Positions 1 to 64,000 of a stretch of 64,000 nucleotides of DNA are shown one piece after another. Made by a program: the position numbers and the translations under genes. The notes below the pieces were generated by a model. That model was not told the DNA's origin. It made no database searches and was given only the letters and a program-made list of their open reading frames with translations. Source of the stretch: Nitrospirota bacterium (GTDB taxonomy: Bacteria > Nitrospirota > JACRHJ01); contig CAVTDB010000025.1 in assembly GCA_963733375.1 (NCBI GenBank), positions 87,882 through 151,881 on the forward strand, read 5' to 3'. The stretch's first letter is position 1. Every line of letters starts with the position of its first letter.

Positions 1-60
1 TGCTATAATTAAATAATCATCGGGAGTATAACATAGGAAACCAAGAGGATTCAATTATTT

Positions 61-1470
61 ATGGTGCGCACAAAGGTGGTGGCGACGGTCGGCCCGGCGT
101 CGGATAGCGAGGAGATGCTGCTGGAATTGATAGCCGCCGGGACGGATACGTTCCGGCTGAACATGTCGCATGGGGAGTTAGACGCTAAACGCGCGCTCAT
201 CAGGCGGATAAGGGAGCTTTCGAGATCGGGCAGGACGGAGCCGTTCTGTATCCTGGGGGACTTGGGCGGGCCTAAGGTGCGTGTCGGGAAACTGGCCGGC
301 GGCAAGGTAAAGCTGGAAGAGGGCGCTACTGTTACCCTTACCTCGGAAGAGATGACCGGTGACGCCTTGCGGGTCCACGTGGGTTACGAAAAACTTGGCG
401 CGGGCCTTAAGCGCGGCTCCCGCATTTTAATCGACGACGGGATGATGGAGCTTAAGGTAAGCGCGGCGAAAGTCGGAGAGGTGCGGGCGAAGGTCGTCAA
501 GGGCGGTATGCTGCTGGAGCATAAGGGGGTAAACTTCCCCGGCATGCCGCTCGAGCTCCCGACGATGACGGAGAAGGATATCGAGGACTTAAAACTGCTG
601 GTGGACGAGGGCGTCGATTATATAGCGCTGTCTTTTGTCCGGAGGGCGTCCGACCCGCTCATGTTGAAGCGCAAAATTGCCGAGATGGGTTCCGACGTGC
701 CTGTGATATCGAAGATCGAGAGGCCGGAGGCGCTTCGTGAGATCAAGGAGATAATAAAGAATTCCGACGCCATAATGGTGGCCAGAGGGGACCTTGGCGT
801 TGAGATGCCGCTTGAGAAAGTGCCGTTCGTCCAGAAGAGGATAATCAGGCTCTGCCACGAGATGAAAAAGCCGGTCATCACCGCGACGCAGATGCTGGAG
901 TCCATGATATGGAACCCCCGTCCCACCAGGGCCGAGGCCTCGGACGTGGCGGGCGCGGTCCTTGACGGCACGGACGCCCTGATGTTATCCGGCGAGACGG
1001 CCTCCGGGAAATACCCGATAGCGGCGGCCGAGATGATGGCCCGGATAGCCGCCAATGCGGAAAACCACCTTTCCCCCGCCCATTACACCTCCGAACCCGG
1101 AGCCCCCGCGGAGGTGATCGCCATATCCGCGTGCCGGAGCGCGGACGCCCTCGGCGCGAAGGCCATAATCTGCTTCACCAGGAGCGGGGACACCGCGCTG
1201 CATATATCCAAGTACAGGCCGCGCACGGCCGTTATAGCCGCCACCCCTTCCGAGAGTACCTTCAGGAGGATGAGGCTCTATTTCGGAGTGATTTCCATGA
1301 TAGTCCGGCAGGAGAGTAACACGGACGCGATGATACGGGAGATGGAGCGGGCGGCGCTTAGCCGGGGGCTTGTGAAGCCTGGAGACGCCATCGTGGTAAC
1401 CCTCGGGGTGCCTTACGGGTCCGGCACGAACCTTCTTAAGGTGCATCATGTCGGACAGTCCTGGGCATAA
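61..1470 (+). CDS. pyk: Pyruvate kinase
   Basis: RTKVVATVGPAS, RLNMSHG, MVARGDLGVE, ATQMLESM and MLSGETA motifs. Confidence 0.97.
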   Translation: MVRTKVVATVGPASDSEEMLLELIAAGTDTFRLNMSHGELDAKRALIRRIRELSRSGRTEPFCILGDLGGPKVRVGKLAGGKVKLEEGATVTLTSEEMTGDALRVHVGYEKLGAGLKRGSRILIDDGMMELKVSAAKVGEVRAKVVKGGMLLEHKGVNFPGMPLELPTMTEKDIEDLKLLVDEGVDYIALSFVRRASDPLMLKRKIAEMGSDVPVISKIERPEALREIKEIIKNSDAIMVARGDLGVEMPLEKVPFVQKRIIRLCHEMKKPVITATQMLESMIWNPRPTRAEASDVAGAVLDGTDALMLSGETASGKYPIAAAEMMARIAANAENHLSPAHYTSEPGAPAEVIAISACRSADALGAKAIICFTRSGDTALHISKYRPRTAVIAATPSESTFRRMRLYFGVISMIVRQESNTDAMIREMERAALSRGLVKPGDAIVVTLGVPYGSGTNLLKVHHVGQSWA

Positions 1471-3915
1471 CAAAATAAAGGACGTCCTCACGCGGGTCGC
1501 CCCCTATCTGGGCGGCGCACTTTTTTTAGTCGCCCTTTTCGTCCTTCGGCATACGCTCCGGAAATACCATTACCACGAGATAATCAGGCATATCAGAAAT
1601 TTGCCGCCAGGGGACGTCCTCCTGGCCCTTGCCCTGACCGCCGCCGGCTACCTTGTGCTTACCGGCTACGACGCCATATCCATCCACTATATCCGCCGGA
1701 CACTGCCGTACAGGAGGACGGCGTTCGCTTCGTACGTGGCCTACGCCTTAAGCCACAGCATCGGCGTCTCCACCTTAAGCGGCGGCGGCGTCCGCTACAG
1801 GCTTTACTCCTCCTGGGGCCTCTCCGCGACCGATGTCGCCAAAGTCGTGATGTTCAACGGCATCACGTTCTGGACCGGGTTCTCTTTTGTCGGGGCGGCG
1901 ATATTCATCCTCCGGCCGATGCCCGTCCCGCCGGGACTACACCTGCCGATACCATCGGACTTCTATGTGGGGCTAATCTGCCTTCTTGCGGTCTCTTCGT
2001 ACCTCTTCGTCTGCGCGTCAAGGAAAAAACCGGTAAAGATTTTCGGCCTGGAACTTCGGGTCCCCCCGCTCTCACTTTGCTTCGCCCAGATAACCATATC
2101 CTCCCTCGACTGGCTTATCGCGGGAAGCGTGCTGTTCGTGCTCCTCCGGCAGGACCTGCACCTGGGCTATCTCGATTTCATCGGCATATTTCTTTTCTCG
2201 CAGATCGCAGGTCTTGCAAGCCAGTCGCCGGGCGGCCTGGGCGTTTTCGAGGTGGTGGCGCTTATCATGCTCTCGCCGTACGCGCCGCCGTCCTCGGTCC
2301 TGGGCTCGCTCCTCGTGTTCCGCGGCGTGTACTACATCCTGCCGATGATTGCGGCAATCCTGATGCTGGGGGCGCAGGAGGCGCTACGGAAGAAGGAATT
2401 TTTCAAGACGGCCATGCTCTCCGCAAGCCGCGCCGCGCCGGTACTCGTGCCGGACTTGTCCGCGATAGCGGTATTCGTCGCGGGTGCGGTACTCCTTGTC
2501 TCCGGGGCGGCGCCGGCCAGGATGTCGAGGATGAGTACCCTGGCGGTTTTCCTGCCGCTGCCGGCGGTTGAGATCGCGCATATAATGGCGGGCCTAACCG
2601 GCATCGTTTTGCTTTTCCTGGCGAGGGGTCTCCAGAGGCGTGTAAAAAACGCCTATTCCCTGTCCGTGCTCGCCCTCACTTTCGGGATAGTCTTCTCCCT
2701 CATGCGGGCGTTCGATTTGGAAGAGGCGATATTCCTCCTTGTCATACTTGCGGGGCTCCTGCCGTTTTCAAGGCTTTTCTACAGGACCGAGCCGCTGAAG
2801 GCCCAGCAGTTATCGATGGGCTGGCTGATAGCGGCAGGGCTTACGGTCGCCTGCTCGGCCGGCGCGGGTGTTTTTATTTACAGACATGCCGAATATACCC
2901 GGGAGCTATGGTTTAAATTCGACTACTACGCGAACGCCGCCCGGTTCTTCCGCACCACCGTCGGCGCGGCGGCGGCCCTCCTCTTTATCGCCGCAAGGTC
3001 GCTAATCCGGCCGCCTCAGCCGAAAGTCGTCCTGCAGCGGCATGGATGACCTCCCGAAGACATTTAATATCGCCTGTTCTTCCGAGCAGCAGCTCTCATT
3101 TCTCGCCCTCCGGGAGGACGTAAAATTCCTGACCGGAGAGAAGACGGATTCGTTCATGCCCGTCGCCCAGGGCGGGAAGTCGGCCGTCTGCCTCGGGGAA
3201 CCCGTCGGGTCGCCGGGAGAAAGGGCGGAGCTTGCCTGGCGTTTCCTGGAGTACTGCGGCAAAAACGATATGAAATCCCTTTTCTACGACCTGCCCCCGG
3301 AAAACCTCCAGGTCTATCTGGACCTGGGACTCAGCTTGATAAAGGTATCCGAAGAGGCGAAGGCTCCGCTGGCGGATAGTCCGCAAGGCCTCATATACCC
3401 CGATGAAACGGGCTTATATAATTTCAGGATGCTCCCGCCCGGTTCCGAGGCGGAAATTGCAGATCTCTCCCGCGGACAGGCTTCTTATAAAATCATTGCC
3501 GCTTGCGGTACTTCAAAGGGGCGGGGAGGTCTTGGCGCTTGCCCCGATATGGCAATGCGCGTCGCGTAAAGAGTTGTCCCCGGTATTCATCCGGACCGCG
3601 CCGGGGGCGAGGGAGGCGATTAACCCGCTGATGGCGGGGCTGTTTGCCTGGGGCAAGAAGAACGGCCTCAAGTGGCTGAACTTGGGTACCGCGCCGCTGC
3701 CCGCGCCCAGGGTACGGGACAACCCGGCCCTCGCGGAAGCCTTGCGCCGCCTGCCGTACACGCACCGCGAGCATTTTGATTCCGCTCTCGCGCTTCGGGA
3801 ATTTAAGGAAAGTTTCAGGCCGGTCTGGGAGCCGAGGTTTATCGCCATCCCGCCCGGAGTTTCCTCGGAAGAGGCGGTCGAGGAAGTGAACAGGCTGACG
3901 AGCCGGACTTCATAG
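1448..3915 (+). CDS. mprF: MprF-like aminoacyl-phosphatidylglycerol flippase/synthase (frameshifted over 3 ORFs)
   Basis: Multi-TM N-terminus with PGGLGVFE; C-terminal fragments with GEPVG, LGxAPL and LREFKESFRPVWEPRF. Confidence 0.85.
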
Positions 3916-4019
3916 CCCTCTGTCCCCTGACTCAAGGCGCGCGCATTTGATCATCTTCGGCCCCTACGCGGCCGCAAGGGTGGCTTATCTTAATAGGGGG
4001 GAATGGAAATTTAACCATT

Positions 4020-4334
4020 ATGGGCGAGCAATTCATAAGCGAGGCGATTAAGCCGGTAACCGAGACGTGCGATTTCTCCAATGCCGCGCCGGGTGCGCCG
4101 TGCCTGCCGCGCGAGTTCATATGGAGGAAAAAGAAGGTAGAGGTGCTTGCGGTAATCCGCACCTGGCGCGAGACCGGCCCCTGCCATCACGGAAGCCCCG
4201 AGATGTACGTCCGCAAGCACTGGTATGAGATCGCGACTAATGAAGGAATAATGAAAATCTACTTCGAGCGCCAGCCGAGAAGAGGCAAGGCTCACAGCAA
4301 AGAGAGATGGTGGGTTTTCAGTATTATTTCTTGA
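4020..4334 (+). CDS. Small conserved protein (DUF6504-like)
   Basis: EQFISEAI...P.LP..F.WR...YVRKHWY pattern. Confidence 0.7.
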   Translation: MGEQFISEAIKPVTETCDFSNAAPGAPCLPREFIWRKKKVEVLAVIRTWRETGPCHHGSPEMYVRKHWYEIATNEGIMKIYFERQPRRGKAHSKERWWVFSIIS

Positions 4335-4415
4335 AAAAACGTTCTTTTCGTATATATTCAATATGAGAAGAAGAAAGACCCATCGCTCATCTTATAAAAA
4401 ATTCCTGGATATTAA

Positions 4416-4844
4416 ATGTGCGAGAAACCTACAGATTTGAATAAAATTGAAAACGTTGAACTTTTGACCAATTTCTACGGCGTTTGGCCTTGTTTTCATG
4501 ATGCAGAGGTAATTTCACTTCACCTCGATCGTTCCGGAGAAGAAGGCCCTTACCTAGAAGCAAAAGTTTATGTCTTTGACGCTACATCTGAAATTGATGA
4601 TAAAGGATTTTTTATTTTAAAGAACAAAGCTCATGTCACGTTACGATTTACAAAAATAATTTTAGACCACATAAATGATTTTAATCATCAAAATGTTTTG
4701 TCCTCAATGGATATTAAAGAAATAAATTCCGCTAACCCTGAAGGAATGAATTACAATATTAAAATGGTCAATTGCTATGGCGGCGGTGTCTCATTGAATT
4801 GCCAAAAAATTAAAGTCCTTGACGTATCACCTTTCGTCAAATAA
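4416..4844 (+). CDS. Imm50-like immunity protein, AT-rich
   Basis: YGVWPCFHDAEV and FNHQNVL motifs; composition much more AT-rich than neighbours. Confidence 0.75.
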   Translation: MCEKPTDLNKIENVELLTNFYGVWPCFHDAEVISLHLDRSGEEGPYLEAKVYVFDATSEIDDKGFFILKNKAHVTLRFTKIILDHINDFNHQNVLSSMDIKEINSANPEGMNYNIKMVNCYGGGVSLNCQKIKVLDVSPFVK

Positions 4845-4888
4845 AGGGGGCAGCACATCGGCCGGCCCCTACCGTAGAAAATAGATAG

Positions 4889-5886
4889 TTATTTAATTTC
4901 CAGCATCCTGTCCAGCGCGCTTTTCGCCGGGATGCGTATCTCTTCCGGGACCTTCACTATGCAGTCCATATGCTCTAAAGTACGCAGCACGCTCTTGATG
5001 GTCGTCTTCTTCATGTTCGGGCAGAGCATGTCTTTGCGCAGGGGATAGAACGTCTTCTCCGGGCTGTCCTTCCTGAGGCGGTACATCAGCCCAAGCTCCG
5101 TGCCGATTATAAATTCCGTAGCACTCGGATTCCTTGCAGTACCTGAGCATCCCGGATGTGCTTGTCACGTAATCGGCCTCGTCCAGCACCTCCATCGGGC
5201 ACTCCGGATGCGCAAGGAGCAGGGCGCCCGGGTGCTGCGCGCGCGCAGTCTGAACGTCTTCCAGGCTCACGCGGTCGTGGATATTGCAGAAGCCGTCCCA
5301 GGCGATTATCTCTTTGCTTGTGTTCTTCGCCGCCCAGGCGGCAAGGTTCTTGTCCGGGACGCAGATTACCCTGTCGCCATCCATCGACTCGACGACCTTC
5401 ACCACGTTCGCCGAGGTACAGCAGATGTCGCTTTCCGCCTTCACCGCCGCGGTGGTGTTGACGTAACTGACTACCGGCACGCCGGGATATTTTGCCTTGA
5501 TGTCGCGCAGGTTGAAGTTCTTCCGGATACGTGTAGCAGAATTCCTTCTGCGTCCCCGGAAAGCGCGTGCCGTAAAAGCGCGGCCCTTCGACAGTCACCA
5601 TATCCGCCATCGGGCATCCGGCGTCCGCCTCCGTTAGAAGCACCGTCTTGTCCGGCGAAAGGATGCTTGCGGACTCCGCCATGAAATGCACCCCGGCGAA
5701 AACAATCACGTCAAAATCCGTATTTGCCGCGATGCGGGAAAGCTCCAGGCTGTCGCCGGTATAGTCCGCGACCTCCTGCACCTCGTCCCGCTGATAATTG
5801 TGCGCGAGGATTACGGCGTTTCGCTCGGACTTCAACTTCGAAATCCGGGCAGCTATATCTTTAAATTCTGAAGAGCCGATAAGCAA
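4889..5886 (-). CDS. nadA: Quinolinate synthase (frameshifted)
   Basis: ILAHNYQ, GVHFMAE, GCPMA, YVNT, AHPEC and CPNMK across 3 ORFs; likely TTG start after AAGGAG. Confidence 0.93.
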
Positions 5887-5904
5887 AGTCAACTCCTTAA
5901 GGTC

Positions 5905-6001
5905 CTTCTTTTCTTTCAGGTGAAAGAAAAGAAGCAAAAGAAAGCCGGGCCAAAAGGCCAGCTCAAAAGTTTTTGGTGTTACCTTTTTACAAAAAGGTAA
6001 C
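5905..6001. repeat. AT-rich double-hairpin intergenic element, copy 1
   Basis: CTTTTCTTTC-n4-GAAAGAAAAG followed by GTTACCTTTTT-n2-AAAAAGGTAAC. Confidence 0.85.
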
Positions 6002-6024
6002 GGTTTATTATATTGAAGTTGACT

Positions 6025-6849
6025 TTACTCGACAAGAGAAATGTTGTTGCCGGAAACGGGGGTTTCGGTGAAGAGTATCGAGCCGTCTTTCAGCTCGACT
6101 TTATATATGGTTTTCGTGTAGCTCGTGCCGGTGACCGGGTTTTTGGAAAGCCGCATCACCTTGCGCACGTAGTTCTTCGTCTCCGGTATCGCGGGGACGC
6201 ACATGCCGTTACGGATTACCTTGCCCTCGCCGCAGTTATAGGCCGCGACGGAAAGCTCCACGTCGCCGTTGAAGCTCTTCAGCAGATAGCGCAGGTATCT
6301 TACCCCCCCGTCTATATTCTGCTCCGGGTCGAATATACTGCGTACGCCCATGTCGGCGGCGGTGGACGGCATAAGCTGCATAAGGCCGCGCGCGCCCTTC
6401 GGGGAGACGGCCTGCGGGTTGAAGTTGGACTCCGCCTTTATGATTGACTTGACCAGGCTGGGGTCCACATTATACTTGTCGCATTTCGCGCTGATTATCC
6501 CGGAAAAAGGCACATTGCTTAATGCGCCGCCCTCTACATAATAATTTTTCTCAGGCGCCCGCTTTATGCCGTCGGCGGATTTCGCCTTTTCCGGAGGCGT
6601 TGTCTTTGCCGTTTCCGTCCCGCTCTTATCTTCCGGGTGTTCCGGGGCAGCCTGGACGTGGGGTTTTTCCCGGACTACCGTCTCGATCCTGGTCTGGTTG
6701 CTCTTGGGTACGTTGGTGAAGACTATCGCGCCGTTCGCGTCTACGTATTTGTAGATGTCAGCGGAGGCCTCTGGTGATGCGGCGGCAAGCAGGACCGGCA
6801 GGATGACGGCCTGAAGCATGAGAAATTTTTTGAAGTTGAATGAAGGCAT
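6025..6849 (-). CDS. Lytic transglycosylase (SLT domain) with N-terminal DUF4124-like domain
   Basis: ADIYKYVD.NG...FTN; IKAESNFNPQAVSPKGARGLMQLMP; AAYN. Confidence 0.92.
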   Translation of the reverse strand: MPSFNFKKFLMLQAVILPVLLAAASPEASADIYKYVDANGAIVFTNVPKSNQTRIETVVREKPHVQAAPEHPEDKSGTETAKTTPPEKAKSADGIKRAPEKNYYVEGGALSNVPFSGIISAKCDKYNVDPSLVKSIIKAESNFNPQAVSPKGARGLMQLMPSTAADMGVRSIFDPEQNIDGGVRYLRYLLKSFNGDVELSVAAYNCGEGKVIRNGMCVPAIPETKNYVRKVMRLSKNPVTGTSYTKTIYKVELKDGSILFTETPVSGNNISLVE

Positions 6850-6991
6850 TATCCTCGTATAACTTGCGCAATGCCGAAAAACTCGCCCAAAACTCGCCCC
6901 TGAACTTGCCACGGGACAGTCACCTTTATATCAAAAAAAATGGCAAAAGTCAAGAAAACTGCGGTAACAAGCGGAAATAATTAGAGATATT

Positions 6992-7801
6992 TTAATTAAC
7001 CCCCGCCTTCGCCCTTGGGTCCGCGATGGGTATCGCCTTCAGGAGGGCCCTGGTGTAAGGGTCTTTTGGGCTATTGTATATCGTCTCCGCGGCGCCCGAC
7101 TCCACTATCTTGCCCCGGTTCATGACCGCGACCTTGTCGCAGAAGTACCGGACGATGTTCAAGTCGTGGGTGATGAACAGGAAGCTTAGGGAGAACTCGT
7201 CCTGGAGGTCCTTAAGGAGGTTTAAGACCTGCGCCTGGATGGAGACGTCCAGCGCGGAGAGGGGCTCGTCCGCGACGATAAGCTCAGGCTTCACGGAAAT
7301 TGCCCTGGCGATGCCTATCCTCTGCCTCTGGCCGCCGGAGAACTCATGCGGGTATTTCCCTATCGCCTCGGGTCCGATGCCGACTTTTCTAAGTATCTCC
7401 GCCACGCGGTCCCGAAGTTCGCTCCCCCTGGCCAGCCCGCTGACAAAAAGCGGCTCGCCCACTATCTCCCCCACTTTCATCCGGGGGTTCAGCGAGGCGT
7501 ACGGGTCCTGGAATATTATCTGCATCCTGCGCCTTAGCTTCCTTAACTCCTCCCGGTCGGCAAGGGTGACGTCCGTGCCGTCGAAGATCACCGACCCTTC
7601 GGTCGGCTCGATAAGCCGAAGGACACACCTGCCCACGGTGGATTTGCCGGAGCCGGATTCGCCGACAAGGCCCAGCACCTCTCCCCTGTTAATCTCGAAA
7701 TCGATGCCGTCAACGGCCTTGACCTGCGTTTTTTCGCCGAAAAAGCCCCTACTCGCAGAAAAATATTTTTTTAGGCCGCTGACCTTTAAAAGCGTTCCCA
7801 T
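6992..7801 (-). CDS. Oligopeptide/dipeptide ABC transporter ATPase (OppF/DppF type)
   Basis: GESGSGKS, FQDPYASLNPR, YPHEFSGGQRQR. Confidence 0.95.
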   Translation of the reverse strand: MGTLLKVSGLKKYFSASRGFFGEKTQVKAVDGIDFEINRGEVLGLVGESGSGKSTVGRCVLRLIEPTEGSVIFDGTDVTLADREELRKLRRRMQIIFQDPYASLNPRMKVGEIVGEPLFVSGLARGSELRDRVAEILRKVGIGPEAIGKYPHEFSGGQRQRIGIARAISVKPELIVADEPLSALDVSIQAQVLNLLKDLQDEFSLSFLFITHDLNIVRYFCDKVAVMNRGKIVESGAAETIYNSPKDPYTRALLKAIPIADPRAKAGVN

Positions 7802-7892
7802 GGTTAAGCATTATCCATTAAAGAAGCCCGCCTGTCAATATCCTGCTCCTTTTCCTTGACATGGCATGCGCCCGCCCTTAATATCTCAGTAT

Positions 7893-8790
7893 ATGCTGAA
7901 CCTGCTTGAGAAAATATACGACCAGATAAAGAAGCTTTACGGGCCCAGGCATTTCGTGGCGCTGGTCGTCCTGATGTTCGTGGTCTCCGCCGCGGGGATA
8001 GCCATCGGCGTAAAGTACACCCGCGTACATCCGGAAGGACCCCGAATACTGCAACAGCTGTCATCTTATGAAGGGGGTATTCTCCGAGTGGGCCTCAAGC
8101 GACCACAAGAGCGTCGCATGCCAGGAGTGCCACAAGCTTACCGTGTTCGAGCAGGACACCCTGCTGATAAAGCATATAATATACGGCAAGACAAAGATAG
8201 GACAGAGCCACGGGAAGAAGCTGCCCTGGAAATCATGCTCCGGCTGCCACTGGGAGCAGAAGGCCCAGGGCAAGGAGGAAAACGTAAAAAGCTACGGCCA
8301 CTTCCGCCACGACTTCCTGGAATGCTTTGACTGCCATCCTTTCGTCGGCCACAACTTCCCCAGCGACCCGGACGCCTGCGTCCGGTGCCACAGGGGCAAG
8401 AAAGTGCACGGCGCGGGGATGGAGGGGCTTCTTTGCGTCAACTGCCATATCTTCAGTATGCGCGAGGGCACGGAACGGAACAGGGTAATACCCACCAGGC
8501 AGCGGTGCGTCAAGTGCCATCAGAAGGTCCAGGCGGACTTCCCGCCCGGTTCTCCCATGTCGAAGCTCGAATGCTTCTCCTGCCATGACCCGCATGGCGA
8601 GATAAAACCGAAAGATTCCCTGTGCACCGGCTGCCATAAGGACTTAACCGACAGGGGCCACGTCGTCCATGTGAAGGCCGCCTGCTCTTCCTGCCATAAG
8701 GCGCATACATGGAAAGTAAACGACCTTAAAGCCGTCTGCTCCTCCTGTCACGGGTACCGGGACCCGTCCGGCGTCTTTCCAATCAGGTAA
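7893..8790 (+). CDS. Membrane-anchored 11-heme cytochrome c with NapC/NirT-like N-terminus (frameshift near 8040)
   Basis: TM helix, then CNSCH in the joining frame plus 10 CxxCH motifs in ORF 8068-8790. Confidence 0.88.
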
Positions 8791-8991
8791 TCATTCCTTA
8801 TAGCTGACATCTTTGCGAAAAGTGGATTCTTTTTTTCGCGCCGCTGCAAAGAAATCCTTATTTATAAATAGTGATATAATATGTCCAGTAGGATGCACCG
8901 TAGGTTCCCACAACAATCTTCTTGGCTAAATATCTTAAATTTCAACGACATAGCAGTATAATTTCCTTATCGCACCTTTTTTTCCTGGTTC

Positions 8992-9007
8992 TGGCACGCG
9001 CCTTGCT
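8992..9007 (+). promoter_or_regulatory. Sigma-54 (-24/-12) promoter
   Basis: TGGCACGCGCCTTGCT matches TGGCACG-N4-TTGC(A/T), about 50 bp upstream of the ATG at 9056. Confidence 0.88.
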
Positions 9008-9055
9008 CTATATAAGAAGCAGGGAAACAAAAAAAACAGGAAAAGGAGGTGTGAC

Positions 9056-9352
9056 ATGACAGACAGGGAAACTTCAAAAAAGCTTGGGCTGGTAGGCGGT
9101 GGAGCAGGGCTGGTGATGTTCCTTCTGTATGGTCTCCTCCAGGGCGCCCTTTTAGGTGGTACGGCGGGCGTGCAGGCTGGGATGGCGACGGGAGAGATGG
9201 TACAGAGAATTCTTGCGGCCGCCGGGATGGTAGCCGGTATGGCGGTTACAGCAATAATATTCATAACCGGAGGGTTTACCTTCGGCAGGATAATCGGATT
9301 GGCGGTAGACGCCGCCAGGAAAGAAGCGCACGTAGAGAAGGCGGTCAACTAA
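9056..9352 (+). CDS. Small Gly/Ala-rich membrane protein, paralog 1
   Basis: AGGAGG RBS; motif KKLGLVGGGAGL..F..YGLLQGALLGG. Confidence 0.85.
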   Translation: MTDRETSKKLGLVGGGAGLVMFLLYGLLQGALLGGTAGVQAGMATGEMVQRILAAAGMVAGMAVTAIIFITGGFTFGRIIGLAVDAARKEAHVEKAVN

Positions 9353-9411
9353 AAGGCGGCCATGACTGCGGGATGCGTTAGGATCACTTAATTCGGGAGG
9401 AGGAAAATAAA

Positions 9412-9765
9412 ATGACGACAAAAACGGCGATAGTTAAAAAATGCGGGTTGGTTGGCGCGGGCGCTGGCATAGCACTTTTCGCGGTATTCGGACTGCTCCA
9501 GGGCGCTCTCCTTGGCGGCACCGCGGGCGTGGCGGTGGCAAACCATATATTCGGGGCCAATACCTTCGAGGTAATGGCGGGCGACCTGCTTCCGAGGATT
9601 ATAGTAGCCGCATGCATGGTGGCCGGGGTCGGAGTAGCCTTCGCCATCCTGGTCTCCGCGGGTACGATGGTCGGCGTCGTCGCCGGATATCTGCTGGCGC
9701 TTGCGCAGCAGAAAGAAGAAGCAAATGAAACCACGCTCGCGCCGGAATCAAACAAGGGCAGGTAG
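9412..9765 (+). CDS. Small Gly/Ala-rich membrane protein, paralog 2
   Basis: GGAGGAGG RBS; KKCGLVGAGAGI..F..FGLLQGALLGG. Confidence 0.85.
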   Translation: MTTKTAIVKKCGLVGAGAGIALFAVFGLLQGALLGGTAGVAVANHIFGANTFEVMAGDLLPRIIVAACMVAGVGVAFAILVSAGTMVGVVAGYLLALAQQKEEANETTLAPESNKGR

Positions 9766-9810
9766 GCAGATACATATGCAATATACACTCGGGCCACAAG
9801 GAGGCTCGCC

Positions 9811-10140
9811 ATGAAATCAAGAAACGTAATAGCCAGGAAAGCTGCTTTAGTCGGGACGGGGATAGGGCTCGCGATGTTCGCCGTGTTCGGGCTGGCGCAG
9901 GGGGCGATGGTCGGCGGAGTAATCGGGCTGGACCTTATCAACAGGACAATGGGGGCGGCAGGTGAGACCCTCATCTCCCGCATCGCGCTCGCGGCCTCAA
10001 TGCTTGCGGGTATCCTGGTAGCCGGCATCGTCTTCATAGTGGTCTTTTCCGCCGCCGGATGGGTGGTGGGCTTTACCGCCGGATGGCTGACAGAGCCTAA
10101 AGGCGCGCCGGAATATCACGCGGAAAAACCTCGGCCATAA
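9811..10140 (+). CDS. Small Gly/Ala-rich membrane protein, paralog 3
   Basis: AGGAGG RBS; RKAALVGTGIGL..F..FGLAQGAMVGG. Confidence 0.85.
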   Translation: MKSRNVIARKAALVGTGIGLAMFAVFGLAQGAMVGGVIGLDLINRTMGAAGETLISRIALAASMLAGILVAGIVFIVVFSAAGWVVGFTAGWLTEPKGAPEYHAEKPRP

Positions 10141-10151
10141 AGCAATACCAT

Positions 10152-10183
10152 TCCCGCCTCTCAACGGGGGCGGGATATTTTAT
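10152..10183 (+). terminator. Intra-operon hairpin (leaky terminator or mRNA stabiliser)
   Basis: TCCCGCCTCT-CAAC-GGGGGCGGGA followed by TATTTTAT. Confidence 0.55.
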
Positions 10184-10203
10184 GTCAAACGGAAGGAGCG
10201 GCC

Positions 10204-10845
10204 ATGTCTAAGACGTCGAAAAAATGGGGGATGGTCATCGACCTTACCCGGTGCACGGGCTGCCACACCTGCAGCGTCGCCTGCAAGGCCGAGAACGATG
10301 TCCCGCCGGGGGTATTTCGGAGCTGGGTAAAAATCCTGGAGAAAGGCGTATACCCGGACGCGAAAAGCTACTCCCTGCCGGTGCTCTGCAACAACTGCGA
10401 GAACGCGGTGTGCGTGCGCGTCTGTCCGGCGACCGCCTCCTATAAGAGGGATGACGGCATAGTGATGATCGACCCGCACAAGTGCGTGGGCTGCAAGTAC
10501 TGCATGGCGGCATGCCCTTATCAGGTGCGCCACATAAACCCCTTGAGGCGCTACGCCCAGAAATGCTTCTTCTGCAGCCACAGGATCGACGCGGGCCTGC
10601 AGCCCGCATGCGTCGAGGCGTGTCCTTCCGGAGCGCGCGTCTTCGGAGACTTGAACGACCCGGATTCCGAGATATCGAAGATCCTTGTCAAAAATGCCGT
10701 CTCCGTATTGAAGCCCGAAGCGGGCACGAAGCCTAACGTATTTTACATCGGCCTGGACAAAGACATCGCCGACCCGCTAAGCGGCGTGGACATCGAGCGC
10801 TTCCAGGAGCACGACATAAAATCCCTCGAAGACATTTTCGGCTAA
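10204..10845 (+). CDS. 4x[4Fe-4S] subunit (NrfC/TtrB/PsrB family)
   Basis: CTGCHTCSVAC, CNNCENAVCVRVCP, CVGCKYCMAACP, KCFFC..PACVEACP. Confidence 0.95.
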   Translation: MSKTSKKWGMVIDLTRCTGCHTCSVACKAENDVPPGVFRSWVKILEKGVYPDAKSYSLPVLCNNCENAVCVRVCPATASYKRDDGIVMIDPHKCVGCKYCMAACPYQVRHINPLRRYAQKCFFCSHRIDAGLQPACVEACPSGARVFGDLNDPDSEISKILVKNAVSVLKPEAGTKPNVFYIGLDKDIADPLSGVDIERFQEHDIKSLEDIFG

Positions 10846-10863
10846 AAGGGGAGGATTAAAAAA

Positions 10864-11778
10864 ATGGAAATGAACCTCTTGTACAACGTGCCGCACGAGT
10901 TCGCGCTCTCACCCATAATCTCACTCTACTTCTTTTTATTAGGCGTGGGCGGCGGCTGTTCGCTCCTGTCGGTATGGGCGACGCTCACGGGCAAGACCGC
11001 CTACAAACCTCTCGCCAAAATCGGGGCCGTATTCGTCGTCCTTCTTTTTTCAGGGGCGCCGGTGCTGCTTATCGTGGACCTGGGCCAGCCGCTTCGGTTC
11101 TGGTACTTTATGACGCTCTTTAATGCGACCTCGCCGCTTAGCTGGGGCGCTGTCTTCCTTATGGCCTACCCGGTCTTCGCGGGCGCATACATTATCTTCC
11201 TGTTCCTGGGCATAACGAAAATCTATAAGATCCTGGCCAGGGCCCTCCTGCCGGTAGCGATCGGATACGTCACCTACATCGGTTTTGCCGTAGCACTGGG
11301 CATCGGGACTTCGGCATGGAATACGCCTATAATGCCTGCCTACTTCATCTCCGGGGCGATGACCTCAGGGATTGCGCTTATGACCATGGTCGGCATCATA
11401 CGCCACCGGCTCCTCTCTAATTTATGGGACCCGGAAATGGCAAATGCGGATACCGAAATCATCATAAAGCTGGCCAGGTTCGCGGCGCTCTTCCTGCTCA
11501 TCAACCTGTTCTTTATATTCTCTCAGCAGGTGCATATGCGCTTCGGCTCGGAGTGGTCCGTGCTTGCGGCGCAGCTCTTGCTCTCCGGCAAGATGGGCAT
11601 GAACTTCGGCCTGTTCACGCTCGCGCTGGGGACGGTCCTCCCGCTCGCCGTGCTGGCGGTGCCGAAATTAAACCGGAACATGGCGGCGCTGTTCGTTATC
11701 ATGTTCTTCGCGGAACTGGGTATCCTCGTGATGAGATTTTCCATCACCACGGGCAGCCAATACCTGCCGATAATGTAG
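10864..11778 (+). CDS. NrfD/PsrC-family membrane anchor
   Basis: YFFL.G.GGG, DLGQPLRFW, SPLSWG; about 8 TM segments. Confidence 0.92.
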   Translation: MEMNLLYNVPHEFALSPIISLYFFLLGVGGGCSLLSVWATLTGKTAYKPLAKIGAVFVVLLFSGAPVLLIVDLGQPLRFWYFMTLFNATSPLSWGAVFLMAYPVFAGAYIIFLFLGITKIYKILARALLPVAIGYVTYIGFAVALGIGTSAWNTPIMPAYFISGAMTSGIALMTMVGIIRHRLLSNLWDPEMANADTEIIIKLARFAALFLLINLFFIFSQQVHMRFGSEWSVLAAQLLLSGKMGMNFGLFTLALGTVLPLAVLAVPKLNRNMAALFVIMFFAELGILVMRFSITTGSQYLPIM

Positions 11779-11791
11779 AGGAGAGCCGGAC

Positions 11792-13954
11792 ATGTCAAAA
11801 ATAAAAAGAAGGAGTTTCCTTAAATACACCTCCGCGGGCGCGTCCTTTTTAGCCGTGGACCGTCTCTTCGGCAACCTCTTCGCCGCCCAGTCCACCTTCG
11901 AAAGAGGCGGCTATGCGGACCGCTGCACGGAGAAGAGGGTCAAGGGCGTGCCTACCACCTGCACCGGCTGCTTCGCCCACTGCGGCATGGTCGCCTACGT
12001 CGCCGACGGCCAACTGATGAAAATGTCGGGCAACCCGGCGCACCCGGTCAATAAGGGGACGCTGTGCATGACGGGCGAGGCTTCGGTTTACAAGCTGTAC
12101 GACCCGGAAAGGGTGACAAAGCCCTTAGTTAAAGCAGGCAAGCGCGGCCAGAACAGATGGAAGGAAGTAACCTGGGAAGCGGCCCTGGCCATAGCGGCTG
12201 AGAATATCAAGGCCAAAGGAAACCGCGGGGTAGTCCTGGAGACGCTGGGCGGCTCCTCGGAACACGGCAAGCAGGGAATTCCTCTCAAGCATCGGCGGCG
12301 GGACGCTTGCCTCCCACGGCTATGCCGTCTCCCCAAGCCGCGAAATGGCGCTTCGGGATACGTTCGGGGCCCCTTACGACCTGCCTGACATAATGAACGC
12401 CGAATACATACTGAACTTCGGCGCAAACCCGTACGAGTCGGATTACCAGGGCATCAGGACCGTGCAGGGCATGGCAAGCCGGAAAGCGAACAAGGCGGCG
12501 GTCAAGATAGTCACCTTCGACCCAAGGCTCTCCATGACCGCCGGCAGAGGCGACGAATGGTATCCGCTCCTGCCGGGGACGGACGCCGCGGTCGCACTGG
12601 CAATGGCGCATGTGATAATGAACGAAGGCCTCTTCGACAAGGCATTTATCGAGACTCACACCAACACCAGCGTCAGCCAGTTGACTGCCCACCTTGCCCC
12701 TTACACTCCGGCCAAGGCTGAGTGGATAAGCGGCGTACCGGCGGAGGACATCCGGCGGGTCGCCATCGAATATGCCTCGGCTGACAAGGCCGTGCTGTTG
12801 ACGGGCGGGGGGGTATCGAAGCACCGGCAGCGGTACGATGAACGAGAGGGCGGTGCGGCTTCTGCCCATAATCACGGGCAAGATAAACAGAAAGGGCTGC
12901 AACGTCATCCCGGCGGCCACAGGCTTCGCGGGTAAGCGCGTGCAGGAGATGACCCCGGAAAGATTTCACGGCAGGCTTCAGGCGGGGACTGCTAAGGCTG
13001 GCGTATATATCGTGCAGGGGGCGGACCCGGTTTACAGCTCGCCGGTGGCCGCGAACATGGGCCGTGCCCTGGCAAGCGAAGAGGCGGTCCCGTTCCTGAT
13101 GTGCATCGATACCAATATAACCGACACCGGGCGGTTCGCAGACCTGATCCTGCCCGCCTCGACATTCCTGGAGGAGTACGGGCTGGAACTCTCGCACGGG
13201 CAGAAGGGCGAGGCGGTTTATGGATACCGCAAGCCCGCCGTACAGCCCATCGGCGATTCAAGGCCGTATGTCGAGGTGCTGTCGGCGCTCGCGGCGCAGG
13301 CTTGGGAAACCTCTTTCATTCGAGGATTCCGAGCAGTACGCGCGCAAGCTGCTGGCGGAGGCGCCCGGCCTTCCCGCTAACGGCGTCCTGGCGGCCATGG
13401 ATTCGACCGGCTTTTACTCGCATCCCCGGCGTCTGCCGGCGGGAAGACAAGGATAGAGGCGGCCTGGGGCAAGGAACTCCCGGCGTTTATTCCGCCGAAG
13501 GAGTATAAGGACTATCAAAAACGACGCCCTCGTGATGGTCACTTACGCCCCTTCGGCCTACCGGGAGGGCTTCACGGAGAACAACCTGTTTACGAAGGAG
13601 ATAGCCCACACGAACAATGCCTTCATAAACACCCAGACCGGGCAGCGCCTGGGGCTTAAGTCCTGGGATAAGGTCAGGATAATATCTCCCGCGGGGAAGG
13701 CGGAGGCGTTGGTGATACTCTCTCCGGGCATACATCCGAAGGTCCTGGCCATAGCGCGTGGCTGCGGCCACGAGGGCTGGGGGAATATAGAGAACGCGGA
13801 GAAGTTCGACAGCTCCGACCCGTCCACCAGCGTCATCTGGTGGGAAGGCGACGGAAAGGGCATTAACACCAGTACGCTGGTCCCGTTCAATATAGACGAG
13901 GCGTCCGGTGGACAGGGCTGGATGCTCACGGCCGTAACCCTTGAGAAGGCGTGA
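11792..13954 (+). CDS. DMSO-reductase-family (molybdopterin oxidoreductase-like) large subunit, Tat-exported, frameshifted
   Basis: KRRSFLK Tat motif; CTGCFAHC...C; PGTDAAVALAMAHVI; ADLILPASTFLE; C-terminal domain IV. Confidence 0.88.
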
Positions 13955-13967
13955 AGAGGAGCGAAAA

Positions 13968-15326
13968 ATGGCAAAAAAATTGATGGATATGCTGATGAAG
14001 GTCCCAGCCATAGAACTTAAGCCGCTCTTCTCGAAACTCATGGGGGTAAAGAGGGCTTACATAGTGGCTCTACTCGTGGTGATTGCCGTACCGGCGATTT
14101 TACTGACCTACGGCTTCGTCCACATGGTCGGCACGAGCAAGGTATACTGCCTCAACTGCCACGTAAACCAGAGGAACATGGGTTACTGGAAAGCCTCGGC
14201 AGTACACCCGAACGTCTCGTGCAACAGCTGCCATGACGTCGACAACAAGGGCGCAAAGAGCGCGGCGCTCCATTTCAGCTTCTCCGCGAAAGGCGACGTC
14301 GTATCCAGCCACTGCGTGGGATGCCATAAAGACCTGGACAAAGGCGTCGGCTTCGACGCAAAGGTCAGGACGCGTCCCGTAAGCGAGCTTATCCGCATCC
14401 CCCACGCAATGCACATAAAGGAACTGGGGATAAAATGCACCTACTGCCACAGCAACATCTACCACGAAAGGCGTCCAGGCAAGTACGCCACGTACAGGCC
14501 GACGATGGGGACCTGCTACACCTGCCATGACAAGGAGAAAATGGCCTGTAATTCCTGCCATCCGGAAGGCCTGCCAAGCGCCCTGCCCATAAGCGGCAAG
14601 ATAGGCGGCGGCATGCTGATATATAACCCGTCGGGCGCGGGCGAGGTGGTATTCAGCCACAAGAGCCATGCGGCGAAGGGGTTTAAGTGCGGCGACTGCC
14701 ACGGAGGAGTCTTCAATATGCGCCATACGGACGGCGTAATCACGATGTCCCGGATGTACGGCGGCAAGGACTGCGGCCACTGCCATAACGGTAAGACAGC
14801 GTTCGCCTCGACCCAGTGCACCCGCTGTCACAGGGGCGGCGCGTCAGGCGGCGGCACAATAGAGTTCTCCGGCGGCGGGTACGGCAAGGTCGCCTTCAGC
14901 CACGACGCGCACATCGCCAAGGGCCTGAAATGCGAGAGCTGCCATGTTGCCATCTTCAATTACAAGAAGACCGGCGGCATGACCATGAGCGCGATGGACA
15001 AGGGCCGGTACTGCGGGGCCTGCCACGACGGTAAAAAAGCGTTCGCGGCCAATGAGTGCGGCAAGTGCCACGAGGGCGGCAAGAAGGACGGCGGCACCAT
15101 CACCTACTCAGGCGGCGGCACCGGCAAGGTCACCTTCAGCCACGACAACCATATCGCGATGGGCCTTCAATGCGGGCAGTGCCACGCGAAGCTGTTCGGG
15201 TACAAGAAGACCTCCGGCAAAATGACGATGGCCGGGATGGGCAAGGGCCAATTCTGCGGCGGCTGCCACAACGGCAAAAAGGCATTCGCGGCGGACGACT
15301 GCGGGAAGTGCCATGCGATGAATTAA
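13968..15326 (+). CDS. 15-heme cytochrome c (TM anchor, 6 hemes, then three c7-type triheme repeats)
   Basis: 15 CxxCH motifs counted; repeats of V.FSH..H...CxxCH...M..M..G..CGxCH.GK.AF...CxxCH. Confidence 0.93.
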   Translation: MAKKLMDMLMKVPAIELKPLFSKLMGVKRAYIVALLVVIAVPAILLTYGFVHMVGTSKVYCLNCHVNQRNMGYWKASAVHPNVSCNSCHDVDNKGAKSAALHFSFSAKGDVVSSHCVGCHKDLDKGVGFDAKVRTRPVSELIRIPHAMHIKELGIKCTYCHSNIYHERRPGKYATYRPTMGTCYTCHDKEKMACNSCHPEGLPSALPISGKIGGGMLIYNPSGAGEVVFSHKSHAAKGFKCGDCHGGVFNMRHTDGVITMSRMYGGKDCGHCHNGKTAFASTQCTRCHRGGASGGGTIEFSGGGYGKVAFSHDAHIAKGLKCESCHVAIFNYKKTGGMTMSAMDKGRYCGACHDGKKAFAANECGKCHEGGKKDGGTITYSGGGTGKVTFSHDNHIAMGLQCGQCHAKLFGYKKTSGKMTMAGMGKGQFCGGCHNGKKAFAADDCGKCHAMN

Positions 15327-15367
15327 GGCCGCCAAGCTCGGGGCTATGGTGGGGGAGTGAAGATAGG

Positions 15368-15395
15368 AAAGGGCGGCCGGAAACGGCCGCCCTTT
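15368..15395. terminator. Bidirectional intrinsic terminator
   Basis: AAAGGGCGGCCG-GAAA-CGGCCGCCCTTT between convergent genes. Confidence 0.85.
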
Positions 15396-15405
15396 ATTAT
15401 CTCTG

Positions 15406-16755
15406 TCAGCACTTTATATCATATCTTTTGATCTTGCGGTATAGCGTGGCAAGGTCTATTCCCAGTATCTTCGCAACAAGCTCCTTGTCCCCGGCGTTCT
15501 CGTCGATGACCTTCTGGATATACTCCGACTCGAACTCCTCGTGCGCTTCTTTCAAGTGCGGGCTGAACTTCCCGTCCAGGCGGTGGTTCGTGAAGCGCTC
15601 CGGGAGGTTCTCCAGGGTTATCTCCCTGCCCTCGCAGATAACCACCGCGCGCTCTATCACGTTTCTGAGCTCCCTGATGTTACCCGGCCAGGGATAGTTT
15701 AAAAAGACCCGCTCCACGTCATGGTCCAGGTCCTTTACGGGGCTCCCGGATTCCGCCGCAATCTTCGTGATGAACTGCCTCGCCAGGAGCAGGGCGTCGT
15801 CGCCCCTCTCGCGAAGGGGCGGCATGCGTATTTCGATGACGTTCAGGCGGTAGTACAGGTCCTGCCGGAAGCGGTGCTCCTCCACCTGCCTCTCCAGGTC
15901 CTGGTTGGTCGCGGCGATGATGCGGCAGTCCACGTTAACGGGCTTTGTCCCGCCCACCGGGATAAACTCGCGGTCCTGTATCAGCTTCAGTATCTTTACC
16001 TGGAGCCCGAGCGGCATCTCGCCTATCTCGTCCAGGAAGAGCGTGCCGCCCTGCGCCTCCTCCGCCAGGCCCCGCGCGTCGCTGTCCGCCCCCGTGAACG
16101 AGCCCTTCTTGTGCCCGAAAAGCTGGCTCTCCAGGAGGTTCTCCGGGATAGCGGCGCAGTTTATGGAGACAAACGGCATTGCCTTCCTTGGGCTGTTGTA
16201 GTGGATCGTCTTGGCGACCAGGCCCTTGCCCGTCCCGGTCTCGCCGGTGATGAGTATGTTGCTCTGGGCGGGGATGGCCCGGTCCAGCAGCCGGAACGCC
16301 TTCCTCATCGCCTCGGAAAAGCCCACTATCTCCGAAAAATCGTATTTTTTGGAAAGCTCCACTTTCAGGCTCTGGTTTTCCTTCAAGAGCCGCCGGGCCT
16401 CTAGGGCCTTCCTTACCCTCAGTTTCAGGTCCTCGTTCAAAAACGGCTTGGTAATGTAGTCCGCCGCTCCCATCTTGACCGCCTCCACGGCGGAGTCGAT
16501 CGAGCCGAAGGCGGTTATCATTATTACCGGCGTCTCCGGGAAGCCGTACTTCACATGCTTTAAGACCTCCAGGCCGCTCATCCCGCTCATCTTTATGTCC
16601 GAGATTACGAGGTCGAACCCCACGCTCTCCATGAGTTTCAACCCTTCGGCCCCGTTAAAGGCGGCTGTAACGGAATAGCCGTCCCCTTTAAGGACATGGC
16701 AGACGGCGTCGCATATGGCCTTCTCGTCGTCCACTATCAGGACTTTTTCCATCAT
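15406..16755 (-). CDS. Sigma-54-dependent response regulator (NtrC family)
   Basis: REC domain, GETGTGK, GSFTGA (GAFTGA-like), LFLDEIG, C-terminal HTH. Confidence 0.96.
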   Translation of the reverse strand: MMEKVLIVDDEKAICDAVCHVLKGDGYSVTAAFNGAEGLKLMESVGFDLVISDIKMSGMSGLEVLKHVKYGFPETPVIMITAFGSIDSAVEAVKMGAADYITKPFLNEDLKLRVRKALEARRLLKENQSLKVELSKKYDFSEIVGFSEAMRKAFRLLDRAIPAQSNILITGETGTGKGLVAKTIHYNSPRKAMPFVSINCAAIPENLLESQLFGHKKGSFTGADSDARGLAEEAQGGTLFLDEIGEMPLGLQVKILKLIQDREFIPVGGTKPVNVDCRIIAATNQDLERQVEEHRFRQDLYYRLNVIEIRMPPLRERGDDALLLARQFITKIAAESGSPVKDLDHDVERVFLNYPWPGNIRELRNVIERAVVICEGREITLENLPERFTNHRLDGKFSPHLKEAHEEFESEYIQKVIDENAGDKELVAKILGIDLATLYRKIKRYDIKC

Positions 16756-18929
16756 GTCTCTCCGTTAATGAGCGGGAGGCGCACACTGAATGTCGTACCC
16801 TCCCCGACCTGGCTTTCGACCGATATCTCGCCCTTTAAATCTTTTATGATATTATAGCTCACGGCGAGGCCAAGGCCCGTGCCTTTGCCGGTCTGCTTCG
16901 TCGTATAAAACGGGTCGAATATCCTGCCCAGGTTTTCAGGCGCGATCCCTATCCCCGTATCCGACACGTCCACCACGCATTTATCTCCCGCGGTTTTATG
17001 TTTTTCAAGGTAGGTGCGCACCGAGAGCGTCCCCTTTTCCGGCATCGCGTCCAGTGCGTTAAGCGCCAGGTTTACGAATACCGATACCAGCCATTTTTCG
17101 TCCGCCATCACCATCAGCTTATCCGGACAATAGGACGATTCGAGCTTTATGCCCTTCAGGGAGTCCCCGTGTCCGCCGATCAGGTCGAACGCGGCCTTCG
17201 CCGCCTCGTTTAAATCCACCGGCGCCTTTTCCATGGTATAGCTCCGGGAGAAGCCGGACATCTGCTGGAGTATCTCCTTTATGCGGTTCATATGGAACGC
17301 GACCGTGTCCAGGGTGTTGTTGGTGAACTCGTCATAGACGTTTCCCTGCAGTATCTGGACATAGGAATATATCGCCGTGAGCGGGTTGCCTATCTCGTGC
17401 GCGATGCCGGCGGAGATGCGGCCAAGCGCGGCCAGCTTCTCCGAGTGCATCATCTGCTGCTCCAGGCGCCGCATCGCGGATATGTCCTGTATGAGCTCCA
17501 CCGCCTGCCGCACGTGCCCGTCGGCGTCTTTTATCGGCGCGATTATTATCTGGAAATTGCCCACGCTCTCGTCCGTGAGCATCGCCAGGAGGTCTCCCCC
17601 CATATCGCCTGTCGAGCCGTCCGGCCTGGTCCCAGGCTTCCTGCACACTATTTCCGTCTGGGCTATCTCCCCGTATTTAAAGACGGAACCCATAACGCAT
17701 TCAGGGCATGGAGCGCCGAGGTCCCTGAATGCGGCATAACATTTCCTGCCGACGGGGTTCGGCGTCTTGGACGTTATGACCTCGTTCGCCCACTGCACGT
17801 TATACCCGTCGTCGATAAGCGAGACGCACGCCCCGAAGCCGGAGAGTATGGCATGCAGCTTCTCCTTTTCGGAGGTCAGCTCGCTGGTGCGCTCTCGAAT
17901 CCTGTCCTCCAGTTCCGCCGCATACTTCGCCCGCTCGTCCGCCGCGGTTTTCTTCTCCACCAGGACTATGAAAAAGACGGAGGTCCCGATGACGGTGGCG
18001 AATATGAGCCAGATGAGCCAGGAGTAAAGCCTCATGCTCTTGGCGATCAGCCCGGTCACCTCCGAGTACGGCATCGTCACGCAGACCACCCACGACTCGC
18101 TCCCGACCCTTGCGCGGGAATACGATATCAGCTTGTCCTCTCCCATCGGCGCGGTATACACGCCGTACTCCATCCTGCCTTCCAGTATCTTCTTTTCCGC
18201 ATCGAACGAGCGGTGGCACGTGTAGCAGGTTTTTGCGGCTTTAGTCACACGCCTGCCTATCATCTCCGGGTGTTCGGGATGGTAGACCAGTTTCCCGTGA
18301 CTGTCCATCACCCAGGCATAGCCCTTATCGCCCATCCTTATCTGGGAGACGAACTCCCCGGCGATGTCGTCCACGCTGATGGCGAAAAGCGCCGCGCCGG
18401 CGTACTTGCCCGCATTGAATATGGGGGTCGAGAGGACAATGTACCTTTTATCGGGGTTCATCTCGTGCAGCTTCATCAGTTCGGAAATATAAACCTCTCC
18501 CTTCGGGAGCTCGCGGGTCTTCGTGAAATAGACCCTGTCGGACACGTCCATCCCCGCGAGCGCCGGGGAGCTCCTGTTGAACTTTATAATCCCGCGGCTG
18601 TCTACAATCTGGAAGTTGACGACGGTCAGGTCTTCCTTCGGCATGTCGTCCAGGAAGGTGGATATTATCTTTTTGTTCTGGGAGTTTTTCTGCATAAACA
18701 AAATGGACGGAAGCTGCGAGATGGTGACCAGGTGCTTCTCGTAGTGGTCCACCTGCTTCTCGATGGAAAGCGCGGCGCCCCTGGCCAGAAGGAGCTGCTG
18801 GCGGTTGAACTGCCTGGTTATGTCCGCTTTCAGGTTCGCCTGAAAGACGATATTTAAATAAACGATTACGGAAATGATAACGAGGAATATCGAGATGTAG
18901 GCGAGGCTATGAGTCTGAGGTCTCTTCAT
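16752..18929 (-). CDS. Sensor histidine kinase with a Cache-like periplasmic domain containing CxxCH, plus a PAS-like region
   Basis: Two TM helices; CYTCH at 18213-18227; AHEIGNPL; DTGIGI; GTGLGL. Confidence 0.94.
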   Translation of the reverse strand: MKRPQTHSLAYISIFLVIISVIVYLNIVFQANLKADITRQFNRQQLLLARGAALSIEKQVDHYEKHLVTISQLPSILFMQKNSQNKKIISTFLDDMPKEDLTVVNFQIVDSRGIIKFNRSSPALAGMDVSDRVYFTKTRELPKGEVYISELMKLHEMNPDKRYIVLSTPIFNAGKYAGAALFAISVDDIAGEFVSQIRMGDKGYAWVMDSHGKLVYHPEHPEMIGRRVTKAAKTCYTCHRSFDAEKKILEGRMEYGVYTAPMGEDKLISYSRARVGSESWVVCVTMPYSEVTGLIAKSMRLYSWLIWLIFATVIGTSVFFIVLVEKKTAADERAKYAAELEDRIRERTSELTSEKEKLHAILSGFGACVSLIDDGYNVQWANEVITSKTPNPVGRKCYAAFRDLGAPCPECVMGSVFKYGEIAQTEIVCRKPGTRPDGSTGDMGGDLLAMLTDESVGNFQIIIAPIKDADGHVRQAVELIQDISAMRRLEQQMMHSEKLAALGRISAGIAHEIGNPLTAIYSYVQILQGNVYDEFTNNTLDTVAFHMNRIKEILQQMSGFSRSYTMEKAPVDLNEAAKAAFDLIGGHGDSLKGIKLESSYCPDKLMVMADEKWLVSVFVNLALNALDAMPEKGTLSVRTYLEKHKTAGDKCVVDVSDTGIGIAPENLGRIFDPFYTTKQTGKGTGLGLAVSYNIIKDLKGEISVESQVGEGTTFSVRLPLINGET

Positions 18930-18983
18930 TTCTCCCCTTCGTCCTTAAAATTCTCTGAAAAAAGGATTAGCTTTCAGCCGCCG

Positions 18984-20535
18984 CTACCGGATAGTGACTC
19001 CCAGGCCCTTGTCCGAGTTCGAAATGGGATAAAGACGGTATCCGCCGACCCTGGGCCCCAAGACAACATAGTCCTTCTTATGCCAGAAGAATACCCACGG
19101 CGCCATCTCGACTACGCGCTCCTGGGCATTGCGGTAAAGCCGAATCCGCTCTCCCGGGTCCGGCTCGCCCTGGGCCCGTTTTATCAGTATATCAAATTTA
19201 GAATCATTAAAGCGGGCCCGGTTGCCCGCGGGGCCGAAATTACCGCTGTAGAAGACCGGATACAGGAAATTTTCAGGGTCCGGGTAGTCCGCCTGCCAGG
19301 AAAGCCAGAACAAATCCGCCTGCCCCTCGTTCACGGCCGTCTTAAAAGCCGACCATTCAAGCTGGACGATCGATGCGTGAATCCCTATTTCCGCGAGATA
19401 CTGCTGTATCACCTCCACCATGTCCAGCGTCTCCTGCTCCGCCCCGATGTAAATCTTCAGGTCCAGCCCGTCTTCGTGGCCGGACTCCTTCAGGAGGCGT
19501 TTCGCCTCCGCAGGGTTATATCCGTATGGGAAAATCAGCCGGCGGGGGAAGCAAAAAGCCGGGGACCGGCCCTTTCGCCAGCACCCCCCTGCCCTCGTAC
19601 AGCGTCTCCAGTATCCTTTTTCTGTCTATCGCCATCGATATGGCGCGGCGCACGCGGACGTCGTCAAGCGGCGGACGGGAGCAGTTCATCCCCAGGTAAT
19701 ATGTATTAAGCCCCACCTGGGACAGAAGCCTCCCCTTATATTTCGCGCCCTGGGAGTACCGCCTGAACTCCGGCGCGGGCACGTTAAGCGCGTCCAGGTT
19801 TCCCCTCTCGAACTCCGCCACGGCGGTCAGCTCCTCCGGTATCACCCGGTACGATATGCCGCCAACCCCCGGCATGCCGCCGAAATATCCCCGGTTCGCC
19901 GTAAGGAGCAGCCGGCTTCCGTGCTCCCACTTAAAAAGCGTATAAGGCCCCGTGCCCACCGGGTGGTCGGAGAAATGCTCCCCGTATTTCTCTACGTCTT
20001 CCTTCGGCACGACGTATGCGCCGGGCATGGCAAGAAGTCCCAGGAAAGGTCCGAAAGGCTCACGCAGCTCTATGACAAGCGTGCGGGAGTCCGGGCATCT
20101 GATGCCGGCTACCTCCGCGCGACTGCCGTCCATGAACTGCCTGGCCCCTTTTATCCTGTCGAACAGCCAGGTGCGGGGAGAGTTTGTTTTCGGCGACAGC
20201 ACTCGCTCGAAGCTGTATTTGAAATCGGCGGAAGTCACTTCCCTGCCGTTTGAAAATTTTACGCCGGGGCGGATATTGAAGGTGTACGTAAGCCCGTCGG
20301 GGCTGACGCTCCAGGAAGAGGCGAGGCCGGGGATGATCCGCGCCTTATCGTCGTACGAGACCAGGCCGTCGAATATCTTCGCGGCTACCTGGCCGCCGGG
20401 CACGTCCACGATATACGCCGGGTCGAGCGTGGTGGGGTCGTCCGTCAATCGCAGGCGCAGGTACGAATTATTTTCATGGGACGAGCAGGAGAATAAAAGG
20501 AGGGCGGACAGTAATATAAATAATCTTTTAAGCAT
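18984..20535 (-). CDS. ABC transporter family 5 substrate-binding lipoprotein (frameshifted)
   Basis: LLFSC lipobox, DPTTLDPA, PVGTGPY, WQADYPDPENF. Confidence 0.9.
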
Positions 20536-21213
20536 CAACATCTTTTTATAAAAGCCTCGAACAGCCGCCTCGACGACTCCTCTTCCTGCATCCGCTCCGG
20601 GTGCCACTGCACGCCCACGACGAACTTCTCGCCCGGAAGTTCTATGGCCTCCACTATCCCGTCGTCCGACACGGCGGACGCATAAAGCTCCGGCGCGACT
20701 TCTTTTATGGCCTGGTGGTGATAGCTGTTCACGGCCATGCGTTCAATCCCCATGATCTCTTTCAGCCTGCTCTCCACGGGCGAGCGACACCATGTGCCGG
20801 ATGTCCCGGCCCGTTTCCTTGTGGCCGGGGATGTCCTGGTGCAGCTTGCCGCCGAAATAAACGTTTATCGACTGGATGCCGAGGCATATCCCAAGCACCG
20901 GCTTACCGAGCGCCAGCATCTCCCGGAGCAGCGCGAAATCGAAGTCCGTCCGAAGGTCGGGAGACAGCATCGTGCCGTCCGTCAGTTCCTCGGAGTAGTA
21001 CCTCGGGTGGATGTCGTCGCCGCCGGAAAGTAACAGGCCGTCGATGCGCCGCGCGTACTCCTCCGGCACGGACTCGCCCTCCATTATGGGTATCATAAAG
21101 GGCGTCCCGCCGAACTGGTACACGGCGTCGGCGTAGCTCTTGTCCAGGTACGCCCAGAAGCCGCCGCGCTCTTTAAATTCCAGGTCCTGGGTTATTCCGA
21201 TTATCGGTCGCAT
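20535..21213 (-). CDS. Peptidase C26/PuuD-like glutamine amidotransferase (frameshifted)
   Basis: GLLLSGG.D, GICLG.Q, NSYHHQA, GVQWHPE. Confidence 0.9.
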
Positions 21214-21226
21214 AAACTCCAAAACC

Positions 21227-21322
21227 GTTACTTTTCTTTCGCGGGAAAGAAAAGTAACACAAAAGAAAGCGGGGTTTTTCACCCTAAAAGTTTTTGGCGT
21301 TACCTTTTTCCAAAAAGGTAAC
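21227..21322. repeat. AT-rich double-hairpin element, copy 2
   Basis: GTTACTTTTCTTTC-gcgg-GAAAGAAAAGTAAC ... GTTACCTTTTT-cc-AAAAAGGTAAC. Confidence 0.9.
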
Positions 21323-21325
21323 GGT

Positions 21326-22902
21326 TCAGCCTTTTCTTAAAATTTCCCCCGCGCGTTCCCCCGTCTGTTTCCCGTCCCGTACCGCGAACTTCCCGTTCAC
21401 GAGCACATGCTCTATACCCTTCGGGAACTGATACGGGTCCTCGAAAGTCGCCGTATCGATAATAGTTGATGGGTTAAAGATGACCAGGTCCGCGAAGAAA
21501 CCTTCTTTTATATATCCGCGTCCTTGCAGGCCCAGCTTCTCAGCCGGCATCCCGGAGAGTTTCCGGACGGCCTGCGGGAGTTCCAGTATTTTCTCGTCCC
21601 TGGCATATCTGCCCAAGTACACGCGGGAAGCTCCCGAAGCCGCGCGGGTGCGGCTTGCCCTGCCTCGTTACTCCGGAGGTGCCGCGCGCGGTGGAATCGG
21701 AGCCGACCATCATCCAGTCCAGTATGAGGAACCGTCTGCAGGTTGTCCTCGCTCATGGAGAAGTAAATCGCCTGGGCGCGCGCGCCTTCCTCTATCAGGA
21801 TATCGAATAGCGCCTCCACCGGTTCCTGCCCGCGAATCTCGGCCGCCTCGGCGAGCGTCTTTCCTTCCAGCACGCGGTTAGCCTCAGTCGATACCGACGC
21901 AATCATCACGCGGTTCCAGTACTCCGGCACCGAATGCCCGGCCAAAACCGCCTCTCGCAACTTCGCCCGCGTTTCCGGCGCCTGGAGGCGCTCCACCTCT
22001 TTTGCGTTCCCGCCTTCGTACGCCCACGCGGGGAGGATGGCGTCCAGGTCCGTGCTGGACGCGGTGTACGGGTAGCGGTCTGCGGAAACGTCGAGACCTT
22101 CCGCGCGCGCCTTCTCTATCGTATCAATGATGGCTGATATTTTGTGCCAGTTGGCGGGCCCGGCGGTTTTGAGGTGCGAAATCTGCACGGGTATTTTAGC
22201 CTCGCGTCCGATTGTTATCGCCTCGTCTATCGCCTCGACGACCCTCGCCCCTTCGCTCCGCATGTGGCTGGTATATAGCCCGCCGAATTTCGCGACTACT
22301 TTTGCCAGCCGCACGATTTCAGCCGTTTCGCTATAGACGCCGGGTGGGTAGATAAGCCCGGTGGAAAGCCCCAGCGCGCCCGCCTCCATCGCGGCCGCAA
22401 GCAGGGCTTCCAGCTTCCGGAATTCTTCCTCCGTGGGCTTTCTGTCCGAGTATCCCATGACCGAGGCGCGGAGGTTCCCGTGTCCGCAGTAAGTGGCGAA
22501 GTTCAGCGCGGGCCGCGCCTTCTCAAGCGCATCAAAGTATCCCCCGAAATCCTCCCACGTCTGCGTTATCCCAAGCTCGGCGAACTCGCTCTGCCTGGCT
22601 TTCGCCGCTTCGCCGATTAACGGCGCGGCGGACAGGCCGCAGTTCCCGGATACCTCCGTCGTCACGCCCTGCATTATTTTCGACGGCGCGGCAGGCTCGG
22701 CGAGCAGCGAGTATTCCGAGTGCGCGTGTATGTCAATGAACCCCGGCGCGGCGGCAAGGCCCGTGCAGTCGATTACTTCCGCATCCGGGACGGATAAACC
22801 GGCCTTTATACGCGCAATCTTCTCGCCGTCAATCAATATGTCGGCGGGATAGCCGTCCGAGCCGGTGCCGTCGTAGAGGATGATATTTTTAAATAGTAGC
22901 AT
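21326..22902 (-). CDS. N-acyl-D-amino-acid deacylase (frameshifted)
   Basis: PGFIDIHAHS, GVTTEVSGNCG, GLSTGLIYPPG, HMRSEG, YPYTASST. Confidence 0.92.
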
Positions 22903-22912
22903 TATTATTTTC

Positions 22913-23425
22913 TCATTTATAGTAAATCATATATCCATATCGGCACTATTGCAATAAATACTAAAATCTTACAATCATCGGTAAAACTTCCAGAACTGTT
23001 TCTACCTGATAAAATATCTTTTATTCCATCAGCTACAAAATAAAGCGAACTTATAAGTCCAAGCAATACGAAATAAGTATTTTGCGATTATTTCTTTCTT
23101 AGTAAAGGATTCGATATAGCTCAGCTTTTAGTTCTGAAACATCACATCCCTTTACCAATCTCCTTGCCGAAAAATCATATAAATAAAAAATAGATTGGAA
23201 CCGATATTAAAAATAGCGTCCAAAATGGTGGGCAAGAGTTGAATGATGAGTAGAAATGGAATCCAAAACAAATGCCAGGTCTTGATAAATGCGTTTACTT
23301 TTTTAGTAACTGGTGTCATCGGCAATATGTAACCCTTACCCATGCATTCCATATCGGATAAATATTTTTCTACCATCAGGCGCCGTTTTGAACAGCACGT
23401 CCGCCAATCCATCAAAATAGCCCAT
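22913..23425 (-). CDS. AT-rich hypothetical membrane protein (frameshifted; 3' end uncertain)
   Basis: TGATG overlap with the cupin stop; MGYFDGLADVLFKT... continues as GKGYILP into hydrophobic segments in another frame. Confidence 0.45.
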
Positions 23426-23970
23426 CAATCCCCCTCTATATACCCGATATACTTCCCCTTCGTCTCTTCGGATTCGTCCAGCTTTTTTATGTCTTCTTCG
23501 TCGAGAGTCTTCGGCCTGTCGCGCTCGGCGTCCACGATGCAGATGAAGCCGAAGGGTTCCTCGAACGGGTTGAATAGCTGGTGCGGCTCGCTCGGGGCGA
23601 CGTAGAGCGTGTCCATGAAGCCGACCTCGAAAATCTTGTCTCCGGCGAGCGCATGGCCTTTGCCCCGGACGCATATCACGACGTGCTCGTGCTCGTGCTT
23701 CTCAAGGGAACTGTGCCCGCCCGGCTCCACCTCGAAATACCGGACATGGAACTTGGCGGACTCGCCCCTCATGCCGATTATAGTCTGCCGGTCGATGCCG
23801 CAGAAACACGCCCCTCCAATGGCACCCTCCTTATTACCCTCCCCACCCGTGGGGGAGGGGGGACCGGCTCCTGCCGGTGGGTGAGGGCTCTTGTACGGCT
23901 CCTTCGCGATTTCGTTCCAGGTGTAGTCGGGGTTGAACTTGTGAAGCCGGCTTTTAGTCATTGTTTCCAC
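23425..23970 (-). CDS. Cupin-domain protein
   Basis: RYFEVEPGGHSSLEKHEHEHVV...HQLFN...FGFICIVD. Confidence 0.9.
   Translation of the reverse strand: METMTKSRLHKFNPDYTWNEIAKEPYKSPHPPAGAGPPSPTGGEGNKEGAIGGACFCGIDRQTIIGMRGESAKFHVRYFEVEPGGHSSLEKHEHEHVVICVRGKGHALAGDKIFEVGFMDTLYVAPSEPHQLFNPFEEPFGFICIVDAERDRPKTLDEEDIKKLDESEETKGKYIGYIEGD
23837..23887. repeat. CCCTC-type REP-like palindrome inside the cupin CDS
   Basis: CCCTCCCCACCCGTGGGGGAGGG...GGGTGAGGG; related copies at 30857, 46440 and 49016. Confidence 0.75.
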
Positions 23971-24003
23971 ACTTTCTTGGGTTTGCAGCCGGCCGGGCCG
24001 GCC

Positions 24004-24735
24004 TTAGCGGCCCCAGGGTCGTTTGCCTTCAATTGTGCCCCTTTCGGTGAATTCGATTATCTTGTCCGCTATCTCTTCCGGCTCGTCGAGGATCGTCATA
24101 AGTTCCAGGTCGCCCGGGGATACCATCCCCTCATGCAGGAGGTGGTCGTTTACCCAGCCCCACAGCCCCGACCAGAACTTCCTGTCCACAAAGATGATCG
24201 GGAACGGGCGGATCTTCATGGTCTGGATGAGCGTGAGCGCCTCGAAGGCCTCGTCCATCGTGCCGAAGCCGCCGGGGAAGATGATGAACCCGGAGGAGTA
24301 TTTCACCAGCATCACCTTGCGGATAAAGAAGTGCCGGAAATTCACGATTTTCGTCAGGTACGGGTTATGCTCCTGCTCGAGCGGCAGTTCTATGTTCAGC
24401 CCGACGGACTTCCCGCCGCTCTCGAACGCGCCGCGGTTCGCCGCTTCCATGAGGCCGGGGCCGCCGCCGGTGACGACGGTGATGCCCTTTTCCGCCATGA
24501 TCTTGCCCAGGCGGCGTGCGGTCTGGTAACGGAGGTCCGTGGACTTGGAGCGGGCGGAGCCGAAGACGGTAACGGCCGGGCCGACGCCGCGCATCTGCTC
24601 GAAACCTTCGACGAACTCGGACATTATCCGGAACATCCGCCAGGTATCGCCTACTTTTAATTCATCGACTAAAAACTGCTCTTTTGTCAGGTAGTCGCCG
24701 TTGTTTCTTTCGTACGGGGGCACTTTCGGTTCCAT
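24004..24735 (-). CDS. LOG-family (TIGR00730) protein
   Basis: VFGSAR, TGGGPGLMEAANRGA, PGGFGTMDE. Confidence 0.95.
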   Translation of the reverse strand: MEPKVPPYERNNGDYLTKEQFLVDELKVGDTWRMFRIMSEFVEGFEQMRGVGPAVTVFGSARSKSTDLRYQTARRLGKIMAEKGITVVTGGGPGLMEAANRGAFESGGKSVGLNIELPLEQEHNPYLTKIVNFRHFFIRKVMLVKYSSGFIIFPGGFGTMDEAFEALTLIQTMKIRPFPIIFVDRKFWSGLWGWVNDHLLHEGMVSPGDLELMTILDEPEEIADKIIEFTERGTIEGKRPWGR

Positions 24736-24758
24736 AAAACCTCGTTTCAGGAAAAATC

Positions 24759-24849
24759 GTTACTTTTCTTTTCGCGAGAAAGAAAAGTAACCAAAAGAAA
24801 GCGGAACAGTTTAAAAGTTTTTGGCGTTACCTTTTTCCAAAAAGGTAAC
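24759..24849. repeat. AT-rich double-hairpin element, copy 3
   Basis: Same two palindromes and linker as copy 2. Confidence 0.9.
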
Positions 24850-24864
24850 AAAGGTCTTGTTAAT

Positions 24865-24894
24865 AAAAAAGCCCGGCGCAAAGTGCACCGGGCT
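24865..24894 (-). terminator. Intrinsic terminator of the cytochrome/FeS/NrfD operon
   Basis: AAAAAAGCCCGGCGCA-AAG-TGCACCGGGCT (U-tract on the minus strand). Confidence 0.65.
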
Positions 24895-24980
24895 AATATT
24901 TTATTTTAATTACGGGAGGATTGCAACATGCTTCTAAGCTCCCCCCCGTACCCTCCTACATATCTCTAACGCGTCCCCGC

Positions 24981-26265
24981 TTAGTCCGACTCTTTCTCCA
25001 CTATGAAGACAGGCATGAACTTGTTGAATATGTAGAACAGGATGAACGGCGTAGCCGCCACGCAGAGCACACCGCCCAGGCCCTCCTTGAACGTCTCCAG
25101 GTTATGCGGGATTACCGGGAAATGGTAGTCCATGAAACCGTGGAATGTAAGCGAGAACGCCTGGCCGCCGATGACGACGTTCCACCTCATCATGAACACC
25201 CCGAACAGGACCAGTATCGAGATTAAGAGGGTCCGCCTGACCGTAATGCCGGGAAGCAGCAGAAGGATGAACGGGACCAGGTTCCCGATGCCGTACTGAA
25301 GGATGAATATTTTATAGAAGTCCCTCTGGTAGATAACCTGGCGAAGCACGTCCCAGGACTTCATGGCCGTGTATCCCCTGAAGATCAGGTCCAGAAGCTC
25401 AAGGCTTATGGCGGCGATCATGAAGTAAAGGAGCGCCTTCGTGGCAAGCCTCACCTCCTGGTCCTCAACGCCCCTTATATGCTCTTCATCCTGAAAGCCG
25501 TAGTGAAGACGGCTTTTTCTCTTGATCTTTGCATAAGTGTTTGCGCATTTCCATGACGACAATATAGACCAGCAGGCAGAGCGCGATGCCGGAGACGATG
25601 GCGGACATTATGAATATGACCGGCATCAGCGGCGTCATCCACAGCGCGTTTGCCTTGACCGAGCCGAAGATAAACCCGGCATAGCCGTGCAGGAAGCAGG
25701 CGACTGGTATGCCTATACCCGCCAGGACGCCCATTGCCTTATGGTCTTTGGCAAGCGCCGGTTCGCTGATGTCCCACACCCCGAGGGTGAGGACGCTGAA
25801 GATCATCTGGCGGATGCCGTCCACGGCGGATTTATCCGGCTTGTTCTTGAGCGCCTGGGCAGTCTCCACGAAATATTTCCTGTAGCAGAAGTAAAGCTCG
25901 CAGGCCACTATGGCGGCGTAGGTCGAGAACACTATTCCAAATGCCGCGATGGCGGAGGTGAAATGCGGCGTCATCATGACCTCTATGCCCCGGAACGGCT
26001 GCTGGAGGTGCAGAAGGAGCGGCATCATCGCCACCGGCAGGAGCGCGAAAGAAAAGACAAGCGCGAAGCGGGCTATCTCCTTCAGCTGTTTTATGCCGAA
26101 GACGTGATACAGCGAAGAAAGCACGAACGCACCCGCGACCAGGCCGGTCATGTACGGGTACATGACAATCTGAATCGCCCAGTAGATGTATTCGTTCGGC
26201 AGGACGAAGAATTCCTTGGTCGTCCAGGCCTGGCCGTGCACCAGCATGTGTGCATGTTCTAACAT
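24981..26265 (-). CDS. NrfD-family membrane subunit (frameshifted)
   Basis: YPYMTGLVAGAF, HLQQPFR, LHGYAGFIFG, MRWNVVIGGQ. Confidence 0.9.
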
Positions 26266-26266
26266 C

Positions 26267-27041
26267 TTAGCAAACCTCCTTGCTTAAGCCTATATAGAAT
26301 GCCTGAGGCTTTGTGCCGTATTCGCTTTTCAGGATGCCGACGCGCTGCTCCATTATAACCTTCGTCACCGGGTCGTTGGGGTCTTTCAGGTTGCCTATCT
26401 GCCTGGCCCCGAACGGGCAGGCGCCGACGCAGGCGGTCTTCATGCCGTTGCTGATGCGGTGATAGCAGAAAGTGCATTTGTCCGCGACATGGTACTTCGG
26501 ATGGAAGAAACGCGCGCCGTAAGGGCAGCCCATTACGCAGTAGCCGCAGCCGATGCACCACGTCCTGTCGACCAGCACCGGGCCGTCCGGCGTTTTATAG
26601 GTCGCGCCCGACGGGGCAGACCTGGACGCAGGGCGGGTTGTCGCACTGGTTGCAGAGCTTCGGCACGAAAAAGCCCTTGGCTATATCCTCTGGCTTGGGG
26701 GACACCGGTCCCGCCTCTCCCTGCTCGATGACCTGGGAGGTGAAGCCGTCTCTCGCCCCTTTCGGGGAGTCGGCCAGCATCTTCCCGTCCTTCGTTATGA
26801 CGTAGCGTTCAACCCAGGTGCGGGTAACGTCGGCCTCGTAGGGTATGTCGTTTTCCGCCTTGCACGCCTTGACGCACATCCCGCAGCCGACGCATTTAGT
26901 CGTGTCCACGAGGAAGACCCAGTGGAGGTTCGGATTCTCGGCGAAGACCTTCTTGGGGTTTACAAGTTCCAGGGCCGCCATGGGTACGGCCGCGCCGGCC
27001 ACCGCGATTATCGTGCTCTTTAAAAAGTCTCTTCTTTCCAT
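26267..27041 (-). CDS. Tat-exported 4x[4Fe-4S] subunit (NrfC/DsrO-like; frameshifted)
   Basis: MERRDFLK; CVGCGMCVKAC; CNQCDNPPCVQVCP; CIGCGYCVMGCP; KCTFC. Confidence 0.92.
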
Positions 27042-27524
27042 TATTTCATTCCCTCCAGGCTGACATTATGAGGGTTGTGGCAACTCACGCATTCAACGCC
27101 GGGGTTGTGTCCGAATGGATCTATGCCCGGTATGACGTTCCTTCCGCTCGTCGGGTACGGGAGGTTCGCATGACACCGAAGACAGAGCTCCCGCCGCCTG
27201 TCTATCTGAAGCTTGGCCGGGTTGTCCGGGTGGTTCTGCGCCGGGCCGTGGCAGTCTTCACACGGGATCATCTTGTGCGGCGAGGCAAGGAGGCTCGTCA
27301 CCTTGTCCTCGTGACAGCCCTTGCAGTACTCGTTGCCCTTGTCGAACTTGTAGCTGACCGGGAATGTCCTTCCAGTCCTTTTCGTTCCCCAGGCGATGGA
27401 AGCCGTACATATAACCCTGGTCCTGCACTCCGAAATCTCTCGGCACGTAGAAATGCCTGAAGACCAGTAACAGGGCTACCAGAACAATTACTACCTGGAG
27501 AGGCCGCCACACATGATTTTTCAA
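27041..27524 (-). CDS. Membrane-anchored tetraheme cytochrome c (frameshifted)
   Basis: N-terminal TM; CKGCH, CEDCH, CLRCH, CVSCH. Confidence 0.85.
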
Positions 27525-27763
27525 TTCCTGCGCTCCTTGCTTAAACGGTTAACTTAAAACCCCGCCCTGTATTGCCAAATACCCATATGAAATGAGTATT
27601 ACTAAAGTAATATAGTATCGATTATTAAACTTTATTTTTAAGCGGAATGATGATGAACAAATCGGAAAGCAAAGTCAAGGCAAAAATCGACTGTCACGGA
27701 TAGGTTTTTTTTATATCTGTATAACGAAAATTTATCGTTTTCTTTTTCTAAAGCCCCGCCTTA

Positions 27764-28270
27764 TCAGCCCCCTTCTATTGGTCCGCCTTCTATCCAGAGG
27801 GTCAGGTTCGCGAACTCTTTCAGGTAATAGCGGCTCTTCTCCAGGATGTCGTAATGCTCTTCCTCTTCCTGCGCCATGCGTAAAAACATGGACTTCACCG
27901 CGGGGTTTTCCGCGTCCTGGGCCGCGCTTCTATACATCTGATAGCTCTCGGTCTCCTTCTCCATTCCCAGGGAAAGGGCCTCTATATCGTCCGCCGAGGG
28001 GGCAACGTGTTCGCCTACATGCTCCTTCATATCCGCGAATACCGATTTCAGCTTCTCTTTCGGCATAGGGATATCGAGGTCGGCCGTCACGGGCAGGATA
28101 TTTTTTTTAAGGCGCTCCAGCAGGGCTTTGTGGTGCACTTCATACTCGGCCAGCGAGGAAAACATGGCCTTTCCGAGTTTGTCCTTCGTCCGGCTTTCGG
28201 CCTGTTTATAAAAATTGTAACCGTCCTCCTCCATCTTTATGGCATTGTCCAGCATCTCTTCCGTCTTCAT
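27764..28270 (-). CDS. Rubrerythrin/ferritin-like protein
   Basis: AIKMEEDGYNFY...E..H duplicated helical motif. Confidence 0.88.
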   Translation of the reverse strand: MKTEEMLDNAIKMEEDGYNFYKQAESRTKDKLGKAMFSSLAEYEVHHKALLERLKKNILPVTADLDIPMPKEKLKSVFADMKEHVGEHVAPSADDIEALSLGMEKETESYQMYRSAAQDAENPAVKSMFLRMAQEEEEHYDILEKSRYYLKEFANLTLWIEGGPIEGG

Positions 28271-28538
28271 CGATTATTCCTCCTGTTAAGGATGCGGCTT
28301 TTTCTTTTTTAATGATGTAACTTAAGAAGTCTTAATAATTTTACCATAATTATTAAATTCTGGCGGGTCAATTTGATTCACGGCCAAAATTAAGCTTAAA
28401 ACCGTCAGGCGGCCGATAGGAATTTTTCTTGACAAATAAATAAGCTTTGTGCTATTTTCACGCGTGTAAGTGCTTCTTATACCTTACAAAATCCCTTATG
28501 ATTCAAGTATAGTCCGAAGAATTCTCAGGAGTTTGGTT

Positions 28539-29823
28539 GTGCGGAATACAAAGTCGTTGGCCCTTTTCAAGCAGGCCAGGAAATTAATACCCGGAGGGGT
28601 GAACTCGCCGGTAAGAGCGTTCAAGAGCGTCGGGACGGACCCGTTTTTCGTCGAACACGCCAAGGGCTCGAAGATATTCGACGTCGACGGCAATTCCTAC
28701 ATAGACTACGTCCTGTCGTGGGGCCCGATGATCCTGGGCCACGCGCACCCCGCCGTGGTAAAGGCCTTAAAAAGCGCCGTCTCCCGCGGTACGAGCTACG
28801 GCGCCCCCACCGGCCTCGAAGTAACTCTCGCCAAGATGGTAACGGATGCGGTGAAGTCCATCGAGATGGTCCGGATGGTAAGCTCCGGGACCGAAGCCAC
28901 TATGTCGGCTATCAGGCTGGCGCGGGGTTTCACGGGCAGAGATAAGATAATAAAATTCGAAGGCGGCTATCACGGACACGCGGACAGCCTCCTGGTAAAG
29001 GCCGGAAGCGGCGCGGCCACCTTCGGACTGCCCGACTCTCCCGGCGTGCCCGCCGCCCTGGCGGGACTGACAATAACTTGCCCATATAACGACCTCGGTG
29101 CGGTCCAAAAAACATTCGAAAAAGACGGAAAAAACATCGCCTGCGTGATAGTCGAGCCGGTGGCGGGAAACATGGGCTGCGTGCCGCCCGTGGATGAGTT
29201 CCTTCCGGGCCTAAGAGAACTGTGCGACAAGCACGGCGCGCTCCTTATCCTCGACGAAGTAATGACCGGGTTCCGTGTCGCCTACGGCGGCGCGCAATCA
29301 ATTTACAAGATAAAGCCGGACTTAACCTGCCTCGGGAAGGTAATCGGCGGCGGTCTGCCCGTCGGCGCGTACGGCGGCAGGGCGGACATAATGGGTCAAA
29401 TTTCTCCCGATGGCCCGGTCTACCAGGCCGGTACTCTCTCCGGCAACCCGCTCGCGATGACGGCCGGGATCGAGACCCTGAAGCTCCTCAAACAGCCGGG
29501 GGTCTATAAGGAACTGGAAAAGAAGAGCGCGATGTCTGACGGACTTGCTGAAAGAGGAATTTAAAGGCGCGGGGGTCGAGGCGAGCTTCAACCGCGTGGG
29601 CTCCATGTTCACCGTGTTCTTTACCGGCAAAAAGGTGGAGAATTACGCGGATGCCAAGACCTCCGATACGGTCAGGTTCTCGAAGTTTTTCAGGGGAATG
29701 TTATCGGGCGGCGTGAACCTCGCGCCGTCCCAGTTCGAGGCGGCGTTCATGTCGCTTGCGCACAGCGACACGGATATCAGGAAGACGGCAAGGGCGGCAG
29801 CGGCTGCCCTGACAAACATCTAA
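28539..29823 (+). CDS. hemL: Glutamate-1-semialdehyde 2,1-aminomutase (frameshift near 29535)
   Basis: [50 protein letters not shown]. Confidence 0.96.
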
Positions 29824-29854
29824 TAATGCGAAAACAACCGGGGAGGGAAGGTCG

Positions 29855-30829
29855 ATGTTCAAGGCTTTCAAGGAAGGGCTGACCATTAAAGCAATCGTTG
29901 CTTTAGCGGCGGTATTGCTGATCTTTTTATCCGTCGGCGGATACGGGGCGTTCCGGCTCTGGGACTACAAGGAGAATAACCCCAGCTTCTGCACGGGCTG
30001 CCATCTTATGTCTGAGGCGTTTCATAAGTGGTCCGTATCGGAGCATAAGGGCGTAAACTGCCATGAATGCCACCACCTGACCCTCATGGAGCAGAACCAG
30101 CTGATGGTATCCCTGGTGCTGCACAACCCCAAGGTGGTCCCGGCGAGGCATGGCAAAGTTATCGTGCCCTGGGAATACTGCGTGAAATGCCATTGGGAAA
30201 CGGACCCCAAATATCCCAATGCCCCCAAGATAAGCGATTCCCCCGTGCATGCCAAGCACTTCTTCGCCGAGAAGCTCGAATGCTCGGGCTGCCACGGCTA
30301 TAGACTGCACCAGTTCACGGTTGAACCCCGGTACTGCGTGAAATGCCATCCGAACAACGCCGAGGTACATGGCATGGAAGGCATGGCGTGCCTCGCCTGC
30401 CATACCGATAAAACAGTCAACTTGAAGCCCAACCGCGACAAATGCCTCACCTGCCACGGAGACGCCGAGCAGAGGGCGATAATCGCCGCGGAACCCAAGA
30501 CGGTGGATACCAGGCACTTCACGGCTACGGCGGACGAGATAGCCATTGCGTCGAAGCTCACCACCTTCCCCAAGGACGGCGCGATGAAGTTCGACTGCAA
30601 CATGTGCCATAAGCCGCACGGCAAGCTGAAGTTGTCAGTTCCGACGGACTGTATACCCTGCCACAGGAACATAATGACAACCGGCAAACATGCCGCGCAC
30701 CTCGGGATGGGGCTTAAGTGCCTCGACTGCCACAAGCCGCACCTCTGGAAGGTGACGAAGGAGATGGGCAAGTCCGATAAGTGCACGAAGTGCCACGGGC
30801 CCGTGGACCCGGCGAACTTCCTGCTGTAA
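29855..30829 (+). CDS. Membrane-anchored 11-heme cytochrome c, paralog of 7893-8790
   Basis: 11 CxxCH motifs; shared CHLM...W..S.H..V.C.ECH.LT..EQ and HGK...PW..C..CHWE segments. Confidence 0.93.
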   Translation: MFKAFKEGLTIKAIVALAAVLLIFLSVGGYGAFRLWDYKENNPSFCTGCHLMSEAFHKWSVSEHKGVNCHECHHLTLMEQNQLMVSLVLHNPKVVPARHGKVIVPWEYCVKCHWETDPKYPNAPKISDSPVHAKHFFAEKLECSGCHGYRLHQFTVEPRYCVKCHPNNAEVHGMEGMACLACHTDKTVNLKPNRDKCLTCHGDAEQRAIIAAEPKTVDTRHFTATADEIAIASKLTTFPKDGAMKFDCNMCHKPHGKLKLSVPTDCIPCHRNIMTTGKHAAHLGMGLKCLDCHKPHLWKVTKEMGKSDKCTKCHGPVDPANFLL

Positions 30830-30856
30830 TAAGGGGCATGGTCAGCGTTCTGATAA

Positions 30857-30893
30857 CCCCCTCACCCTACCCCCTCCCGCAAGGGGCGAGGGA
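30857..30893. repeat. CCCTC-type REP-like element
   Basis: CCCCCTCACCCTACCCCCTCCCGCAAGGGGCGAGGGA. Confidence 0.7.
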
Positions 30894-30955
30894 GCAGGGT
30901 GCGAAGCTAACTTAGGGGGGACCCATCCGGTGAGCCGGGTGGGTCCTTGATTTTA

Positions 30956-31246
30956 ATGGAAGACAAAGACAAAGAGTTCTGGCGCAATATGTATCAGCTG
31001 GCCGCGATGGGTATAAACCTCGTGGCCGCCACCTTCATAGGTCTTTTCATGGGGTGGGCGATAGATAACTGGCTGACTCCGAAACTGAACTGGCATACCT
31101 CGCCGTGGTTCACCCTTGTCTTCCTCCTTTTCGGGATAATCGCGGGATTCAGGAATATGTTCAGTATGGCAAAGAAGACGGACGTACCCGACGATCCGAG
31201 CCAGGAAAAGGGCAATTTTCGGGATAAGGACAGCGACCATTTTTAG
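30956..31246 (+). CDS. AtpZ/AtpI-family small membrane protein
   Basis: MGINLVAATFIGLFMGWAID...TSPWFTLVFLLFGIIAGFRN. Confidence 0.88.
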   Translation: MEDKDKEFWRNMYQLAAMGINLVAATFIGLFMGWAIDNWLTPKLNWHTSPWFTLVFLLFGIIAGFRNMFSMAKKTDVPDDPSQEKGNFRDKDSDHF

Positions 31247-31252
31247 GGCAAC

Positions 31253-31664
31253 ATGATAGCCGCGAATAAAAAACACCTGATAAAGGTCGCGACGCTGGGG
31301 CGGCGGACTCTCCGTAGTCTTCGCCGCGTTAAGCCTTATCAAGTTTCCGCCCGTAGTCGCCGCCAGCATCCTTACCGGCGCCGTCTTGTCCATCTTCAAT
31401 ATCTACTCGATCGTGACGATGGTGGAGGCCCTGGCCGGCGCGGCCGTGTCCGATAAATCCGCCGGACGGGCCGCAAAAGCGCTTTCCACCCTCCTGCACC
31501 TCGTAAAATTTCTGATTTTGCTTGCCCTGCTGTTCCTTCTCGTGGTATATAAGTTAACGAATCTTTTTGCATTGGCGTTTGGTTTTACCGTCGTCCTCTT
31601 CGCAAACTTAAGCGCGGGACTTTCCGGGCTTAAGGAGGGCGGCCAAAGCGGCACCCGGCAGTAG
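31253..31664 (+). CDS. ATP synthase subunit I-like membrane protein (frameshifted)
   Basis: Hydrophobic 4-TM pattern directly after the atpZ-like gene. Confidence 0.6.
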
Positions 31665-31754
31665 TTCAGGCGCAATGTTGAAGACGGTTCATTTGTCGCG
31701 TATTCAGGCGGCCCCGGCCGCAATATAGTTTGGCCCGGCAGTAGTTAAAGCCTA

Positions 31755-32543
31755 ATGTTAAGCAGCACATTCTCCATATTCCCCGGTATCGGCCCCCGCC
31801 TTGAGAGATATCTCTGGCGGACCGGCGTCCTCACTTGGGAAGACTTCCTCTCCTCCGATAAAATCGCTGGATTTTCCTGTCAGAGAAAGACCTTGCTGGA
31901 CGGCTACGTCCTGGACGCTTTATGCGCCTTAAGGGCTGGAAATATCCTGTATTTTCAGCCGCTTTTAGGCCCCGGCGGTCTCTGGCGGCTCTGGGACCTG
32001 CTTGGCGAAGACGCCCTGTGCATGGACATAGAGACGGACGGCAAAAACGCCGAGTCGGGCGAGGTCACGGTGGTCGGTTTTTATTCGAACGGCGAGTACC
32101 GGCCGTACGTCCTGGGCAGGAACTTGAACCGGGACGACATCCAGCGGGAGATCGAGGACGCGAAACTTCTCGTAACCTTTGCGGGCAGTACCTTCGATAT
32201 CCCTTATCTGAAGGCGTTTTATCCGGGGCTTCGGGTGGACGTGCCGCACCTGGACCTCTGCCCGGCCGGGCATAAAGCCGGGCTGAAGGGCGGCCTCAAG
32301 AAGGTGGAGAAGCTGGTGGGGATCGCCCGCCCGGACGAGGTGGAAGGCTTAGGCGGCTATCAGGCCGTCCTGCTCTGGCAGGCGCATATGCGCGGCAGGG
32401 AAGGGGCGCTTGAAACACTCGTCGCCTACAACCGCGAGGATACCGAGAACCTCCACACCCTGGCCTCGAAAATCTACGACATGCTTTTCTCGGTTTCGGG
32501 GCTTCCCGGGTTCGCGCCCGGCGCCCTGGTCAAATCCCCCTAA
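31755..32543 (+). CDS. RNase H-like (YprB family) exonuclease
   Basis: PGIGP, DIETDG, FDIPYL, HLDL, GGLKKVEK, YNREDT. Confidence 0.9.
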   Translation: MLSSTFSIFPGIGPRLERYLWRTGVLTWEDFLSSDKIAGFSCQRKTLLDGYVLDALCALRAGNILYFQPLLGPGGLWRLWDLLGEDALCMDIETDGKNAESGEVTVVGFYSNGEYRPYVLGRNLNRDDIQREIEDAKLLVTFAGSTFDIPYLKAFYPGLRVDVPHLDLCPAGHKAGLKGGLKKVEKLVGIARPDEVEGLGGYQAVLLWQAHMRGREGALETLVAYNREDTENLHTLASKIYDMLFSVSGLPGFAPGALVKSP

Positions 32544-32566
32544 CGATATCGGAGAATTTGCGTCAG

Positions 32567-33347
32567 ATGATAAAAAAGCTGTTTCTGCCTCTCATCTTCT
32601 CACTTATCCTCTTCCCGGCTTTGTCCCATGCCGGTGAAAAATCTTCCGCGTCCCCGCGCCGCCCCCGCCGCCTCCCATGAGCGAGAAGGCGCGGTTCGAC
32701 CATGCCCTCGGGCTGTACATGCAGGGCAAGCTTCGGCGGCGTCGGACGAGTTCCTTTCATACCTGAAGGACTTTCGCGAAGGCGAGCACGCCGACGACTC
32801 GCTTTACTGGCTGGGGAAGTACCGGGAACTGACCGGAAAATTCGGCGAGGCCGCGGTCATGCTGCGCCGTGCGATTAACGACTTCCCCGCGAGCGACATC
32901 GCCGCGTCCATACAGTTTGAGCTCGGGTACTGCCTGTACTCTCCGACAAAACCCGGACAGGGACCTGCCGAAGGCTTTCGCGGAGTTTATGAAGGTCCCC
33001 TCCTTGTATCAGGGCGACCCAGTCGTCCCCCAGTCATTATATTATGCGGCAAAGTGCCAGATGGGGCTTAGTGAATTCATGAAGGCGCGGGAAATTTTCG
33101 CGTCGTATTGCCGCGAAATTCCCCGATTCCCCGTATGCGGCCCCCGCCCTTTACAGCCTTGGCCAGATTTCTCTTACGGAAGGAAATTCGGACGAGGCCA
33201 AAGGCGCGTTCAAGACCCTCCTTGACCGTTATCCCGCCGGGCTGTATTCGAATGAAGCCGCCGCCGCGATAAGATCGGCCGCGAGCGCCGGTGAGAAAAA
33301 AGGGCTGGCGGCGGTCAAACTCTTCCCGCGACATCACGCTGAAATAA
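32567..33347 (+). CDS. Exported TPR protein (frameshifted)
   Basis: Signal peptide MIKKAVSA...; TPR-like ADDSLYWLG and SLYYAAKC fragments. Confidence 0.6.
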
Positions 33348-33356
33348 TCTTCTTCT

Positions 33357-34805
33357 ATGAAAAACCTCACGTTGACGGCCATTATTGCCTCATTCCTGAT
33401 ATCCTTTGCCTCCCCGGGGTTTGCCGACACCGCCTGGACGGCAGGCCCCTTTCCCTACGTCGCCCGCGGCCGCCCTGCCTGTCCCGCTTAAAAATCTCTC
33501 TTCCGTTACCCCTGCGCCTGCCAATGTACCCGGCGAAGGGACGCTGGTCTGCAACTGCGACCCGGCGGGCGCGGAGGTTTATCTGAACGGGATATCGATA
33601 GGCGAGGCCCCCTTGCGCAAGGAACACATCAAGGCAGGGGTCTATACCCTGACTTTCAAAAGCCCGGGATACGAGGACTCCACCGAGACAATAACCATCA
33701 AAAAAGGCGTGATCTTGACGATGGAAGAAAAAATGGCGCAGGCGCGGGGCAGCATAAAGCTGGACTCGGTCCCCCAGGGCGCGTCCGTGCTGCTTGACGG
33801 GAAGGCGGCGGGAGTTACGCCTGTAACGCTTACCCATGTTTCGGGCGGGAAGCATAAGATATCCTTCGAGAAGGATTACTTCGAGCCGTCGGAGCAATCC
33901 GGTGGATACCCTGCCCGGCGCGAGCAAGGAAATTCACGCCCAGCTCAAAAGACGGCTCCTGTTAATAAATATCGAAGGCGGGGCCGGGTCAGCGGCGCAG
34001 AAGGCCCTGGGCCAGCTTCAAGGGCTCGATATCATCCCGACCCCCATAGACACGCTTAAAGAGATTTTATGCTCGAGAGAACTGGACCCGGCGTCGCTTG
34101 AGTTCTTGAGCTGCATAAAAATGAAACTGGACCTGGAAGACTCCGCCGTCCTGGCCAGCCTGCTGGAGCAGGAGCGTTCGGAGCTTGCCCTGGCGATTTC
34201 CGAAAAACCGGACGGCGACGGAAAAGTAGTTACCTTATCCCTTTACTGCTCTCATTCGACGTTCCCGGACGTAATCAATATCCGCTGCAAGGACGAAAGC
34301 CAGCTGGAAGAGGGCCTGGGCCGGTTCATCAGCCAGTGGCAAGCTCAAGCCCTGGCCGACATGGATGGCGGCGGGGACGAAGGGGGGCAGCTCAGGCCGC
34401 GCCCGCCGAGTTGGCGAGGCCGCGCCCGAGGACAGTCAATATCTCTTCAACCTTGCGCTGGTGCTGGTCTCCGAGAAGCAGAGCCCGGACACCGGAGAAA
34501 AGATTACCCTTGGAAACGCTTATCTCCGGGCGGGTCAGTACGTTAAGGCGCTCAAGGCCTATCAGGAGGTAAAGCCGGAGCCCGGGCGCGGGATATGCCG
34601 GGGCACGGCGCTTTACCGCATGGCCCAGGCCTACGAGAAGATGGGCCTCTGGACGCAGGCCGCAAGCTCTTACAGGGAGCTCTGCATCCTTTATCCTGAC
34701 GCGACCCTTATCTCCTCAAAAGGCCCCAGGGCCGCCCCGCTCGCAAAAGAGCGGCTCAAGGCCCTTTACAACCTGGGGCTTGTAAAAGAGCGCTGGTGGC
34801 TGTAA
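33357..34805 (+). CDS. Exported PEGA-domain protein with C-terminal TPR-like region (frameshifted)
   Basis: Signal peptide; P.GAEVYLNG...G..P and P.GASVLLDG...G.TP PEGA repeats. Confidence 0.7.
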
Positions 34806-34892
34806 AACAGGCCCTTCCAACCAGCCACCCTCCCGGATAAAAATTAATTGATTAACTGCCGATGTTATGATAAATTTAACATTTTTGAGGGT

Positions 34893-34931
34893 TTCTGTCT
34901 TCGCTACCGCTCTGGACAGGTAAATCTTTTC
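34893..34931 (-). mobile_element. 36-bp CGAA-associated mini-element abutting the tRNA-Leu 5' end
   Basis: Reverse complement reads GAA-AAGATTTACCTGTCCAGAGCGGTAGCGAAGACA-GAA. Confidence 0.75.
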
Positions 34932-35014
34932 GCGAGAGTGGCGGAACTGGCAGACGCGCCGGACTTAGGATCCGGTGGGCAACCATGGGGGTTCAAGTCC
35001 CCCCTCTCGCACCA
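34932..35014 (+). tRNA. tRNA-Leu(TAG)
   Basis: GCGAGAG/CTCTCGC acceptor stem, CCGGA-CTTAGGA-TCCGG anticodon arm, GGTTCAAGTCC T-loop, encoded CCA. Confidence 0.97.
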
Positions 35015-35042
35015 TCCGGGCGCGCTCAAAGGCTGTAAACCT

Positions 35043-35135
35043 GTTACCTTTTTGGAAAAAGGTAACGCCAAAAACTTTTAGACTAAAACCCCGCTTTCTT
35101 TTGTGTTACTTTTCTTTCTCCGAAAGAAAAGTAAC
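35043..35135. repeat. AT-rich double-hairpin element, copy 4 (inverted)
   Basis: Reverse-complement arrangement of copies 1-3. Confidence 0.9.
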
Positions 35136-35164
35136 GATTTTCCAAACAGGAGACGATAACAAAA

Positions 35165-36460
35165 ATGAAATTCGAAGTCGAAGACCTTGGAGCTACGAAG
35201 AAACGCCTGAAGGTGGAGATATCCGCGGACGATGTCGAAAAAGCCCTGAACAAGGCCTACGCGGAATTAAATAAATCCGTCAAGATAGAGGGCTTCCGTC
35301 CGGGACATGCGCCCAAGGGGATACTGGAAAAACGCTACGGGAAGGGCGTCGAGGCGGACATGCTGGAAAAACTGATACCGGCGCATTACTTCCAGGCGGC
35401 CCAGGAGGCGGGTATAATCCCGGTGGACAACCCCAAGTTCGACGAAGGGAATTTCGAGATAAAGAAAGGCCAGCCTATTTCTTTTGTGGCTGAGGTGGAG
35501 GTCCGTCCGGAAATCGCGCTCTCTGAATACAAGGAGATAGAGGTCCCGGAAGAGGAGCTTACCGTCTCGGAGGAAGAAGTTTCCGAGGCGTTGGAAGAGC
35601 TGCGCGACGTGAATTCCACGCTGGAAACGCTTGTCGAGGACCGTCCGTCGGTGGACGGCGATTACGCCGTGATAGATTTCGAAGGCTTCGTCGGCGGCGC
35701 CCCCATACAAGGGGGAAAGGCGGAAAACTACGCGCTTAACTTAGGCTCCGGGAGCTTCATCCCCGGTTTCGAAGAACAGATAACCGGGATGAAAAAAGGG
35801 GATGAACGGGAGATTAAAGTCACTTTCCCCGAAAATTACAAGAACAGGGAACTGGCCGGAAAGGAAGCGGCTTTCAAGATAAAGCTGAGCGAGATAAAGA
35901 AGAAGGTCCTGCCGGCGCTGGACGACGATTTCGCGAAGGATACCCGGATCGCCTCGACCCTTGAAGAAATGAAGGCGGCGGTGCGTGAAGATATACTGGC
36001 GCACAAGCGCCGGGGCTTAATCGAGAAGCAGAAGGACAAGGTAATGGAGGAGCTTGGGAAGCGTAACGACTTCGAGCTTCCGGCCTCTTTGGTGGACAGG
36101 GAGTTCAAGGCGCTTCAGGCGAGGCACAGGCGCGAACTGCTCTCCTCCGGCATGAAGGCCGAGGAGGCCGGGGAGGAGATGAAGCGCTTCGAGGAGGAGG
36201 CCAAAAAAGCGGCCGCCGACCGTGTGAAAGTGTCCCTGGTGCTTGCGACTATATCGGACAGGGAAGGGATAATAATTTCCGACGCCGAGCTTGAGGTGGG
36301 AATACACAGGCTTGCCGCCCAGACGGGACAAAGCGCCAAGGATTTGAAGGAGTTATATCTTAGGCGGGAGGGCGGCCTGGAGGCCCTGAGAGGCATGCTG
36401 GGCGAGGAAAAGGTGCTGGAATTCGTGCTTTCCCAGACAAAAAAGGTTAAAGCGGCCTAG
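35165..36460 (+). CDS. tig: Trigger factor
   Basis: GFRPGHAP, IDFEG, FIPGFEEQ; synteny with clpP/clpX. Confidence 0.97.
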   Translation: MKFEVEDLGATKKRLKVEISADDVEKALNKAYAELNKSVKIEGFRPGHAPKGILEKRYGKGVEADMLEKLIPAHYFQAAQEAGIIPVDNPKFDEGNFEIKKGQPISFVAEVEVRPEIALSEYKEIEVPEEELTVSEEEVSEALEELRDVNSTLETLVEDRPSVDGDYAVIDFEGFVGGAPIQGGKAENYALNLGSGSFIPGFEEQITGMKKGDEREIKVTFPENYKNRELAGKEAAFKIKLSEIKKKVLPALDDDFAKDTRIASTLEEMKAAVREDILAHKRRGLIEKQKDKVMEELGKRNDFELPASLVDREFKALQARHRRELLSSGMKAEEAGEEMKRFEEEAKKAAADRVKVSLVLATISDREGIIISDAELEVGIHRLAAQTGQSAKDLKELYLRREGGLEALRGMLGEEKVLEFVLSQTKKVKAA

Positions 36461-36586
36461 ACCGGGTCCCCTGAAATTCTTTTTTTAAGGTAAAATTAAG
36501 TTGTGGGCGTTGCTTTTCCGCCTGAAATAGATTAGAATACATAGGAATTGCTTAAAGTAAATTCCGCTGATTTCCTGGAGGACTTA

Positions 36587-37186
36587 ATGCTCATCCCTTA
36601 CGTCATAGAGCAGACCGCACGCGGCGAGAGGGCCTACGATATCTATTCGCGCCTGCTCAAGGACAGGATAATATTCCTGGGCACCGCAATAGACGACGAC
36701 GTGGCCAACGCAATAATCGCCCAGCTCCTGTTCCTCGAAGCGGACGACCCGGACAAGGAAATACATCTGTACGTCAATAGCCCCGGCGGCGTCGTGACTG
36801 CCGGGCTCGCGATATTCGACACCATGAACTACGTCCGGGCCCCGGTTTCCACGATCTGCCTGGGCCAGGCCGCCAGCATGGGAGCGCTGCTTCTGGCGGC
36901 GGGCGAGAAGGGGCGGCGGTTCTCGCTCCCGAATTCGAGGATCATGATACACCAGCCCTCGGCGGGGTTCCAGGGCCAGGCGACGGACATCGACATCCAC
37001 GCAAGAGAGATACTGAGGATGAAAGAGGCCTTGAACCAGATACTCGCCAAGGCCACCGGACAGAGCCTTGAAAAGATCGCGGATGATACGGACCGGGACT
37101 TCTTCATGAGCGGGATTCAGGCCAAGGATTACGGCCTGATAGACGCCGTCATCGAGAGGCTGCCGGATACGCCGGCAAAGTTATAA
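36587..37186 (+). CDS. clpP: Clp protease proteolytic subunit
   Basis: [29 protein letters not shown]. Confidence 0.98.
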
Positions 37187-37241
37187 CCCCCTTCGGGGGC
37201 AGCAGCACCCGCACTAAACGGCAGTAGGAGGTTCTTTACAA

Positions 37242-38498
37242 ATGGAGAAGAAAACCGAAAACGACAAGGCGGCGCACCACTGTTCTTTCTGCGGAAAGAG
37301 CCAGGACGAGGTCAAGAAGCTTATAGCGGGCCCGACCGTCTTCATTTGCGATGAGTGTATAGAGCTTTGCAACGACATTGTGGCGGAGGAATGGGACGAG
37401 GAGCGCGCCTCCGGAATGCCCAAACTCCCCAAGCCCGTGGAGATCAAGCGTTTCCTGGACGAGTACGTCATCGGCCAGGAGCGCGCCAAGAAGATACTCT
37501 CGGTCGCGGTCCACAACCACTACAAACGCATATCGACGCCTGTAACCGAACTGGACGACGTAGAGCTCCAGAAATCCAACATACTGCTTATCGGCCCCAC
37601 CGGCGTGGGCAAGACACTGCTCGCGCAGACCCTGGCCCGGATGCTGGATGTGCCTTTCACAATCGCGGACGCCACGACCTTGACCGAGGCCGGGTACGTC
37701 GGCGAGGACGTCGAGAACATAGTTTTAAAACTCCTCCAGGCGGCTGACTACGACGCCGAGCGCGCGCAGAGGGGCATCATCTATATCGACGAGATAGACA
37801 AGATATCGCGCAAGTCGGAGAACCCGTCCATCACCCGCGACGTATCCGGCGAAGGAGTACAGCAGGCGCTCCTGAAAATAATTGAAGGTACGGTCGCCTC
37901 AGTGCCCCCGCAAGGTGGTAGAAAACACCCGCACCAGGAGTTCATCCAGGTGGACACCTCCAACATCCTGTTCGTCTGCGGCGGCGCGTTCGTCGGCCTC
38001 GACAAGATAATAGAACACCGGGGCGGCGATAAAGTGATGGGCTTCGGCGCGGAAGTCCGCTCGAAAAAGGAGAAGGGAGTCGGCGAGGTCCTGGCCGCAG
38101 TCCAGCCCGAAGACCTTTTGAAGTTCGGCATGATACCGGAGTTCATAGGCAGGGTCCCCGTTCTCGCCACTTTAGTGGAGCTGGACGAGGAGGCTCTGGT
38201 CCGGATACTCACGGAGCCTAAGAACTCGCTCATCAAGCAGTACCAGAAGCTCCTGATGATGGAGGGCGTGAAGCTCAAGTTCACTGAAGGCGCGATGAAG
38301 GCCATAGCCAAGAAGGCCGTCACCCGCAAGACCGGCGCCCGCGGCCTTCGGGCGATACTGGAAGAGGTAATGCTCGACCTCATGTACGACGTGCCTTCCC
38401 AGCAGAACGTGAAGGAAGTCGTCATAAACGAAGAGGTAATCAACAGCCGCGAAGCCGCGATATTCCTCTACGAAAAAGAGGAAAAAGAGGCCTCCTAA
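37242..38498 (+). CDS. clpX: Clp protease ATPase subunit
   Basis: CSFCGK zinc finger, [22 protein letters not shown]. Confidence 0.98.
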
Positions 38499-38544
38499 AG
38501 GGGGCCGGATGGCCGGGCGGAGCGAGACCTGCTTAAAAGATAAT

Positions 38545-38572
38545 AAAAAGGCGGCCTGATGGCGCCTTTTTT
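38545..38572 (+). terminator. Intrinsic terminator after clpX
   Basis: AAAAAGGCG-GCCTGATGG-CGCCTTTTTT. Confidence 0.7.
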
Positions 38573-38689
38573 ATTTGGGCAACTGCTTGACGCCCAACCC
38601 GCCCCCTGCTAAACTCTATGCATATCAATCGGATAGTTACAGCAATTTTAGAATATGCCATAACGGCAAACAGATGCGAAGGGTAACCA

Positions 38690-39401
38690 TTGCGCATTAA
38701 ATTAAAGGCGCGCCGCGTTGAAACGAACGACGTGATGTCGTTCATTTTCGACTGGGCGGCCAACCGCTTGAATACAGCCCCGGGCAGTTCTTACATTATG
38801 AACTCGATACCCTCGCATTTCCCGATGAGCGCGGCAATCGCAGACATTTCACCATATCAAGCTCGCCCACCGAAGAAGGGATCGTGATGTTCACGACGAA
38901 AATCCGGGGCAGCGGTTTTAAGGAAACACTGCGGCAGGCGCCGATAGGATTTGAGCTCACCTGCGAATCTCCCGAGGGCGAATTTGTCTTGCGCGAGGGA
39001 GAAGCAAATAAGCGGCATGTCTTTATCGCCGGGGGAATAGGCGTAACGCCTTACCGTTCTATCTTGCGCTACAGGGCGGACACGCACGAGCCTCTTAGAC
39101 GCGCTCCTTTTGAACTTCAACCGTTCCTCAGCAGACATAGTGTTTCGCCGGGAACTGGAGGACATAGCGCGGCAGATGCCGACTTTTTCATTCGTTAACG
39201 TGCTCACGGAGCCGGAAGAAGGCTGGAAGGCCCGCGAGGGAAATTAGATGAAGCGGTACTTCGCGAGTGGACGCCTGACCCGCGATGGAGCGCTTTTCTG
39301 GGTGAGCGGCCCCCCGGGATGGTAGCGGGTGCAGGGAACTTCTCGGACAGATAGGCGTCGATAGCAAAAACATCCGCACCGAGAGATTCATGGGCTATTA
39401 A
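38690..39401 (+). pseudogene. FAD/NAD(P)-binding FNR-family oxidoreductase, multiply frameshifted (pseudogene or assembly error)
   Basis: FTISSSP, FIAGGIGVTPYRS and SGPPGMV fragments in different frames. Confidence 0.65.
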
Positions 39402-39422
39402 TTCAACCTGAAGGAGGACAGT

Positions 39423-39553
39423 ATGTGTTACACCTGTGGATGCGGCATGCCGGATAGATAGCATGGGCGATGCAAGGAATATCACCAATAAAACGTTCGA
39501 GGAAGGGCGCAATCCACGGACTGAGCACAAAAGAACCGTGCAAACCGATTTAG
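39423..39553 (+). CDS. Small Cys-rich protein (frameshifted; end uncertain)
   Basis: GGAGG RBS; MCYTCGCGMPD...MGDARNITNKTFEE. Confidence 0.5.
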
Positions 39554-39624
39554 GCCGTCGAGCCGGCCTTTTTATTCCCCCTTTTAATTTGACCTGAACC
39601 CCCTTTTAACTTAGAATATTTCCC

Positions 39625-42152
39625 ATGCCAGACATCGATAAGTACATCTCCCCCGAGGCGGCCCGGTACATGCGCCGCGCCATCGCCGAGGCTGGCGGAA
39701 ATGAGGTATTTTTCCTCTCGTCCTGCGGGGACGACCGCCGCGTATTCAAGGCCCAGGTAATCGCGCGCGGCGACGAGTCGTGCGTCCCGGCGCTTGCCCA
39801 GGGCGCGGCGGTGGGCGACGTGGTAATCCATAACCACCCCTCCGGCCTCCTCACCCCGTCCAAACCCGACATCGAGATAGCCGGGATGCTGGGCTCGCGC
39901 GGAGTCGGTTTCTTCATCGTAAATAACCCGGTGGACGAAGTATATGCCGTAGTCGAGCCATTCGCGCGCGAGTCGCTGAAACCAATCGACATAGACGCGG
40001 TGGAGGCGGCGCTCTCCGGGGGCGGGGCGTTATCCAAGGCAATGACCGGGCACGAGGCCAGGGCGGGCCAGGTGATGATGGCGCGTGAAGTCGCGCGTGC
40101 GTTCAACGAGGACAGGGTCGCGGCGCTGGAGGGCGGGACCGGCGTCGGCAAGAGCATGGCGTATCTTCGTCCCCGCGCTCCACTGGATAACAAAAAACCG
40201 GGAGCGGGTCGTGGTCTCCACCAACACGATAAACCTCCAGGAACAGCTAATAGGAAAGGACATCCCGCTCCTTGGCCGGACCGGGCTGGAGCCGTTCAAG
40301 GCGGTGCTGGTCAAGGGCCGGGGCAACTACCTCTGCCTGAGGAAGCTCGATATGGCCCTGGTTGATGGCGACTTCCTTCTGGAAGAGGTCGAGAAGGAGG
40401 ACCTCGAGGCGATATCCGAGTGGGCTCTCATGACCAAGGAAGGCTCCCGCTCCGACCTCTCCTTCATGCCGTCCGGGTCGCTATGGGAAAAACTGAATTC
40501 CGAGACGGATTCCTGCACAAGGCTCAAGTGCCGGCACTTCAGCCACTGCTTCTTCTTCCGCGCCAGGCGCGAGGCAGCAAGCGCGGACTTGCTGGTCGTA
40601 AACCACCATATCCTACTTGCCGACATCGCCATGCGCGCCGAGGGGGCTTCGGACACCGCAATACTGCCCGGCTACTCGCGGCTTATAATCGACGAGGGGC
40701 ATAACCTAGAGGACGGCGCGACGTCTTATTTCGGCGGCAGGATTACGAGGCTCGGCCTTTTGAAGACGCTCGGACGGCTGCACCACAAAAAAGACCGTGA
40801 GCGCGGCACGTTGCCGCTTATCGCGTCGCGGCTTGCGGTAAGGGGTAAGGCGGGCTCGCGCAAGGAGAAAGGCGAGGCCTGGAGGACGCTGATACGGGAC
40901 AGGATAGTCCTGGAGAAGGAGTCGGTGTCACTCAGGGTGAACGAGGCGTTCGACGAACTGTTCTACTTCATCTCCCGCGAGAGCGAAAGCCCCGGCGGCG
41001 AGGTCAAGATACGCCTCACGGACGAGATCGAGGCGCGTCACCGGCTGGGAGTCCGTCGAAGGCGGGTTCAGCCGCTTGGGGACGGAGTTGGCAAACCTCA
41101 CGCGCTCGCTGAATTCTCTTGTGCAAGGAGCTGAAGGACGAAAGCCTGGGAGACAAGATAGACGAGCCGTTAATCGAGCTTAAGTCCTTGAGCGAGAGGC
41201 TGGAGGCCGCGAACACGGAACTGGACAACCTGCTCCGGGGCAAAGACGACGGCCTCGTGCGCTGGGCGGAGGCCCCGGCCAGAAAGACCGGGCGGGTAAT
41301 CGCGCTGTGCGGCTCTCCGCTTAAACGTCGCGGCCGAGATAAAGTCCCGGATATACGACAGGCTTAAAACGGTAGTGATAACCTCCGCGACTCTTACGGT
41401 TAAGAAAAAATTCAACTTCTTAAACCGGCGCATCGGGCTTGATTTAATACCCGGCGACAGGGTCATCGAGGGGGTATACCCCTCTCCTTTCGACTATCGC
41501 AACCAGGTAATTATCTGCATCCCAAGAGACATCCCGGAGCCGGGCGCGAAGGAGTTTGCGCGCGGCGCTTTCCGCTTTGGTCCGGGAGTCGCTGGACATT
41601 TCGCGCGGCCGGGCGTTCGTGCTGTTCACGTCTTTCCGGATGCTGGAGGGCGCGTACCGGGAGCTGGAGCCGTTCATGCTTGCCGCCGGGATAAAAGGGC
41701 TTAAGCAGGGAGACGCCCCCCGCCACAGGCTGCTGGAAGACTTCCGTACGCACCCCTCCGCCGCGCTCTTCGGCACGGACAGCTTCTGGGAGGGAGTGGA
41801 CGTAACCGGGGAGGCGCTCTCAAATGTTATAATTACAAAGCTCCCGTTCTCCGTCCCGGACGAGCCCGTGATACAGGCGAGGCAGGAAGAGATAGAGGCG
41901 CGGGGCGGCAACCCGTTCATGGAGTACATCGTGCCGCAGGCGGTGATAAAGTTCCGCCAGGGCTTCGGGCGGCTCATCCGGAGCAATACGGACCGGGGCT
42001 CCATCATGGTGTTCGACCGGCGCATCGTCGAGAAGAACTACGGGCGCGAGTTCCTGGAATCGCTCCCGGAGGGGCGTCTTGTCGCCGGGCCGTCGGCGGT
42101 GGTGTTCGAGAAGGCGCGCGAGTTTTTCGGCGTGCCGGTGGAAAGAGTATAA
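39625..42152 (+). CDS. DinG/YoaA-family helicase with N-terminal JAB/MPN-like domain (frameshifted)
   Basis: GGNEVF...IHNHPSG.L.PS..D; GTGVGKS; KGRGNYLC; IIDEGH; SFWEGVD; QGFGRLIR. Confidence 0.9.
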
Positions 42153-42156
42153 ACCT

Positions 42157-42244
42157 GTTACCTTTTTGTAAAAAGGTAACACCAAAAACTTTTAAACTTG
42201 TTTTCATGTCCGGCTTTCTTTTGGTTACTTTTCTTTCACCCGAA
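42157..42244. repeat. AT-rich double-hairpin element, copy 5 (inverted; second hairpin interrupted)
   Basis: GTTACCTTTTTGTAAAAAGGTAAC...GTTACTTTTCTTTCACCCGAA, then mini-element sequence. Confidence 0.85.
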
Positions 42245-42270
42245 ATGATTTACCTGTCAGAGCGAAGACA
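42242..42270 (+). mobile_element. Internally deleted copy of the 36-bp mini-element
   Basis: GAAATGATTTACCTGTCAGAGCGAAGACA. Confidence 0.7.
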
Positions 42271-42283
42271 TGACGGAGTAGCT

Positions 42284-42883
42284 ATGAACTCACTCGACCT
42301 TACCCTGCTTCTTATTATCGGCGTATCGCTCGCGGTCAGCACCTTCCGGGGGGCGGTACGCGAAATCTTCTCGCTCGGCGGCGTCATAGCCGGGTTCATC
42401 CTCGCGTCCCGGTTCTATGAAAAAACATCCGTGGGCGTGCTGCGGCTTACCTCATACCCGGAGATAAACAACATAATCAGCTTCCTGCTAATCTTCATCT
42501 TCGCCTCCGTCCTGATAAGCTTCATCGGCGGCATGTTCTCCCATGCCGTGAACAAATCGGGCTTCAAGGTATTAAATACGTTCTTGGGGACGTTCATCGG
42601 CGCGGTAAAAGGGGTGCTGATCGCCTCCCTCGTCCTGTACGCCCTGCTGGTCTTCTTCCCGGCTAACAGCAGCATGTTCCAGCACTCGAAGACTTTCCCG
42701 TATGCCGTCAAGTTCTCGAAAGCCATATCACCCATCGGCCCGGCGTTTTTCCGCGAGGAGTTAGACAAAAAACTGAACGAGACCAAGGGCCAACAAAAGA
42801 CCGTGCAGCCCCCCTCACCCCCCTCACCCCCCAAGGCCCCCCACCCCCAGCCACCCAAGAACCATACAAAAAAGAAAATTTAA
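42284..42883 (+). CDS. cvpA: CvpA-family membrane protein
   Basis: MNSLD...RGAVREIFSL...LG..IG.VKG. Confidence 0.88.
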   Translation: MNSLDLTLLLIIGVSLAVSTFRGAVREIFSLGGVIAGFILASRFYEKTSVGVLRLTSYPEINNIISFLLIFIFASVLISFIGGMFSHAVNKSGFKVLNTFLGTFIGAVKGVLIASLVLYALLVFFPANSSMFQHSKTFPYAVKFSKAISPIGPAFFREELDKKLNETKGQQKTVQPPSPPSPPKAPHPQPPKNHTKKKI

Positions 42884-42969
42884 TTGCGCCAACTCACCCC
42901 TTTGTGGTATATAAAGATTCCGGCAAGCGTTGAAAAAATGGGTGTAATAAAGGGCAAAGGAGGGGTGTT

Positions 42970-43218
42970 TTGGTCCTTACGTTATATGTCAACGACCCGA
43001 TGGGGACTCGGTGCCGAATAAACCTGGCGTCGGCGATGAAAGTCAAGGCGGAGTACCCGGTGGAGCTGCGGGTAGTGAAGAACGGTTCCGAGGAATACAA
43101 AAATGAAGAAAACCCGCCCCCCTGCCCTTCGATAAAGCTGGACGAGCGGGTCATCAAGGAATACGGCGTGATGACCCCGGAACAGATAACGGAGGAGCTG
43201 TTACACTCGCTGTACTAA
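42970..43218 (+). CDS. Small thioredoxin-fold-like protein
   Basis: GGAGG RBS; NDPMGTRC and PPPCPSI motifs. Confidence 0.65.
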   Translation: MVLTLYVNDPMGTRCRINLASAMKVKAEYPVELRVVKNGSEEYKNEENPPPCPSIKLDERVIKEYGVMTPEQITEELLHSLY

Positions 43219-43266
43219 AACAAGTAAAACCTTCCCGATAGCCGGTTTTCTGGTATTATTAAAGTT

Positions 43267-43779
43267 ATGCGAAAATCAATCAGGGAATACCTCGCGTTAC
43301 TCTGCCTGCTGGCCCTTTTCGCCGGATGCGCCGGGGGCCTTTTCGAGACAAAGCCCGCGCGGGCCAAGGATTTTACCGTGGCTCTTCTGCAGGGCGGGGA
43401 GGCGTCTCTTTCGGATTATGCGGGTAAGCCGGTGGTGATTATCTTCGGCGCGACCTGGTGCTCGCACTGCCTCCACGAGATGCCGATACTGAAAAAGGCT
43501 TGCGAGAGGCGGGCGGGCGGAGTCCAGTTCCTGCCGATATTCGTAAAGAGCAACAAGGAGGACGCCCTCGCGCTGGTAAGCAAGAGCAACATGACCTGCA
43601 AGATAGGCTGGGACCCTGAAGGGAAGGTAAGTAAACTTTACGGCGTCACGGGGATGCCTGAAACGATGTTCATCAACTCCAGGGGCGAGATAGTTTACGA
43701 TTACTTCGGGACTATCGAGCAGTCGGATATAGACAAGGGAGTGGAGAAGCTCCTTAAATCGGAACAGCCGCCGCAGTAA
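43267..43779 (+). CDS. TlpA-family thiol:disulfide oxidoreductase lipoprotein
   Basis: FAGC lipobox; ATWCSHCLHEMP; YGVTGMPET. Confidence 0.92.
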   Translation: MRKSIREYLALLCLLALFAGCAGGLFETKPARAKDFTVALLQGGEASLSDYAGKPVVIIFGATWCSHCLHEMPILKKACERRAGGVQFLPIFVKSNKEDALALVSKSNMTCKIGWDPEGKVSKLYGVTGMPETMFINSRGEIVYDYFGTIEQSDIDKGVEKLLKSEQPPQ

Positions 43780-43814
43780 TATCTACCCGTCGCCATACCC
43801 GTGTTCATGCAATC

Positions 43815-43847
43815 AAAAAGCCGGAGGAAAATTCCTCCGGCTTTTTT
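43815..43847. terminator. Bidirectional terminator
   Basis: AAAAAGCCGGAGGAA-AA-TTCCTCCGGCTTTTTT. Confidence 0.85.
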
Positions 43848-43883
43848 AATGTCTTAGCCTGCCAGCCCCCCCCGTGCCCCTTT

Positions 43884-45573
43884 TTAACCGTACAGGTCCG
43901 GGTTCAGTATCTTATCCACCGTCGTCCTGGCAAGGACAAGCGGCGCGATGAACATGTTGGACATGTCCTTTTCCTGGTCGCGCTTGTTGGAGAGGAAGGT
44001 TATCCTGTCCTGCATACGGTCCCTGAGGAAGGTCAGGTAGTCCACGTTCCTCTTGGGCTTGTACTTCTTGTCGTAGTCCTCGCCGAACAGCTCGCTTCCG
44101 TTCATCGGCACCTGGAGCCCGTGGAACGTACGCCACTCCCGCCACTGTATATTGCCCCGCACTAAGCTCCGTGACTATGGACAGCGACAGCTCCTTCGGG
44201 ATATTTGCCAGGCCTTCGGGCAGGCCGAATGCGTGCGTGTTCATGATATAGCACTCGCAGCCCATCTTGAAGAGCTTCCGGAACTGCTCGCAGTCCTCGA
44301 GAAGTGAATGGACTCTGAAGGGATTGGCGAAGGGCTCTATTACCAGCTTCTCCAACTCCTTCGCATCGACGTTTTCGACACCCTTCGCCCGCAGCGTGGA
44401 GAGCGACGCGCCCATCGAGACGGCGAGGGACGACCCCTTGACCTTCGAAATCGGCGGCAGAGACGTGTCCTTCTGGAGCCATATCACCATGCTCGGCCTC
44501 TCGCAGGAGTCCGCGTGGTGGAACATGTCCCGGCTCTTTATGCACCGGCCGTTGTCGTTCCTGATGTCTTCGTTCACCATCTTGCGGGATAGGGTCTTGC
44601 CTCCGTCGTCCGAGTGGCTGGTGACGGCCACGTTCTGGGCGGAGTAGAAATACTTGAGTATCGGGTCGTTAAACTTGGTCGCGTCCGTCTTGTCGAAAAG
44701 CGACGGCTCAAGCGCCACCGACACGTCGTTCTCAAGGTCTATCAGGAAGGCGTCGTCGTGTATTACGGTAACTTTTTCGTCCTTCCTTAGCGTCCCTTCG
44801 TGGTCCAGGCTGTTCGTGATCGAGGACTTCCCGGAGCCGGAAAGGCCGAATACCGCGATGGGGCGGGCGCTGCCTATCTTCTTTATGCCGCCGTGGCAGG
44901 CCACCATGTTATGCCGTACGCCGATTGTCCAGGCAATGGTGAGCGTACCCTTCTTGCGCTCGCCGAAGTACCGAAGGCCAAGTATCGCGATGCAGTTCTG
45001 CATCTCGTCTATTATGACCAGGCCGTTGGGGAAGTCCGGGTGGGACCATTCCGGGTCTGCGAACGCCAGGATGTCCGGCTCGTTAATCTTCCTGGACTTC
45101 GGATATGCGTCGCTCCAGGGCTTGATGAACGGGCAGAAGTTCATCCCCCAGTCCATCATGTTCTTCGCGTCCGTCTCCGGGCTGATCAGGTGCGCCTTCA
45201 CCATAAAATCGGAGTGAAGCCCCACGATGCCCTCCAGGTGCAGGCCCGGCCGGCGGTTGAACTGATATACCGCCTCCATAAGGATGGCGTGGATTTTATC
45301 TTTTTTCGGCTTGTCGAAGGTCCTTACCAGAAGCCTCGCCCTGGCCGTGCGTCCGACGACGCCGCCGTCGTTGGATATCAGTACCTTCGCGTCCGCCGGA
45401 AGGCCGAACTGGGCCGGGTTGTACATCGCCTGGTCCGTCCGTACGACCTCGGGCTGCTTGAGCGCGAGGCCGTAGAGCTCGGCCATGTCGGTGCGCCTGA
45501 CGGAATTGGCGTACATGGCGGACTCAATGATTGCCCTCCACGGGGACGCGGGCATCGAGTTTAATGTTGCCAT
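43884..45573 (-). CDS. pckA: Phosphoenolpyruvate carboxykinase (ATP), frameshift near 44160
   Basis: YFGERKKG, ACHGG, FGLSGSGKS, IHDDAF, PFANPFR. Confidence 0.88.
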
Positions 45574-45815
45574 AATTTTGGACCTCCCTGTAAATCTTGC
45601 GGCCTAAAGGTGAATCGTGGAACCAATTTTATACGCAGCATGGGGGAAATGTCAACAGTAATTGCGGCTACTTTAAAAATTTTATATACTTTTTGTGCGA
45701 ATTACTTATTTTAACACTGCAAAATGGTGCTTTAGCCGACACTGATAGTCTTTTTGCCGGTTTTAAGGCTATAGAAAATATATTGCATTTTTACCCGGGA
45801 AAGGTTATTCAGGGT

Positions 45816-46420
45816 ATGATGCTCAACTGGACCGTAATAACCGCCTTTATATACATTCGCCTTCCTGCACAGCCTTACGGTATCGCGCGTCTTCAAGAAA
45901 TTTTTAGCCGGGATAATCGGCGAAAACAGGATGCGCGCGTATTACCGCCTGGGCTTTACCGTCTTCTCCGCCGCAATAACCCTCGCGGCATTTTATATAA
46001 TCTGGACGCAGCCGGATATTTTGCATATACCGTCCGCCGCAATATATCTCTATCCCCGCGCGCATTGTGCAGGTTTTCGGCGTCCTGATTTTTCTGGCTT
46101 CTTCGAAAATTATTCACCCCGGGGCCTTTATGGGTGTGCGGCAGGCGATGAACTATTTAAAGACGGGCGAGACGGCCGGGGATATCGAGGGCATAGAGAA
46201 TACCGGGCTCGTCACCTGGGGCGTATACGGGCTTGTGCGGCATCCCATGTATCTTGCCGGTATCCTGGTATTCCTTTTCGAGCCGGTCGTAACGGCCAAC
46301 AACCTGGCGCTTCGGGTCCTGGCGGCCCTGTATTTCCTGTTCGGCACGTTCATCGAGGAGCGCAGGTTCCTGCATGACTTCGGGGACGAGTATGCGGCAT
46401 ACAGGAGGAAAAAGTTATGA
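45816..46420 (+). CDS. Isoprenylcysteine-methyltransferase/MddA-like membrane protein, copy 1 (frameshifted, shorter C-terminus)
   Basis: GVYGLVRHPMY, EERR; near-identical to 46551-47198. Confidence 0.75.
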
Positions 46421-46439
46421 GCGGAGATTTTTTACATAA

Positions 46440-46478
46440 CCCTCACCCCCGGCCCCTCTCCCGCAGGTGGCGAGGGGA
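46440..46478. repeat. CCCTC-type REP-like element between the duplicated genes
   Basis: CCCTCACCCCCGGCCCCTCTCCCGCAGGTGGCGAGGGGA. Confidence 0.75.
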
Positions 46479-46550
46479 GTAAGAGGTACGGGGCGTTTAG
46501 CGTCTAAGAAAAATATATTGCAATTTTACACGGGAAAGGTTATTCAGGGT

Positions 46551-47198
46551 ATGATGCTCAACTGGACCGTAATAACCGCCTTCATTACATTCGCCTTCCT
46601 GCACAGCCTCACGGTATCGCGCGTCTTCAAGAAATTCTTATCCGGGATAATTGGCGAAAGCCGGATGCGCGCGTATTACCGCCTGGGCTTTACCGTCTTC
46701 TCCGCCGCAATCACCCTCTCGGCATTTTATATAATCTGGACGCAGCCGGATTTTCCAATATATCGCCCGCCGCAATATATCTCTATCCCCGCGCGCCTTG
46801 TGCAGGTTTTCGGCGTCCTGATATTTCTGGCTTCTTCAAACATTATTCACCCCGGGGCCTTTATGGGTGTACGGCAGGCGATTGACTATTTAAAGTCGGG
46901 AAAGACGTTCGGGGATATCGAGGGCATGGAGAATACCGGACTCGTCACATACGGCGTATACGGGCTTGTGCGGCATCCCATGTATCTTGCCGGTATCCTG
47001 GTATTTCTTTTCGAGCCGGTCGTAACGGCCAACAACCTGGCGCTTCGGGTCCTGGCGGCCCTGTATTTCCTGTTCGGCACGTTCATCGAGGAGCGCAGGT
47101 TCCTGCACGACTTCGGGGACGAGTATGCGGTTTACCGGCGGGAAGTGCCGAGGTTGAATATCATTGCCGGGATCGTGAGACAAATACGACGGCCGTAG
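46551..47198 (+). CDS. Isoprenylcysteine-methyltransferase/MddA-like membrane protein, copy 2
   Basis: FAFLHS, YYRL, GVYGLVRHPMY, EERR...FGDEY..YRREVP. Confidence 0.85.
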   Translation: MMLNWTVITAFITFAFLHSLTVSRVFKKFLSGIIGESRMRAYYRLGFTVFSAAITLSAFYIIWTQPDFPIYRPPQYISIPARLVQVFGVLIFLASSNIIHPGAFMGVRQAIDYLKSGKTFGDIEGMENTGLVTYGVYGLVRHPMYLAGILVFLFEPVVTANNLALRVLAALYFLFGTFIEERRFLHDFGDEYAVYRREVPRLNIIAGIVRQIRRP

Positions 47199-47200
47199 CC

Positions 47201-47457
47201 GCCGCCCGGAGCCCGCGAGCCGGCACGTAGACCATGCTCCGGCGTGCGCCCGCTGACACATGCGGGCCACATGCGCACGCCTCCGGCGGAGGGTCACGTG
47301 CCTTTTCGCGGGTTCCGGGCGGCTCAAACGCGCCCTATCCGCGGAAAGGGCGGAGGAGGCGTTCCTGTAGGAATATCATCTTGAGCGTAAAGTAGAAATT
47401 AGCGGCAGACGCTATTTTGCGAATAATGAGATTCCGGAAGGAATGCCTGCTCCGTCC
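47201..47457 (+). ncRNA. Candidate structured RNA: two adjacent long imperfect hairpins
   Basis: 47201-47323 and 47348-47457 each fold back over about 40 bp; G-T pairs occur mostly on the + strand. Confidence 0.4.
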
Positions 47458-47461
47458 GTTA

Positions 47462-48127
47462 CTATATCGCGAACGCGGACGGGCAGATGTCCTTCAGGAC
47501 GCACTCGGCGTGGTTGGGATTTCTTGCGGTGCAGGTGTAGCGTCCGAGGATTATCAGGCGGTTTGAGTAGGATATCCAGTCTTTTTCCGGGAGAAGTCCG
47601 TAGAGGTCCCTCTCTATCTTCTCCGGGTCCTTGTTCTTCGTAAGCCCGAGCCTGCCGGACACCCGTATGACGTGCGTGTCCACGACAATCCCCGGCACGT
47701 TAAAGCATATCGTCAGCACCAGGTTCGCGGTCTTCCGCCCCACGCCGGGTAGCGCCACCAGCTCCTCCATCGTACCCGGCACCTCGCCCCCATGGTCGTG
47801 AAGAAGCGCCTGCCCCAGGTTTATGATGTTCTTCGCCTTGTTCCGGAAGAACGTGACTGCCTTTATCTCGTCCTGGAAGGCATCCAGATCGGCCTGGGCA
47901 AAGTCCTTCGCCGATTTGTATTTTTTAAATAGCGTCTCCGTGACCTTGTTCACAAGGACTTCCCTGCACTGCGCGGATAGTATCGCCGCGATAATCAACT
48001 GTAGCGGCGTCATGTAATGAAGCTCCGTGCCGGGGTCATCGGGGTAGCGCTTCTTCAGGAGCTTTACAATCTCCCCCGCGCGTTTCTTTTTCTGCTCGAT
48101 TGTCTCGTTTGCGAAGTCGTAGGCCAT
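47462..48127 (-). CDS. nth: Endonuclease III
   Basis: ILSAQC, LPGVGRKTANLV, VDTHV, C-terminal Cys cluster. Confidence 0.95.
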   Translation of the reverse strand: MAYDFANETIEQKKKRAGEIVKLLKKRYPDDPGTELHYMTPLQLIIAAILSAQCREVLVNKVTETLFKKYKSAKDFAQADLDAFQDEIKAVTFFRNKAKNIINLGQALLHDHGGEVPGTMEELVALPGVGRKTANLVLTICFNVPGIVVDTHVIRVSGRLGLTKNKDPEKIERDLYGLLPEKDWISYSNRLIILGRYTCTARNPNHAECVLKDICPSAFAI

Positions 48128-48175
48128 AGAGAGATTATAGCAGGAAAAATGCGCGGGGGTGAAGGAGAGGTGTCG

Positions 48176-48667
48176 CTATTTTCTCTTTTTTAAAAGTTGA
48201 TCGAGACTCTCCAATCCTTCTTTTTTCAAGACAGTTCCAAGTTTCGTATTGGCTCGATAACCCGCGGCGACATTTGGCCCATATTCCCCTCGTAATGTGC
48301 TAACCAATGTATCGCTCCGTTTTTTGCGAATTTCGCCGCCTGCATCTCGCATCCGGTTGTCGATGCCTTTAGGAAAATGTTTTTCCCGACCGCCGAATAG
48401 CGAAGAGGGAACTGCGCAGGCTGCTTTGACGGAGCCCTGAACATATCTGTTTGTGGAGGGGCTGGCGCTTTTTCGCCTTGGCGGCTCCAGTCCACGCTCT
48501 TTCATCACGGAAAGCGTCAGTTCTAAAGCCTCTTCCGCGTTTTTGAGCGCCGCCTCTATCGTGCCCCCTCCGGTTATAATGCCCGGGAAATCAGGGAACC
48601 GGACGGCAAAATAGTTTCTTTCTTCCGAAGGTATTATCCTGAATTCATAATTTTTAATCAATTTCAT
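48176..48667 (-). CDS. hicB: HicB-family antitoxin with an extra C-terminal domain
   Basis: FPDFPGIITGG.TIEAALKNAEEAL. Confidence 0.8.
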   Translation of the reverse strand: MKLIKNYEFRIIPSEERNYFAVRFPDFPGIITGGGTIEAALKNAEEALELTLSVMKERGLEPPRRKSASPSTNRYVQGSVKAACAVPSSLFGGREKHFPKGIDNRMRDAGGEIRKKRSDTLVSTLRGEYGPNVAAGYRANTKLGTVLKKEGLESLDQLLKKRK

Positions 48668-48903
48668 TCTTCCTCCAAAACTTCAAGCACGCCTTGCACA
48701 TCAAGCGGATGGCAGAACTTTTTACCTCCGTGCGGTTTAACCACGGTTAAAATTTTGTCGTTCTTAATATAAGCATTATGGCTGCCGCCCTTGCTTCTTA
48801 CCTTCTCGAACCCGTGGTTAAGTATCAAACCCTCAAGCTCCTCGAACCGGACATTTTTTTGATTATTGATAATCCGAGCGAGGAGCTTTTCTTTTTTGGT
48901 CAT
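48664..48903 (-). CDS. hicA: HicA-family toxin
   Basis: NVRFEEL...GF....KGGSH...KPH; overlaps hicB by ATGA. Confidence 0.88.
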   Translation of the reverse strand: MTKKEKLLARIINNQKNVRFEELEGLILNHGFEKVRSKGGSHNAYIKNDKILTVVKPHGGKKFCHPLDVQGVLEVLEEE

Positions 48904-49015
48904 AAGGAATTTTAACTATATTCAGCTACAAAAACAATAGGAAAATTTGAAGAAGAGATATAAGCTTCCAATTTAAAAAGCGGATTCGAAGCTCTCGCTC
49001 AGAATGACATTCCTC

Positions 49016-49055
49016 CTCCCCTCTCCACCTGTGGGAGAGGGGCCGGGGGAGAGGG
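49016..49055. repeat. CCCTC-type REP-like element
   Basis: CTCCCCTCTCCACCTGTGGGAGAGGGGCCGGGGGAGAGGG. Confidence 0.75.
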
Positions 49056-49069
49056 TATTTTACGCCGCC

Positions 49070-50803
49070 TTACTTCTCTTTCCGGCTCCGGAAGAACTCC
49101 GCGACTTCGTCCGCACTCAGCGAATTCAGAACGTCTTTTTTCTCAAGCCAGCCTTTGCGCGCGATGCCTATGCCGTAGGCCATGTCGTCGAAGCCGGAGA
49201 GGTTATGCGCGTCCGGGCTGATGGCAATTTTCACCCCGCGGCTTTTGGCGTATTTCATCTCGCGCCAGTCAATGTCGAGCCTCTGCGGGTGGGCGTTTAG
49301 TTCTATCGCGACGTTCAGCCTCGCCGCCGCGTCGATTACCTTTTTCATGTTCAGCGGGATAGCCGCTCCTGCCGAGAAGCAGCCTGCCCGTCGGATGGCC
49401 GAGTATTGTCAGGTGCGGGTTCTCCATCGCCTTGATTACCCTTTTGGTCGCCTCCTCCTCGGTCATGTTGAACTTCGAATGGATGGAGCAGACCGTAAAA
49501 TCGAGCATCTTAAGTATCTCGTCCGGGTAGTCGAGCGAGCCGTCCGGCAGGATGTCCACCTCCGCGCCCTTGAAGACACGGAAGCCCTTCACCTCCGCGT
49601 TTACTTTGTCTATGTCCTCCTGCTGGGCGAACAGGGCGCTGACCTTCATGCCGCCCGCGTATGCCGCTACCTGGCTGTGGTCCGTGATGCCGATATAGCT
49701 GTAGCCGTGCCTTTTGGCGGCCTGGGCGATTTCCATAATCTCGTCTTTTCCGTCCGAGTACCGGCTATGCATATGGAACAGCCCGTGAATATCTTTTTCT
49801 TCTATCAGTTCGGGCAAGCGTCCCCGCTGCTCGCGGCCTCCACCTCGCCCATGTCCTCCCGCAGTTCCGGCGGGACGTAGTCAAGACCCAGCGCCCGGTA
49901 AATATCGGCTTCTTCGGTACACTTCACCAGCGAGTTGTCATCTATTTTGAAAAGCCCGTATTCGTTCAGTTTAAGACCCATCTTTTTTGCGATGCCCCGA
50001 AGCCGGACGTTATGGTCCTGGTTTCCCGTGAAATACTGCAGCGCATAAGGGAACTGCTCGTCCGTGACCACGCGCAAATCGGCGGCTATTCCGCTTGTCA
50101 GGGTGACGCTCGATTTCGTCTCCCCGGCGGCGACGATATGCTCCACGGCGGGAAGCTTCGTAAAAATTTCTATCACGCCTTGCCGGGTCTTGTGAAGAGG
50201 CGACGATGTCGATGTCCTTTATCACCTCTTTTTTCCTGCGGATGCTCCCCCCGATTTCAATCCTGTCTACTTTTCGGGATTTCTTGAGCGGGGCGTATAG
50301 CATCCGGGCCTCGGAGGAGGCGAACGAGTAGAGGTACTGCTCCGCGTGTTTCTGGAGGAAGGCGATATTTTCCAGCAATTTTCTGCTGTGTCCTTGCGCC
50401 GAAACCCGGCAGGTCTATAAGGCGGTTTTCGTTGCAGGCGTACTCAAGCTCGCCGATGGAGCCGATTTTCAGGCTCTCGTAGAGGGCCTTCGCTTTTTTC
50501 GGCCCCAGGCTCAGGCACCCGGAGTAGCTGGACGATCCCCGGCGGCATGGACTTCCTGACCTCTTCATAATATCCGCACCGCCCGGTCTCGTATATTTCC
50601 AGTATCTTGCTTCGGATGGACTCCCCTATGCCCCTGATGCCCTTTAAATCCGTATCCCTGATAATCTCTTCGATCTCGCCCGGCTGGGCCCGAAGCGCGC
50701 GCGCCGCCTTGATGTAGGCCAGAGAGCGGAACGCGCTCTCTCCCTTCATTTCCAGGAGGACGCCTATCTCTTCCAGCATGGCCGCGACCGCTTTTTTATC
50801 CAC
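49070..50803 (-). CDS. polX: DNA polymerase X/PHP 3'-5' exonuclease (frameshifted)
   Basis: GSIRR..KDIDI, YFTG, LNEYG, HMHSRYSDG, ITDHS, GHPTGR, DAH. Confidence 0.93.
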
Positions 50804-50816
50804 CGGAAGGCCTCTT

Positions 50817-51314
50817 TTATTGTGTCCCGGTTACCCGTTCCTGGCTCAGCAGGCGGGAAAGTTCTTCGAGATGCTTCTTCTCCTTTTTGGCGAACTCCTC
50901 GAAAAGCACCCGCGCGTAGGAATCCTGCATCCTCTTCGCGGCCTTCTCGTAAAATACCGTGGCCTGTCCCTCCTGCTTGATTGCCGCCTTCAGGGCGTCC
51001 TCCTTGTCCAGGAAGGCCACGTCCAGGTCCTTCAAGGCGTCGGATAACAGCCGCCCTCCTTCCAGGTACGGGCCCTGGCTCGCCTCGGACATCTCTTCTA
51101 TGGATACCGGGCAGGCCTCGTTCTCCATGCCGCAGTATAAGAGCCTTATCTCGGCCATGTGCCCTCTCTCCACTTCCGACATGGAAAGGAATACCTCCTT
51201 GCTCCTGGGGTCTTCCATTTTGGAGGCCGCGATTACATAGAAGTCATACGAGCCCTTCTCCAGCCCGAATGCAAAGAGAAGCGCGTCCACCAGGTTTTCA
51301 TCGCCTTTCAACAT
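50817..51314 (-). CDS. Rubrerythrin/ferritin-like protein
   Basis: LEKGSYDFY...E..H duplicated motif. Confidence 0.82.
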   Translation of the reverse strand: MLKGDENLVDALLFAFGLEKGSYDFYVIAASKMEDPRSKEVFLSMSEVERGHMAEIRLLYCGMENEACPVSIEEMSEASQGPYLEGGRLLSDALKDLDVAFLDKEDALKAAIKQEGQATVFYEKAAKRMQDSYARVLFEEFAKKEKKHLEELSRLLSQERVTGTQ

Positions 51315-51528
51315 TTTTTTCCTCCGTTTATTTTTTTATAGCCGCCCCGTAACTTGCGGCAGAATTAAGGCTTTCTTCAATTATAGCAGACAATGCGGCT
51401 TTATAGAGGCTGTTTTTTAGTAATAATTATTATAAGCTCCGCTTGTCAGAATGAATATATCTGTTATATTCATAAGTAATGTACATCGAATCAGTCCAAA
51501 CTAAAAGCATTTTGTAGGAGGTGAGAGG

Positions 51529-52476
51529 ATGAAAATATTCGTAACCGGGGGTTCCGGATTCATAGGATCCGCTATATGCAAGCAACTTGTAAGCCAGGGA
51601 CATGAAGTTACAGGACTCGTCCGCAGGAAATCGAAATCGGACATAGTGGAACAGACCGGGGCAAGCGTGGTAGTGGGAGACCTGCTGGAAGCCGATTCGT
51701 GGACGGTGCCGCTTCGGGACGCCGACCTTATCATAAGCGCGTCGCAGCCGGTCCGTCACGGTGAAAAAGTCTCGCTCAGCGAGGCAAGACGGCGGTCCTA
51801 TTACCACGGCCAGATGGTTGGAAACCTCTTCCTTGCGGCGGAAGGTTCCGGCGCAAAGGGCGTTATAGTCACATACGGCGTCGAGGGTTTCGGAAACCGG
51901 GGCGACCAGTGGGTGATGGAAAACGACGAGATCAACCCATACGGGTACGAGCGCTCGGTATCCGGCGCGTACTGGCATATAGACAAGACGTCCCGCAAGA
52001 CCCGCGTCCCCCTGGTGAACGTTTTCACCGGCTGGGTGTACGGCCCGGGCAGCTGGTTTGAGACCCTTGTGCGGGGCATCAGGAACGGGACCATGCGCAT
52101 CATCGGCGACGGCAACAACTACATGAGCTTCATCCATGTGGACGACCTGGCCCGGGCCTATGGCAAGATGGCCGAGACCTTGCCCTTCGGCGAACGCTAC
52201 TGCATAGTGGACGGAAACCCCGTCACCCAGCGCGAGATGGCCAATTTCATCGCCAAGGAGATAGGCGGGCGCACTCCGAAGAGCGTGGAAATGGAGTCGT
52301 ACGCGCGGCTCGCCGGCGACCTCGCGGCGGAATCAATGTCCTGCTCTACCCGCGTCCTGGGCGAAAGGACGAGGAAGATCCTCATGCCGGAGCTGAAATA
52401 TCCCTCGTACATGGAGGGGATGCCCGCCGTGATAGAAGAGATGGGCATACTCCACAGGGAGGAAAAAGCGGCGTAA
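51529..52476 (+). CDS. NAD-dependent epimerase/dehydratase (atypical SDR)
   Basis: VTGGSGFIG, VYGPG, FIHVDDLA. Confidence 0.9.
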   Translation: MKIFVTGGSGFIGSAICKQLVSQGHEVTGLVRRKSKSDIVEQTGASVVVGDLLEADSWTVPLRDADLIISASQPVRHGEKVSLSEARRRSYYHGQMVGNLFLAAEGSGAKGVIVTYGVEGFGNRGDQWVMENDEINPYGYERSVSGAYWHIDKTSRKTRVPLVNVFTGWVYGPGSWFETLVRGIRNGTMRIIGDGNNYMSFIHVDDLARAYGKMAETLPFGERYCIVDGNPVTQREMANFIAKEIGGRTPKSVEMESYARLAGDLAAESMSCSTRVLGERTRKILMPELKYPSYMEGMPAVIEEMGILHREEKAA

Positions 52477-52542
52477 AGGGGCCGGGGGCCAGGGCCGGTG
52501 GTCGGAGCCGGGAGCAGGGGCCAGCAATCATCGTTAAAACTG

Positions 52543-52574
52543 AAAGGGCCGGTATTATTGCCGGCCCTTTTTTT
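52543..52574 (+). terminator. Intrinsic terminator
   Basis: AAAGGGCCGGTA-TTAT-TGCCGGCCCTTTTTTT. Confidence 0.85.
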
Positions 52575-52654
52575 GTTCCCCCCCGGCCTTGCCCTTGCCC
52601 GCGTTGGTGCTATACTTTGAGCATGACAAGGGTGTCATTGAACGGAGGTGCGCC

Positions 52655-53626
52655 ATGAAGGTATTTCTTACGGGAGCCACCGGTTTTATCGGTTCGGCGA
52701 TTATGAGGAATCTGATTTCCGCGGGTCACCAGGTGACCGGGCTGGTCCAGAACAAGGAAAACAAAGAGAAAGTAAATGCGGCCGGCGGGACCCCGATCTT
52801 GGGCGACCTGCTCGTGCCGGGACCGTGGAAGGAGGCCGTGCAGGACCATGACGTAGTTATCAGCGCCTCGTCGCCTTTCAGGATTACCGATAAATTATCG
52901 ATCGACGAGGCAAAGCGGCGCGGCCTTGCGCACACGGAGATGGTAACGAACCTAATAAACGCCGCCGCCCACGTGTCTAAAGTGCAGGCCGTGATCCTGA
53001 CCTACCACGTCACCGCATTCGGGAGCCATGGGGACAGTTGGGTAAGCGAGGTAATGCCGGTCGAACCTGTCGGACTTGCCATCCCGATCGCCGAAGGGTA
53101 CTGGGATATAGAGAAGGCGGCGCGGAAGGCGGGCGTGCCCACAATCGAGGTATTTCCGGGCTGGGCCTACGGGCAGGGGAGCTGGTTTTCGGAGTACCTC
53201 GTCGCGGGTCTCATGAACGATATGCCTGTTCTGGTCGGGCCGGGGCAGAACTACAAGAGCCTCGATCCATATCGACGACCTGGCGGAAGGATACAGGCTT
53301 ATCCTGAACAAGATGCCGGTCGGCGAGCGGTACTGTTTCGTGGATTCCCATCCCGTAAGGCAAAAGGATTTAGTCTCTTTGGTAGCCAAGCGAACTCGGG
53401 AAACCGGAGCCTGCTGCCAGCGGACTATACGCTGTTCGCGAAGCAGTACGGGGAGGTGCTGGCACAGACGCTGGACTCCTCCGTCCGGGTGAGCAATAAC
53501 AAGGCGAAGCTCGAGCTTGGGTTCATGCCGAAGTTCGACAACTTCTGCCACGGAATTCCGGACATACTGGAGAAAATGGGAATCTTGCCCGAGAAGAAGG
53601 AACTTCCGAAAGCGGCCGGGTTCTAA
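52655..53626 (+). CDS. Paralogous atypical SDR (compensating internal frameshifts)
   Basis: LTGATGFIG; similar to the upstream gene along its length. Confidence 0.85.
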   Translation: MKVFLTGATGFIGSAIMRNLISAGHQVTGLVQNKENKEKVNAAGGTPILGDLLVPGPWKEAVQDHDVVISASSPFRITDKLSIDEAKRRGLAHTEMVTNLINAAAHVSKVQAVILTYHVTAFGSHGDSWVSEVMPVEPVGLAIPIAEGYWDIEKAARKAGVPTIEVFPGWAYGQGSWFSEYLVAGLMNDMPVLVGPGQNYKSLDPYRRPGGRIQAYPEQDAGRRAVLFRGFPSRKAKGFSLFGSQANSGNRSLLPADYTLFAKQYGEVLAQTLDSSVRVSNNKAKLELGFMPKFDNFCHGIPDILEKMGILPEKKELPKAAGF

Positions 53627-53660
53627 AGCATCCGGGAAAACGGATATGCCTGAAGAGACA

Positions 53661-53695
53661 AGGGGCCATGGCAAAACGCCATGGCCCCTTTTTTT
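53661..53695. terminator. Intrinsic terminator
   Basis: AGGGGCCATGGC-AAAAC-GCCATGGCCCCTTTTTTT. Confidence 0.85.
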
Positions 53696-53717
53696 CTGAC
53701 CTTTTGTGGCGATATTT

Positions 53718-54083
53718 CTACATTTCCTGGAGATCCATGTTGCCCCTGTTTTCTACTACCCTCCACATCCTTACGACATGGTCGATCCCATCCGGACTGC
53801 GTTTAACGGCCACCTGTATTTTGTCGCCGGGCGCTAATCTGGAGAGTTGTTCACGCGGGGCTTTCAGGCTTATCATGCCGCCCGCGTCTTTCCGGAGCAA
53901 AAGCGCGCCTGCCCTCATATCGATGCTCCTTACGTGCCCCGAGAATTGCACTCGCCTGCCTTCTTCGAGCCTATGCTCCTTGCGCGGGGTCGTAATCGGC
54001 CCATACTCATCGGCTTGAGCGAAAACCGCCCCGGTAACGAGAACTACCGCAAGGGACGCCACCATTAAAATAAGCCTTTTCAT
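53718..54083 (-). CDS. Exported hypothetical protein (possible OB-fold)
   Basis: GGAGAGG RBS, signal peptide ending VFA, G.V..ID...L.PGDKI.V pattern. Confidence 0.7.
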   Translation of the reverse strand: MKRLILMVASLAVVLVTGAVFAQADEYGPITTPRKEHRLEEGRRVQFSGHVRSIDMRAGALLLRKDAGGMISLKAPREQLSRLAPGDKIQVAVKRSPDGIDHVVRMWRVVENRGNMDLQEM

Positions 54084-54249
54084 CTGTAACCCCTCCTCCG
54101 CTTACCCGCAAAAAATCAAACTTCTCGTTTATTTGGAATAGCTTCCACTATTATATTTTACCTCAACCGGGCTATTTTCGCTTTGGCGGGACAAGGGTCA
54201 AATGAACAAGAGATAGGCCGCCAAAACTGGCGGCCTATCTCTTTAAATT

Positions 54250-54392
54250 CCTGGATTCCCGCCTTCTGTCTTCGCTGTCGCTCTGGACAGGTAAAACATT
54301 TCGCGGGAATGACGGCGGAAACAAAAAGGGCCGACACGATGGTCGGCCCATTAATTTTAAAGTCCTGGATTCCCGCCTGCGCGGGAATGACG
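54250..54392. repeat. Two GGATTCCCGC-n-GCGGGAATGAC REP-like palindromes; the first is interrupted by the mini-element
   Basis: Intact copy at 54364-54392 versus split copy at 54250-54313. Confidence 0.85.
54264..54302 (-). mobile_element. 36-bp mini-element in a REP loop
   Basis: Reverse complement reads GAA-ATGTTTTACCTGTCCAGAGCGACAGCGAAGACA-GAA. Confidence 0.8.
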
Positions 54393-54487
54393 GCATGTGG
54401 CGCGCCGTGGGCGTCGCGCCCATATGGCCGCCTACTCGTTTACTTTCGCCGGCGTCCTATTCTGCGGCCCCCTGCCCCCCTGGCCCC

Positions 54488-55733
54488 CTACTTGTTCATC
54501 GACATGATAAAGTCCTGGTTGGTCTTGGTCGCGCGCAGCTTCTCGATTAAGAACTCCATCTGCTCCACCGTCGAGAGCGGGTTTAAGACCTTGCGCAGGA
54601 CCCACATCTTGTTCAGGGTGTTCGCATCCACCAGGAGCTCTTCTTTACGGGTGCCGGAGCCGTTTATGTCGATGGCCGGGAAGACGCGCTTCTCGACCAG
54701 CTTGCGGTCAAGGTGAAGCTCCATATTACCCGTTCCCTTGAACTCCTCGAATATGACGTCGTCCATCCTGGAGCCGGTATCGATAAGGGCCGTGGCCATG
54801 ATCGTCAGGCTCCCGCCTTCCTCGATATTCCTGGCCGCGCCGAAGAAGCGCTTCGGCCTCTGGAGCGCGTTTGCGTCTATGCCGCCAGAGAGGACCTTGC
54901 CGCTTGGCGGGACGATGGTGTTGTATGCTCTGGCAAGACGGGTAATGGAGTCCAGAAGAATCACCACGTCCTTTTTATGCTCGACCAGGCGCTTGGCCTT
55001 CTCTATGACCATCTCGGCCACCTGGACATGCCTTTGCGGCGGCTCGTCGAAGGTCGAGGATATGACCTCGGCCTTTACCTGCCGGACCATGTCGGTCACT
55101 TCTTCGGGCCGCTCGTCTATCAGAAGGACGATGAGGATTATCTCCGGGTGGTTTTTCGTGATGGCCTTTGCGATGGACTGGAGGATCATGGTCTTGCCGG
55201 TGCGGGGCTGGGCCACGATCATGCCGCGCTGGCCCTTGCCTATCGGGGTGACCAGGTCCATGACCCGCGTGTTCATGTCGCCCGCCACCTCCAGGTTTAT
55301 CTTCTCTTCGGGGTAGAGCGGGGTCAGGTTGTCGAAAAGTATCTTGTCCCTTATCTCCTCGGGCGACTCGAAGTTCACGGTCTCCACCTTCAGCAGGGCG
55401 AAGTAGCGCTCGCCCTCCTTCGGGGGGCGTATCTGCCCGGCGACCGTATCGCCGGTGCGGAGGTTGAACCGCCTTATCTGGGACGGGGAGACGTATATGT
55501 CGTCCGGCCCCGGGAGGTAGTTGTAGTCCGGCGCGCGCAGGAAACCGAAGCCGTCCGGCAGGGTCTCCAGCACCCCGGCCCCGTAAATCTGGCCGTTTTT
55601 CTCGGTCTGGGCCTGGAGTATCGCGAATATCAGCTCCTGTTTTCTGAGGCCGCTTGCGTTTTCGAGTTTTAAGTCCTTGGCGATGGTGGTTAAGCTCGCC
55701 AATGCTTTTTTCCTTCAGTTCTACGATGTTCAT
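54488..55733 (-). CDS. rho: Transcription termination factor Rho (frameshift near the 5' end)
   Basis: [42 protein letters not shown]. Confidence 0.98.
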
Positions 55734-56122
55734 CGATGCTCCTTGCTCTTTCATGCGGTTTTTTCCTAAGGAATGGATAAGGGCTTCCGAGAGGCTTGAT
55801 TTATTTATAAGGGGCTTATCCTGGGAATATTTGAATTATTCGCGGCTGCGCCAAAAGACATGACGGCCATAGGGGTTTGTTTTTTATTTAATCCGGCACC
55901 AATTTTAAATCGCATTGCTGGATGATTGAGGGGTATGGGAGTTTTCGAAAACCTTGCGGGGGTACCTTCACGGGTACGACCTTGTGCAAAGGATACAACA
56001 TTTCTTTAGCTTTTGTCAATATTAATTTTACTTAAACGGCTGTCAACTTCCTTGACTTTGATTTTATTCTAAATTAGAATCTAAAATTGCGGTATGGTTT
56101 TTCCGCAAAAAAGGTATTTCCG

Positions 56123-57399
56123 ATGCATCAGAATGAAAAAATCAAATACGGATTGGTCGGCGTAGTCATAGGCGCGGCTCCCGCCTCTTCCATGTATTAC
56201 TCCAATATCTGCTTTTCTATCGGAACCTCCCCGCAGGCCAATACGTCCGGGAACACATCCTCGACTCCGGCCCCGGCATGGCTACCAACCTGTATATCGC
56301 CGGCGCCGTATTCGTAATGGGCGGCGCGGGGGTGCTGGTCGGGAAGCTCCGGGAAAAGGACGCGCGGCTCCAAAGAGAGGTAGAGCAGAGAAATATCGAG
56401 TACAAGAGGAGCCAGGAGGAACTGAAAAGCCTTTCCTTCAACCTGGAGAGCAAGGTCAAGGAGGGCCAGGACGAGCTGCTGGAGTACGCACAGAAACTGA
56501 ACGAAGCGAACGCGAAACTGCTCATGCAGGTAGAGATACAGAGAAAAATCGCGGGCAACGTCCCGTCGCTTCTGGCCCTCGTGGATAAGGACATGAACTA
56601 CGTGGAGATGAACGAGTTCGGCGCCCGTAATTTCATAGACAGGCCGATGGGCGAGATACTGGGCCAGAAGTGCTACGCGGTGATGGGCGGGAAGGACGAC
56701 GTCTGCCACGAGGACTGCGCGGTGCAAAAGGCATTCATAAGCGGCAGGGAAGAGTCCCACTCCCGCACGGGTTTGCTGCTGGGGAGGACGGTCACCACGG
56801 AGAACAAGAGCATCCCCATAAGGAACGAGGAAGGGATGGTCACCCATGTCCTCAAGATCGTAACGGATACCACCGCGAAGAAGAAGGAAGAGGACGAGCT
56901 GAAGCGCCGGGCGAACGTGGACGCCCTGACGGGGGTTTACAACAAGCACTACCTGGACCTCTACCTCCAGAACGAGCAGGTCAAAAACAAGACCGACAAG
57001 AGAAGGCGCGGTCCCTATACGATTATATACGCGGACCTGGACGACCTGAAGAAAGCCAACGACAGCTACGGGCATGAGGCGGGGGACATACTGCTGAAGA
57101 AGGCCGCCCGGATTTTCCAGGATAATACCAGGCACGAGGACATAATCGCGAGGGTGGGCGGCGACGAGTTCGTTATAGTGCTCCCGCACAGCGGGCTGGA
57201 AGAGGGCGAGGTATTGATTAACCGCTTCCGCCATCAGAGCGAGCAGTGGTCAAGGACCAGGGACTTGGAGGAAGGCCTGTCGGGTTTAAAGCTCTCCGTC
57301 TCATACGGCCTTGGCGCCTCGGCTTACGGGACCGACCTCTACGATACGATCAGGAATGCCGACCTTACGATGTACAGAGCCAAAAAGGACAAAAAGTAA
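56123..57399 (+). CDS. Membrane-bound PAS/GGDEF diguanylate cyclase (frameshift near the 5' end)
   Basis: DALTG, ND.YGH..GD, RHEDIIARVGGDEF (RxxD I-site). Confidence 0.92.
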
Positions 57400-57410
57400 C
57401 CGGCGTTAAG

Positions 57411-58009
57411 TCAAGAATTCTTCCTTTCCATCTCCCTTACTATTGCCTCGAGCATGGCCTGCCTCCCTCCTCCGGCGACCCTCTTTATCCGGAGCGCCTC
57501 CTTAAGCAATGTCAGGGCCTCGGGGCCGCCGCCGTCCCGGAGCGCCGTCGCCGCCTCGAACGCCACCGATTCGTCCTCCGAGAGCAGGTAAGGAGAAATG
57601 GCCTCCACCGCCCCTTCCGTCCTGAAGCGCCCTATCGCCTGGACAAGGCCCGGCAGGCTTTTCCTCGGGATGTCCGGGATGAGCCCTATCAGAAGGTCCA
57701 GGTCTTCAGGTTCGCCCGCATCGGAAAGTATCTCCGCGGCCGCATTCCATAAGGGATTGCGAAGGCTCCGACGTTATCTCCCGAAACGGCTCCGGCCGCC
57801 TCAAGGCCACGGAAATAAGGGCCTCCTGAAGGACCGCCTCCCTCTCTTCCAGGTCCATCTTCGCAAGCTGGTCCTTAAGCGAGAGCAGGGGCGTAACCGG
57901 GATATCCTTCCAGTGGCTTATTATTTCAGACGCAGTACCTGGAAAGTTCCGACTGCTCGCCGGTCCTTATCCCTTCAAGGATTTCCCCAAGGTCCATCCG
58001 TGGGCTCAT
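57411..58009 (-). CDS. HEAT-repeat protein (frameshifted)
   Basis: LSEDESVAFEAATALRD-type helical repeats. Confidence 0.55.
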
Positions 58010-58010
58010 G

Positions 58011-58364
58011 TCAGCCCAGCACCCGCTTTATCGTATCCTTCAGGTCTTTCAAGTCCCCGGACTTTACGACATAGGCCTCGGACGCCCAGACCCCGAAGTT
58101 ATGCTTGTACTCCGGATACGCCGTCACCATTATCATCGGCAGGTCGCGCTTTTTTTCCTTCAGCACACGGAGCACCTCGATACCGTCCATGCCGGGCATC
58201 CTGATATCCAGCGTCACGAGGTCCGGCTGGACCTCGTCCACCAGGCGTATCGCCTCGGGGCCGTCAGCCGCCAGGATAACGTCATAGCCCTCCTCGGTCA
58301 GCTCTTCCTTGAAAAGCTGGCGGACGTGCTCCTCGTCGTCCACGACAAGTATTTTTTTGGCCAT
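58011..58364 (-). CDS. Single-domain response regulator
   Basis: ILVVDDE, PDLVTLDIRMPGMDG. Confidence 0.95.
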   Translation of the reverse strand: MAKKILVVDDEEHVRQLFKEELTEEGYDVILAADGPEAIRLVDEVQPDLVTLDIRMPGMDGIEVLRVLKEKKRDLPMIMVTAYPEYKHNFGVWASEAYVVKSGDLKDLKDTIKRVLG

Positions 58365-58366
58365 GA

Positions 58367-60790
58367 TTATTCCCCCTTTTTAGCTTCCACCGGCGCGGGA
58401 ATCTCCCGGCAGGGAAGTTTGATATAAACCGTTATTCCCGCCCCTTCCCTGTTATCCAGTTCCAGTTCTCCGCCGTGGTTTTTGATTATTTTGCTGGTTA
58501 TTGCAAGTCCCAGTCCCGTACCGGTCACTTTCGTGGTAAAGAACGGGTTGAAGATATTGTCCAGGATGTCGGCCTGTATCCCCCCGCCGGAATCGGTGAT
58601 GGCGAGGACGGCGCGGACCGGTTCTTTTTCCATGTAGGTGCGGAAGGTCATCTCTTTTATGCCGGTCTTCTCCATCGCCTGCATGGAGTTGGAGACGATG
58701 TTTATAATCGCCTGCTTTACCTGCTGATGGTCCATCAGTACCAGGCAGGGCTGGGGTAAGAGGTCCACCCGGCGCGTTATGCCCTTCTCGCGGAACTCGT
58801 CTTCATAGAACTGGAGCGTCTCGTTGACTAACTGGTTTAAGTCGTACGGCTGGAAGTTGGGCTTCATCTCCCTGGAGAAATCCAGCACCTCGCCCAGTAT
58901 CTTCTCCAGCCTCCTGGCCTCGTCCCTGATTATGCGGGCGTAGCGGGATTCCTCGCCCTCGCCCTGCTTCTTGACCAACCGCGTCGCAAACCCCCCGATT
59001 ACCGTCAGCGGGTTCTTTATCTCGTGCGCTATGGAGGCCGCCATCTCGCCCAGCGCCGCCATCTTCTCGGACTGGATAAGCCTGTGCTGGGCCTCTTTCA
59101 GTTCTCGGTTTGCGTGCTCAAGGTTGGAATACGCGATGGCGGACTCAACCGCCAGTCCGGCCTGGTTCGCGAACATCATCAGTATCCGGAGGTCCTCGTC
59201 GCGGATGGCCCTTCCGGTAAACTTGTTGTCCACGATGACGACCGAGAGCACCTTGTCCTTGGCCACCAGCGGCACCACCGCGAACTCCCTCGCGCCCACC
59301 ATCCCGTATATCTCGGGCCCGGCCATCGTGTCGGTTTCCGCGTCCGCCAGAGATATCGCCCGCTTCTCCCGTATCGCGGCCGCGAATACCGTCCGGTCGT
59401 CCTCGAAGGAAAAACGCAGGCTCTTCACTGAGCGGTTGAACGAGGATTCCCTCTGCGAGGCGACCTCCCTGTCCGAGATGCTCCAGTCGCGGAAGTTCAC
59501 AGGCCTGTTCCCCAGCCGGGACCATATCTCGCCCGCCTCCCATGAAGAAGACGGCCCCACGCCCAGCATCCCCTGCAGGGTCTTTGTCCTGTCGTTTACC
59601 AGGAACAGCATTGCCCGGTTGAACCCCATCCCGCCGCCCATCGTGATGGCGGTGAGTATGATATGCAGGAGCTTCTCCAGGCGAAGCGTGGTGCGCATCG
59701 CGTTTGCTATGTCGTACAGGAAGGACAGCTCACGCGCGCGCTTCTCGTTTAAAAGGGCAAGCTCCTCGGCCCGCTCGTAAATGAACGCGTTTTCCACCGC
59801 CATGGAGGCCTGGGAAGCAAGCGTGGACAAAAGGTGCAGGTCCACCTCGGTAAAAGGCTGCTCGCCAAGCCTCGCGGGGTCTTCCTTGTCGTAGAGCGCG
59901 ATGGTGCCTATGACGTTGTCCTTGGCGATGAGCGGGACGCAGATAAGGGAGCGTGCGACCGCGCCGGTGACGTTCAAGAACTCCGGGCTCTCGAAGGCGT
60001 CCGACACGAGTATGGGCTTGCCGTCCTCGGCCACCTTTCCGGCGATGCTCTCGCCCAGCTTCAAATCCGTCCGGCGGCCCTGCTCCATCGGGAGCCCGAA
60101 CGACGCCTTTATCTCGAGCAGGTTCGTATCCGTGTTTATGAGCCTCAGTATGCAGCCCCTGGCCCCGATGACCTCGGCGCTTGAGCGGGCTATCCTGTCA
60201 AGCAGGGTCTGGAGGTCCAGCGTGGAGATTAGCGCGCGGGACATCTCGTATAGTGCGGAGAGCGCTTCCAGGTTCTGCTTCGCGTCCTGGTATAGCTGTG
60301 CGGTATTGATTATGCCGCCCACGTCGTTCGCTATCGTGGACAGGAGCGTGACCTCGTCGGGGGAGTAGGCATGCGGCTCAAGGGTCTGGACGGTCATGGC
60401 GCCTATGCAGTTATCGTCGAAGATGATGGGGACGGAGAGCATGGACTTGTATTTTTCCTCCCCCGTCTGCGGCACCAGCTTGTACCTCGGGTCCAGGCTT
60501 GCGAGTTCCAGCGCCGCGGCCTGCTTTTGCTGCACCACCCACCCCGATACGCCTTCGCCCATACGGAGCATGACCCGGTCTATGGAATCCGGGTTCAGGC
60601 CCACCGCCGCCTTCAACACCAGGACGTCCCTGTCCTTGTCCCGGAGCACTATATAGCAGACGTCGCGGGAGAGCTTCTCCGCGATCACGCGAACTATCTT
60701 GTCGAGCTTTACTCCAAAATCCTGGGTGGAATTGGCGATCTTCGATACTTCGGAAAGTATCTCCAGCTCCACCTTCTCCGATATAATCAT
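58367..60790 (-). CDS. Cytoplasmic triple-GAF histidine kinase
   Basis: Three GAF-like repeats, AHEIKNPL, GTGLGL; no TM helices. Confidence 0.95.
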   Translation of the reverse strand: MIISEKVELEILSEVSKIANSTQDFGVKLDKIVRVIAEKLSRDVCYIVLRDKDRDVLVLKAAVGLNPDSIDRVMLRMGEGVSGWVVQQKQAAALELASLDPRYKLVPQTGEEKYKSMLSVPIIFDDNCIGAMTVQTLEPHAYSPDEVTLLSTIANDVGGIINTAQLYQDAKQNLEALSALYEMSRALISTLDLQTLLDRIARSSAEVIGARGCILRLINTDTNLLEIKASFGLPMEQGRRTDLKLGESIAGKVAEDGKPILVSDAFESPEFLNVTGAVARSLICVPLIAKDNVIGTIALYDKEDPARLGEQPFTEVDLHLLSTLASQASMAVENAFIYERAEELALLNEKRARELSFLYDIANAMRTTLRLEKLLHIILTAITMGGGMGFNRAMLFLVNDRTKTLQGMLGVGPSSSWEAGEIWSRLGNRPVNFRDWSISDREVASQRESSFNRSVKSLRFSFEDDRTVFAAAIREKRAISLADAETDTMAGPEIYGMVGAREFAVVPLVAKDKVLSVVIVDNKFTGRAIRDEDLRILMMFANQAGLAVESAIAYSNLEHANRELKEAQHRLIQSEKMAALGEMAASIAHEIKNPLTVIGGFATRLVKKQGEGEESRYARIIRDEARRLEKILGEVLDFSREMKPNFQPYDLNQLVNETLQFYEDEFREKGITRRVDLLPQPCLVLMDHQQVKQAIINIVSNSMQAMEKTGIKEMTFRTYMEKEPVRAVLAITDSGGGIQADILDNIFNPFFTTKVTGTGLGLAITSKIIKNHGGELELDNREGAGITVYIKLPCREIPAPVEAKKGE

Positions 60791-60802
60791 CTAAAACCCT
60801 TT

Positions 60803-60912
60803 GTTACTTTTCTTTCAGGTGAAAGAAAAGTAACCAAAAGAAAGCCGGACATAAAGCTTTTAAATTGTCCCATTTTCTTTGTGTTACTTTCTTTTTTGCA
60901 AAAGAAAGTAAC
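60803..60912. repeat. AT-rich double-hairpin element, copy 6 (variant second hairpin)
   Basis: GTTACTTTTCTTTC-aggt-GAAAGAAAAGTAAC ... GTTACTTTCTTTT-n-AAAAGAAAGTAAC. Confidence 0.85.
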
Positions 60913-60923
60913 TGTTTTTGAAT

Positions 60924-62396
60924 TTACGCCGCCCTCTTTTGCCTCTCTTTCGCCTTGGCTTCGGCCTTCTTGTAGAGCTTGACGTACTCCTTCGCGGAGT
61001 TGTCCCAGGAGTTGTCTTCCTTCATACCCGACGTAACCAGCGACTTCCAGCCGTTTTTATCATCAAAGGCCGAAAGCGCCGCCTTTACGGACTTCAGGAA
61101 CGCTTTCGAACTATAATCGGTAAAAACAAAGCCGTTCCCCTTGCCCGTTTTCGGGTTGTAGTTGCTTACCGTATCCGCGAGGCCCCCGGTCTTTCTGACC
61201 AGCGGCACGGTCCCGTACCTGAGGGAAATCAGCTGGCCCAGGCCGCACGGCTCGTAGCGGGACGGCATCATGAACACGTCCGATGCCGCGTATATCCTGG
61301 CCGCGAGCGTCGCATCGAAAGCCAGGTTCACCGATATGCTCTTCGGGTGCTTTTTAGCCACGCCCGTTAATAGTTTGTGGTACTTCTCCTCGCCGGTGCC
61401 CAGCACCACCACCTGCAGGTCCATCTTCATCATCTCGTCGATTGCGCCGGCGATCAGGTCAAGACCCTTCTGGTCCGCGAGCCTCGAGATGATACCGAAG
61501 AGCGGCTTGTTCCCGGCCGCCAGGTGGAGTTGCTCCTTAAGACCCTTCTTGTTCGCCTGCTTTCCCTTGATGTCGCCCGCGCCGTAGTTCTTGACCAGGT
61601 GTTTATCCGTCTCGGGGTCCCATTCCTCGTAGTCTATACCGTTCACGATGCCGTAGAGGTCCGCGGCCCTTTTCTTGAGGACGCCTTCCAGCCCGTACCC
61701 GAACTCGGGGGTCTGTATCTCTTTGCTGTATGTCTTTGATACCGTATTAATTATATCGGAATAGACAAGGCCACCTTTTAGAATATTTATATCGCCGAAG
61801 AATTCTAATCCTTCCGGCGTAAAATACTCCCAACCCAGGCCTGTAAGGTGCCAGTCGGACGCCCAGAACTTCCCCTGGTATCCAATGTTATGCACGGTGA
61901 AGACCGTCCCGGTGTTCTTGAAGAATGGGTCGTTTGCATATAACGTCTTCAAGTATAGCGGCAGAAGACCCGTCTGCCAGTCGTTCGCATGTATGACGTC
62001 CGGGCGGAAGTCCATAGCCTTCAGGACCTCAGGTATTATCTTCGAGAAATATATGAACCGCTCCGCGTTGTCCGGGAGGTCTCCCTTGGCAGTGCCGTAG
62101 AGCACGTCCCGGTCGTAATATTTAGGGGTATCCACGAAGAACGCGCGCACCCCGCCGGGAAGCCCACCCTCCCAGATGGCCGCCTCGACGGCTTTACCGT
62201 CCATTATCGCCGCAGCCTTCTTCGCGGTTTTTTTAAGTCCCCATTTCGCCCGGTCCACCGCCTTGTAGAGCGGCATGACGACGCAGGTCTCCAGTTTAAG
62301 CTTCGCCAGCGCCTTCGGCAGCGCCCCCGCCACGTCGGCCAGGCCCCCTGTTTTCGCGAACGGATAAATTTCGGACGATGCGATTGCTATTTTCAT
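60924..62396 (-). CDS. glgA: Glycogen synthase
   Basis: KTGGLADV, HANDWQT, PSRYEPCGL. Confidence 0.97.
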   Translation of the reverse strand: MKIAIASSEIYPFAKTGGLADVAGALPKALAKLKLETCVVMPLYKAVDRAKWGLKKTAKKAAAIMDGKAVEAAIWEGGLPGGVRAFFVDTPKYYDRDVLYGTAKGDLPDNAERFIYFSKIIPEVLKAMDFRPDVIHANDWQTGLLPLYLKTLYANDPFFKNTGTVFTVHNIGYQGKFWASDWHLTGLGWEYFTPEGLEFFGDINILKGGLVYSDIINTVSKTYSKEIQTPEFGYGLEGVLKKRAADLYGIVNGIDYEEWDPETDKHLVKNYGAGDIKGKQANKKGLKEQLHLAAGNKPLFGIISRLADQKGLDLIAGAIDEMMKMDLQVVVLGTGEEKYHKLLTGVAKKHPKSISVNLAFDATLAARIYAASDVFMMPSRYEPCGLGQLISLRYGTVPLVRKTGGLADTVSNYNPKTGKGNGFVFTDYSSKAFLKSVKAALSAFDDKNGWKSLVTSGMKEDNSWDNSAKEYVKLYKKAEAKAKERQKRAA

Positions 62397-62582
62397 GGAA
62401 CCCTCTCTAAAATTTAATTTATGATCAGGGGAAAGAATCTTCTCTCCGAAAGTGGGAGGGGGAGTATTCTCTCCGAAAAATTATTATTCACAATAACGCT
62501 CAATCGGCTGCATCTCTATTTTACGTTCAAGATAATTTTTCTACGAGAACACTCCCCCTCCTTGCCGCCTGATTTCTCTTTT

Positions 62583-62740
62583 CGTCATTCCCGCGGAGGC
62601 GGGAATCCAGGAACTTAAACCCTGGATCCCCGACTAAAACTTTCGGGGATGACGAATTATTAAATATTGTCGTCATTCCCGCGATATGAACTATCTGTCC
62701 AGAGCGGGCGAAAACAGAAACGATTTACCTGTCTAAGAGC
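62583..62740. repeat. Cluster of GTCAT(T/C)CCCG REP-like palindromes with nested degenerate mini-elements
   Basis: CGTCATTCCCGCGGAGGCGGGAATCCAGG; GGATCCCCGA..TCGGGGATGACG; mini-element copies at 62683-62740. Confidence 0.8.
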
Positions 62741-62768
62741 GCTCCTTCAAGTGACGCCGCCCCGCCAA

Positions 62769-63757
62769 CTATATTTTCGCCTCGCGCAGGAACTTGGCCG
62801 CCTCTTCGGGGGCGGTGGGGTTGATGTAGAACCCGGAGCCCCACTCGAAACCCGCCACCTTGGTGAGCTTCGGCATTATCTCTATGTGCCAGTGGTAATA
62901 GTCGTTGTCCGGCTCCCTGAAGGGCGAGGTATGGACGATGTAGTTGTACGGCGGCAGTTCAGTATCTTGTCTATCCGCCGGAGCGTGCCTTGCAGCATCT
63001 CGGCCAGGGAAGCGAACTCGTGCGACTTCGCGTTTTCAAAACACGAGTCGTGGTTTTTGGGCATTATCCAGGTTCGAACGGGAAACGCGGAGTAAAAGGC
63101 TCCAGCGCCACGAAGTCCCTGTTTTCGCTGACTATCCTTGTGCCGGAGTTCAGTTCCTGCCGGATGATGTCGCAGAAGATGCAGCGCTCCTTGACTGGTA
63201 GTACTGTTTGCCCCGTCGATCTCCTCCTGCACCTGTATCGGCACGATCGGAAGCGCGATGAGCTGGGAATGCGAGTGCTCAAGCGACGCGCCGGCCGCAT
63301 CCCTTCGTTTTTGAATATAAGGGCATACTGGAACCGGGGGTCCTTTTTCAGGTCCTCCATGCGGTCCCGGTAGGCCCAGAGCACTTCTCCACCGCCTTCA
63401 GCGGCAGGGTGGACATTGTCGCGTCGTGCAGGGGCTTTCGATGATCACTTCGTGGGCGCCGATGCCGTTCATCTTGTCGAAGATGCCCTCGCCCTGCTTG
63501 TTCAGGTCGCCCTCGATCTGGAGCGCGGGGAACTTGTTCGGCACCGCCCTGAGCGGCCAGCCCGGCCTGTTGGGCGCCGTCCCGTTCTCGCGGTAGGCCA
63601 GGACCTCCTTCGGGGTCGTGCGCTCGTTGCCCAGGTCGAACGGGCAGAACCCCCCTTTTTTGCGGGGGTGGTCCTGGAAGTCCGTAGGCCGCTTGCCCCT
63701 CTCCGACGATATGATGACCCACCTGCCGATGATGGGGTCTTTTCTGAGTTCTGGCAT
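62769..63757 (-). CDS. galT: GalT-family nucleotidyltransferase (frameshifted)
   Basis: [47 protein letters not shown]. Confidence 0.9.
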
Positions 63758-63837
63758 ATTCCCTCCTGACGGTATAAAATTATCTTTTTGATTATAACAT
63801 AAGTTTGTTTAAGCGGTTGAAAAACGTTAAAAAAAAC

Positions 63838-63868
63838 AAAGAGGGGCTTTTAAAAAGCCCCTCTTTTT
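63838..63868. terminator. Terminator-like hairpin
   Basis: AAAGAGGGGCTTTT-AAAAAGCCCCTCTTTTT. Confidence 0.7.
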
Positions 63869-63902
63869 GCTAACCGGCAATATTTAATGGCCCGTCATCC
63901 CC

Positions 63903-63990
63903 GAAACGGTTTACCTGTCCAGAGCGAAAGCGAAGACAGATAGCGAAGACAGAAATGATTTACCTGTCCAGAGCGATAGCGAAGACAGAA
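63903..63990 (+). mobile_element. Tandem 36-bp mini-elements inside a REP
   Basis: CGTCATCCCC-GAA[unit + 13-bp partial]GAA[unit]GAA-TGCTTTAGTC; compare the empty REP at 62621-62654. Confidence 0.8.
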
Positions 63991-64000
63991 TGCTTTAGTC

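Follow-up and report, generated by a model that had tools for sequence, protein, structure and literature searches.

A 36-nt gene-less mobile unit in one Nitrospirota genus, inserted exactly between G and AA

Small gene-less repeats in bacteria

The small dispersed repeats (SDRs) of the Nostocaceae are reportedly 21-27 nt long and are said to nest inside their own copies, and an RNA-mediated route has reportedly been proposed for those of cyanobacteria. SDR1-8, from Nostoc punctiforme and its relatives, are said to have been described by Elhai et al. in 2008 (Genome Res 18:1484). SDRs are described as gene-less dispersed repeats far below the size of a MITE, which keep to one coherent taxon, lie inside other repeats and were judged to be mobile by genome comparison (PMC5861425, PMC3116915, PMC2884548, PMC3733652). 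By description they are the closest known kind to the unit presented here, which is gene-less, shorter than 50 nt, present in many copies and confined to a narrow taxon, is present or absent at orthologous sites, is nested in itself (four LLRR arrays, L and R being its left and right parts) and is hosted by an AT-rich hairpin element (H) and by an NTS-like REP. It differs from SDRs in its phylum, in its length (36 nt, longer than SDRs are said to be), in having junctions that could be resolved to G|AA, with no duplication, and insertions whose polarity an outgroup reveals, and in that an RNA route is unsupported for it. SDR-like behaviour, known from one cyanobacterial family (2008), is now seen in another phylum, with testable features: resolved G|AA junctions, outgroup polarity, and nested and tandem states at orthologous sites. 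No report since 2008 of a mechanism for very small gene-less insertion-like repeats was found in the literature searched.

Other described elements resemble the unit less closely. PATEs and REPIN doublets are far longer than 36 nt, and Rickettsia palindromic elements, which are selfish repeats lying in frame within genes, are strongly palindromic and ~100-150 bp long. Like the latter, the unit has insertions in genes that survive in frame, in loops and linkers; unlike them, it is only 36 nt long and its copies are mostly intergenic. It shares with IS200/IS605 elements, PATEs and REP/RAYT systems (REPINs, PMC3116915) the absence of target duplication and of terminal inverted repeats, insertion 3′ of a short word, a link to hairpin DNA, and non-autonomous copies that would move in trans. 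In contrast to IS200/IS605 and REP/RAYT, no Y1/RAYT gene was found in its three genomes, and a single weak hairpin takes the place of hairpins near both ends. MITEs, which the cited excerpt puts at 70-300 bp with terminal inverted repeats of 15-30 bp (PMC3733652), are likewise short, non-coding and dispersed and vary in presence among relatives, whereas the unit has neither such inverted repeats nor a target site duplication and is half the minimum size given there. The AT-rich H element fits the description of a MITE better than the unit does. No CRISPR-like repeat-spacer array was found, the copies being solitary, abutting or nested and never separated by unique spacers.

Sequence, copies and taxonomic range

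The consensus of the unit is 5′-A(A/G)A N G N-YTTACCTGTCCAGAGCG-NN-AGCGAAGACAG-3′, and its coordinates refer here to the 36-nt insert defined by filled/empty pairs. Its length, originally noted as a multiple of three, is 36 nt in most copies, but 35-nt copies (with a loop shorter by one base) and a 33-nt variant also exist. The unit ends in AAATGA.. and ..GACAG, without the long terminal inverted repeats whose absence had been noted, and the only pairing is an internal CTGTC/GACAG, forming a single 5-bp (+2-bp) stem-loop. This inverted repeat is present as noted but is weak as a DNA fold (-3.3 kcal/mol; z -2.05 and -1.12 in the two copies folded).

The core TTTACCTGTCCAGAGCG was found in 38 copies in the window's genome (G000) by the genome-wide search that had been proposed as a check, and in 30 and 15 copies in the same-genus genomes G001 and G002. 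Single matches with 1-2 mismatches occur in nine of the other 38 relatives, and of the four inspected only one (G009) has the true unit, in a single copy. In a search of 185,579 species genomes, only Nitrospirota/Nitrospirae MAG records contained the exact pattern, and the unit was found in 16 short metagenome contigs and in no viral contig; it belongs to one uncultured Nitrospirota genus. The arrays parsed were of the types LR (71), LRLR (7), LLRR (4), LRR (3), LRRLR (1) and LRL (1), and none was LLR.

In the window, that is, the whole 64,000-nt stretch analysed, the core has five matches against 0.09 expected, a number reached in none of 100 shuffles, and the unit is present at all five loci noted (Table 1). 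The copy described as flush with the 5′ end of tRNA-Leu does adjoin it, but one base (34931) intervenes, the complement of which is the G of the G|AA site. This copy is identical across all three species, and a scan of it gave neither a promoter- nor a terminator-like site. The unit at 42242 does break an AT-rich hairpin as noted: it is missing an internal ATAGCG-like piece and its own 3′ end, the 3′ arm of the host H hairpin has gone as well, and G002 carries an intact empty H hairpin at this site. Removal of 36 nt at 54264 restores the REP, leaving a loop CGAAGG, the predicted empty-site type, which is found once elsewhere in the genome. The description of the 62683 locus as tandem and degenerate was accurate, as was that of the 63903 locus as tandem within a REP whose empty form lies at 62620-62655. 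The extra right part at the latter locus probably represents what is left of a nested pair after the loss of one left part. The last unit is followed by the 3′ loop part of the REP variant (AATGCTTTAGTC), and both window and contig end 12 nt on.

Table 1. Units, their hosts and neighbouring features in the window
Feature	Position	Strand	Remarks
Complete 36-nt unit	34895..34930	-	linker AAAAGA, loop bases GT; same copy in G001 and G002 (L006, L027)
tRNA-Leu (anticodon TAG)	34932..35014	+	
5′ part of AT-rich H hairpin element (GCTTTCTTTTGGTTACTTTTCTTTC + loop ACCC + G)	42212..42242	+	host of 42243 unit
Decayed 28-nt unit	42243..42270	+	pair C25:130130 vs L094
Complete 36-nt unit in NTS-like REP loop	54266..54301	-	linker AAATGT, loop bases AC
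Arms of REP hosting 54266 unit	about 54252-54265 and 54302-54316		
Empty NTS-like REP near 54266 unit	54364..54393	-	minus strand CGTCATTCCCGCGCAGGCGGGAATCCAGG
Empty NTS-like REP (CGTCATTCCCGCGGAGGCGGGAATCCAGG)	62583..62611	+	
Empty long-loop REP variant (CGTCATCCCCGAAAGTTTTAGTCGGGGATCCAGG)	62620..62655	-	unfilled counterpart of 63891 host
Degenerate 34-nt unit	62684..62717	+	after REP 5′ half (62671-62683)
Truncated second unit (AAACGA TTTACCTGTC..AAGAGCG)	62718..62741	+	tandem with 62684 unit
36-nt unit	63904..63939	+	linker AAACGG, loop bases AA; after REP-variant 5′ half (63891-63903)
Extra 13-nt right part (ATAGCGAAGACAG)	63940..63952	+	
Tandem 36-nt unit	63953..63988	+	linker AAATGA, loop bases AT

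Filled and empty sites, target word and hairpin hosts

Exact 36-nt (or 35-nt) filled/empty pairs were found among the three species and metagenome contigs, the assemblies compared always coming from different species or from unknown strains, and these pairs occur at unique sites, in hairpin loops, in the unit's own loop (nested) and beside the unit itself (tandem). The unit is therefore a mobile gene-less mini-element, in agreement with the original prediction of a very small mobile unit, and the empty alleles for which relatives were to be checked exist at several orthologous sites. The unique sites L033, L036 and L039 are filled in G001 and empty in G000, whereas C9:12856 and C9:31274, the latter within the inter-domain linker of an NFACT protein, are filled in G000 and empty in both G001 and G002; two insertions at unique sites in the window's genome are polarised by the outgroup. 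At a lipoprotein signal-peptide site, G002 has no unit, G000 has one and a partial one, and G001 has two, nested and in frame. The unit thus enters unique DNA including coding sequence, where its copies are in frame, represent all three forward frames and add 12 codons each, so that short peptides are added to real proteins. Re-insertion of the unit beside itself, which had also been proposed, agrees with a tandem two-versus-one copy difference at four sites, and nested pairs were found as well. H loops account for 13 filled/empty pairs. L073 and L081, with a flank identity of 97-100%, are recent events, and a change from L-L-R-R to L-R-R was found at one orthologous site (L074 vs G000 C3:219955). 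Neither read-level polymorphism nor a circle junction was seen.

The unit was originally thought to enter CGAA sites with duplication of GAA. Register analysis of clean pairs instead shows that the unit goes in between G and AA, with 1 nt of ambiguity, and that the target is not duplicated. Three registers are compatible with the hairpin and nested pairs, and the pairs at G000 C9:12856 and L033 rule out the register with GA on both sides. Duplication of GAA has accordingly to be abandoned in favour of exact-block insertion. Across 39 merged canonical sites, G occupies position -1 in 33, A occupies +1 in all and +2 in 36, and position -2 is mixed at the 15 unique-sequence sites (T5 A4 G3 C3), so that the target word is G|AA and not CGAA. 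CG does precede every first unit in the window, but the C is unneeded genome-wide; it is common only in hairpin hosts, where it reflects their C-rich loops. With A(A/G)A at its start and G at its end, the unit recreates G|A(A/G)A at both new junctions, and its own apical loop (GC-G|ANA-GC) contains the same target word. This fits the tandem copies, which are joined there, and the nested L-L-R-R copies, which lie in the loop and later drop one left part to give L-R-R.

The predicted preference for hairpin DNA is evident in an enrichment of the unit at the tips of hairpin repeats, namely in the loops of NTS-like REPs, at the boundary between loop and 3′ arm of H, and in its own loop. Such elements are thus seen to remodel other repeats, including NTS/SRM hairpins. 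The host REP is the NTS/SRM hairpin of Ssn nucleases: the minus-strand REP at 54364-54393 fits the published NTS consensus (CGTCATTCCCGCGMAVGCGGGAATCYRG) at every position, whereas the unit itself does not match this consensus and is no NTS (PMC11893778). The same study places the Ssn cut site a few bases upstream of the NTS, outside its loop, and describes Ssn as a nuclease without joining activity (PMC11893778, Chenal et al. 2025). Among 37 copies in the context of H, 35 have the same orientation, and G000 holds 104 empty H hairpins. The loop bases of filled and empty alleles differ in 8 of the 11 H pairs inspected, a pattern better explained by gene conversion than by simple insertion. Some of the spread within H hairpins is therefore probably secondary, with the unit probably gained or lost through gene conversion between copies of H.

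Possible routes of movement

The unit is likely to be a gene-less insertion element that enters G|AA as an exact block with a bias towards hairpins and is moved in trans, since it codes for nothing, by a single-strand reaction. The reaction would most likely be a single-strand cut-and-join at a G|AA exposed in folded single-stranded DNA, for which a tandem junction or a 36-nt single-stranded circle could serve as the donor. It may be likened to HUH/Y1 'peel-and-paste', with its lack of duplication and of terminal inverted repeats, its insertion 3′ of a short word and its hairpin context. The strand bias known for Y1 elements is not apparent, however: with GC skew on MAG contigs as a proxy only, the G-rich strand carries the unit in 14 of 32 arrays. 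Inside H hairpins, the H-plus-unit composite is probably itself mobile, adding secondary spread.

It is unlikely that the unit is instead a fixed part of composite repeats (H, REP), spread by their movement, by gene conversion and, for tandems, by slippage. At three sites (C3:211391, C3:219955, C26:385292) G000 has the H-plus-unit composite and G002 lacks it, H-borne copies are of one subtype (linker AGATGA, loop bases AT), loop bases often switch along with the unit, and rare variants are common to tandem copies (L011; C10 arrays). However, exact 35/36-nt inserts without flanking homology occur at unique sites (C9:12856, C9:31274, L033, L036, L039, lipoprotein site), a fixed part would explain neither a nested copy arising within a resident unit nor the variety of linkers among copies in REPs and at unique sites, and the two H copies of opposite orientation have other linkers (L017, AAATGA; C11:15941, AAAAGA). 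Copying through RNA, in which the unit is transcribed, folded to a stem-loop, reverse-transcribed and inserted, appears quite improbable. The unit folds better as RNA (-8.7 kcal/mol, z -3.1, with none of 200 shuffles equally good) than as DNA, and its variation falls in the unpaired 5′ linker and in what is predicted to be the apical loop (NN), but a reverse transcriptase domain (RVT_1) was found in none of the three genomes, there is no orientation bias relative to flanking genes (where the neighbours are co-directional, 7 copies run with them and 9 against; in 16 of 32 arrays the unit is on the majority gene strand), and the stem has no covariation support because it never varies.

Template switching at stalled hairpins, in which a nascent end in ..G switches to a unit at another locus and comes back at AA, would need no dedicated enzyme and would account for the same 3-nt microhomology (G, AA) at both junctions, for hairpin tips as targets and for the failure to find a transposase in the three genomes. 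Slippage or template switching is indeed suggested by some irregular events: the alleles at C8:52909 differ by 29 nt, L078 contains a permuted block of 72 nt, and at C10:41029 in G002 a deletion of 30 nt between ACCT words left a remnant. Homology of 1-3 nt should nevertheless yield variable end points, whereas more than 20 independent pairs and ~90 parsed copies share the same 36-nt block boundaries, and this explanation has little probability. Least credible is that the unit is mainly a host cis-element, either a protein-binding site or an RNA hairpin, kept by selection with only incidental or past mobility. Its 17-nt and 11-nt blocks are near-invariant over ~90 parsed copies while linker and loop vary, and the copy beside tRNA-Leu is conserved as noted above; but relative to genes the copies point both ways, they occur in three coding frames and inside other repeats, some decay without replacement (42243 and 62684 in the window), no Rfam family matches the unit, and no promoter or terminator signal was found at the tRNA-Leu copy.

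For the preferred single-strand insertion reaction, the enzyme predicted to act in trans agrees with the non-coding nature of the unit, but the families searched were not found in the three genomes. Y1_Tnp/RAYT (PF01797), present in 27 of the 41 genomes searched (G000 included), gave no candidate in G000, G001 or G002, nor did DDE_Tnp_1, IS110, TnpB or a small GIY-YIG gene, the completeness of G000 being only 81%. MAGs often omit mobile genes. A transposase, recombinase or nuclease gene bordered by the unit had also been suggested as a search target; no gene family recurs within 1.5 kb of 87 regions around core-motif matches (one mismatch allowed), and the recurrent ORFs near units are only read-throughs of the repeats themselves. 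The unit was likewise rejected as the end of a known IS, no adjacent gene family recurring and the Mu-type transposase paralogs of G000 having no bordering units. We infer that the mover is none of the transposase families searched in these genomes. It might, tentatively, be a kind of enzyme new to transposition, or a housekeeping single-strand DNA enzyme, acting at G|AA with a circle or tandem donor. If so, the unit would rank with the smallest insertion elements of bacteria whose junctions are exactly defined, and would offer a tractable entry to how SDR-type mini-repeats move, since the three genomes are small and transposase-poor and have recent polymorphic sites.

Filled and empty alleles and the target word

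The 36-nt unit is genuine: a gene-less insertion element that has been active recently and whose junctions are defined. About 1.2 kb on either side of every copy in the two same-genus genomes, G001 and G002, together with syntenic 20-kb blocks of G002, was aligned to the window's genome (G000), and metagenome loci were aligned to G000 likewise. As the original prediction had envisaged, filled and empty alleles exist among relatives: exact block differences were present against G001, G002 and metagenome contigs in five settings, namely unique sequence, coding sequence, nested copies, tandem copies and hairpin loops. In unique sequence, three loci (L033, L036 and L039) are filled in G001, with 36 nt each, and empty in G000. 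Two sites on a G000 contig, C9:12856 (35 nt, a copy with one loop base) and C9:31274, are filled in G000 and empty in both G002 and G001. Flank identity makes G001 the more distant of the two species, so these two sites represent insertions in the G000 lineage. At C9:12856 (L107), the insertion is specific to G000 and stops 2 nt short of the start codon (ATG) of a gene for a XerD-like tyrosine recombinase, so that the upstream region of this gene has been replaced.

Several copies lie in coding sequence. At C9:31274, the unit contributes RITCPERQRRQK to a 570-residue protein, between its NFACT_N and NFACT-R_1 domains; the length difference is 39 nt versus G001 and 35 nt, beside a run of A, versus G002. 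The G002 NFACT-family gene (L101/L110) is split into two frames exactly at the position of the G000 unit (C9:29975-31687), and, with the 35-nt difference beside the A run, this split reflects either a genuine frameshift or an error of assembly. A lipoprotein signal peptide has no unit in G002 (MRNNKLLTVLVILAALSLSAC), a single unit and a partial left part in G000, and two nested units, in frame (72 nt), in G001. Copies within long open frames (L002, L035 and L039) represent all three forward frames, and at C10:41029 of G000 the unit inserts 12 codons behind the start codon of a membrane-protein gene, where G002 keeps GACTTACC^TATTC (here and below, a caret marks the junction), as expected if 30 nt had been deleted between two ACCT words.

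To define the junctions, every register in which the filled allele equals the empty allele plus a block was listed, for pairs with clean flanks only. Three registers are possible in the hairpin and nested pairs because GA stands on both sides. The duplication of GAA proposed originally does not hold, since the register in which GA or GAA would be duplicated is excluded by C9:12856 (empty allele TATT^AATGG) and by L033, the left flank of which ends in C. The only reading left places a 36-nt block A..G between G and AA; it is ambiguous by 1 nt and duplicates no target sequence. Of 39 merged canonical sites, 33 have G at position -1, all 39 have A at +1 and 36 have A at +2; of the 15 sites in unique sequence, 13 have G at -1, and -2 is mixed (T5, A4, G3, C3). 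The target word is therefore G^AA, and the C of the CGAA site claimed earlier comes from the hosts. The word is repeated at both junctions, because the unit starts with A(A/G)A and ends in G, and also in the unit's own loop (GCG^ANAGC); this repetition offers a straightforward explanation for both the tandem and the nested states.

Anatomy, window copies and taxonomic range

In 91 copies parsed from G000 and the fetched loci, the unit runs from a 6-nt linker through YTTACCTGTCCAGAGCG and two free bases (sometimes one) to AGCGAAGACAG. Most copies have the linker A, A/G, A, N, G, N, with position 3 occasionally G or T. Both long blocks are near-invariant, and the variation falls in the linker and the two free bases. 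In the predicted fold, CTGTC pairs with GACAG and GC with GC, leaving the free bases in a G-N-N-A loop at the apex. Folded as DNA, this stem-loop is weak (-3.3 kcal/mol), whereas the RNA fold is better (-8.7 kcal/mol, z -3.1). Because the stem never varies, covariation lends it no support. Inspection by eye revealed no convincing pattern of pairing between linker positions 4 and 6 or of covariation between linker and flank. In Rfam, tRNA-Leu alone reached the gathering score, and the unit had no meaningful hit at E values up to 10. The word GAAGAC inside the unit is a type IIS word, the top-strand cut of which would land at the right junction; as an explanation of the unit it was ruled out by targets without GAAGAC.

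The core TTTACCTGTCCAGAGCG has five matches in the window at <=3 mismatches, against 0.09 expected, and 0/100 shuffles gave as many. Reading each locus bore out the five loci of the original prediction, which are listed in the table. The copy in the AT-rich hairpin has lost its 3′ end along with the hairpin arm, and G002 has an empty intact hairpin there. A promoter and terminator scan at the tRNA-Leu copy found none, and an ungapped comparison of core and flank conservation at orthologous copies retained the tRNA site alone. The window's contig (C25) ends inside the host REP variant that bears the terminal array (63904-64000), so either the true array or its far flank is missing from the assembly.

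Coordinates of unit copies in the window and of Mu-type transposase paralogs elsewhere in the same genome (C, contig of G000)
Feature	Location	Strand	Remark
Complete unit	34895-34930	minus	one base from 5′ end of tRNA-Leu (starts 34932)
Decayed unit in AT-rich hairpin	42243-42270		
Complete unit in REP loop	54266-54301	minus	
Degenerate tandem unit pair	62684-62741		behind half a REP
Array: unit, extra right part, unit	63904-63988		stops 12 nt before end of window and contig
Mu-type transposase paralog	C3:161181-163181		outside window
Mu-type transposase paralog	C20:18993-20207		outside window
Mu-type transposase paralog	C1:97657-98580		outside window
Mu-type transposase paralog	C3:195671-198004		outside window

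Genome-wide, G000 (2.39 Mb, 26 contigs, 81% complete) has 38 core matches at <=2 mismatches and 0 with a reversed control pattern. Among 40 relatives searched, the two same-genus genomes gave 30 and 15 matches, and nine others gave one match apiece, which is the control level. Four of these nine were inspected, and only G009, from another genus of the same family, has a true unit, located in a REP loop. This copy (L060/L120) is one T short and occupies an NTS loop of a contig of 11 kb; it could reflect old ancestry, transfer or mis-binning. Among 185,579 species genomes, 31 stretches contain an exact pattern covering the two conserved blocks, all of them in records titled Nitrospirota or Nitrospirae MAG; 16 short metagenome contigs contain it too, and two patterns gave 0 matches in viral contigs.

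Host hairpins and arrays of units

The predicted preference for hairpins is supported by units in REP loops and in 37 AT-rich hairpins (H). The host REP matches the NTS/SRM consensus CGTCATTCCCGCGMAVGCGGGAATCYRG of the Ssn single-strand nucleases (Chenal et al. 2025; PMC11893778); the REP at 54364-54393, on the minus strand, agrees with this consensus at every position, and a second NTS-like copy lies at 62583-62611 (+). The published Ssn nuclease cleaves single-stranded DNA several bases 5′ of the NTS and lacks joining activity (PMC11893778). The unit occupies the REP loop where the loop is GAAG, and G000 has one empty copy with a CGAAGG loop. No small GIY-YIG gene (PF01541) was found in G000, G001 or G002; several sister genera do have such genes, of 95-132 residues. 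Each unit-bearing genome has one large-ORF match to PF01541 (open frames of 395-635 aa), which we take to be UvrC. The roughly 20 NTS-like REP copies of the G000 genome may be orphans in decay. Four soil, peat or wetland runs show very high contig depth at 54006-55339 and 62010-62676 of the window; the high-depth bins hold NTS-like REPs and one neighboring gene, which suggests sequences common to many organisms of those samples.

Empty H hairpins (CTTTTCTTTC, a C-rich loop of 2-6 nt, GAAAGAAAAG) number 104 in G000. In the 37 filled hairpins from all sequences, the unit is always at the boundary of the loop and the 3′-arm (..G^AAAG), in the same orientation in 35/37. Thirteen filled/empty pairs involve H hairpins, including L073 with flanks 97-98% identical. 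These hairpins belong to an AT-rich composite (hairpin GTTACCTTTTTGnAAAAAGGTAAC, spacer, hairpin CTTTTCTTTC-loop-GAAAGAAAAG), found in the window at ~35028-35080 and 42150-42242. Because G000 has the whole composite of ~170 nt, unit included, at C3:211391, C3:219955 and C26:385292, where G002 lacks it, the H composite is itself MITE-like. Nearly all H-borne units are of one subtype (linker AGATGA, loop bases AT), and the loop bases differ between filled and empty alleles in 8 of the 11 H pairs inspected. From the mobility of the composite, the single subtype and the changing loop bases, we think that H-borne units spread in large part secondarily, through movement of the composite and through gene conversion. 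The two oppositely oriented copies carry other linkers (AAATGA in L017, AAAAGA at C11:15941) and look like separate insertions.

Insertion of units into and beside one another is also represented at orthologous sites. At the lipoprotein site, the G001 copy equals the G000 copy plus 36 nt in the apical loop. Arrays of left (L) and right (R) parts in all sequences comprise LR 71, LRLR 7, LLRR 4, LRR 3, LRRLR 1, LRL 1 and LLR 0. One orthologous site reads L-L-R-R in metagenome contig L074 and L-R-R in G000 (C3:219955), and L-R-R, as at 63904-63952 of the window, is thus best read as a nested pair minus one left part, which would have been lost between direct repeats. Tandem states of two units versus one, which agree with the earlier proposal that the unit re-inserts beside itself, distinguish G000 C10:67538 and C10:67906 from G002 and contigs L081 and L072, L011 from G000 C9:96475, and L080 from G000 C16:28431. 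The L081 flanks are 100% and 97% identical to G000, so this change is recent. A 29-nt difference at C8:52909 and a permuted two-unit block of 72 nt in L078 are irregular. Such events, and decay, reveal that the units are subject to slippage or template switching, and they are a minority versus the exact pairs.

Candidate enzymes and relation to known systems

The 36 nt of the unit encode nothing, and the testable question that it raises is that of its enzyme. Y1_Tnp/RAYT (PF01797), present in 27/41 genomes searched, gave 0 matches in G000, G001 and G002, and none of these three genomes gave a match to RVT_1 (PF00078), DDE_Tnp_1 (PF01609), IS110 (PF01548) or TnpB (PF07282). Resolvase (PF00239) occurs in G000 only. 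Weak matches to rve (PF00665) correspond to Mu-type DDE transposase paralogs (Mu-transpos_C, rve, HTH), the two longer of which are ~91% identical; no units border them. The paralogs lie in or near a repeat-rich island of C3 that also has a resolvase gene, and G001 and G002 give weak rve matches as well. Tyrosine recombinases (PF00589) are uninformative as a pointer, with 5-9 matches per genome in 5/5 genomes searched, carriers and non-carriers alike. A transposase, recombinase or nuclease gene bordered by the unit, which the original prediction proposed to look for, was not encountered: no gene family recurs <=1.5 kb from units, and the neighbor clusters are repeat read-throughs or ordinary orthologs. 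This argues that the unit does not represent an IS end. No orientation bias was seen relative to GC skew on MAG contigs, a proxy for replication (14/32 arrays), or to gene strand (16/32), and Logan contigs of relatives (shares 0.16 or less) contained no circle junction or 36-nt joint.

By analogy, the unit would work most like IS200/IS605 elements in its single-strand-like, duplication-free and word-directed insertion, although it differs from them in that a Y1 gene was not found, there is one hairpin and no strand bias was seen. Closest in kind, judged from the citing literature, are the small dispersed repeats (SDR) of Nostocaceae. The limited set of papers searched neither described such an element from Nitrospirota nor gave a mechanism for repeats of the SDR type. 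In the window, an intergenic cluster of REPs and degenerate units (62395-62770, 376 nt) is absent in G002, and it is skipped in contigs of relatives from two public runs, which join 62394 to 62771.
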